Origin: Isurus oxyrinchus
Lineage: Eukaryota
DNA: 64,000 bases
Assembly (NCBI GenBank): GCA_026770705.1
Contig: JANJGN010000052.1
Location: 3,286,001 to 3,350,000, forward strand
Direction: 5' to 3'
This document shows, piece after piece, positions 1 through 64,000 of the stretch. The translations under genes and the position numbers were made by a program. Numbering within the stretch: position 1 is the first letter of the stretch; each line of letters starts with the position of its first letter. Below the pieces are notes generated by a model. That model saw only the letters and a list, made by a program, of their open reading frames with translations. It searched no databases and was not told the DNA's origin.

Positions 1-132
1 CGTCAGTGGGAGTGTCCCAGGTTAAGACAGGTGCTGCTGTTCCATTGCACGTTGTGTTGAAGGTGCAGCTTACATCCACACGCTTTCCTGCAATAATTTC
101 AGCAGGGAATATCGTGGGTTTATCTGTGAAAT
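1..132 (-). CDS. Gene A C2-set Ig exon (5' part; truncated by window edge)
   Basis: Acceptor ctgtctgttag|ATTTCACAGATAAA; encodes DFTDKPTIFPAEIIAGKRVDVSCTFNTTCNGTAAPVLTWDTP, near-identical to 31685-31981. Confidence 0.85.
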
Positions 133-532
133 CTAACAGACAGAGAATGGATCCTTTTAGAGAAATATAACGTGAAGCATCAGTTCAAATAGAAACCACA
201 GTCCCACAAGAGAAAGCACTTTTACAAGGATGATATCAGAACTGAGAGGTTACAATGATCAGGAAATTATTTTAAACAGGATTAGAGAGATCGATGAGAG
301 TGGATAACCTGCTAACTTTGATGGACACAGTCAATACATTTAATCATTGATATTAAAGTGAGTATTAGAGGTTGCTTTAGGACTGATCTGGAAGCTATCA
401 CCAGGTTATTGAGAATCAGACAGTGTGTTATAATAAACTGTGTTTTGTGTTAATATGTAAACGTCACAGTTTGTGTTAATTCCCATTGAGTGTTGAATGT
501 GAATTGTTGAGTAATTATAACACAGCACTTAC

Positions 533-901
533 CAGAAACCTGAAGCTGGGTTACAGGCTAGTAGTTGTAACTATTACTGCTGTCAAATTCTATCCTGAAG
601 AAATAAGGTCCTGCATCTTCTCATCTGATGTTGTTTATAATCAGGGAACAGTCGCCATCTTTCAGGTCTCCAGACAGCCGGGTCCGATGGTGGAACCGTG
701 GTAACTCGTGACTGTGATCCTTGGAGTGAAAGGCAATGGGAGATCCAGGAATCTGATTCTCATTATTAAACCAGACTCCGACTCGTGGTTGGCTTTCCAA
801 ATGTGATGGATAACTGTAATGACATGGAATCTGTACACACGAATCTTCCTGCGCTGTCACCTCTCGTGGAGTGTCACCTTTCCACTCTTGTGACAGTCCA
901 A
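533..901 (-). pseudogene. Gene A Siglec V-set exon with two nonsense codons
   Basis: Flanked by ccccag| and |gtaagt; motifs SCVQIPC, DCSLIINNIR*EDAGPYFFRIE and YNY*PVTQL. Confidence 0.88.
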
Positions 902-1662
902 CTGGGGAGAGAAATATCAATATTTAACTCTGGATGGTTTGTAGATCCACTAGACTCGATATCCACCCCCTCCATCACTGGGGCACAGTGGCTGCAGTGT
1001 GGACCATCTACAGGACACACAAGGAACTCCCCAAGGTTTCACAATGGATGGAAGAGAATCCTGGACACAGGAATGGACAAGTTCATTCTACATTGGCTCA
1101 TGGTCCTCAGGACCCTGTTTAGTGAAGTCAGTCTTCCACCCAACACAGTGTCTCCAAGTCATGTGTTTTTCAAATTATCCGTTCATGGGATGTGCCCAGC
1201 ATTTATTACCCATCCCATGTCCATCAGAGGCATTTAAGAATCAATTGTATTGCTGTGGGTTTGGAGTGACATATAGGCCAGACTCGGTAAGGGTGGAGAT
1301 TTCCTTCCCTGAAGGGGATCAGTGAACCAGGCTTTTTAATCCCATTCATCTGCTGTGATGGGATTTACACCCAGGGCCCCAGAGCATCACCCTGGGCCTC
1401 TGGAATACTAGCCCAGTGACAATGCCTCTCTACTGCCGCTTCCCCTTAGTGAAGCCAGTCTTCCACCCAACACAGTGTCTACGAGACCCACCCATTGAGA
1501 TCCATTCAGTGCTGATTTTCAAGACAGGACAATGGATTAGGAGCCCTCAGAACTCCCCCCATTATCACCGTCATGAATCACTAATTAGCCTAACATTCCT
1601 GTCTGCTCTTCAACACAGCTGATTGGCTAATTTGATTCAATCTGATTGGTGCACTTTGTATC

Positions 1663-1872
1663 TTCATTGTCTGAGGAATCACTTTGGACCCTCATTGTCT
1701 AAGGAATCTCTTTGGATCCTCATTGTCTGAGGAATCCCTTTGGATCCTCATTGTCTAAGGAATCTCTTTGGATCCTCATTGTCTAAGGAATCTCTTTGGA
1801 TCCTCATTGTCTGAGGAATCTCTTTGGATCCTCATTGTCTGAGGAATCTCTTAGGATCCTCATTGTCTAATG
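1663..1872. repeat. 28-bp tandem repeat (CTCATTGTCTAAGGAATCTCTTTGGATC), ~7 copies
   Basis: Visible period of 28 (unit starts at 1691 and 1719). The paralogous intron in gene B (~37050-37140) has ~3 degenerate copies. Confidence 0.9.
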
Positions 1873-3046
1873 GATTATTTCTGATCCAAACCCCATATTG
1901 TTGTATTGTTGATTCCGATGCAGCATTGTAGACTGACTTGTCCCCAAGCTCAGCACTGACCCTACTCCAGCAGAGACTGTGAAACACACTAACAAAGCGC
2001 CTCTAGCCTGAGCTCTGCATGTGTCGGAGGTGCCGCTGTGTTGGGTTCATGACTTTCAAAGATGGTGTTGTTTATTTGTTCAAACTGAACTGGGCCCCAC
2101 ATGAAACGCTGCTACCAGAAACTTCTTGTTCCCTGTCCTTCTGAAACATCTGTGATTCAGCAGGATTCTGAAGTTTTGCTGACAAGGGTCTTAAATTGTC
2201 TGATTGTTGAATGATACAACACAGGAGGAGCTCATTTGACCCATCGTGCATGTGCTGGCTCTTTCCCAATTCCTCTCCAGCACCTTTCGCACATCCCTGC
2301 AAATTTCCCTTCAAGTATTTATCCAGTTTCCCTTCTGAAAGTTCCTGTTGAATCTGCTTCCACCGGCCTTTCAGGCAGTGAGTCAATGGTCTCTCTCTGA
2401 GCTGCAAAGTGCTAATGTTCTGAGAACTTAAAACTCTGCAGCAGATCAGAGACAATCATGATAACTCAGAATATTTGAAAGCTTTACACACGGACAGCTT
2501 TACCTTCCTTCTCTCTATCAGTTATCTTGCTCCCTTATTGAAGTATCTAGCATGGTGAGAATGGACAGGAAGTGTGACACTGAACAGCCTGTCTATTCTA
2601 GGAGCTGCTGTGTTGTCTTCATGGGAAATTTTGAATAAAGGCAGCAAAGGACACAAATTTCAGGCCATTGCTATCGGAGACCTCGCAGCAGGATAGACTT
2701 CATCCCCCAGTTTTTATCTTTGCTTCTCTACTCAACCCATCACTCCCCATCGCTCACTGACCAACGTCTGACAGCACCTGAATTTTAAGATCCTGCTCTC
2801 GCTGCTACAATTCTGCTGAACTTTGTAACGTCCTCCAGTCCCTACAACTCTCTGAGATCTCTGATCACTTCCAATTCTGCTGTCAGACAGGGAGTCAGTG
2901 TATATCAGTGAGCACAGGGGTGATGGGTGAATGGGACTTGGTCTGAGTTTGTGCACAGGGTCACTGCTGAATCGGTTCCCAATCACAGCTCAATAAGAAT
3001 GATCCTTTACAGAGACTATTAACATTAAATCTGATGATGATATTAC

Positions 3047-3086
3047 CTTGGAGAAGTGACAGGAGGAAGTAAGATTTCCCGATCAT
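3047..3086 (-). CDS. Gene A leader exon, MIGKSYFLLSLLQ
   Basis: ATG at 3086, 40 nt, phase-1 donor CAAG|gtaata; splices in frame to the V exon giving signal peptide MIGKSYFLLSLLQVGLSQ. Confidence 0.8.
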
Positions 3087-3939
3087 TGTCCACTCCCAGG
3101 TATTCCATCCACTTCTCACTCTCAAACTCTGAAAGAGAAAGGAGTTAATGAGACCTCACCTCTTGTCCGACAGCTCTCGAGAGATCAGAACTCCTTTTAG
3201 ACAATGACTTCAAAGACTAATTTGATTTCCTGTGGGATGATAGGTGTTCTGCAGAGAGTTAAAAGGCTTTAAGAATGAAAAACAATGAAGGGCTTGCATT
3301 TCTATAGCACCTTTCACCAGCTCAGGGCATCCCATTTTCCTCATCCCTTGAGCTAGAAAGATGTTCTGTACAACAGACTTGAGCCTCACACCCAGATCTC
3401 AATAATCAGTAGAAATCTTTCAAAGGCATCAATCATTGGAATCTGTCTTTATAAAGTCACAACATCAACAAAGGACGGTGTTGGTGGTGGAAGTGAATTC
3501 CAATCGTTCCGTTACTTACCCAGGACCTGTCCGACTGCTCGCCTGGGGAGGAACTGCCCACACGCTCTGCTTGGGCTGAATGACCTCTTCCTGTGCTCCT
3601 CCCTCTGTGTATTTAATTAGAAAGGGTGAATGTGTCTCTGTAAGTCAAAATGTGAGTTGGTTTGTGTGAATTTGAGAAACCAACTCTTTGTCTTCCACCG
3701 TAAGCAAACTGGTAACCCCTTTGGTGTCAAGAATGTGGTTGAATTGCCTCTTCCTGTTCCTGTGTAACAGTCTCGAGGGGCTGAATGGCCGCTCCAGTTC
3801 CTGTGTAACAGGCTCGAGGGGCTGAATGGCCTCCTTCTGCTCTGTAAACTTGTTGTGATTCTGTAACTGCCTCTGTTTTTAAATTCAGCTGAATCGTCAG
3901 CTCTTCAGTCTCTTCCTTGTATCTCTGGATTCAGTCCCA

Positions 3940-4050
3940 AGGGAGTGCTGCACTGTCAGTGGGTCAGTACTGGGGGAGTGCTGCACTGTCAAAGGGTCAG
4001 TACTGAGGAAGTGCTGCACTGTCAGAACTGCCATAGTTCGGATGATGTTT
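3940..4050. repeat. Short 33-bp minisatellite array running into DeuSINE-like sequence; ~3940-4200 is duplicated at ~6220-6520
   Basis: GGGAGTGCTGCACTGTC units; shared flank (GTTTGAAATT...TATTTTTAAATAA) in both copies. Confidence 0.7.
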
Positions 4051-4787
4051 GAAATTAGCAACATGTCTCGTGTAAAATAAATCATCAGCTCTATATAAAT
4101 AGATTGTCCTGTACGTTTCACTTTACTGCAAATTGTTCATGGTTTCATTTCCTTGTTAACCAGGCTCATGTGATGACTATTTTTAAATAATGTTTGTTAT
4201 TTGGAACAAGGGGCCATGCCTGAACAGATAACTGTCGGATCAAGCAGCTGGGTTTTTGCTTGAACCTGGCTTCATTCAGATGTTTGCTGCTGGACATGAG
4301 ATCATTAATGTGTGAATGTAGAATCGGAGTCACCTCAGTGAACAGCAGCATTGGTTGAACAGCCTGATCTGCAATAAGAACTGCTGAACACAATGTCCGT
4401 TCAGAACAGCTCGGTCCCCGATCAGAGAAACAGCCTCAGACAGAACCAACTGACGCTTGAATCCATACAATTCATCAACGTGTTGGGAGTTAGTTTGATG
4501 TCAGAGATGGAGTGTTACTGGGAAGGAGGGAACCCGTCAGGATGAACAGCTCGATGTACGACAAGGAAAGGATGAGCTAAGAGGGGTTGGTCACGGACAG
4601 ACGGAGCGTGTGAAGACTCAACAAGCTAATGGCAGGTGAAGAGCTGGAAAGGTGTCTTTTCAACACAAAGTTTAGACACAGAACTTGATGTTTGATCGGG
4701 TATTTCAAACCAGAGAAACTCTTTACAGGGTGAATGGAACTTGTCAATAATCCATCCAGCCAACCTCGCCTGGAGATTAGTCCAATA

Positions 4788-5062
4788 TTAGACACTAAAC
4801 CGAGTCCCCCGTCTGCCCTCTCGGGCGGGTGTGAAAGATCCCACAGCCACTATTTGGAGGAAGAGCAAGGGGGAATTCTCCCCGGTGTCCTGGCACCAAT
4901 ATTTATCCCTCAACCAACATCACCAAAAACAGATGATCACATTGCTGTTTGTGGGAGCTTGCTGTGCGCTAATTGGCTGCTGCGTTTCCTACATTACAAC
5001 AGTAACCACACTTCGAAAAAAGGGTGAACTCAACTGTAAAGTGTTCTGGGACATCCAGAGAC
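4788..5062 (+). mobile_element. DeuSINE (SacSINE1/AmnSINE-like) fragment
   Basis: Resembles the Deu-domain consensus as I recall it: CCGTCTGCCCTCTC..AAAGATCCCA..GAAGAGCA..TCTCCCCGGTGTCCTGG..AATATTTATCCCTCAACCAACATCAC..CACATTGCTGTTTGTGGGAGCTTGCTGTGCG. Confidence 0.75.
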
Positions 5063-5542
5063 CATGCTGTACAGAAGAGATTTGACAGGAGCAGCAAGTG
5101 TTTTACTTACAGGAGAATGAGTCCCCAGGGTTGTAGAGTCAATCCTGTCAGATGAATGTCTAACTGGAGACACTTCAGGGAGCTGATCTAATTCTGGAAA
5201 TGTTCAGTTTAGCAGGATCGGAGGAGAGATGATCTTCCTCTCCTGACTGCATCGGACACGAGGTGAAGTGGCTCTGGGAGGAGGGTCAGTGTTAACCCAG
5301 TTTTTCTGTGTTTGAGGGAGATGTGAAACTGGGGAAGTCACGTGGTTTTTTGGTGTGGTCACTCCATGTCTTTATTTGGTGCAGCACTCATTTAGTTCCT
5401 GTCGTTGTTTCAATGCTACAAAACCACAGCGCATTCTGGACTATTTCTGCCTGACCTGCTGTCAGATACACACAATCTGACAGAGAGGTGGAAAAGTGGT
5501 CCCTAGCAACGTGTGAAACTGTAAACTCGACTCAGTCAGAAT

Positions 5543-6050
5543 GCACACACATACACACACACACACAAACACACACACACACTCACACACATACACACAT
5601 ACACACATTTTCTCTTGTTCATTCTTTTAAACACACACACTCCCTCTCAAACACGCACACCCTCTCTCGCACACTCCCTCTCTCAAACACATACACCCTC
5701 TCTCTCAAACACACACACACACGCTCTCATGCACACGCTCTCTCACATACACGCTCTCTCTTTCACACACACACTATCTAACACCCACAGATTCTCTCTC
5801 TTTCTTTCTCTCTCACACATAAGCTCTCTCTCTAACACAGACATTCCCTTTCTCTCACACACACTCTCTCTCTCACACAATTCAGCTACCTCACTCTCTC
5901 ATGCGTACACACTCTACCTCTCTTTTGCTCTCTCACACATTTTCTCTTTCTCTCTATCCTTCTCTCTCGCACACATACGCACTGTCACTCTCTCACACAC
6001 ACATTGTCTCTCTTTCTCACACACGCACTCACTCTCTCTCTCTCTCTCTC
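5543..6050. repeat. CA/CT low-complexity microsatellite tract
   Basis: Direct inspection. Confidence 0.9.
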
Positions 6051-6119
6051 CAAGACAGCAGGTTGGGGTTTTCAAACCATCTCAAGGTTACAGCTCAAAA
6101 CCAGATGGACTCTCCCCAG

Positions 6120-6345
6120 TGAGGGAGTACTGAGGGAGTGCTGCACTGTCAGGAGGTCAGTACTGAGGGAGACCCTGCTCGATCAAAGGATCAGTACTGA
6201 GGCAGTGCTGAACTGTCGGAGGGTCAGTACTGAGGGAGTGCTGCACTGTCAGAGGGTCAGTACTGAGGGAGTGCTGCACTGTCGGAGGGTCAGTGCTGAG
6301 GGAGTGCTGCACTGTCGGAGAGTGAGCGCTGAGGGAAAGCTGCTC
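6120..6345. repeat. 33-bp minisatellite, ~6 copies
   Basis: CAGTACTGAGGGAGTGCTGCACTGTC(A/G)GAGGGT units. Confidence 0.9.
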
Positions 6346-6825
6346 TGTCAGACCTGCCATATTTCAGATGAAGTTTGAAATTAACAACATGCCTCATGTA
6401 TAATTATATATCATCAGCTCAAAATAAATAGATTATTCCTGTACGTTTCACTTTACTGTAAATTGTTGGCAGTTTCATTTCCTTAGAAACCAGGCTTGTG
6501 TGATCACTATTTTTAAATAACATTAATAATTAAGATGCAACAATANNNNNNNNNNNNNNNNNNNNNNNNNNNNNNNNNNNNNNNNNNNNNNNNNNNNNNN
6601 NNNNNNNNNNNNNNNNNNNNNNNNNNNNNNNNNNNNNNNNNNNNNNNNNNNNNNNNNNNNNNNNNNNNNNNNNNNNNNNNNNNNNNNNNNNNNNNNNNNN
6701 NNNNNNATAGACTCACTCAGACACACACACACACTCACATATGTTCACACTGACACACGCTCGCGCAGGCAGACACACTCATGCTCACACAGACAGGCAG
6801 AGAGACAGCCACACACACACACACA

Positions 6826-7619
6826 TGTCAGAAATAAAAAGTTAGAGTCCAATAAAAATTTAAATGAATATATGATTGATAGCTTTGCTTGTCTTCGAGG
6901 TGTAGATTGTTGAAGTTTGCAAAGTTGATTGGTTTCCTGTGGCATCCTTGTGGTGATTTGATTCAGATTTGCACTTTGTTGAAGACGCTCTGTTAGCTTC
7001 AGAAAGAGAGAGAGAGAGAGAGAATTTCTGCTCTTTTCCAGCAGTGTTTTTGGGTGACTGCCATCTTTCCTTTTCCTCCTACTTTCTCTTATATCTGCTT
7101 GACAGAACCTGTTGTTAAACTCCTGTCTGTATATTCCCAAAGGGAATTCGATCAGCATGTCTTACATTCATTGTTATAGGCCAAGTAATCCCATTTTTTG
7201 ATCTTTGCATCTCTGAAACATTTGATGCATTTCAAGATATAAATCAACAGGAGATGGAGACATTTCATCCTCCACAAGGGGTTTTGAATGATTGATGAAT
7301 ATCTGCATGGTGAGCAGTTCCCATTATCTTGATAGACCTACAGTGATCAAAGCCCAGCACTTTGCATTTTTAAGGGAGTCCCAGTTTCAAGTGGACCCTG
7401 ACACATCTCAGTGAGAACCTTCATGCAACATGTCTGTAGTGCAATTCATTTGAAGCTTTCCAGAGAAGTGATCACGTTTGCAGTATCAGCAATCAGGTGA
7501 CTCGTGACAGCCATTTTTGATCAGAGCCTAATCTGGTAATTTTGAAAAACAGGTCTCCTTTAAACAGTTCAATACATTTTTGGCTTGTTGGTTAAGTTGA
7601 AGGAAGCTCTGTTATGACA
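6826..7619. mobile_element. ~0.8-kb interspersed element, solo-LTR-like (related copy ~9510-10360, fragment 8167-8345)
   Basis: TGTCA...TGACA ends; long co-linear similarity with ~9580-10350; no ORF. Confidence 0.5.
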
Positions 7620-8008
7620 TAACAGATGGTAAATGCTGAGCTGTTCAAATCCTGGAGGGAAACTTGAAACAACTGTCACAACTAATTTCCAACTTGTATG
7701 TTTTGAGATGTGGGCTTTGAATTCAGTAGTAATGAGGTTAAGAGGTTTAACAGGTAATTCTGTTCACCTCAACAGGTTCACCACTTGTCTGATACAGTCA
7801 GGAGAGGGAGATCATCTCTATTCCGATCCAGGTAAACTGAACACTTCCAGAATTAGATCAGCTCCCTGAAGTGTCTCCAGTTAGTCATTCATCTGACAGG
7901 ATTGACTCTACAACCCTGGGGACTCATTCTCCTGTAAGTAAAACACTTGCTGCTCCTGTCAAATCTCTTCTGTACAGCATGGTCTCTGGATGTCCCAGAA
8001 CACTTTAC

Positions 8009-8970
8009 AATAGAGTTCACCCTTTTTTCAGAGTAAGAGGATTTTATAAAACTAAATTAAACATTGATTAACAAGAAAAAATGATTTTTAAGCATACACA
8101 TCTGTCTATAAATTACTACTATAATAACTTCTAAATCCCTTAATTAATTTAACTTCCATTTACACATGTCAGAATTAAAAAGAGTCCGACAAAAATTTGA
8201 AAGAATATATGATTAATACCTTTGCTTGTCTTTGAGGCGTAGATTGCTGAAGTTTGCAGCTGTTCAAAGTTAATTGGTTACCTGTGGCATCCTGGTGGTT
8301 ATTTGATTCAGATTTGCATTTTGTTGATGACGCTCTGTTATCTCTGTTAAGGCAACAGTAAAACACAGAGATTTTAAATGTCCCAGGAACAGTAAACGAT
8401 ACGCTGAACAGTTGAGTTCAAAGTGAATTCTCTTAACTTCAGTCCCTGGAGGCAGCAGCTTGGAACATGCAGGCTGAAGGCTTTTCATCATTGTAAGATC
8501 TTAAAAACACCGACCCTTACACACAGTCTTCACTCCTTGATACATATTTTCCCCTTTGAATGCAAATTCCCATTGTTTCACTATGTCTTTGGACTTTATC
8601 TTTGTAATAATACAAATCTCTCATAGCCCTAAGTTTTACCAGTAATCTTTGGCAAAAATAAACACCCTGTTTCTTATCTTCACCTGGCTGGGTGACACAT
8701 TTCTCTCCTTCTTTGAAAACAATCTAGTTTGGTTTAATTTAAAATGCAAATTGCCCCCTTTACACTTCACATTCTAAAACATCCCCATGTTTACCTAATA
8801 AACAGTTCAAACCAAACTTCTCTTCTCACATCAAAACACCCAGACCAGCTTCCTCTAATTCCAATAAGTCTCACACAAACACATCACAGACACATGTGGA
8901 CACAGACACATGGACTCTATTTTACAATAAATTCCAATAACATTATGGAGATTATTATATATTCCTGACA
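8009..8970. mobile_element. Solo-LTR-like repeat (family also at 13176, 39456, 43902, ~50410)
   Basis: Shared blocks (TTAAGGCAACAG, CCCTTTGAA, ..ATTATA..TTC.TGACA end) among the dispersed copies. Confidence 0.5.
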
Positions 8971-9014
8971 TGCTGTCACTCACTCGCAGTTTCCTGTCAG
9001 TGGGACATTATCTT

Positions 9015-9459
9015 TGTTTGTGTGTGTTTGTGTGTGGGTAAGTGGATGTGGGTGTGTGTGAATGTGTGTGTGTGAGAGTGTGTGTGTGAGAGTGTGTGTG
9101 TGTGTGCATGTTGTTACAACTGGGTGACGGGCAGTGAACTGGCTCCCTTTCTATTCAACCCCCATGGTTGGTTGCAAAAAGGGTTTAAAATATAGTTTCC
9201 CCCAAATGCAATTTCCACAACAAGTCATACACACGCTCACACACAGGCACACATACACACGCTCACACACAGGCACACATACACACGCTCACACACAGGC
9301 ACACATACACACACTCACACGCAGGCCCACACACACAGACACACAGGTGCACACGCATACACACACAAACGCACACAAACACAGACAAGCACAGACACAC
9401 ACCACACTGACACCCACACACAGACAGGCACAGACACACACACACGCTCACACAGGAAG

Positions 9460-9504
<45 letters not shown>

Positions 9505-9505
9505 G
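9015..9505. repeat. TG/CA microsatellite tracts
   Basis: Direct inspection. Confidence 0.85.
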
Positions 9506-10377
9506 ATATCAGAGGTAAAATAATTATGGAGCCCAATTAAAAAAAAATCAAAGAGTTATTATACTGCAGCATAGTTTGTGAAGTTTGAAGCTGTTTTAAA
9601 TTAGTTGGTATGCTGTAGAATCCTGTATTTCATCTGGCTCAGACTTGCACATGATTGAAGACACTCTGTTAGCTTCAGACAGAGAGAGAGAAAGAAGGGG
9701 GAAGAGAGAGAGAGAGAGAGAGACAGGGAGAGAGGGAGAAATCATTTCTGTTCTTTTCTAGCAGGGTTTTTAGATGACTGCCATATTTCTTTTTCCTCCT
9801 CCTTTCTCTTATATCTGCTTGGCAGAACCATTTGTTAAACTCCTGTCTGTATATTCCTGAAGGGAATTCAATCAGCATGTTTTGCATTCATTGTTAAAGG
9901 CCAAGTATTCACGTTTTTTATCTTTGCATCTCCAAAACATTTGATGCATTTCAAGATATAAATCAACAAGAGATGGGGATATTGCATCCTCCACAGGGGG
10001 TTTTGAATGGTTGATGATTATCCGCTTGGTGAGCAGTTCCCACTGTTTTGATAGAACTACAGCTGATCAAAGTCCAGCACTTTGCATTTTAATGCTTTCC
10101 TTTTAAGAGTGTCCCTGTTTGCAGTGAACCCTGACACACCCCAGGCGTGACCTTCCTGCAACAGGTCTGCAGTGCAATTCATTTGAACTTTTCCAGAGAA
10201 GTGATCAACTTCACAGTATCAGCTATCAGATGACTTGTGTCAGCCATTTTTGATCTGTGTACAATCTTGTATTTCTTTGCAAAACAGGTCACTTTTAGAC
10301 AGTTCAATACATCTTTGGTCAGTTAGTTAAGTTGTAGGAAGCTCTAAATCACAGTTTGCTGTCAGGATATTGTCTTT

Positions 10378-10810
10378 GGGTGTGTGTTTGGGTGTGTGTA
10401 AGTGAGTGTCTGTGTGTGTGTGAGAATGTGAGTGTGTTTGTGTCTGTCTNNNNNNNNNNNNNNNNNNNNNNNNNNNNNNNNNNNNNNNNNNNNNNNNNNN
10501 NNNNNNNNNNNNNNNNNNNNNNNNNNNNNNNNNNNNNNNNNNNNNNNNNNNNNNNNNNNNNNNNNNNNNNNNNNNNNNNNNNNNNNNNNNNNNNNNNNNN
10601 TGTGTCTGTCTGTAAGTGTGTGAGCGTGTGTATGTGTGTTTGTGTATGTGTGTGAGCATGTGTATGTCTGTTTGTGTATGTGTGTGTGCGTGTCTGTGTG
10701 TGTGTGTGAGTGAGTGTGTGTGTCTCTGTATGTGAGTATGTGTGTATGGGTATGTCTGTGTATGTGTCTGTGTGTGTGTGTCTGTGTGTGTTTTTGTGAG
10801 AGAGAGAGAG
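10378..10810. repeat. TG microsatellite tract with N gap
   Basis: Direct inspection. Confidence 0.85.
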
Positions 10811-11469
10811 CAAGCGCTTCACAGAGTGAAACCTCCCTGAGTGTGGCCGCTGTGTTTAACATTTAAGCCACACAGACAGGATGTGGTTAAAACGTGAAAC
10901 CACAAGGAGTGAGTGTGTATTCCAGTGACTGTCTCTCTGTGGGTTTCCTGTTGGTTTCTGTGAACTGCCTGTGGTTTTAAAAAGAATCTTCCAACCCCAC
11001 ATGCACGGCATCAAATAAGAATTTGGAAGCTGCTGCTCAGAGAGTAACTAGTCCCCCGAGAATTCACAGCCCCTCAAACACAGATTAACAGCATTAATCC
11101 TGACCGTCAGCCCACTCACTCATTGCCTCTTGTCTCAGACACTAGAAAGTGGAAGTTAAGGCCGGATTTTCACTCCCGGGTCGGGGGACACAGAGACGGC
11201 AGGAAAAAATAACAAAATATGTCTCGAGCACACAGAGCTCCAAGGGAAGGGTCGTGCTGCAGCTAAGGTGTGAGACATGGCACATTCCCCGGATGCAGCA
11301 TTGAGGCTTGTATGTCTACACAGCTGATGTAGGTGCACATGGAACACGTGTGAATGAGCACTGTGATGCACACACACCCTGGAGAGTAATATCCCTCCAT
11401 GCACTACATATCAGGCTAACATCAACTCATGTTGTCATTGCTGACTCACAGGGTTGAAGCAGGTCACAG

Positions 11470-11690
11470 AGACGGCTCATCTTAAACCCCTCGATTAGAT
11501 CACCCCTTAATCTTCGAGACTCGAGGGAACACAAGCCTGGTCTGTGCAACCTGTCCTCGGGATTTAACCCTTTCAGCTCCGGGATCATCCTGGTGACACT
11601 GCACAGCACCCCCTCCAAGGACAATATATCCTTCCTAAGCTGCTGGACTCAGAACTGAACCCAGTGACTCCAGATTGGGTGTGCAGGGAC
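11470..11690 (-). mobile_element. CR1-type LINE ORF2 C-terminal fragment
   Basis: Translation TRMIPELKGL..EDRL..GLCSLESRRLRGDLIE is typical of the CR1 RT C-terminus. Confidence 0.75.
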
Positions 11691-12097
11691 CTTAATAAAA
11701 CTGTGCCAGACACTTCAAAAATCTCTTCAATTCAACCTTGTAAACGCAGTAGGAAAAATCCCACGGGGCCATTGTATCTTAGCAACATCGTAAACTTGGC
11801 CAAAAGAATCTCCCTGGTCACCCCTGAGTGTTACTCATATTGTAAACACAAAGTATACAGCTCCTCCAGTCTCTGAGAAGCAAAATTATGCCACTAGAGC
11901 ACCACCACTGGCAGGAGGCTGTAATTACAGTGTGACATGTTTACATGGGAATGTTCCATTACCAATGACACAGGAATTTAAATAATCAGAAGGACATGTG
12001 ACAACAGGAAGTGGTGCCTTGGAGAATGAAATTATTCACTAGAGTACGTATTTAATTTGATAAAAATGTACAGAAATGTCAGGACATTTTAATTGCT

Positions 12098-14170
12098 TCT
12101 TTTTTTTATTCATTCACTGACACTGGCTAGGCCAGAATTTATTGCCCATCCCTAATTGTCCTTGAGAATATGGGGGTGAGCTGCCTTCTTGAGCTGCTGC
12201 AGTCCCTGTGGTGTATGTACACCCACAGAACTGTTTGGGAGGGAGTTGCAGGATTCTGACCCAGCGACAGTGAAGGAACGGTGATATATTTGCAAGTCAG
12301 GATGGTGAGTGACTTGGAGGGGAACTTCCAGGTGGTGGTGTTCCCATGTGTCTGCTGCCCTTGTCCTTCTAGATGGTAGTGATCATGTGTTTGGAAGGTG
12401 CTGTCTAAGGAGGCTTGGTGACTCCCTGCGTTGCATCTTGTAGATGGTACACACACTGCTGCCACTGTGCGTCAGTTGTAGAGGGAGAGAATGTTTGTGG
12501 ACGGGGCACAAATCAAGCGGGGCTGCTTTGTCCTGGACGGTGTCGAGCTTCTTGAGTGTTGTTGGAGCTGGACACATCTAGGAAAGTGGAGAGTATTCCA
12601 TCACTTCTGACCTATGCCTTGAGGTTGGTGGACAGGTTTTGGGGAGTCAGGAGGTGAGTTACTCACCACAGGATTCCCAGGCTCTGGCCTGCTCTTATAG
12701 TCACAGTGTTTATATGGCTAGTACAGTTCAGTTTCTAGTCAATGGTAACCCCCAGAGTGTTGATAGTGTGGGATTCAGCAAAGGTGATGCTATTGGACAT
12801 TAAGGGGAGATGGATATATTCTCTCTGGTTGGAGATGGTCATTGCCTGGCACTTGTGTGGCATGAATGTTACTTGCCACTTGTCAGGCCAAGCCTGGATA
12901 TTGTCCAGGTCTTGCTGCATTTGGACATGGACTGCTTCAGCATCTGATGAGTCATGAATGATGTTGAACGTTGTGCAATCATCAGTGACCATCCATAATT
13001 CTGACCATCTGATAGAATGAATGTCATTGATGAAGCAGCTGAAGATGGTTGGGCCTAGGACACTACGCTGAGCAACTCCTGCAGTGATGTCCTGGAACTG
13101 AGATGACTGACCTCCAACAACCACAACCACCTTCCTTTGTACTTGGTATGAATCCAACGAGTGGAGAGTTTTCCCTGTGACATGACATGGCAGATGATGT
13201 GTGCTTGGTGCTCCAAATCCACAAGGGAAAATTGGTCATGCTATCACAATAGTTTGCAATTTGTATTTATTACAAGAAGCGTGCACTGAATTCAGGAGTA
13301 ATGAGTTGACCACAACCTTTAGAGATTTTAAAAATTTGATTAGGATATTTATTAACAAAATAAAAGATTTCAAGCACAGACATAATACCACGGTTAGTTA
13401 CAACTAAAATAAATTCTCAAATTCCTAATTAACCTGACTCCCAGTTACAGAGCCCGTTTAAGGCAACAGTCCAAAATACAATTTTAGATTAAAAACAAAA
13501 TCAGCGAGTTAACACAGCACACACTTGACACTGGAATTCTAAATGGGTTTCTCCAACTTTATTTACTGAACATAACAGACTTATGCACAAATGCCTGGAG
13601 GCTTCTTCAAGCCTGTTTCACACACTCCTGTTAGATCTTACATGGCCCCCAACATAGCCTTTCATTCTCCTTTATACATGTTTCTCTCTCTTTGATGTGT
13701 AAATTCTTTGGAACTGTACCTTTCCCATAATATAAACTTTCATGTTGCCAATATTGTCAATGAAGTTTGGGTAAAATTAAAAAAAACCCCTTAGCTTTGC
13801 TTATTGGGCTTGTCCTAAACAGACCAACATCCCTTTGAAATCTAAACAGCCCCTTCACACCTTACATGTTAACACAGCCTCCAGGTGTTCTCATTAGCAT
13901 TTCAAGTACATTTCTACATCTAGCTTCTTTTGATAATCTCAAACTTGCAGTCTACCTGACTCCAGATGTAATTAAACTACACAGACAGACCCATCTACAC
14001 TCACACCCAGAAACCTAGTTTACAACAAACCAGGAAAATATTATGCAAATTATTATACTTTCATACCACCCCTGATTCCCATTGACTCCAGTTATGCTCG
14101 GGCTCCTAGATGCCAAACTCGGTCAAATGCAGCCTTGATGTCAAAGGCAGTCACTCTCACCTCACCTTGT
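12098..14170 (-). mobile_element. CR1/L2-clade LINE 3' portion inserted in the gene B 3' flank, interrupted by a nested element at 13176-14068
   Basis: RT motifs AGV.Q.SVLGPTIFSCFIND and MQQDLDNIQAW.DKWQ; same family at 61050-62110, 45010-45480 and 22944-23300. Confidence 0.8.
13176..14068. mobile_element. Solo-LTR-like element nested in the LINE
   Basis: TG...CA ends; splits the LINE sequence GAGAGTTTTCCC|CCTGATTCCCATTGACTCC, which is contiguous at ~61390-61420; short C-rich target duplication. Confidence 0.6.
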
Positions 14171-14361
14171 ATTAACAGATGTTAAATTATACATAATTCA
14201 TAAGCTTCTCACAATCTTTTACAGCATGGAAAAAGGTGCAGCATTCAGAAAGCTCACTCAGAACAGATTTAAAAAAAAGTTGAGCAACATCATATTTGTG
14301 TTCATTACTATTTGGCCATGTTGGCTGCACACACCCCACAGCCCCACTCCCTGTTTCACAC

Positions 14362-14610
14362 TCAGTTTTTCTGGAACCTGATCTGTGCGTATTCCGTGTC
14401 CTCGCTCCTATGCACAGTCCTGTCACCGCCGGGCAGCTTTGAAAAGTTGATGTTGGCGTAGAAAAGCTCGTCGGGTTTGTCAGGGTTCCCATGTCCAACA
14501 TCGCCTCCCACTGGACCTTCAGAGAGATCCCGGAGAGCTGGGGTCTCCCCCTCACTAGTTGTGTCTCTGGTGGTGTTCCGGGGCTCAGTAATCAGCACGT
14601 TCTGTTTACC
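14362..14610 (-). CDS. Gene B terminal exon with ITIM (LFYANI) and distal ITSM/ITIM-like motif (TEYAQI)
   Basis: Acceptor ttctctgtag|GGT; GKQNVLITEP...DELFYANINFSK...EDTEYAQIRFQKN*. Arrangement mirrors the CD33-type LxYxxL + TEYSEI/V tail. Confidence 0.88.
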   Translation of the reverse strand, partial: GKQNVLITEPRNTTRDTTSEGETPALRDLSEGPVGGDVGHGNPDKPDELFYANINFSKLPGGDRTVHRSEDTEYAQIRFQKN

Positions 14611-17600
14611 CTACAGAGAAATGGAAACAGAAGACATCCTCACATCATTTACTGGCACTGATAGGGTTAAATTATTGTGCAGCCTCATTATTGTCAGTCG
14701 TGTCTCAGTGGGTTTAAGCCTTTTTTTCACTCTCTTTCTCTGTCTCTCTTTCTCTCGCTTTCTCTCTCTCTTAATAATTTAATCTCTATCGCACTCCAAC
14801 AGTGCAGCACTCCCTCAATACTGACCCTCTGACAGTGCAGCACTCCCTCAGTACTGACCCTCTGACAGTGCAGCACTCCCTCAATACTGACCCTCTGACA
14901 GTGCAGCACTACCTCAGTACTGACCCTCTGACAGTGCAGCACTCCCTCAGTACTGACCCTCTGACAGTGCAGCACTCCCTCAGTACTGACTCTCTGACAG
15001 TGCAGCACTCCCTCAGTACTGAACCTCTGAAAGTGCAGCACTCCCTCACTACTGACCCTCTGACAGTGCAGCACTCCCTCAGTACTGACCCTCTGACAGT
15101 GCAGCACTCCCTCAATACTGACCCTCTGACAGTGCAGCACTCCCTCAATACTGACCCTCTGACAGTGCAGCACTCCCTCAATACTGACCCTCTGACAGTG
15201 CAGCACTCCCTCAGTACTGACCCTCTGACAGTGCAGCACTCCCTCAGTACTGACCCTCTGACAGTGCAGCACTCCCTCAGTACTGACCCTCTGACAGTGC
15301 AGCACTCCCTCAATACTGACCCTCTGACAGTGCAGCACTCCCTCAGTACTGACCCTCTGACAGTGCAGCACTCCCTCAGCACTGACCCTCTGACAGTGCA
15401 GCACTCCCTCACTACTGACTCTCTGACAGTGCAGCACTCCCTCAGTACTGACCCTCTGACAGTGCAGCACTCCCTCAGCACTGACCCTCTGACAGTGTAG
15501 CACTCCCTCACTACTGACCCTCTGACAGTGCAGCACTCCCTCAGTACTGACCCTCTAACAGTGCAGCACTCCCTCAGTACTGACCCTCCGACAGTGCAGC
15601 ACTCCCTCAGTACTGACCCTCTGACAGTGCAGCACTCCCTCAATACTGACCCTCCGACAGTGCAGCACTCCCTCAATACTGCCCCTCTGACAGTGCAGCA
15701 CTCCCTCAGTACTGACCCTCTGACAGTGCAGCACTCCCTCAGTAGTGACCCCCTGACAGTGCAGCACTCCCTCAATACTGACCCTCTGACAGTGCAGCAC
15801 TACCTCAATACTGACCCTCTGACAGTGCAGCACACCCTCACTACTGACCCTCTGACAGTGCAGCACTCCCGGAATACTGACCCTCTGACAGTGCAGCACT
15901 CCCAAAATACTGACCGTCTGACAGTGCAGCACTCCCTCACTACTGACCCTCCGACAGTGCAGCACTCCCTCAGTACTGACTCTCTGACAGTCCAGCAATC
16001 CCTCAGTACTGACCCGCTGACAGTGCAGCAGTTCCTCAGTACTGATCATCCGACAGTGCAGCACTCCCTCAGTACTGACCCTCCGACAGTGCAGCACTCC
16101 CTCAGTAATTACACTCTGACAGTGCACAACTCCCTCAGTACTGACCCTCCAACAGTGCAGCACTCCCTCACTACTGACCCTCCGACAGTGCAGTACTCCC
16201 TCAGTACTGACCCTCTGACAGTGCAGCACTCCCTCAGTAATGACCATCTGACAGTCCCGCACTCCCTCAGTACTGACCCTCTGACAGTGCAGCACTCCCT
16301 CAGTGCTGACCCTCCGACAGTGCAGCACTCCCTCAGTACTGACACTCTGACATTGCAGCACTCCCTCAGTACTGACCCTCTGACAGTGCAGCACTCCCTC
16401 AGCACTGACCCTCTGACAGTGCAGCACTCCCTCACTACTGACCCTCTGACAGTGCAGCACTCCCTCAGTACTGACCCTCTGACAGTGCAGCACTCCCTCA
16501 CTACTGACCCTCTGACAGTGCAGCACTTCCTCAGTACTGACCCTCTGACAGTGCAGCACTCCCGCAGTACCGACCCTCCGACAGTGCAGCACTCCCTCAG
16601 TACTGACCCTCTGACAGTGCAGCACTCCCTCAATACTGACCCTCTGACAGTGCAGCACTCCCTCAATACTGACCCTCTGACAGTGCAGCACTCCCTCATT
16701 ACTGACCCTCTGACAGTGCAGCACTCCCTCAGTACTGACCCTCTGACAGTGCAGCACTCCCTCAGTACTGACCCTCTGACAGTGCAGCACTCCCGGAATA
16801 CTGACCCTCTGACAGTGCAGCACTTCCTCACTACTGATCCTCCGACAGTGCAGCACTCCCTCAGTACTGACTCTCTGACAGTCCAGCACTCCCTCAGTAC
16901 TGACCCGCTGACAGTGCAGCACTTCCTCAGTACTGATCATCCGACAGTGCAGCACTCCCTCAGTACTGACCCTCCGACAGTGCAGCACTCCCTCAGTAAT
17001 GACACTCTGACAGTGCACAACTCCCTCAGTACTGACCCTCCGACAGTGCAGCACTCCCTCACTACTGACCCTCCGACAGTGCAGTACTGCCTCAGTACTG
17101 ACCCACTGACAGTGCAGCACTCCCTCAGTAATGACCATCTGACAGTCCCGCACTCCCTCAGTACTGACCCTCTGACAGTGCAGCACTCCCTCAGTGCTGA
17201 CCCTCCGACAGTGCAACACTCCCTCAGTACTGACGCTCTGACAGTGCAACACTCCCTCAGTACTGACCCTCCGACAGTGCAGCACTCCCTCAGTACTGAT
17301 CCTCTGACAGTGCAACACACCCTCAGTACTGACCCTCCGACAGTGCAGCACTCCCTCAGTACTGACACTCTGACAGTGCAGCACTCCCTCAGTACTGACC
17401 CTCCGACAGTGCAGCACTCCCTCAGTACTGACACTCTGACATTGCAGCACTCCCTCAGTACTGACCCTCTGACAGTGTAGCACTCCCTCAGTTCTGACAT
17501 CAGGTGCCTTGTCATTAATGTGTTCAGGTTTCTGGTCAAAGAGCGAGTGATGGAGGGAGACAGAGGCTGGGAGCGAGAGACAGTGCTGACCACTGAGCCA

Positions 17601-20600
17601 TTGCTGACTTCACAGGGCGATATCTGTGTGTAACCCGGCTGAGAATCTGGTATATGTGTTGTGTACACACTGAGGTTGAAGCTTTGGAGTGAGTGTAAAC
17701 AGCTCCTGTACCTGGTGCTTCACAGAGAGTGGACTGGGGGTCAATGCAATGTCACTGGTCCCTGAAACTCTCTCCTCCATCGCTGTCTTTCTCCTGCAAT
17801 AACACAATATCACACTGTGGTTATCATATAGCAGAGAGTCAGTGCAGCACAGACACAGAGCCCACTGTAACCTTACACCAACGACTGGACTGTCTCTAGT
17901 TCCAATAAGGGGTATCAGCGTGACATCACTATAATGGAAGTGTGTCATGTGATCCAATCTTAGTTTCACTTTTGCTTTGAGCAGAGCACACACTCACAGC
18001 TCTGATGCCTTCAATCTTTATCCGTATGTATAACTGTTCTCGTGCCGAGTCTTGATAAACAAACCGACAACATTCTCACCCAAACCCTGTGAGCGATTGG
18101 TGCTTTGTTTCTTGTACAGTAAATAAGCCCAAGGTATAATATCATTATAATAACACGCCATATCTTTGACCCGCCCTCCACCCCTGCACTTCCCCCCATA
18201 GCCCTTCAAATGTTCCCCCTTCAAGTATTTATTCATTTACCCTTTTGAAAGTTCCTATTGAATCTGCTTCCAGCACCCTTTCAGGCAGCACCTTCCAGAT
18301 CACAGCAACTGATTATTATTCATCTGGATAACGGGCAATGAAAAACACTCTCTGGATCATAAGGGACAAAGAGACCAGTTACGGAGAGGCATCTGGCGCT
18401 TAACACAAGGGAAACAATCACCGACTTCAGGAAAGAACATTGAAGCAAATATCAATCCAGGAGTAATCGTGCAGAGTGAGGAATCTCTGGGTCTCGTGAT
18501 CGTTTACCTGGATACAGGACAATGAAAGGTTCTCTCCGGATCAGAGTGGACACAGGGACCACTTACAGAGAGGGACCTGGTGCTGATCCCAAGGGAAACA
18601 ATCACCGACTTAAGGAAAGAACATTGAAGCAAATGTTTATATTAAAATCAAGTTAAATCTTCAGACTTACTTTCTCACACAGATGAAGATGAAGATTCCA
18701 GCCAGGAAAACACTCAACATGATCCCAGCCGTGAACAATCCTACTGTCCATTTACTGGAGTCTCTACCTGTAAAAACAGCCATTAGTTACTGCACTACAG
18801 GTTTACAATGATGCTCCGATGTATCTCGAGAAGCGATACACTCACTCAGTGTTTAAATACTCATTCTCGGGCAATGCTGACATTTATTGTCCATCCCTAG
18901 TTTCCCCTTGAGAAGGTGGTGGGGGGTCTTCCTCCTGAACCACTGGTTTGTCCCAAACTGGGAGACCAGTTCAGAGGGCAGGTGTGAGTTAACCATGTTG
19001 GTGTCTGAGACTGGAGTCACATCCACATCGAGACATGCTTCCCTCCCTAAAGGGTATGTAGTCTCTACACATGTAACAACCAACCTCACTGAAATAATCA
19101 ACTATCAGGTCATTATCACACGGTGGTTTGCGGGATCTTGCTGTGCACAAATCAGTACCTGTGTTTCCTACATTACAAAAGTGTGCTCACTTCGATAATG
19201 CTTCATTGGCTGTTGAATGTTTAGTAATTTCTAAGCAATTTATGAATACAGGTGTTGCATTTCAAAGTAATCCATGTAACATTTATATATAATATTTATC
19301 AATTAAAGAATGAGAAGTTCAGCAATTAAAAGGGTTGTTCAGGACAGTTAGAGAGAGAAAGGTCATCAAGTACGGAGATTGGAAACGAAGACCTGACAGC
19401 CTTGTCCTCACAACCATTGAAGGAGAAACTGAGAGCAAAAACAGAAAGGGAGAGGAAAAATTGGATGTGTGGATAACGTGGACTGAGCGAGGATTGAAGA
19501 AAACTGGATTAAAAACAACACGATCCCAATGGCTCCACGGAGACCACGGAGACAACAAACAAACAAATGTATCTCCACACTCACATTCCACAGTGATGGT
19601 TATGAACCCCTCCACTGCTCCATGTTCATTCTCTGCCACACACTGATAGTCTCCAGTGTCCCTGGATGTAACGTGAGGAATCACCAACCACAGCTCATTG
19701 TTGGAACCTGTTCTGTTCATTGCGACATTAAGATGTCGCCACGTCAGGTTAGAAGCTGGGAAGCTCTCGACAGAGCAGATTATCATTGTAGAATTCCCCT
19801 CAATTATATTGATCGATGAAGCGTTAATCATATCAAGAGAAGTAAATGAGAGATTCTGTGGAGCATCTAAGAACAAATCAAGTGTTTAATGTGAGCAAGC
19901 ACAGTTTACAGCAAGACTCCATGCATTATCTCTCTGTATCTGATGTCTGTATGCATAGCCAGGTCCCTCCACTCCATATAACTTCCACTGTCAAATTTAT
20001 AATGGGCACTGCCTATGTAAACAGTCAAACTGCAGTTACATTCTCCCACCAGTAGAGGTGCTGTCCACCTAGAATGAAAGGAATTTGCTTTCACATCCTC
20101 AGGATGTCCCCAAGGGCTTGACAGGCAATGATTGTATTTGATCAATGGAGCACTGAGGGGTAAATATACAATTCTCTGTTCAGGAGGTTGCTCATCCAAT
20201 TCAGGGACTTGTTGATCTGTAGTTTACCTTCGTTCCATCCAGAATTGGAGCTGATACCGAGACTCCAGTGCAGTGAGTGCTTGTGTGTGCGTGTGGGTGT
20301 GCATTTGTGTATATGTGTTCAAATCTGAGAGAGATGTTGAATTCTGTGTACACTCACATTCCACAGTGATGGTTATGAACCCCTCCACTGCTCCATGTTC
20401 ATTCTCTGCCACACACTGATAGTCTCCAGTGTCCCTGGATGTAACGTGAGGAATCACCAACCACAGCTCATTGTTGGAACTTGTTCTGTTCATTTGGACA
20501 TTAAGATGTCGCCACGTCAGGTTAGAAGCTGGGAAGCTCTCGACAGAGCAGATTATCACTGCAGAATTCCCCTCAATTATATTGATCGATGAAACGTTAA

Positions 20601-23600
20601 TCATATCCAGAGAAGTAATTAAGAGATTCCGTGGTGTGTCTAATAATAAATAAAGATTTTAATGTGAGCAAGCATAGTGCGCAGCAAGACTCCATGCATC
20701 ATCTCTCTGTATCTGATGTTGGAATGCCTTTCCAGGTACCTTCCCTCATGAAAAATTACTGTCACATTTATAATGGGCATTTCCTATGTAAACTGTCACA
20801 CTGCAGTTGCATTCTCCCACCAGTAGAGTTGCTGTCCATCTAGAATGAAAGAAACATCGTTTAACACTCTCAAGATGCCCCCAAGGGATTGAAAGCCATT
20901 GAATTGTATTTGATTGATGGAGCACTGAGGGGTAAATCTACCATTCTCTGTTCAGGAGGTTGCTCATCCAATTCAGGGTCTTGTTGATCTGGAGTTTACC
21001 TTCCTTCAACACAGAATCGAAGCTGATACCGAGACTCCAGTGCGGCCCTGAGAGAGAAGAGGGACCTCACGCGTGTTTATGTGTATGTGTTTGTGTTTCT
21101 ACATATGTGAGTATGTTTGTGTGAGTATGCATGCATGTGTCTGTGTGTGCATGTATGTGTTTGCGCATATGTGAGTGTGTTTTTGTGTATATTTCTGTGC
21201 ATGAGTGAATGTGTGTACATGTGTATGTGTATGTGTGTGCATGTGTGAGTGTGTGTGTGTGAGTTGAGTGTGTGTATGTTTCTGTGTATATTTTTGCATG
21301 CGTATGTTTGTGTGTGTAAATGTGCATGTATGTGTCTACACGAGTGCATGTTGTGTTTTTGTGTGTGTGTGTGTGTGTCTGTGTGAGAGTGATGTTGAAG
21401 TTTGCAGTAACTCACATTCCACAGTGATGGTTATGAACCCCTCCACTGCTCCATGTTCATTCTCTGCCACACACTGATAGTCTCCAGTGGCCCTGGATGT
21501 AACGTGAGGAATCACCAACCACAGCTCATTGTTGGAACTTGTTCTGTTCATTGGGACATTAAGATGTCGCCACATCAGGTTAGAAGCTGGGAAGCTCTCG
21601 ACTGAGCAGATTATCACTGCAGAATTCCCCTCAATTATGTTGATCGATGAAGAGTTAATCATACCAAGAGAAGTAATTGAGAGATTCCGTGGTGCATCTA
21701 AAAACATAGAAAGATTTTAATGTGAGCAAATATAGTGCACAGCAAGACTTCATGCATCATCTCTCTGTATCTGATGTCTGAATGCATTTCCAGGTAACTT
21801 CCCTCATGATGAGGTCTTATGGCACATTTATAATTGACACTGCCGATGTAAACTGTCACACTGCAGTTGCATTCTCCCACCAGTAGAGGTGTTGTCCATC
21901 TAGAATGAAAGAAGCTTGCTTTCACATCCTCAGGATTTCGCAAAGGGCTGGACAGGCAATGAATTGTATTTGATCGATGGAGTACTGAGGTCTAAATCTA
22001 CATTTCTCTGTTCAGGAGGTTGCTCATCCAATTCAGGGTCTTATTGATTTGGAGTTTACCTTCTTTCAACACAGATTCGGAGATGACACTGAGACTCCAG
22101 TGCAGCACTGAGAGAGGACACGGAACTCACATGTGTGTATGTGTGTGTTTGTGTTTGTGTTTCTGCACAAGTGAGTGTGCTTGTGTGTGTATGCACACAT
22201 GTATCTGTGTGTGCGCATGCATGCGTGTCTGTGTGTCTATGTCTGTCCATGAGTGAGAGTACGTGTATGTGTGTGTCTTTGTGTGGGCATGAATATGTGT
22301 GTGTGTTTGAGATGGGTGTGTATTTTCCTGTGTATGTGTTTGTACGTGTATGACTGTCTGTGTATACTTNNNNNNNNNNNNNNNNNNNNNNNNNNNNNNN
22401 NNNNNNNNNNNNNNNNNNNNNNNNNNNNNNNNNNNNNNNNNNNNNNNNNNNNNNNNNNNNNNNNNNNNNNNNNNNNNNNNNNNNNNNNNNNNNNNNNNNN
22501 NNTAACTCACGTTCCACAGTGATGGTTATGAATCCCTCCACTGCTCCATGTTCATTCTCTGCCACACACTGATAGTCTCCAGTGTCCCTGGATGTAACGT
22601 GAGGAATCACCAACCACAGCTCATTGTTGGAACTTGTTCTGTTCATTGGGACATTAAGATGTCGCCACGTCAGGTTAGAAGCTGGGAAGCTCTCGACAGA
22701 GCAGATTATCACTGCAGAATTCCCCTCAATTATATTGATCGATGAAGCGTTAATCATATCTAGAGAAGTAATTGATGGGTTCCGTGGTGCATCTAAATAC
22801 AAATAAAGGTTTCATTGTGAGCTAACACAGTGCACAGCAAGATTCCATGATACATCTCTCTCTATTTGGTGTCTGTGTGCATTTCCAGGGTTCTTTCCTG
22901 TTTTAAGTTCCTATGTCAACTTACATAATGGTCACTGCCGGTGTTTTTCTTTTTGTACATTCATGGGAAGTGGCTGTATCTATCTAGACCAGCATTTATT
23001 ACCCATCCCTAATTGCCCTTGAGGAAGTGGTGGTGAGTTTTTCACCCCCGCAGAATTCCCAGCCTCTGACCGGCTCCTGTAGCCACAGTATTTATGGCCG
23101 GGCCAGTTAGTTGTTTGGGTAACATCCCCCAGGATGTTGATTGTGGGGGATTCAGCGATAGTGAAGTGATTGAATATCAAGGAGAGATGGTTAGATTCTC
23201 TCTTGTTGGAGATGATCACTGCCTGGTGCTTGTGTGGTGTGAACGTTACTTGTCATTTCTCAGCCCAAGCTGAGTGTTGTTGAGCTCTTGCTGCGTGTGG
23301 ATATGTAAACTGTCACGCTGTAATTACAGAGATAAAAACAAAAAAACTGCGGATGCTGGAAATCCAAAACAAAAACAGAATTACCTGGAAAAACTCAGCA
23401 GGTCTGGCAGCATCGGCGGAGAAGAAAAGAGTTGACGTTTCGAGTCTTCATGACTCTTCGACAGAACTTGAGTTCGAGTCCAAGAAAGAGTTGAAATATA
23501 AGCTGTTTTAAGGTGTGTGTGTGGGGGGCGGAGAGATAGAGAGAGAGAGAGGGGTGGAGTGGGGGTGTGGTTGTAGGGACAAACAAGCAGTGATAGAAGC

Positions 23601-35600: not shown

Positions 35601-38365
35601 CAGGGCAATGGAGCCTCAGGAGAAGAGATGGAAACCCTGTGAGGTGGAACGTCACTGAGGCCATCCGAGTTGAAGCGACTTTTGGAGAGAATTCCAAGGC
35701 AAGATCTTCGAAGTTGAAGACTGGAATCCCTCATGAGAGAAACAGAGTTTCAGTGAGATTGGTTGACTGACAGTGTTCACTGATGTCCGGGTGGGTTGTT
35801 GTGAAATCCATGGGATCTGTCTTGGTCGCGTTTACAATTTAATGAGTAGTGTGGCTGTGAGACCACAGTTTGCCTGTTAATTCACATGAGCTCATATTAA
35901 TCCAGAATGTTAGGGTATAAGGTGGATATTGTAAATTATTTTATCTTTCTGACCTGGTGCAGTAAAGTTTATTTTTGTTTGTTTAAAAGCCATGGAAACT
36001 CTGTTTCTCTCATGAGGGATTCCAATCTTCAACTTCGTACATCCTGCCTTGGAATTCTCTCCAAAAGTCGCTTCAACTCGGATGGCCTCAGTGACGTTCC
36101 ACCTCACAGGAATCTTGTAGCTTTATTCTCTTCGCAGGCGTCTTAAATCTCAAACCTCATCTCCTTGAAACAAAACATTACTTGTTCCTAACTGTAAATT
36201 ACCAAAAAACATTGGTTTCTGTTCCTCCATCAGCAACTCTTCAGAATCCTGCTGAAGTCACGGATATTTCAGAAGGACAGGGAACAAGCGGTTTCTGGTA
36301 TCAGCGTTTTGTGTGGGGCCCAGTTCAGTTTGAACAAATAAACAACACCATCTTTGAAAGTCATGAACCCACCAGAGCGGCACCTCCGACACATGCAGAT
36401 CTCAGGCGAGAGGCGCTTTGTTAGTGTGTTTCACAGTGTCTGCTGGAGTAGGGTCAGTGCTGAGAGGGTCTGCTCAAGGATCATAACAACCTGCACTTGC
36501 ACCTTCCAAGTAATAAGATTTTGTAAATGTATTCATTCATGGGATGTGGGCGTCGCTGCCAAGGCCAGCATTTGCTGCCCATCTCTAATGTCCCGTGACA
36601 TAATCTCTGTAGCAGAGTAGAGACAATCATGATCACTCAGGATATTTGACATCTATCCACATGAGCAGCTTAGGCTTCCTTCTCTCTTTCAGTTATCTTA
36701 CTCCCTTATTGAAGTTTCTAGCATGGTGAGAACTGGATGGTTTGCTCGGACATTTCAGAGGAACCACGTTGCTATGAGTCTGGAGTCACATGTAGGCCAG
36801 ACCAGATATAGACGGCAGATTTCCTTCCCTAAAGGCCATTAGTGAACCAGATGGGTGTGTATGACAATCGATGATAGTTTCATGGTCTCCATTACTGAGA
36901 CTAACTCCCATTAGCGTAAACAGAGTGAACAGTTTTCCATTGATCCCACCTTTCCCGTTCTCTCCGGTATTTTACACACTATTGCTCGATAATTTGATTC
37001 TGCCAAGGACCCCTTGGAAAATCATGGACCCCAGTTAGACAACCAATGGAATAAGGAATCTCTTTGGATTCTAACTGCCAAAGGAATCTCTTTGGATCCT
37101 CATTGTCTGAAGAATCTCTTTGGATCCTCATTGTCTAGGGGATTATTTCTGATCCAAACCCCATATTGTTGTATGGTTGATTCCGATGCAGCATTGTAGA
37201 CTGACTTGTCCCCAAGCTCAGCACTGACCCTACTCCAGCAGACCCTGAGAAACACAATAACAAAGCGCCTCTAGCCTGAGCTCTGCATGTGTCGGAGATG
37301 CCGCTGTGGTGGGTTCATGACTTTCAAAGATGCTGTTGTCATTTTTTTGCTCAAACTGAACTGGGCCCCACATGAAACGCTGATACCAGAAACCTCTTGT
37401 TCCCTGTCCTTCTGAAACATCTGTGATTCAGCAGGATTCTGAAGATTTGCTGACAAGGTTCTTAAATTGTCTGATTGTTGAATGATACAACACAGGAGGA
37501 GCTCATTTGACCCATCGTGCATGTGCTGGCTCTTTCCCAATTCCTCTCCAGCACCTTTCACACAGCCCTGCAAATTTCCCTTCAAGTATTTATCCAGTTC
37601 CCCTTCTGAAAGTTCCTGTTGAATCTGCTTCCACCGCCCTTTCAGGCAGTGAGTCAATGGTCTCTCTCTGAGCTGCAAAGTGCTAAGATTCTGTGAAATG
37701 TAAACTCTGCAGCAGATCAGAGACACTCATGATAACTCAGAATATTTGACAGAATTACACACAAACGGCTTCATCTTCTTCTCTCTTTCAGTTATCTTGC
37801 TCCCTTATTGAAGTATCTAGCAAGGTGAGAATGGACAGGAAGTGTGACACTGAACAGCCTGTCTATTCTAGGAGCTGCTGTGTTGTCTTCATGGGTAATT
37901 TTGAATACAGGCAGCAAAGAACAAAAATTTCAGGCCATTGCTATTGGAGACCTCGCATTAGGATAGGCTTCATCCGCCAGTATTTATCTCTGCTTCTCTA
38001 CTAAACCCATCAATCCCCATCGCTCAGTGACCAACGTCCGACAGCAACTGAATTTTAAGATTCTGCTCTAGCTGCTACAAACCTGCCTATCCCTGTACAC
38101 TCCTTCAGCCCCTACAACCCTGCAAGACCTCTGCTGTCCTCCAATTCTGCTGTCAGACAGGGAGTCAGTGTATATCAGTGAGCACAGGGGTGATGGATAA
38201 ATGGGACTTGGTGTGAGTTTGTACACTGGCTCACTGCTGAATCAGTTCTCTATCAGAGCTCAATAAGAATGATCTTTTACAAAGACTATTAACCATAAAT
38301 CTGTCCGAGCTGACGATGGTATTACCTTGGAGAAGTGACAGGAGGAAGTAAGATTTCCGAATCAT
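14362..38365 (-). CDS. Gene B: inhibitory Siglec-like receptor (leader-V-V-C2-[Ig]x8-9-TM-ITIM/ITSM), ~1252 aa with 8 stalk exons
   Basis: The exons used in this model have GT/AG sites and compatible phases (1-1 for Ig exons; TM 1-2; first cytoplasmic exon 2-0; last exon phase 0). Siglec cysteine pattern and F-strand Arg (YFFRIE) are present, and no stops were seen in the exons used. Confidence 0.85.
14798..17490. repeat. Intronic 33-bp minisatellite (~81 units, ACAGTGCAGCACTCCCTCAGTACTGACCCTCTG)
   Basis: Direct inspection; accounts for the long repetitive ORFs on both strands. Confidence 0.95.
17712..17793 (-). CDS. Gene B first cytoplasmic exon (KRKTAMEERVSGTSDIALTPSPLSVKHQ)
   Basis: ttattgcag| ... 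CAG|gtacag; 82 nt, phase 2-0, joins the TM and ITIM exons in frame; conserved copy at 44795-44876. Confidence 0.78.
18671..18767 (-). CDS. Gene B transmembrane exon (CRDSSKWTVGLFTAGIMLSVFLAGIFIFICVR)
   Basis: gtttttacag| ... |gtaagt; ~23 uncharged hydrophobic residues followed by a basic stop-transfer motif RKRK after splicing. Confidence 0.85.
19585..19866 (-). CDS. Gene B stalk Ig exon 10 (membrane-proximal)
   Basis: 282 nt, phase 1-1; ICSVESFPASNLTW...DTGDYQCVAENEHG (C2/I-set C-W-DxGxYxC). Confidence 0.9.
20358..20639 (-). CDS. Gene B stalk Ig exon 9
   Basis: 282 nt, AG/GT intact, open frame. Confidence 0.88.
21416..21697 (-). CDS. Gene B stalk Ig exon 8
   Basis: 282 nt, AG/GT intact, open frame. 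Confidence 0.88.
22511..22792 (-). CDS. Gene B stalk Ig exon 7
   Basis: 282 nt, AG/GT intact, open frame. Confidence 0.88.
22944..23300 (-). mobile_element. Internally deleted CR1/L2-family LINE 3' fragment in a stalk intron
   Basis: Similar to 12110-12920 (CCATCCCTAATTG.CCTTGAG; GTTGGAGATG.TCA.TGCCTGG). Confidence 0.65.
23430..23470 (-). ncRNA. Minimal type I hammerhead ribozyme-like motif (A6U variant) in the left Penelope arm
   Basis: AGTT-CTGTCGA-A-GAGTC-ATGAA-GACTC-GAAAC-GTC-AACT on the minus strand. Confidence 0.55.
25381..25421 (+). ncRNA. Minimal type I hammerhead ribozyme-like motif (A6U variant) in the right Penelope arm
   Basis: AGTT-CTGTCGA-A-GGGTC-TTGAG-GACTC-GAAAC-GTC-AACT. 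Confidence 0.55.
26066..26268 (-). pseudogene. Gene B stalk Ig exon 6, 5'-deleted pseudo-exon (no acceptor)
   Basis: Sequence jumps from exon (TTATCACT) directly into intron (TATTTCACATTT); ~199 bp missing relative to the unit at 28089-28500. Confidence 0.85.
27136..27417 (-). CDS. Gene B stalk Ig exon 5
   Basis: 282 nt, AG/GT intact, open frame. Confidence 0.88.
28089..28370 (-). CDS. Gene B stalk Ig exon 4
   Basis: 282 nt, AG/GT intact, open frame. Confidence 0.88.
29089..29370 (-). CDS. Gene B stalk Ig exon 3
   Basis: 282 nt, AG/GT intact, open frame. Confidence 0.88.
30073..30113 (-). CDS. Gene B stalk Ig exon 2 (only the first 41 nt visible; remainder in N gap)
   Basis: Acceptor gtttttag|ATGGACCACAG..., GPQNVSITSLGMI, then Ns. 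Confidence 0.65.
30859..31140 (-). CDS. Gene B stalk Ig exon 1
   Basis: 282 nt, AG/GT intact; DAPQNLSITSLDMINASWINIIEG... Confidence 0.9.
31272..31567. repeat. 33-bp minisatellite, ~9 copies
   Basis: Direct inspection; the equivalent intron in gene C has only ~1 unit (55243-55280). Confidence 0.9.
31685..31981 (-). CDS. Gene B C2-set Ig exon (Siglec domain-2 type)
   Basis: 297 nt; DFTDKPTIFP...SCTFNTTCNG...LTW...LSCRVRYP; extra BC-loop Cys as in CD33-type domain 2. Confidence 0.9.
32353..32721 (-). CDS. Gene B second V-set exon (V2)
   Basis: 369 nt, phase 1-1; AEPSQEW...SCVQIPCHYSYPSCLEN...DCSLIINNIRREDAGPYFFRIE. Confidence 0.9.
32853..32990 (+). ncRNA. Short Penelope-derived terminal-repeat element with a canonical hammerhead ribozyme core (32857-32891)
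   Basis: CTGATGA-A-GAGTC-ATACG-GACTC-GAAAC-GTT-AACT, followed by the same GATGCTG.CAGACCTGCTGAGTTTTTCC tail as the Penelope arms; inserted in a CR1 fragment. Confidence 0.7.
32995..33650 (+). mobile_element. Degenerate CR1 LINE ORF2 3' fragment
   Basis: LQKDINKLAEW-like start; AGGAGAAACTTCTTTACCCAGAGA CR1 3' motif. Confidence 0.65.
34387..34755 (-). CDS. Gene B first V-set exon (V1)
   Basis: 369 nt, phase 1-1; VGLSQEW...SCVQIPC...DCSL...YFFRIE. Confidence 0.9.
35636..36110. repeat. ~115-bp inverted repeat (35636-35751 / 35995-36110)
   Basis: CCTGTGAGGTGGAACGTCACTGAGGCC...AACAGAGTTTC and its reverse complement. Confidence 0.85.
38326..38365 (-). CDS. Gene B leader exon, MIRKSYFLLSLLQ
   Basis: ACCATG start, 40 nt, CAAG|gtaata phase-1 donor. 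Confidence 0.82.
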
Positions 38366-38798
38366 GGTCCACTCTCAGATATTTCCTCAGCTTCTAACTC
38401 TGAAGTTCTGAAAGAGAAAGGAGTTAATGAGACTTCACCTCTTGTCCGAATGCTCTCGAGAGATCAGAAATGCTTTTAGACAATATCTTCACAGACTAGT
38501 TTGATTCTCTGTGGGATGATAGGTGCTCTGCAGAGAGTTACAAGGCTTTCAGAAAGAAAAACAATGAAGGACTTGCATTTCTCTCGCTGCTTTCACCACC
38601 TCAGGCCATCCCCAAGCTCATGTCCCTTGAGCTAGAAAGATGTTCTGTACAACAGACTTGAGCCTCACACCCAGATCTCAATAATCAGTAGAAATCTTTC
38701 AAAGGCATCGATCATTGGAATCTGTCTTTATAAAGTCACAACATCAACAAAGGACGGTGTTGGTGGTGGAAGTGAATTCCAATCATTCCGTTACTTAC

Positions 38799-38940
38799 CC
38801 AGGACCTGTCCGACTGCTCGCCTGGGGAGGAACTGCCCACACGCTCTGCTTGGGCTGAATGACCTCTTCCTGTGCTGCTCCCTCTGTGTATTTAATTAGA
38901 AAGGGCTGATGTGTCACTGTGAGACAAAATGAGGAAGTTG
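38799..38940 (-). promoter_or_regulatory. Gene B putative promoter and non-coding exon 1 with PU.1/Ets-like site (AAAATGAGGAAGTT, 38926-38939)
   Basis: Conserved in all three paralogues up to this point; CCTGG|gtaagt donor at 38799; homology ends just beyond the Ets motif. Confidence 0.5.
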
Positions 38941-39149
38941 GAACAAAGTGAGTGAACAGCACTTTGCTGTGCACTGTCAGTAAACCCTGTGTCTGTATAA
39001 GAATATAAGAACAGAACAAGTAGGATCAGCTGGACACCCTGACATTTTCATTCGTTATATTCCATCCACTCATTTTTTTATCCCTTCACTGAAACTATTT
39101 ATCTCCCTCTGCAGCCTCTTTGTGTCCTCCTCACAACTTGCTTTCCTGC

Positions 39150-41930
39150 CCAGCTTATATATTTCCTACCTATCTTCACCACACAGTCAGAAAATCTGCC
39201 TACAGTACAGTCAGTCTCTTCATCCAAGTCACTAATGTAGATTGTGACTAGTTGAGGCCTCAGCACTGATCCCTGTGGCTCTCCACTAGTTACAGTTTAC
39301 CAAGCTGAAAATCACCCATTTATCCTGGCTGTCTGTTTCCTGTCAGTTAGCCAGTCCTCTATCCATATTAATATATCACCCCCAACACCATCCAATTTCA
39401 CCCTGTGCAGTATCCTTTGATGTGGCACCTTATCAAAAGCCTTTTGGAAATCCAGTGTCATGAAGAGATATTTGTGTGTAAAATATGCTTGGAAATTATT
39501 ATTTAAAATAGAATTCTAGTGGTGGTCCATGTATAGGTGTGTGTCTGTGTGTGTCATAATTGGATTAAAGCCAGCTGCTCTGTGTGCTTTGATGTTTAGT
39601 AGTTTTGAGATGTTAATTGGGTGAATTGTGAGGAGAACAGTAAAGTGTTCATTTGCAATTGTTGAATAAACCATTCCAGACAGGGGGTAAAATCTTGCAC
39701 CTTGTTAGAAGAATCCAAGAGATGTGTTTTTTCTTAAACTTACTAATGAAATTGGTGCTGTGAAAGGGGCTTTTATTGTTCGAAGAGCTGGAGTTCATAA
39801 GTCCGAGTGATACAATGGAAAATTTACATTCAAAGGGAAAGCTAGCTATATAAAGGAAGGAGTTTGTGTGTCTGAGGCAGGAGCATTTCAGACTTAACCA
39901 GCCTGTAGCCTCCAACCAACTTGCAAAGGAACCTCATTTGGAATTCGGAATGTCAAATGTGCTTTGCCTGGTGTCTATATTATGTCAATGGTTCACTGTT
40001 GTCTTAGTAGAGATTTACGTGGGGGTGATTAATTGGGGGATTTGTTAAAAAGTTTTTATAGTAGTTAGTGTAGCCAATGTGTATATGTTAATTTTTGTTG
40101 TTAAGTTAATAAATGGTCTATTTAGTTTTATATAAAAAAACCCAAAATCCTCGGTGGTCTAATTCCTACTGAATTCAAAGTCTTCATCTCGAAATTACAA
40201 ACAGCAAGATTGGGTTATGACAGTTGTTTCAATTTTCCCTCTGTGATTTGAACAACTCAGCCTTTACCCTTGGCTGTGTCATAGTCCCTAATACACCACA
40301 TCTACAGATTCCCCTTTATCCAATCCACTTGTTACATCCTCGAGGAAATCTAATTATTTTTCAAACATGATATCCCTTTCACAAACCCATGTTGACTCTG
40401 TCTGATTGAATTATGGTTTTCTAAACGTCCTGCTGCTCCCTCCTTCATAATGAATTCTGGTATTTTTCCATGACAGATATTAGACTAACTGACCTGTAAA
40501 TTCTTGCTTTCTGCCTCCTCCCTTTATTGAACAGACGTGTTTCATTTATGTTTTTCCAATGCGCTGGGACCTTCCCATAATCTAAGGAATTCTGAAAGAT
40601 TACAACCAATGCATCCACCGTCTCTGCAGCCATTTCCTTTCAGACCCTCACATTCAGGCCGTCTGCTCCATGGGACTTGTCAGCATCTGTCTCATTAGTT
40701 TTCTTAATACTTTTTCTCTGGTGATAGTGATTGTTTTATGTTCCTCCCTCCTTGTTGCACCGTGACTTTCTCCTGCTATTGGGATGGTTTTAGAGATTTT
40801 TACTGTGAAGACAGACACAAAATTCTTGTTGAAAGTCTCTGTCATTTCCTTGTTTCCCATTATTAATTCCCCAGTCTGATTTTCTATGTGTCCCATTATT
40901 ACTGGAGCTTCTCTCTTATCTTAATGTACAACATCTCACTGTCATTGTTTATGGTTCTTGCTAGTTTACTCTCATATCATCATTTCTGCCTCCTTATATT
41001 TCTCCCCTCACTTTTCTGGTTTCTCAAATATTCCCAATCTCCAGCCTATCACTAAGCATCCCAACATTGGCGGCTTTATCTCACAATTGGATACCGTCCT
41101 TAGCTTCCTGAGTTAGCCGCCGATGCTCCATCCTTCTTATAGATTCTTTCTTTCTAACTGGAAAATATCTTCATTGGAATTTATGAAAGATCTCTTTAGA
41201 TGCCTGTTACTCCTCATCTACACCCCCTCCCCCCACTTTAACCTGCTGTCCCACTCCACTTGGGCCGACTCTACCTTTAACCCTTGTAATTGCCTTTAGT
41301 TAAGTTTATGACACTAGCTTCAGAACCAAGTTTCCAAATTGAATATTAAATTTCAACACCGTATGATTACTCTTCCCTTGAGGGTCCTTTACAATGAGAT
41401 GTTAATTAGTCTTGTCTCATTAAACATTGCCAGGTCTAAAACAGCCTCTACCCTGGTTGGTTCCATGTTGGATTGTTGTAAAATACTGTCCTGAATACAA
41501 TCTGTATAACCTCGCTGAAAGCTACATTTGCTAATCTGATTTGTCTAATCCATATGATGATTGAAAACTCCCATGATTAATGTGGTGCCTTTCTCACAGA
41601 CCTCCTCATGTATTGATTTATAATCTACCCCTGCAGTGTAACTACATTCAGGGGGAGTATAAACCAACCCACCAGTGATTTCTTTCCCTTGCAATTCCTT
41701 ATGTTCACCCAAACTGACTGTGCATCTTGACATCTGAGCCAAAATCATTTCTCACTACTTTACAGGTCTCATCTTTTATTAACAGAGCTACCCCACCTCC
41801 TTTTCATTTTTCCTATCCTTTCAAAGATTCCAAATATCCTTCAATTTTCAATTTCCAACCTTGGTCACTTTGCAACCAACTCTCTGCAGTGTCCATCTTA
41901 TCGTACCCATTAATCTCTATTTGTGCTATA
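39150..41930 (-). mobile_element. Decayed CR1 LINE ORF2 (EN-RT) with a nested solo-LTR-like element at ~39456-40283
   Basis: Translations ALVVIFQNSLDYGKVPAHWK and GELIMGNKEMTETFNKNFVSVFT. Confidence 0.75.
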
Positions 41931-43101
41931 ACTTCATTCATTTGTTCCAACTTTATATTTTATATATTCATTCTTCCATGGGAAGTGGGCATCACTGGCT
42001 AGGCCAGCATTTATGGCCCATCCCTAATTACCTTGAGAAGGTGGTGGTGAGCTGCCTTCCTGACCCTCTGCACTCCATGTGGTGTAGGTACACCCACAAT
42101 GCAGTTAGAGAAGGAAGTCCAAGATTTTGACCCTAGTGGCAGTGAAGGGACGGCGATATATTTCAAAATCAGGATGATGTGTGTCTTGGAGGCGAACTTC
42201 CAGGTGGTGGTGTCTGGGCATTTCAATCCCTTGTGACAATAAATGTAATATTATAGAAAATGCAAAGGCTTCTTGTAATCTATCACAGAATAAACAAGTT
42301 GCAGAATTCAGAAAGCACTTTCTGAAATGTCAACAAAGTTCAGTGACATCACATTTCTGCTAATTACTATTCGTCCATGTTGGCTGCACGCAGTCAGGCA
42401 GTCCCTCGGTTGTGATGTGTCCACACAGCAGTACTGGGATGCATCAGCATCAAAGGACATGCTTAGTTGTTGCCGTGCAATGCATTTATTGCGAGGCTGT
42501 TGCACACACGCCCTGTCGATGGACCCTCCGAATTACCATTCTGAATCGAGGCAAATCAACTTTCCTGCAACAACTTGCATTTATATGGCACACTTAATGT
42601 AACAAACTGTCCCAAATCTCTTCAGGGGATTGTTACCTACATATAAATCCATCTCTGAGACACATAATGAAGTATTAGGGACAGGTGACAAAAAGCTGAT
42701 TTCACAAAGCCAGTTAATNNNNNNNNNNNNNNNNNNNNNNNNNNNNNNNNNNNNNNNNNNNNNNNNNNNNNNNNNNNNNNNNNNNNNNNNNNNNNNNNNN
42801 NNNNNNNNNNNNNNNNNNNNNNNNNNNNNNNNNNNNNNNNNNNNNNNNNNNNNNNNNNNNNNNNNNNNNNNNNNNNNNNNNNNNNNNNNNNNNNNNNNNN
42901 NNACTGAATCTCTGTCCCCAATGACTCAGCATCAAGTCGTCACTGGGGAAACATTTCATTCCAAACCACACCAACCACAGACCCATTCAGTCCCTTCCTC
43001 CCTCTCTCCCCCTCTCCCCCAGTGGGTTGTCTCATGTTCCCAAGAATCTTCATCCCTGCCACCATCCACAAACCTCCTGACCCCCTCTCCCTTTTTCACG
43101 C

Positions 43102-43350
43102 TCAGTTTCTCTTGAATCTGATCTGTGCGTATTCCGTCTCCTCTTCCCTGTGGACAGACCCATCACCACTGGGCACCCTGAAGACTTGGGGATTGGCGTA
43201 GAGAAACTCGTCGGGATTGTCGGGGTTCCCATGACCAACATCGCCTCCCACTGCACATTCAGAGAGACCCCGGGGAGCTGGGGTCTCCCCCTCGCTAGTT
43301 GTGTCTCTGGTTGTGTCCCGGGGCTCAGTAATCAGCACGTTCTGTTTACT
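43102..43350 (-). pseudogene. Orphan copy of the terminal cytoplasmic exon (FLYANP, TEYAQI)
   Basis: Open frame, intact acceptor, clear paralogue of 14362-14610; no TM or Ig exon recognised upstream on this strand within the window. Confidence 0.6.
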
Positions 43351-43495
43351 CTACAGAGAAATGGAAACAGAAGACATCCTCACATCATTTACTGGCACTG
43401 ATAGGGTTAAATTATTCTGCAGCCTCGTTAGTATCAGTCGTGGGTCAGTGGGTTTAACCCTCTCTCACATGTCTTATGAAAGAAAACACCTATGG

Positions 43496-43760
43496 CAGTG
43501 CAGTGCTCCCTCAGTACTGACCCTTCGATAGTGCAGCACTTCCTCAATGCTGACCATCCAACAGTGCAGCACTCCCTCAGTACTGACCCTCCGACAGTGC
43601 AGCGCTCCCTCAGTACTGACCCTCCAACAGTGCAGCGCTCCCTCAGTACTGACCCTCCGACAGTACAGGTCTTCCTCAGTACTGACCCTCTGACAGTGCA
43701 GCACTCCCTCAGTACTGACCCTCTGACAGTGCAGCACTCCCTCAGTACTGACCCTCTGTC
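43496..43760. repeat. 33-bp minisatellite, ~8 copies
   Basis: Direct inspection; same intron position as the 14798-17490 array. Confidence 0.9.
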
Positions 43761-43901
43761 AGTCTCGCACTCCCTCGGTAATGGCTCTGGCGAGTGTCGG
43801 CTTGGATTCTGCACTCAGGTGCCTGGTGTGAGGCTCAATAACATGAATCTTGTAATCAGAGAGAGGATGAGAGAGAGAGAGATGAAGGGTCAGAGACAGA
43901 G

Positions 43902-44659
43902 CGTTATGAATCTATTAATGTATGTATTGTAATTGGAAATTGTCTTTTTAAACAGAGGTTTAGTCTGTGGGTGTGTGTGTGTGTGTTTTAATTGGATTAA
44001 AGCCAGCCGGTCTGGGTACTTTGATGTATAGTAGTTTTGAGATGTAAACAAAGAGGTAAAGAGGCATATTGCATTTTTAAAAGGAGGATTCAAAGCCTGG
44101 GAGTGAATTCTTAAACCAATCAATGTTTATATTACTAATAAAATTGAGACAATGAAAGGGGATTTATAGTTAGAAGAGATGGAGATCAAAGGTCCTGATG
44201 ATACAATGAGAATTTACATTCAAAGAGAAGCACTGGGTATAACTTGAGCAGTTTTGTGTGTGCAGAGCAGAGGCTTGTAACATCAAAGCAGCTGTAAGCC
44301 TACACCTGTCTGCAAAGGCACCAAAGTGAAAGGAACCTCATTTGGAATTTGTGAGGTGAAAATGCTTTGCTTGGAATCTGCTTAAAGTCTATGGGTTGTC
44401 TTAGAGGACGTTAGTTTGGGAATTTGTTAAAAAGTTATGATAGTACTAGCTTGTAGCCATTTGCATATGATTAACTTGTGAAAATTAATAAATGTCTCAT
44501 GTAGTTTGATATAAACCCATCTCAAGAACTGATGGTCTTATTCCTGAATTTAGAGCTGCATCTCAAACATTCCACTGGGAAATATAGGTTATGATAGTTG
44601 TTTAAAGTTTCCCTCTGGGATTTTAAACAACAGCCTTTACCAGTTGCTGTGTCATAACA
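43902..44659. mobile_element. Solo-LTR-like insertion
   Basis: (C/T)GTTATGA...TCATAACA ends; absent from the equivalent gene B intron (~17570); similar to 39456-40283. Confidence 0.6.
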
Positions 44660-44794
44660 GAGAGACAGCATGGTACTGAACCATTGCTGACTGCACAGGT
44701 ACAAATCAGTGGGTAATTGGGCTGGGAATCTGTGACATGTGTTGTCTACACACTGAGATTGAAGCTTTGGGGTGAGTGTAAACAGCTCCTGTAC

Positions 44795-44876
44795 CTGGTG
44801 CTTCACAGAGAGTGGACTGGGGGTCAATGCAATGTCACTGGTCCCTGAAACTCTCTCCTCCATCGCTGTCATTCTC
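44795..44876 (-). pseudogene. Orphan copy of the first cytoplasmic exon (RMTAMEERVSGTSDIALTPSPLSVKHQ)
   Basis: Almost identical to 17712-17793, including splice sites. Confidence 0.65.
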
Positions 44877-45009
44877 CTGCAATAACACAATATCACACTG
44901 TGGTTATCATATAGCAGAGAGTCAGTGTAGCACAGACACAGAGCCCACTGTAATCTTAGACCAACGACTGGGACTGTCTCTTTAAATCAGTTCTATACAA
45001 AGCACAGAA

Positions 45010-45478
45010 TCAAGAAGCTTGACACCATCCAGGACAAAGCAGCCCGATTGATCTACACCCCATCCCCCACATTAAACATTCACTCCCTCCACAACGAACA
45101 CACAGTGGAAGCAGTGTGTGTACCATCTACAAGATGCACTGCAGCAACTCAGCAAGGCTCCTTCAACAGCACCTTCCAAACCCACGACCTCTACCATCTA
45201 GAAGGACAAGGGCAGCAGACACATGGGAACACCACCACCTGGAAGTTCCCCTCCAAGCCACTCACCATCCTGACTTGGAAATATATCATCGTTCCTTCAC
45301 TGTCACTGGGTCAAAATCCTGGAACTCTCTCCCTAACAGCACTGTGGGTGTACCTACACCACATGGACTGCAGCGGGTCAAGAAGGCTGATCACCACCAC
45401 CTTCTCAAGGGCAATTAGGGATGGGCATTAATGCTGGCATCACCAGTGACAGCCACATTCGATGTAAGAATTAAAAAT
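45010..45478 (+). mobile_element. CR1/L2-family LINE 3' end
   Basis: Reverse-complement match to 12110-12555. Confidence 0.75.
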
Positions 45479-46047
45479 CTCACAGCTCAATGTATTTATT
45501 GGGATCCTCCTGCACACACGCCCTGTCGAAGGAGCCTTTGTGGTTCCACTGTTAATCGAAGCAGATCAGACTTACTGCAACTACTTGCATTTATATAGCA
45601 CCTTTAATGTAGCAAAATGTCCCAAGGCTCATCCGGGAATTGTTAGTCACATCTTCACCTGACTCTGAGGCACATGAGGAGATATAAGGGACAGGAGACC
45701 AACAGCTGAGTCAACAAAGTCAGTTATTAACGGGCATCTTAAAGGAGGAGCTGGAGATAGAGAATGAGTGACAGACACAGAAAGAAAGACAGAGAGAGGG
45801 AGAGAGAGAACAAGAGAGCGAGAGAGAGAGAGAGAGACAGAGAGAGACAGTGAATCTCTATCCCCAGTGGCTCAGCATCCAGTCCTCTCTGGAGAAGCAT
45901 TTCATTCCAAACCACACCAACCGCAGCCCAATCCCATCCCTTGCTCCCTCTCTCACCCTCTCCCCCAGTGGGTTGTTTCCTGTTCCCAGGAATCTCAATC
46001 ACTACCCCCACCCCCACACCCCCTCACTCCCTCTCCCCATTTCTCAT

Positions 46048-46296
46048 TCAGTTATGCTCGAACCTGATCTGTGCGTATTCCGTCTCCTCTTCTCTGTGGA
46101 CAGACCCATCATCACTGGACATCCTCAATACTTGGGGATTGGCGTAGAGAAGGCCGTTGGGATTGTCGATGTGCCAATGTCCAGCATCGCCTCCCAATGC
46201 ACCTTCAGAGAGACCCCAGGGAGCTGGGGTCTCCCCCTCACTAGTTGTGTCTCTGGTTGTGTTCCGGGGCTCAGTAATCAGCACGTTCTGTTTACC
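46048..46296 (-). pseudogene. Second orphan terminal cytoplasmic exon (LLYANP, TEYAQI)
   Basis: Open frame, intact acceptor, paralogue of 14362-14610 and 43102-43350. Confidence 0.6.
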
Positions 46297-46440
46297 CTAC
46301 AGAGAAATGGAAACAGAAGACATCCTCACATCATTTACTGGCACTGATAGGCTTAAATTATTGAGCAGCCTCATTAGTGTCAGTCGTGTCTCAGTGGGTT
46401 TAACCCTCTCTCTCATGTCATCTGAAAGAAACCACCTATG

Positions 46441-46985
46441 GCAGTGCAGTGCTCCCTCAGTACTGACCCCCCCCCCGCCTGTGCAGCACATCCTCAATGG
46501 TGACCCTCTGTCAGTCTCGCACTCCCTCTGTACAGTGCAGCACTTCCTTAGCACTGACCCTCTGACAGTGCAGCACTCCCTCGGAACTGACCCTCCATCA
46601 GTGCAGCGCTCACTCAGTACTGACCCTCCAACAGTGCAGCACTGCCTTAGCACTGACCCTCTGACAGTGCAGCACTCACTCAGTACTGACCCTCCAACAG
46701 TGCAGCACTCCCTTAGCCCTGACCCTCTGACAGTGCAGCACTCCCTCAGTACTGACCCTCCAACAGTGCAGCACTCCCTTTTCACTGACCCTCTGACAGT
46801 GCAGCACTCCCTCAGTACTGACCCTGCAACAGTGCAGCACTTCCTTAGCACTGACCCTCTGATGGTGCAGCACTCCCACATTACTGACCCTCTGACAGTG
46901 CAGCACTCACTCAGTACTGACGCCTCCAACATTGCAGCATTCCCTCTGCACTGACCCTCTGACAGTGCAGCACTCCCTCAGTAAT
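46441..46985. repeat. 33-bp minisatellite, ~15 copies
   Basis: Direct inspection. Confidence 0.9.
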
Positions 46986-47204
46986 GATACCACAGATTGT
47001 CGACATGGACCATATGGCCAGAGACCTGTATTGGGAACTCTTAGCCTGAGTTTCAGCCTCCGAGGTGAGGGGAAGGGGTCGAATCCCACGGAGCCAATGG
47101 AGAAGCTTCATGACTACAGCTGCCCAAATATGAGCTGACAGATCATCACATGGTAAACGTTTTGCTGAGAGCACAAAACATCCTCAATCTTCTCACTGGT
47201 TACC

Positions 47205-47345
47205 CACTTCCTCATTTTGTCTCACAGTGACACATCCACCCTTTCTAATTAAACACACAGAGGGAGCAGCACAGGAAGAGGTCATTCTGCCCAAGCAGAG
47301 CGGGTGGGCAGTTCCTCCCCAGGCAAGCAGTCGGACAGGTCCTGG
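47205..47345 (+). promoter_or_regulatory. Gene C putative promoter and non-coding exon 1 with PU.1/Ets site (CACTTCCTCATTTT, 47205-47218)
   Basis: Reverse-complement paralogue of 38799-38940; CCTGG|gtaagt donor at 47345. Confidence 0.5.
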
Positions 47346-47795
47346 GTAAGTAATGGAACGATTGGAATTCACTTCCACCACCAACACCGTCCTTTGTTGA
47401 TGTTGTGACTTTATAAAGACAGATTCCAATGATTGATGCCTTTGAAAGATTTCTACTGATTATTGAGACCTGGGTGTGAGACTCAAGTCTGTTGTACAGA
47501 ACATCTTTCTAGCTCAAGGGATGAGGGAAGTGCAGAGACATGAGCTTTGGGACATCTTGAGGTGGTGAAAGGTGCTATAGAAATGCAAACCCTTCATTGT
47601 TTTTCTTTGTTAAAGTCTTGTGACTCTCTGCAGAGCACCTATCATCCCACAGAGAATCAAATTAGTCTATGAAGACATTGTCTAAAAGCAGTTCTGATCT
47701 CTCGAGAGCTGTCGGACAAGAGGTGAGGTCTCATTAACTCCTTTCTCTTTCACAGCTTGAGAGTCAGAAGTGGATGGAATATCTGGGAGTGGACA

Positions 47796-47835
47796 ATGAT
47801 CGGGAAATCTTACTTCCTCCTGTCACTTCTCCAAG
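47796..47835 (+). CDS. Gene C leader exon, MIGKSYFLLSLLQ
   Basis: ACAATG start; CAAG|gtaata donor. Confidence 0.82.
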
Positions 47836-50800
47836 GTAATATCATCGTCAGCTCAGACAGATTTATGGCTAATAGTCTTTGTAAAAGATCATTCTTATTG
47901 AGCTGTGATTGGGAACCGATTCAGCAGTGAGCCAGTGTACAAACTCATACCAAGTCCCATTCACCCATCACCCCTGTGCTCACTGATATACACTGACTCC
48001 CTGTCTGACAGCAGAATTGGAGGAGAGCAGAGATCTCAGAGGGTTTTAGGGTTGGAGCAGGTTACAGGGATCGGGAGTGTAGAGGGGGGATGGTGGGGTA
48101 AGAAATCAATGATGAGAATTTGAAATTTGAGTCATTGCTGGACTGGGAGCCAGTGTAGGTCAGTGAGTGACAGGGGAGCGATCGGCTGAATAGAGAAACA
48201 GGGATAAAAACTGGGGGATGAAGTCTATCCTGATGTTAGGACTCGGATAACAATGCCCTGAAATTTTGTGTCATTTGCTGATTTTAGTCAGGACTTCCCA
48301 TGAAGACAACACAGCAGCTCCTAGAATAGACAGGCTGTTCAGTGTCACACTTCCTGTCCATTCTCACCTTGCTAGATACTTCAATAAGGGAGCAAGATAA
48401 CTGAAAGAGAGAAGGAAGGTAAAGCTGTCTGTGTGTAAAACTGTCAAATATTCTGAGTTATCATGATTGTCTCTGATCTGCTGCAGAGTTTAAATTTCAC
48501 AGAATCTGAGCACTTTGCAGCTCAGAGAGAGACCATTGACTCACTGCCTGAAAGGGCGGTGGAAGCAGATTCAACAGGAACTTTCAGAAGGGGAACTAGA
48601 TAAATACTTGATAGGAACATTTTGCAGGGCTGTGGAGGAGAGAGCAGAGGTGACAGTGGGACTTATTGGACAGATCTTTCAAAGGTCCAGCACAGGCTCG
48701 ATGGGCCAAATGACTTCCTTCTGTTCCGGATCATTCTGCAATCTGATAAATTAAGCCCCACATCAATAACTCTTAAGGCTCCTGCTGCAGGGATGGAGCT
48801 TTGAGAAGGACAGAGAATAAGAGGTTTCTGGTATCATTTTCATATTGTACTGAATCTTGCTGCCAGAATGTTTGGCCACCGCTGATCACCATGTTGTGTT
48901 TTTATAATGATATAAAGGCACCAGCCACTGATACGGAATTGGGTAAATACATTGTGGGTTCAGTTATTTAGAACAGGGACATGAGAACAGATATACAAGG
49001 ATAGAAAGCTGGGAGACACCTGCAGCCAAACTGTGTGAGCTGTGTTCTGCTCACAGACCGAAGTGAAACTTGGACTGGATGGTGTTATCATCCCAGCTGA
49101 TGTTACTACTGGGCAAGTCAGATCCCAGGGTGGAACTCAGCTTGATAGGTCCTAACTTTTATTTTTTATTTAGGAATGTGGAGTGCGGCTACTGAACAGA
49201 GTCACAGGAGTCATCTGATGAACTTCTAACAAAAGAATAAAACATTTATTAAACTAGGAAAGACAAACTATATGACATTACTCCTTCACCCAGACCTATA
49301 CATTTACAGTTTCATAAGGATAACACAATTACAATAACTAACTTATACTCTCATGTTCACACTAAGTACACAGTCGATGTAAAACAGTAGACGACCTGGG
49401 GTCAGGGACACCACATTCTGAAACCAAGTGACAGAACCCACTTGGAACAAATGCTCCGGGTCCCTCCTCAACTGACTCTAGACGCTTGTTACACCGTGAG
49501 GCAACTGGTCTAACGAAACTGCTTCTTTCACATGAGAGTTTCCAATCTCTACTCACCAAGTGCTCTCTTTGGAATCTTCTCCAACATGACACTTTCACTC
49601 AGACACCTTCCACAAGGGTCCACTTTCACTATTTCAAACTCTCCTTCCCATGTTCCTGCCCCCTGGATCGCCACGTGCATTCAGCCTTCCTTCCACGCCC
49701 TGTCTCTCCAATGCTCAGCCGTGTCAATGGAACACCATGGCTTCACATGGCCGTAGTAATGAGTCACCAACCTGTGGTGTCTCCTAGGATCTTCTGGCTT
49801 CTCATAAGCCTTTTTTGCTTTGGGTCTGTGTCCTTTTGCCCATTCTCTTTTAGCTTGGATCCCTCCTCTGAACCTCAACCTTAACTTGACTTAACAGGAC
49901 CTTGTCCAGATTCCTGATCTTCCTTGGACGAGAAGGTCTTCTTGGCCCTTTCTCCTGTTCCACTTGATGGTTTTTGCTTCTTCTATAATTTGGGACTGAC
50001 TATCTGTCCCGCTCCTTTGCTGCTTCTCCTGGCAACTCCTTTCAACAGAACTGAAAGTACATTTCTCTTTTTCTCAGTCTCTGTGGGTCCTTCCCTCTGG
50101 ATCACTGTTGCCAGGCAACAGCACAGTTTCTTACACCTTGTATTTGTTTTGACTTCCCTTCAACAGTCACCAAACCTCATTAGATTGCTGGCTTCTATAA
50201 AAATGAAACTAAAAGTCAAGTTTCCCCCTTTCTTAACACACAAATACAGAAATCAAACTAAACTTGAACTTAAAGATAGACCTTATGCCTAACACACACA
50301 AATACACATAGAACTTACTTAATCTATCCCCAGTTCCTAAAAATCACATGACACACTTCCCCTCGAGTGATGTCATGCTGCTATCCCTGAAAGGCATATT
50401 ACAACAGTGTTATCACTTGACAGGTGATGTGTGCCAGGCAGACCAAGTCCATGAGAGAAAGGTGGTCACACGATCATAATGATTTTGCAATTTGTATTTA
50501 TTATGAGATGTGTGCACTGAATTCAGAAGCAATAATTACTCTAGGAACTTTAGAGATTTGAAAATTAAATTAAAATACTTGCTCTCAGAATAAATGATAT
50601 CATGCATGTACATGACACTACAATTACCATTTTAATAATAATTCTTAAAATTCCGAAATAACCTGACTCCCAGTTACACTCCCTTTAAGGCAACGGTCCA
50701 AAAATAGAGTTTATATTTAAAACAAACTCAGCAAGTTAACACAATATAAAAGCAATACCCTGCACAGAGGAATTCCAAGTGGCTTTTCCCCAACTTCAGT

Positions 50801-53800
50801 TCTGTTGGATAGCAGGCTTGTGCACAAATGCTAGTGGTTTCATTAAGACTATATCACACACTCGTGTTAGATCTTACATGGCATTCTGACACATAGCCTT
50901 TCATTCTCCCTGATAGATATATATTTCTCTCTTTGTAACATGAAAATTCTATTGTTCCAAATGTTTTTGAAACTGTATCTTCCTCATAACAAATTCTTTT
51001 GTGGTGCCCATATTGCCAGGAGCCTTTGAGAAAAATAAGCACATTCCTTAGTCTTGCTTATCTGGCTAGTTGTAAACAAACTAAGATTCCTTTGAAATCC
51101 AACAACCCCTTCATTGAAATAAAAATGCAAATTCTCTTCATACCTTCCATGCTAAGCAGCATCCATGTTTACTCAATAGCATGTCAAGCACCTAGCTCCT
51201 TTTGATCATTTTAAACTTCCAATCTAATTAACTCCAAATGTACTTAAATCACATGCAGACCCATCATGCGTACCCCCATAAACTTACTTCACAATATACT
51301 ATAAAATTTTATGAAAATTATTATACTTTCATCACAATAGGAACCACTGCCTTAGACACTGAGGATCTAGGACAGCTAGGCCAATTCATGATTCATGATG
51401 GTGATAATGGGGGAATTCTGAAGGCTCCTAATCCATTGTCCTAGTTTGTAAATCAGCAGTGAACTCACTTCAATTAGTGTGTCTTGTAGACACTGTGTTG
51501 GGTGGAAGACTGGCTTCACTAAGCAGGTTCCTGAGGGCCACGAGCCAATGTAGAATGAACTTGTCCACTCCTGTATCCAGGATTCTCTTCAATGTGTTGT
51601 GAAACATTGGGGCATTCATTGTGAGTCCAGACTGCAGCCACTGTGCCCCAGTGATGGAGGGGGTGGATTTTGAGTCTAGTGGATTGACAAAACATTCAGA
51701 GTTAAATATTGATATTTCTCCCCCTAGCTGGACTACCACAAGTGTGGAAAGGTGACACTCCACGAGAGGTGACAGCGCAGGAAGGTTCGTGTGTACAGAT
51801 TCCATGTCATTACAGCTACCCATCATATTTAGTACCGAGATCACCTGTTGGAAACTGGTATATGAGAAGGAATTGGGAAAGATGGTCTATAGCCTTTCAC
51901 TCCAAGGATCACAGTCGCGAGTTACCACGGTTCCACCATCGGACCCGGCTTTCTGGAGACCTGAAAGATGGTGACTGTTCCCTGATTATAAACAACATCA
52001 GACGGGAAGATGCAGGATATTATTTATTCAGAACAGATTTTGACAGCAGGAATAGATACAACGACCGTCCTGAAACCCAGCTTCATGTTTCTGGTAAGTG
52101 CTGTGTTATAATTACTCAACAATTCACATCCAACACTCAATGGGAAATAATAGTGTTTGATTTGCTTGTTTTTTGGCCGTGTTAACCAGCGTCACTATTT
52201 TTAATGATTTGTCTATTTCTGCTCCCAGATCCATGAGCTTATTGTGTGTGATTGAATCCACATCATAGCTGTAACGTAAACCGACCTGAGGGGTGATGAC
52301 ACCTCCCCCCTGAGTGAAGTGTCTCCTCCCCACTACACCTTCCACCCCTCACACTGTCTGTGTAATCTCCCGTCCCATTCCCAGCCTCTCTTTCCCCTCC
52401 AAAGTCCTGCAACGTGTTTCCATCTCCCGAATCCGTTCCCATCTTTCCCGGAACTCCATGTTTGAATCCCTTCAATCAGGTTCCCACCCCAGCCACTGTG
52501 CTGAAACAGCTCTTATTTTTATTGAGCCAATGCCAAGCCCCGATACCGAGCGAGAGCCTCCTCATTTGCTGAGTTTAAGGTGATGAGTCAGCCCCTTAGT
52601 CCGTAGAGGGGATTCTCCTCGGTAATGTGCAGCCTTGTTTGTGTCTCTCCACAAGCGCATGAGGGGTTTGTACAGAGGCTGCAGCGCTGGAGGGGGTCTG
52701 CACAGGGGTCCTGGCCTGTCCTGAGCCAGTTTTAGCAAGGACAACTCTGGCCTTGGCAGCTGAAAGCCAGCCATTGGACAGACGGGGCCTGTCACAAGGA
52801 GCCTGTTAGTCCCTCCCCCCAGTGTCTCCTGTGCTCAGATCCAGACCATGTTGGCTGGTGGATCTGGCTCAGGAAGGGTCCTCCCCATGGGACCCCCAGA
52901 TGGAAGGTGGGTCGAGCGGGTCAGTCACTTGCATGTTTATTCTGCAGCTTTAATATTTTAGGAAGGTAAGAATGTAGGAACATAAGAAATAGGGACAGGA
53001 GCAGGCCATTCGGCCCCTCCAGCCTGCTCTCACTGATCTGGTTGCGGGCTTAACTCCATTTTCCTGCTTGTCCCCCAAACCCTTGACTCCCTTGTCGATC
53101 AAAAACCTGCCTCACTCAGCCTTGAGTCTATTCAATGGCCCAGCCTCCACTGCTCTCTGGGGAAGAGAATTCCACAGGCTAGCGCCCCTCTGAGAGAGGA
53201 AATTCCTCCTCATCTCAGTCTTAAATGGGAGAGCCCTCATTCCGAAACTGTGCTCCCTGGTTCTAGATTCCCCCACGAGGGGGAAACATCCTCCCAGCAT
53301 CCACCCTGTCAAGCCCCCTCGGAATCGGATATGTTTCAATAAGGTCACCCCTCATTCTTCTAAACTCCAATGGATACAGGCCCAACCTGCTCAACATTTC
53401 CTCACAGGACAAACCCTTTAATCCCAGGAATCAGCCCAGTGAAGCTTCTCTGAACTGCCTGTACACAATGATCCTGTTACAATCTCACTAACACCCTGTG
53501 TAGCTGTTGCAAGACTTCCCTCCTTTTATACTCCATCCCTTTGCAATAAAGGCCAACATTCCACTTGCCTTCCTCATTCCGTGGTGTTCCTGAATGCTGA
53601 CTTTCTGTGATTCATGTACAAGGACACCCAGATCCTTCTGTACTGCATTCTGCAGCCTGTCTCCATTTAAATTATATCCTGATTTTCTATTCTTCCTGAC
53701 AATATAATTTGTTGCCATTTTCCTCAGTATTAACCATCCCCCCAATTCAGCCTCATCTGTAAATATCGGGTTCAGTGGATCCACAAACCATTCAGAGTTA

Positions 53801-56800
53801 AATATTGAGATTTGTCTCCCCAGCTGAACCCTCGCAAGAATGGAAAGGTGACAATCCACGAGAGGTGACAGTGCAGGAAGGTTCCTGTGTACAGATTCCA
53901 TGTCATTACAGTTATCCATCGTGTCTGGAAAACCAACCGCGAGGTGGAGTCTGGTTTAATAATGAGGAATGGAGAACATCGTCTATAGCCTTTCACTCCA
54001 AGGATCACAGTCACGAGTTACCACGGTTCCACCATTGGACCCGGCTGTCTGGAGACCTGAAAGATGGCGACTGTTCCCTGATTATAAACAACATCAGACG
54101 GGAAGATGCGGGTCCTTATTTTTTCAGAATAGAATTTGACAATGGTCCGAGCCATAACTATTACCCTGTAACCCAGCTTCACGTTTCTGGTAAGTGCTGT
54201 GTTATAATTACTCACCAATTCACATTCAACACTCAATGGGAAATAACACAAACTGTGACGTTTACGTATTAACACAAAACACAGCTTATTATAACACACT
54301 GTCTGATTCTCAATAACCTGGTGATCGCTTCCAATTCACTCCTAAAGCAACCTCTAATACTCACTTTAATATCAATGATTAAATGTATTGACTGTGTCCA
54401 TCAATGTTATCAGGTTATCCACTCCTATCGATCTCTCTAATCCTGTCTCGAAGTCTGACTTAGCGACAGAAGAAAGATTCACATTTCTGTAGCACCTTTC
54501 ACCACCTCAGCATGGACCAAATCACTTCACAGCCAATGAGCTGATTCCTGAATTGTAGTTACTATTGTAATGTGGGAAACACAGCAACCAATTTGCACAC
54601 AGCAAGCTCCCACAAATTGCAAAGTAAAAAATGGCCCAGATTGCTGAGGGACTGATGGGTTAGTGCACTCCAAACTCTGGTCTGCTCCACCACCCTCACC
54701 CACTATTATCAGTTCAAGTGTCTCGGAGTGAACGTGTATTAAGCTGAGAGACAGAAACACCAAAGTCTCAAAGCAGGAAATTCTCTCCTAATCATTGTAA
54801 CCTCTCAGATCTGATATCATCCTTGTAAAAGTGCTTTTTCTTGTGGGACTGTGATTTCTATTTGAACTGATGCTTCACGTTATATTTCTCTAAAAGGATC
54901 CATTCTCTGTCTGTTAGATTTCACAGATAAACCCACAATATTCCCTGCTGAAATTATTGCAGGAAAGCGTGTGGATGTAAGCTGCACCTTCAACACAACG
55001 TGCAATGGAACAGCAGCACCTGTCTTAACCTGGGACACTCCCACTGACGTACCTGGATCAGTCTCAAACACTGTAACTCAGCATGGTGTCAGTCTGACCT
55101 ATACTTCTGTTCTGACCCTGATCCCATCACTCAAACACCACGGACACACTCTCAGCTGCAGAGTGAGATATCCATCTGTTTCATCGGAGCGGACCCTCGT
55201 ACTAACTGTGCAAGGTAAGTACAGACACCCTTCATTCTACATCAGCACTCCCTCAGCGCTGACCCTCTGACAGTGCAGCCCGTTCTCAGTGTCCACATTC
55301 TCATGCCTCTCAAAGTGCTTCACAGTCGATAGAAGTTAACTGATCTTTATTTGATTGTTGCTGAATGAAGAGACAAGCTGTCTAAACTTTACATCTCACA
55401 CACATTATTTTCCATGGCAACACCTCCTCCAATCAGAGACCACTTGCTGATTAACCAGCACTCTCTTCCCTTTAAATATAAATTGTTGTTCACTTTCTGT
55501 TGGTAAACCTGCAATCTGTCTTGTTGAGTCCGGTCCTGACATCTGAATATCACAATGAACAGAAGAAGTTCCAACAATGAGCTGTGGTTGGTGATTCCTC
55601 ACATTACATCCAGGGACACTGGAGACTATCAGTGTGCTCAGAGAATGAACATGGAGCAGTGGAGGGGTTCATAACCATCACTGTGGAACGTTAGTTAAGA
55701 CAAACTTCAACATCTCTCTCAGATTGAAACACTACAAAAACACACATAAATATCCAGCCTTAAATAGACACCTGCAGACACACAATCCCACATCTATGAG
55801 CACACACAAAGACACACTCACAAACAAACACACTAGCACATACTCCCCTGTGGATTACCTGACCTCCCTCAGTGTTGCACCGGAGAGTTGACCTGGATTC
55901 TGGGATTTGTGTTCCCTTTCATATTTATGGAAGAATATGGAAATTGCAAAGTCTATTACAGACACTCAGATGCACAGAGATACTCACAGATACTCTCTGC
56001 CTCTCCAACTCTCTATCCTACTTTAAGAACCTTCCTGAAATCTAACTCTTTGACCAGTCACCTGTCCCAATTCCTCCTTACGTGATTTTGTGTGAAATTT
56101 TGTTTGAGTATCTGAGAGTAAGAGGGAAGTGGAGAGGTTTAGGAAGGGAATTCCTGTTGTTGAAAAACTTACATCAAGTTCTCAGTTTTCCAGTGCCCAT
56201 TTTTCACATGATGTCCATGTTCATAATGGGGATTGCCTATGTAAACGTCACGCTGTAGTTACTCTCTCCCACCAGTGGTAGCACGGTAACACTTAACCCT
56301 TGCATCTCCAAGCTTTTCAAGCAATTTCACTTCCTAATTTGCTACTATTCACCTCAACCATTCCCTGTGGGAGCAAGTTCCACATTCTCCCCTCTCTCTG
56401 GGTAAAGATTGGAACTGTTTATTAAGCGGGGGGTGTAAGTCCGTGGGGGAGTCCATCTCGATCCTGCCCGATTCGCACACGCGTCCGAGATGGATTTCCA
56501 CCCTGCACTAAACGTTTCCAGAATTTTCTACAGCACAATCCTGTACACAGCGATGGAGAGAAACATTGGACAGGGAGTCCAACAGCACAATGATCCATTC
56601 TCACCAATGTTCCACGCTAAGGGGAAAGTTCCGATTGTCCACTCTTAGAGTGTTTACTGTGAAAACATTCATTCCACATTGAATCCCAGTGGATGGGTCA
56701 ATATTACAGCAAATGTTGCAGTGATATGAAGCTTGATTTTTCAGCCAGAGTGAGAGATTGAAAGCGGAGAGTCAGTGATGATTTCTTTCTGTGTGTTCTC

Positions 56801-56943
56801 TAGACAGTGGAGGAGAGATTCTGCACGTGATCCTGATCCTGGGAATACGAGCTGTGATATTCCTTGTGGCTGTGGTTATCACTATCGCTGGAGTCTGTGT
56901 CTGGGAGAGACAAACAGTGAAAGGAAGTCGACAGACTGTTTAA
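47796..56943 (+). CDS. Gene C: putative activating Siglec-like receptor (leader-V-V-C2-TM[Arg]-short tail), ~402 aa
   Basis: Exons 47796-47835, 51728-52093, 53824-54189, 54918-55214 and 56804-56943 splice in frame through phase-1 junctions with no stops. Confidence 0.8.
49102..50342. mobile_element. ~1.2-kb LTR-like/interspersed insertion in the gene C leader-V1 intron
   Basis: Begins TGTTA; absent from the paralogous introns of A and B; no ORF. Family not identified. Confidence 0.35.
50410..51336. mobile_element. Solo-LTR-like repeat (same family as 13176-14068)
   Basis: Co-linear similarity (TTTGCAATTTGTATTTATTA, AACCTGACTCCCAGTTACA, ATTATACTTTCAT). Confidence 0.6.
51728..52093 (+). CDS. 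Gene C V1 exon (divergent binding loops)
   Basis: 366 nt; cccctag| ... |gtaagt; SCVQIPC, DCSL, YYLFRTD. Confidence 0.88.
52970..53770 (-). mobile_element. CR1 LINE 3' fragment(s)
   Basis: GESRTR.HS...FKTEMRRNFLSQR...LWNSLPQRAVEAG and QKDLGVLVHESQK motifs. Confidence 0.8.
53824..54189 (+). CDS. Gene C V2 exon
   Basis: 366 nt; AEPSQEW...YPSCLEN...YFFRIEFDNGPSHNYYPVTQLHVS. Confidence 0.9.
54918..55214 (+). CDS. Gene C C2-set exon
   Basis: 297 nt; nearly identical to gene B 31685-31981. Confidence 0.9.
55538..55689 (+). pseudogene. Gene C relic stalk Ig exon (acceptor and 5' part replaced; 1-nt deletion)
   Basis: MNRRSSNNELWLVIPHITSRDTGDYQC, then frameshift (CAGTGTGCTCAGAG versus CAGTGTGTGGCAGAG); intron homology breaks at ~55352, just before the expected AG. 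Confidence 0.8.
56804..56943 (+). CDS. Gene C TM/terminal exon DSGGEILHVILILGIRAVIFLVAVVITIAGVCVWERQTVKGSRQTV*
   Basis: Polypyrimidine acceptor tttctttctgtgtgttctctag|; phase 1; hydrophobic helix with internal Arg; TAA at 56941-56943. Not shown in the ORF track in this frame. Confidence 0.78.
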
Positions 56944-57325
56944 AGCTTTGTAAGCAACAATCTGGTCAGTCAGCGCAGACAAATAACGTGTGATGTTGTG
57001 TTAAGTTGTAATGAAACTGGTCAGTGTCCTGGTTAGAATCATTTCCGTATCATTGAGTCATTCCAGCAATGGAGGAGGACATTTGGCCCATTGAGTCTAT
57101 GCTGTCTCTCTGTAAAGCAATCCACTCAGTCCCATCCCCCGCTCTATCCCCGTATCCCTGCAAATTTATTTCCAATTTCCGTCCAATTTCCTTTTGAAAT
57201 TGTTCATCGAATAGGAATGAACAGAAATGTGACGTTGCTAAACTCTGTTCTCTGATTGGAATGTGCTTTCTGAATGCTGCACCTTTTTCATGCTGCGATA
57301 GATTGTAAGAAGCATTTGGGTTATG

Positions 57326-57331
57326 AATAAA
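57326..57331 (+). terminator. Candidate polyadenylation signal AATAAA for gene C
   Basis: ~380 nt after the stop, inside a block homologous to the gene B 3' UTR. Confidence 0.4.
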
Positions 57332-57675
57332 ATTACATTGATTAACTCAAGTGATTAAAATGCTCAGCCTGTTCTGTAGATATTTAAAGATTAAAATTCT
57401 TGTTTTGCTGCAAAATACTTGGCTCAAAGACATTACTTCCTGTTGTCACGTTTTCCAATCAGATGAATTCCTCTGTCCATCTTTATAATAGAAATTTCCA
57501 TTGTAAACATGTCACATTGTAGCTGCACACACTTGCCAGTGGGTGGTGTGATATCAAAGCTGTCTTGCTGCTGAGAAACAGCGAGAAATATTCCTGTTGT
57601 GTGCATGAACTTCATGTTAGCATGAGACACAGGCATCAGATGAAATTTTGTGCAATTTGTACAATGTTCTTTAGA

Positions 57676-58288
57676 CAGCACAGCACTCCCTCAGTACTGA
57701 CCCTCCAACAGCGCAGCACTCCCTCAGTTCAGACCCTCCTACAGTGCAGCACTCCCTCAGTTCAAACCCTCCAACAGCGCAGCACTCCCTCAGATCAGAC
57801 CCTCCGACAGTGCAGCACTTCCTCAGTTCAAACCCTCCGACAGTGCAGTTCTCCCTCAGTTCATACCCTCCGACAGTGCAGCACTCCCTCAGTTCAAACC
57901 CTCCGACAGTGCAGCACTCCCTCAGTTCAAACCCTCCGACAGTGCAGCACTCCCTCAGTTCAGAACCTCTGACAGTGCAGCACTTTCTCAGTTCAGACCC
58001 TCTGACAGTGCAGCACTCCCTCATTTCAGACCCTCCGACAGTGCAGCACTCCCTCAGTTCAGACCCTCCGACAGTGCAGCACTCCTTCAGTTCAGACCCT
58101 CCGACAGTGCAGCACTCCCTCAGTTCAGACCCTCCGACAGTGCAGCACTCCTTCCGTTCAGACCCTCCGACAGTGCAGCACTCCCTCAGTTCAAACCATC
58201 CGACAGTGTAGCACTTCCTCAGTTCAAGCCCTCCGACAGTGCAGCACTCCCTCAGTACTGAACCTCCGACAGTGCCGCACTACCTCAT
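57676..58288. repeat. 33-bp minisatellite variant (..CTCAGTTCAGACCCTCCG..), ~18 copies
   Basis: Direct inspection; locally homogenised variant unit. Confidence 0.9.
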
Positions 58289-58388
58289 TTCTTCTCCGCC
58301 GATGCTGCCAGACCTGCTGAGTTTTTCCAGGTATTTCTGTTTCTGTTTCTGTTTTGGATTTCCAGCATCTGCAGTTGTTTTGATTTTA
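58289..58388 (+). mobile_element. Penelope terminal-repeat fragment (3' of the hammerhead core)
   Basis: TTCTCCGCCGATGCTGCCAGACCTGCTGAGTTTTTCCAGG identical to ~25428-25467. Confidence 0.75.
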
Positions 58389-59624
58389 GTGCTGGGCAGT
58401 TCCTCAGCAAGGATTCGGGCCACAAAACATTGCGACTGCTGTGGGTCTGCGCCACGATTTAGAGAGCTGTGCTTGGCACGCCTATTCTAGTCCCAGTCCA
58501 GTGTGGTGGGGACAGCCTGGCAGTCCTGGGTTGGTGGTGCCCAGCATGGTGTGAGTGACGTGGTCAGTCCCTCACACACGTCCATCCTGGGGGTGGGTGG
58601 CTTGATACTAGGTCGCAGGTGGCACAATCCCAGTCAGGGGAGGCATCTGCAGCCTGTCAGTGGGGAGCAGGTAATATAGAGGGTAGGGGTGGGGGTGGGA
58701 ATCGAGGGGGGCCGGTGGTCTCTGTAAGTCACAGTACAATGGGCCTCTAGTTGGAGAGAGGTCAGGTCTACATGGGGCATTGGGATGTCAACATCAGACA
58801 GTCTAGGGAGGAGGACTGGGATGTGAACCCCGAACACAATAAGATCAAGGATTAGAGAGGAAGGGAGGAGACTGATTGGAAGGAGGGGAATGTGCACATT
58901 ATGCTCCTCCAGCACGATGGGAGGGACTGTGATGGTTACGGGGGTGGGGGGGGGTGACGTGTGAGGGGATAGACGCTTACCTGGTGGTATTGCCTCAGCC
59001 TCACCCTTTTTCAAGCTGATCCAATGTCGCAGTTGAAGAATAAGCTACAAAACAAATTGGCAGGGGAGGTCTCCCAGGGCCTGTGGGAGACATCACCCAC
59101 TGCATCTTCGGCCTGTTTGAAGGGGCACCCGAACAATTCCGGCTTTTCCAAATGATGAGGAAGACACAGCTGCACCCCGAGTCCCCTACTGGGGATCCAG
59201 ACGGTTGCAATAGCGCTGCGAGGGACTCATGGGCTCCACAGTGACTCCCTAATTAGCGACTGGAAGGTTTATGTTCATTTATCTTTATTATCCGTTCAGA
59301 TTGAGCAATGGAGCTCCTGATTTGTCACCTTTCTGTACCTCGTCCAATGCTTCTGTTATCAGGACTTCCACATCGATGTGAAAGAGCCATGATGATAGCA
59401 GACAGTCGCACAATGGGAATGGCACTAGGCCAGTGATCCAGAGGCCCAGGTGAATGCTTTGAAGGCACGGGTTCAAATCCCACCACAGCAGCTGGAGGAA
59501 TTTCGATTCGATTAATCAATAAATTTAATTGATTGATACATTTTTTTCTTATTCATTTCAGGGATGTTGGTGTCACTGGCTAGGCCAGTATTTGTTGCCC
59601 ATCCCCAATTGCCTTTGAGAACAT

Positions 59625-60568
59625 ATGGATATCTGAGTTAGGATCAGGAGTAGGTCACTCAGCCCCTCGAACCTGCTCCGCCATTCAGTAAGATCATGGC
59701 TGATCTGATTGTCACCTCAACCTCACATTCCTGTCTACCCCCAATGACCTTTCACCCCCTTGTTAATCAAGAATCTATCTAGCTCTGCCTTAAAAATATT
59801 CAAAGACCCTGTTTCCACTGCCTTTTGAGGCAGAGTGTTCCAAAGACTTACTACCCTCTGAGAGAAAACATTTCGCCTCATCTCTATCTTAAATGAGCGA
59901 CCCCTTATTTTTAAACCATGACCGCCTAGTTCTAGATTCTCACACAAGAGGGAACATCCTCTCCATATCCACCCTGTCAAGACTCACCTGGATCTTAAAG
60001 GTTTTAATTAAGTTGCCTCTTACTCTTCTAAACTCCAGTGGATACAAGCCTAACCTGTCCAACCTGACCTCATAAGACAACCCGCCCAATCCTGGTATTA
60101 GTCTAGTAAACCTTCTCTGAACTGCTTCTAATGCATTTACATCTTTCTTTAAGTAAGGTGACCTTACTGTACAGAGTACTCCAGTTGTGGTCTCACCAGT
60201 GCCCTGTACAACTGAACGTAACCTCCCTACTTTTCTATTCAATTCCCCCACAGTAAATTATAACATCCCATTAGCTTTCCGAATGACCTGCTGTATCTGC
60301 AAACCAGCCTTTTGTGATTCATGCACGAGGACACCCAGATCCCTCTGCATCTCAGAGCTCTGCAATCTCTCACCTTTTAGATAATAATCTTCCTTCTTGT
60401 TCTTTCTGACAAAATGAACAATTTCACATGCGCCCACATTATTCTCCATTTGTCAGATCTTTGCCCACTCACTTAACCTATCGATGTCACTTTCTAACCA
60501 CCTTACATCCTCTTCACAATTTACTTTCCAACCTATCTTTGTGTCAGCAGCTCATTTAGCCGCCATTC
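59625..60568 (-). mobile_element. CR1 LINE ORF2 3' fragment
   Basis: QRDLGVLVHESQK; SPYLKKDVNALEAVQRRFTRLIPG; FKIEMRRNVFSQRVVSLWN.LPQ. Confidence 0.85.
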
Positions 60569-61044
60569 CTGGGCAGTCCAGGTGCTTCTCCACCGAGGTT
60601 CAAATGAGCACAGTTTATATATTTTTTACTCTCAGTTACAAGGTAATGGTATTAGTTAGACAAAGGCCACAGCACAATGACCCTCCGGTGGGCTGATAAT
60701 TGTGTTCTTGTACAGTAATTACAGGGCAGAGACTGGCTATTGTCCTTTTGAGACAGCAAAGAATCTATGTTTGTTCGCTACAAAAGGTTTCCGGAGGCTG
60801 ACTGGATGTGGTTCAAGGCCATCGGACGGTTTGAAATAACCTTCCCCATTTCTTGATTGAGTCACCCTGTGTCCTTGTGTGTGTGTCTCCCATTTCCTCA
60901 TTGCAAATTTACAGCTGAACCCTTTGTACAGGTTTTTAGCTTTCACGTAAGGATGTGATTGTCTGTGTACGCTTTGTCACCCTAGCTGCTGGTCCTGGCT
61001 GGCTCTTTAAAATAAATCCAAATTTTCTGCACCTTCAGTGAGAT

Positions 61045-62110
61045 TCTCTCTTGTTGGAGCTGGTCATTGCCTGGCACTTGTGTGGCATGAATGTTACTTA
61101 TCACCTGTCAGCCCAAGCCTGGATGTTGTCCAGGTCTTGCTGCATTTGGACATAACTTGCTTCAGTATCTGAGGAGCCGTGAATGATGCTGAACATTGTG
61201 CAAACATCAGCAAACATCCCCACTTCTGACCTTATGATGGAAGGAAGGTCATTGATGAAGCAGCTGAAGATGGTTGAGCCTAGGACACTACCCTGAGTAA
61301 CTCCTGCAGTGTCGTCCTGGAACTGAGATGATTGACCCCCAATAATCACAACCATCGTCCTTTGTGCTGGGTATGACTCCAAGCAGCGGAGAGTTTTCCC
61401 CCGATTCCCATTGACTCCAGTTTTGCTCGGGCTCCTTGATTTGCCACACTCAGTCAAATGCTGCCTTGATGTCAAGGACAGTCCCTCTCACCTCTGGAGT
61501 TCAGCTCATTTATGCATGTTTGAACCAAGGCTGTAATGAGGCCAGGAGCTGAATGATCCTGGTGGAACACAAACTGAGCGTCAGTGAGCAGGTTCTTGCT
61601 AAGCAGGTGCTGCTTGCAAGCGCTGTTGATGACCCCTTCAATCACTTTAGTAATGATCAAGAATAGACTGCTGGGGAATTGGCTGGGTTGGATTTGTCCT
61701 GCTTTTTGTGTACAGGACGTACCCCATAGCCGGGTAGTTGCCAGTGTTGCAGCTGTACTAGAAAATTCCAGAAAAGCTTGGCTAGGGGCGCAGCAAGTTC
61801 TGGAGCACAAGTCTTCAGTACTATTGCCAGAATATTTTCAGGGCCGGGAGCATTTACAATATCCTGTGCCTTCAGCCCTTTCTTGATATCACGTGGAATT
61901 AATCGAATTGGCTAAAGATTGGCATCTCTGATGCTGGGGACCTCCGGAGGAGGCCGAGATGGATCACCCACTCAGCACTTCTGGCTGAAGATTGTTGCGC
62001 ATGCTTCAGTCTTGTCTTTTGCACTGGCGTCCTGGGCTCCTCCATCATTGAGGATGGGGATATTTGTGGAGCCTCCTCCTCCAGTGAGTTGTTTAATTGT
62101 CCACGACTGG
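61045..62110 (-). mobile_element. CR1/L2-clade LINE RT fragment
   Basis: AGVTQGSVLGSTIFSCFINDLPS...MFAD; MQQDLDNIQAWAD. Confidence 0.82.
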
Positions 62111-62840
62111 ATGTGACATCTGGAATGCGAAGCTAGTCTCAGTAATGGTGACCATGAAACTAAGGCCAATTGTTGCAAAAACCCATCTGGGTCACTAATG
62201 CCCTTTGGGGAAGGAAACCTGCCGTCCTTACCCATTCTGGCCTACGTGTGACTCCTGACCCACAGCAATGTGGTTGACTCTTAACTGGCCCCTGAAATGG
62301 CCGAGCAAGCCACTGAGTTATATCAAAACCCGCCACAGACCAGTCAAACCAGGCGAACTGCAGCACTTCGAAAAGGCAGCTCAGCACCCCCTTCTCAAGG
62401 GGTCAGTCAGGAACAGGTAACAAACGCTGTCCACATCCCGTGAAAGAATTTTGGTAAAAAGGTAGCCGTGTATCACCACCCACGGCCAGCGCCAACCCCC
62501 CCACCCCTACCTGATTGCACCAGTTTCAGATTACACCAGGTCAATGAACGGATAGAAACTCAAACCAATGAGATGAGCACAGAGAAGGATCAAGCCAGAG
62601 AGAGTTGGTGGGAAGAATTGGGAAAGCTACAAAAAAGGCAGAGCGGACACTGACACTATAACAAAGTAAAGACCAGAGGAGGAAGGAAGCAAGTGCGAAG
62701 AGGAATTGAGAGCAGAGCTGGTCGGCTGCTTGTCGAAGCCAAGGAACCTCCATCGGGCACATCCACAGTGCTGTTGGGGAGGGTGATACATGATTTTGAC
62801 CCAGGATCATCAAGTGTTGCACTGGCAGAGCCTTTAAAGT

Positions 62841-63173
62841 AAAGGGACCTTTACTACCCGTGCACCCCCCCGCCCTACAAAGCTGTTGACCTGCTGAGTC
62901 CACCTGTACAGGCAACCTCCAGACAGTTGGCTACAGAGGCCATTGCAGCTGCTGAATATGACTTCCAGTTTCAAACCCTTCATGAATGCAAGGATGGAGA
63001 ATTCAGCAGGAATATTCCTGCACATCCTGTGGCAGATCCTGTAAATAAAAGGGACCTTCACTCACTCCCCAAGGCTGCTGACCTGCTGATTCATATCTAC
63101 AGGCAACCTCCAAATAGTCAACTAGAGAAGACAACGCAGCTGCTGAATGTGACTCCTAGTTTTAAACCCTTCA
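62841..63173. repeat. Diverged tandem duplication (~62841-62982 / ~63048-63173)
   Basis: AAAGGGACCTT..GCTG.TGACCTGCTGA..TACAGGCAACCTCCA..GCAGCTGCTGAAT.TGACT..AAACCCTTCA occurs twice. Confidence 0.7.
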
Positions 63174-64000
63174 CTCTGGAAAGAAGGAATCCAGTGCAAT
63201 GGCCTCAGTATGATTCTTCACAGAAACTGATTTTAAATCTCATGTCAAAGTATTATTTTTCCTTTGCTTACATTTTAATCCCTGCACCTGATGGCTTTAT
63301 CGCTTCAACTTAAATAACTTTCAGCAGGAGCCAGGTTCAAATTGAATGGACAAGCTGGCTTGGGAGGCCAAAAGGCCTACTCCTGCTTCTGTTTATTTAT
63401 GTTGGTGTTGTTATGTAGCGGAACTAGAGAGGTTATAGCAGTTATGAGAACATTAAGCAAACAGCAGCAAGAATTGAACACCTACGTTGTGGTTTATGAA
63501 AAGGTTTTCAACCTGGTCAACTGGTAAAATCTGTTGAAAGTGGGCTATCATGGCGTGTGCCCTTTGTGAGATATTTGTAACAACGTTCTCGATGTCGGAA
63601 CAGCTTGCATTGAACAAAGCTGATCTTTACCCAGAACTTCAGAGGAAGGGGGGACAATTGTTCCCTGGTGTGGGGGGCATGGTTGGGGGGGAGGGTGAGG
63701 GAGAGACAAGTAGCCTGAAATACCAAGCCAGACACTTTGTGAAGACAAAAGTTGTTTATTCATTTTTTTTCACAAATCATAATCTTTACAATTAAAGTCC
63801 CGACAAGATGATGGTGAATCATGAACACATTGTCAGGGTCAATCTGTGCCCGGGAGCATAAAGCAGCAAAATCAGGAGCCCGCTTTACATCTCTCTGAAT
63901 TTTAACTATCATTAACCCCAGTAACATCCATTCAAATGACCTAGTCATAAGATTCCTCACACATTCACTTGCACACTCACACACCCACACCCACACAGAC

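Follow-up and report, generated by a model that had tools for sequence, protein, structure and literature searches.

The closest described systems are the human pairs Siglec-5/14 and Siglec-11/16, in which neighbouring genes share near-identical ligand-side exons and differ in their endings: one partner carries a tail with an ITIM and an ITIM-like motif, the other a basic membrane residue and a short Tyr-free tail. Gene copying or conversion is the process that keeps these mammalian pairs alike, and paired Siglecs have been discussed as a recent, pathogen-driven mammalian invention. Outside the Siglecs, the same principle of an ITIM set against a basic membrane residue is known from KIR, LILR/PIR, chicken CHIR, Xenopus FcR-like and teleost LITR/NITR receptors (PMC4016189, PMC4536121). 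The ectodomains of those receptors belong to other families, whereas the ectodomain described here is of the Siglec type. CD33-related Siglecs have been reported absent from fish genomes (PMC7226832).

Our analysis covers a 64,000-nt stretch of the shark Isurus oxyrinchus (assembly GCA_026770705.1, contig JANJGN010000052.1, positions 3,286,001 to 3,350,000; hereafter the window, in whose coordinates all positions are given) and identifies two divergent genes, B of inhibitory and C of activating type (Table 1). In our reading both genes probably are expressed and belong to a large Siglec-type family of Ig receptors in the shark lineage, with inhibitory and activating forms built from interchangeable exons. 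The head-to-head arrangement proposed in the preliminary description holds: gene B occupies 38365 to 14362 of the minus strand and gene C 47796 to 56943 of the plus strand, with leader exons that face away from each other 9.4 kb apart (38365 vs 47796). All exons of both genes are bounded by AG/GT sites with compatible phases, and the frames fit because every intron between Ig exons is in phase 1. A repeat-like block (51369-51523 and its counterpart 35402-35247) was considered as a leader exon and rejected, as it contains stops in all frames; the real leader lies 3.9 kb upstream of V1.

Table 1. Exons and exon remnants of genes B and C and of the DNA between them (window coordinates).
Feature	Position	Strand	Remarks
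Gene B leader exon	38326..38365	-	MIRKSYFLLSLLQ; donor gtaat after G, phase 1
Gene B V-set exon 1 (V1)	34387..34755	-	YFFR arginine kept
Gene B V-set exon 2 (V2)	32353..32721	-	94% nt identity to gene C V2
Gene B C2-set exon (C2a)	31685..31981	-	99% nt identity to gene C C2a
Gene B C2b array	19585..31140	-	~1-kb exon-plus-intron units, each with a 282-nt Ig exon
Gene B TM exon	18671..18767	-	WTVGLFTAGIMLSVFLAGIFIFICV; membrane span without charged residue
Gene B cytoplasmic exon 1 (cyt1)	17712..17793	-	RKTAMEERVSGTSDIALTPSPLSVKHQ
Gene B last exon (cyt2)	14362..14610	-	coding 14610-14365, stop 14364-14362
Orphan cyt2-like tail exon	43347-43105	-	between B and C
Orphan cyt1-like tail exon	44875-44795	-	between B and C
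Orphan cyt2-like tail exon	46296-46051	-	between B and C
Gene C leader exon	47796..47835	+	MIGKSYFLLSLLQ
Gene C V-set exon 1 (V1)	51728..52093	+	YLFR; 70% aa identity to gene B V exons
Gene C V-set exon 2 (V2)	53824..54189	+	YFFR
Gene C C2-set exon (C2a)	54918..55214	+	donor gt after 55214
Decayed C2b remnant in gene C	55538..55697	+	3' half of exon only, 1-nt frameshift, no acceptor
Gene C terminal exon	56804..56943	+	acceptor ag before 56804; reads (D)SGGEILHVILILGIRAVIFLVAVVITIAGVCVWERQTVKGSRQTV; TAA 56941-56943

The earlier assignment of the domains to the Siglecs is well supported. Searched exon by exon, all four V exons score above the Pfam cut-offs for V-set (43-54 bits) and Ig_CD22 (35-41 bits), and their best 18 PDB sequence matches are all Siglecs (E 7.5e-14 to 3.3e-07), comprising Siglec-5, -8, CD33, -7, -10, sialoadhesin, MAG and Siglec-15. 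CD33-related Siglecs score higher (48-55 bits) than CD22 (27-28 bits), with sialoadhesin (46), MAG (43-44) and Siglec-15 (34) in between. A conserved arginine of strand F, embedded in a YFFR-type motif, is the residue by which Siglecs bind the carboxylate of sialic acid. The corresponding motif reads GPYFFRIEF in both V exons of gene B and in V2 of gene C, and GYYLFRTDF in V1 of gene C; GPYFFRIE aligns with GSYFFRVE of Siglec-5 and GSYFFRLE of Siglec-8. Siglecs are also marked by an unusual cysteine arrangement, an intrasheet pair between strands B and E and an additional Cys for linkage to domain 2, which itself has three. The V sequence shows the corresponding pattern (SCVQIPC ... DGDCSLII, with a predicted strand F free of Cys), and C2a carries three cysteines (VSC, TTC and LSC) as in Siglec domain 2. 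C2a of both genes matches C2-set_2 above threshold (36 bits) and has domain 2 of MAG and of CD33 among its PDB matches, while the C2b exon matches Ig_3 and I-set. Homologue searches returned proteins of cartilaginous fishes only.

The two genes differ in their endings in the manner of paired receptors, gene B with an ITIM tail and gene C with a basic membrane residue and a short motif-free tail. For gene B, the exon boundaries at 19585 (end of the last C2b exon), 18767, 17793 and 14610 were recovered exactly as first described, as was the ending with an uncharged membrane span followed by LFYANI (ITIM) and TEYAQI (ITSM-like) in cyt2. The coding part of this exon combines a membrane-proximal ITIM with a distal TEYxxI/V motif, as do the tails of CD33-related Siglecs. 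The product of gene B would be a long type I receptor that opens with a signal peptide and two V-set domains and continues with one C2-set domain and about 8-10 near-identical Ig domains, followed by the uncharged span and the ITIM/ITSM-like tail, which most likely would recruit SHP-type phosphatases and so dampen cell activation.

In gene C the ending described previously, a dissimilar exon that places an Arg within the membrane and closes with a Tyr-free tail of 12 residues, was likewise found, and the exon is unique in the window, where a search for a second copy of this Arg-TM exon returned none. The Arg (ILGIRAVIF) is located about one third of the way into the predicted span, a position that does not distinguish FcR-gamma from DAP12. 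The short receptor encoded by gene C would consist of leader, V1, V2 and C2a joined directly to the Arg-bearing span, with almost no tail; its Arg most likely would pair with an acidic residue of an ITAM adaptor and thereby support cell activation. Candidate adaptors are FcR-gamma, DAP12 or a CD3-zeta-like chain, a choice that is not readable from the sequence. Adaptor recruitment by gene C and binding of sialic acid by both products are what we infer from these features.

The near-identity of the leader, V2 and C2 exons claimed for the two genes was reproduced: 38 of 40 nt are identical in the leader (95%), 347 of 369 nt in V2 (91% at the aa level, with the differences concentrated in one loop that reads EKQIPWAP vs EEWRTSS) and 294 of 297 nt in C2a (96 of 98 aa). 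The V1 exons, outermost in both genes, are much less alike (81% nt, 70.5% aa). Including introns, the V2-C2a block of gene C (53706-55246) is 95-97% identical to gene B, and homologous DNA flanking it only about 83-85%, which indicates that a copying or conversion event recently moved the block from one family member to another. In contrast to Siglec-5/14, near-identity is found in the second V and first C2 exons and not in the outermost V exon (70% aa). If V1 is indeed the outermost domain, B and C would not be ligand-matched in the strict Siglec-5/14 sense. Further differences from that pair are the two tandem V exons of both shark genes, the 8-10 additional C2-type Ig domains of the inhibitory partner, an activating anchor that is a cassette common to CD22-like and SLAM-like shark genes, and the placement of the pair in a far larger family that has three or more tail types.

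Gene B, in which many Ig domains form a long stalk beneath a V-set lectin-type domain, resembles sialoadhesin (Siglec-1) and CD22. Unlike in those two receptors, the stalk arose when a single 282-nt exon was recently amplified in tandem, and unlike gene B, sialoadhesin is devoid of an ITIM. Eight C2b exons are intact (starting at 31140, 29370, 28370, 27417, 22792, 21697, 20639 and 19866) and share 94-99% of their nucleotides with each other; one more is cut by a gap (30113-30073), another (26268-26066) has lost its acceptor and first 79 nt, and a Penelope-like insertion resides inside the array at about 23-25.8 kb. Because of the gaps the number of C2b exons in gene B is uncertain (about 8-10).

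Expression was assessed from contigs of runs presumed to be RNA (four runs from two samples and two studies). The junction from 55214 to 56804, which had been predicted and proposed as a check, is present in contigs from four runs and both studies. These contigs skip 55215-56803, and with it the C2b remnant, as well as 54190-54917, which joins V2 (54189) to C2a (54918); both skipped segments have GT..AG ends. One contig of 850 nt runs from C2a through the Arg-TM exon and the 3' UTR, differing at 5 of 619 aligned bases; an AATAAA is located at 57326, 3' of the terminal exon. Depth over exons is 10-100x that over introns. Since about 1-2% of the 3' UTR sites differ from the window, the contigs may derive from an allele of gene C or from a paralogue very close to it. 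One loose contig end joins leader to V1 in a C-like copy, and none of these contigs directly showed the splice from V1 to V2. With regard to the splice chain proposed for gene B (19585 to 18767 to 17793 to 14610), loose contig ends join a C2b exon to a TM exon of the gene B type, but this junction is not assignable to gene B itself.

Additional evidence comes from predicted shark gene models. The combination of V, C2 and Arg-TM is already present in models of Carcharodon, Scyliorhinus and others, which resemble gene C in their order of leader, V, C2a and Arg-TM and share an identical junction, TVQ-D-SGGEILHVILILGIRAVIF. Two Carcharodon models, P0012 and P0016, read ...LVLTVQDSGGEILHVI..., the very junction predicted for gene C, and two others, P0022 and P0025, splice TM, cyt1 and cyt2 as deduced for gene B; exon by exon, Carcharodon models are 91-98% identical to V2, C2a and TM of the window. 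Compared with the C-termini of shark models (among them Scyliorhinus torazame, Chiloscyllium, Hemiscyllium, Rhincodon and Mustelus), the Arg-TM exon is 65-84% identical, with an invariant ILGIRAxIF. Judged from these predictions, which place it on Siglec-, CD22- and SLAM-like ectodomains, the Arg-TM exon is a portable cassette. None of the models is identical to gene C, whose V1 has no close full-length match; among the public models fetched no exact protein match was found, though a two-V model of some 400 aa could have escaped through the length limits of the search. Rather than standing as an isolated pair, genes B and C belong to a large homogenised family. The preliminary description knew of no account of such receptors in sharks, and our literature search found no paper on shark Siglec pairs; the design is predicted by automatic annotation, in models without a published description. 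The proposal of a paired Siglec system in this lineage is supported by the family membership of the V exons, the ITIM tail of B, the Arg-TM splice of C and the shark models taken together.

Against this family reading it could be argued that a rearrangement left gene C behind as a transcribed relic, chimeric or decoy in nature, with a non-signalling product, for example one retained without a partner, an inert tail-less form or a mere competitor for ligand. The C2b remnant, an out-of-frame ATG at 47774 (22 nt 5' of the leader) and the adjoining orphan tail exons are signs of a rearranged locus; these tail exons, all of inhibitory type (43.1-46.3 kb), have no Ig exons, and a search for a TM exon to accompany them found none in the window. 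The missing exact match among the fetched models points the same way. An inversion may also underlie gene C, the 5' half of an inhibitory gene having flipped away from its orphan tail, although one simple inversion would not leave the remnants in their present order. However, all five coding exons of gene C are open with canonical splice sites, its spliced form occurs in two studies, and the V-C2a-ArgTM design with its invariant helix motif has been retained across three shark orders, which is not expected of a mere relic. We therefore consider a relic unlikely. It is also improbable, in our view, that the family descends from Siglecs without being sialic-acid lectins, so that other ligands are bound and the likeness to Siglec-5/14 is limited to signalling architecture. 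The rapid diversification of the family, with variable patches in the V exons (C-C' and F-G regions), the 30-40% identity to mammalian Siglec V domains and the tandem V domains, unlike those of described Siglecs, would fit such a scenario. Against it, 4 of 4 V exons keep the YFFR/YLFR arginine, aligned with the Arg that is essential in Siglec-5 and Siglec-8, and the Siglec cysteines are kept as well (C..PC in strand B, DCS in strand E, none in strand F and the extra Cys of C2a).

The layout itself could in principle stem from a mis-joined or collapsed repeat, affecting either the head-to-head arrangement or the length of the C2b array. The array contains seven N runs, one more lies at 42719-42902 between the two genes, and a 33-bp minisatellite (46524-46981 and 57674-58291) flanks gene C on both sides. 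Each N run of the array begins 6-17 nt past a preserved gtgagt donor and replaces the stretch at positions ~290-450 of a 953-nt ungapped reference unit, corresponding to the CA-rich simple repeat of the intron, and the gap flanks are colinear with the repeat unit on the same strand on both sides. The exception is the gap at 25880-26056, whose far side is weakly unit-like (67%) and runs into the inserted element. Coding frames are unbroken by the gaps except at 29938-30072, where one exon is readable for no more than its first 41 nt (30113-30073). Moreover, no gap interrupts the sequence in which the strand changes, from the orphan tail (to 46296) to the DNA upstream of gene C (from 47192), the flanking minisatellites are direct and not inverted, and the exon content of each gene is independent of the layout. 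An assembly artefact is thus very improbable.

If genes B and C are expressed members of a shark Siglec-type family, ITIM/ITSM Siglecs stand beside Arg-TM Siglecs with converted ectodomain exons in a shark, which bears on the view of paired Siglecs as a mammalian invention. Either the brake/accelerator design dates back to the origin of jawed vertebrates, or it has evolved repeatedly by means of exon cassettes and gene conversion. As a tentative scenario, somewhat short of an even chance, the activating/inhibitory Siglec design may have been present in the elasmobranch ancestor, by way of an Arg-TM cassette shuffled among Siglec-, CD22- and SLAM-like genes, within a CD33-like expansion reported missing from bony fish. 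The gain from this one window is modest, as the family is already found in automatic annotation, but it offers molecules that can be tested, for the adaptor of the ILGIRAxIF helix and for the role of tandem V domains and a 10-domain stalk in glycan recognition. A counterpart of the Arg-TM exon is also seen in a stingray, where the motif reads SLAVRGVLF.

The leader, V2 (second V-set exon) and C2a (first C2-set exon) of gene B, the long inhibitory-type receptor, are near-identical in gene C, the short one with an Arg membrane span, as the preliminary description had claimed (95%, 94% and 99% of nucleotides; 12/13, 91% and 98% of amino acids, respectively); V1, the first V-set exon, agrees at 81% and 70.5%. 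All V exons pass the Pfam V-set and Ig_CD22 profiles and C2a passes C2-set_2. The best 18 solved-structure matches of V2 are all Siglecs (Siglec-5, -8, CD33, -7, -10, sialoadhesin, MAG and Siglec-15 among them), and pIgR appears only behind them. The essential arginine is aligned (GPYFFRIE of V2 on GSYFFRVE) and the cysteine pattern of Siglecs is kept, which upholds the Siglec-like assignment. By match score alone, CD33-related Siglecs come out slightly ahead as the possible subgroup.

At its 3' end gene B carries a membrane span free of charged residues (WTVGLFTAGIMLSVFLAGIFIFICV) and a last exon in which LFYANI matches the ITIM pattern and TEYAQI an ITSM/ITIM-like pattern. Gene C ends in the Arg-TM cassette, its terminal exon, with the Arg about one third into the hydrophobic span and a 12-residue tail without Tyr; AATAAA follows at 57326, and the window holds no second copy of this exon. 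Both endings are as initially described, and the proposed gene B junctions at 19585, 18767, 17793 and 14610 are exact. Every Ig exon of gene B is phase 1-1 with ag/gt sites, and its splicing from TM through the cytoplasmic tail exons cyt1 and cyt2 is matched by the Carcharodon gene models P0022 and P0025. Where the last C2b (the 282-nt repeated Ig exon) meets the TM exon, at the 19585/18767 splice, T+GT forms a codon for Cys directly outside the membrane, and disulfide-linked dimers could form there; C2b-C2b junctions yield Tyr or His instead. In gene C, an out-of-frame ATG lies 22 nt upstream of the signal-peptide ATG (47774-47835). Some Gnomon models (P0022, P0025: MKYLGVDNDREILLPPVTSP) start in this frame, which is incompatible with the phase-1 V exons.

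Features of the receptor cluster, positions relative to the window
Feature	Position	Strand	Remark
Gene A	1-3150	minus	runs off window start
Gene A leader	~3100	minus
Gene A V exon	~560-930	minus	single
Gene A C2a	1-272	minus
Gene B leader	38365-38326	minus	MIRKSYFLLSLLQ
Gene B V1	34755-34387	minus
Gene B V2	32721-32353	minus
Gene B C2a	31981-31685	minus
Gene B C2b array	31140-19585	minus	Ig exons of 282 nt
Gene B TM	18767-18671	minus
Gene B cyt1	17793-17712	minus
Gene B cyt2	14610-14365	minus	stop 14364-14362
Orphan cyt2-like	46296-46051	minus
Orphan cyt1-like	44875-44795	minus	99% nt to gene B cyt1 region
Orphan cyt2-like	43347-43105	minus
Gene C leader	47796-47835	plus	MIGKSYFLLSLLQ
Gene C V1	51728-52093	plus
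Gene C V2	53824-54189	plus
Gene C C2a	54918-55214	plus
Gene C C2b remnant	55538-55697	plus	3' half only, 1-nt frameshift, no acceptor
Gene C terminal exon	56804-56943	plus	(D)SGGEILHVILILGIRAVIFLVAVVITIAGVCVWERQTVKGSRQTV-stop
Penelope-like ORF (GIY-YIG)	23864-24325	minus	inserted in C2b array
Reverse-transcriptase fragments	12738-13235; 61104-61487	minus	both outside genes
33-bp minisatellite	14799-17498; 31273-31568; 43496-43780; 46524-46981; 57674-58291; ~6121-6352

The splicing of gene C is seen in contigs, mapped on 51650-57450, from four small, presumed RNA runs carrying its 3' end (three from one sample, one from another study). Contigs from all four skip 55215-56803, so that the C2 exon is joined to the exon at 56804 as proposed, and also 54190-54917, with GT..AG ends at both. 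One 850-nt contig, which runs from C2a through the Arg-TM exon into the 3' UTR, shows five differences over 619 aligned bases, and exons are covered 10-100 times as deeply as introns; the contigs are uninformative on expression level and strand. Their loose ends join a leader to a C-like V1, C2b to C2b, and C2b to a gene-B-type TM exon (AGAGACTCCAGTAAATGG...); no V1-V2 junction is listed among them. The contigs differ from the window at 1-2% of UTR sites, so their source may be an allele or a closely related paralogue.

When the 45 residues of the Arg-TM exon were searched exhaustively, without a profile, they proved to form the C-terminal end of models from the sharks Scyliorhinus, Chiloscyllium, Hemiscyllium, Rhincodon and Mustelus, with an invariant core, ILGIRAxIF. 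The annotated names of these models are CD33-like, Siglec-12/-13, sialoadhesin-like, CD22-like and SLAM family 9-like, so the activating-type anchor is, judged by sequence, conserved over shark orders and common to several receptor families. Carcharodon P0012 and P0016 and S. canicula P0015 ("Siglec-14 isoform X2") share the V-C2a-ArgTM design and its junction exactly with gene C. A stingray model, P0038, matches weakly (SLAVRGVLF, Arg in register; E 0.003 for the pair). A third tail type occurs in models P0024, P0026 and P0031 from other sharks, in which an uncharged TM is followed by YxN / YENC / YVNV-type motifs and no ITIM-like motif was detected in the tails.

By analogy with established ITIM receptors, gene B would inhibit via SHP-type phosphatases, and gene C, like known Arg/Lys-TM receptors, would signal via some ITAM adaptor bound to its Arg (both receptor kinds are named in PMC7226832, PMC4016189); the V domains may bind sialic acids. 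No paper describing shark Siglec pairs was found in the literature. In the whale shark genome paper, Siglecs appear only in a list of gnathostome Ig families (PMC8455134), and a fish Siglec study, in which sharks are unmentioned, reports CD33-related Siglecs absent from fish genomes (PMC7226832). Because automatic annotation already predicts these receptor architectures in many elasmobranchs, the window is a further, well-supported example of this shark design, not its first sighting.

Counting introns as well, B and C agree at 95-97% over the V2-C2a block, against ~83-85% in the upstream and V1 regions, a sign that this block was copied or converted recently. V2 differences gather in one loop (EKQIPWAP in B, EEWRTSS in C), and V1 and V2 inside gene B are 96.5% identical. 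The C2a of gene A, a third family member, is also 97% identical to that of gene C; homogenisation is thus family-wide and not peculiar to B and C. The gene A V exon contains an in-frame TGA (IINNIR*EDAG), so that gene A is either a pseudogene or skips this exon. The head-to-head description of B and C is correct as regards orientation but does not extend to a shared promoter; the leaders are separated by 9.4 kb containing minus-strand tail exons without partners. The two cyt2-like ones encode LLYANP/FLYANP plus TEYAQI, all match the tail type of P0022, and no TM or Ig exon belonging to them was found in the window. The likeliest reading is that an inhibitory paralogue was broken up here and left these remnants, which may once have been the tail of the gene ancestral to C. 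The order of the pieces does not fit one inversion.

The C2b array consists of tandem exon+intron units of ~0.95-1.06 kb, all of which were compared with the sole ungapped one (28370-27418). Each N run replaces the same unit part (positions ~290-450), a CA-rich simple repeat beginning a few bases past the donor site, and the gtgagt donor is intact ahead of each. The sequence on either side of a run follows the unit in order and on the same strand; the exception is 25880-26056, whose far side is weakly unit-like (67%) and leads into an inserted element. Reading frames are uninterrupted except at 29938-30072, where the run spares only the initial 41 nt of an exon. In the copy at 26268-26066 a real deletion has taken away the acceptor and the 79 nt that begin the exon, and a Penelope-like element occupies ~23-25.8 kb. 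Eight C2b exons are intact (94-99% alike in nucleotides), one is unreadable and one dead, their true number being uncertain; the array is plausibly continuous across the N runs.

The window (G+C 45%, 10 N runs) is vertebrate DNA with short exons, retroelement fragments and a 33-bp minisatellite. In searches made one exon at a time, the closest public proteins are gene models of the great white shark Carcharodon carcharias (91-98% per exon), followed by models from basking shark, catsharks and other elasmobranchs. This bears out the proposed cartilaginous fish and makes a lamniform shark the probable source. The minisatellite unit, ACAGTGCAGCACTCCCTCAGTACTGACCCTCTG, is scattered across the cluster, with 82 copies within the last intron of gene B and copies in direct orientation on both sides of gene C.
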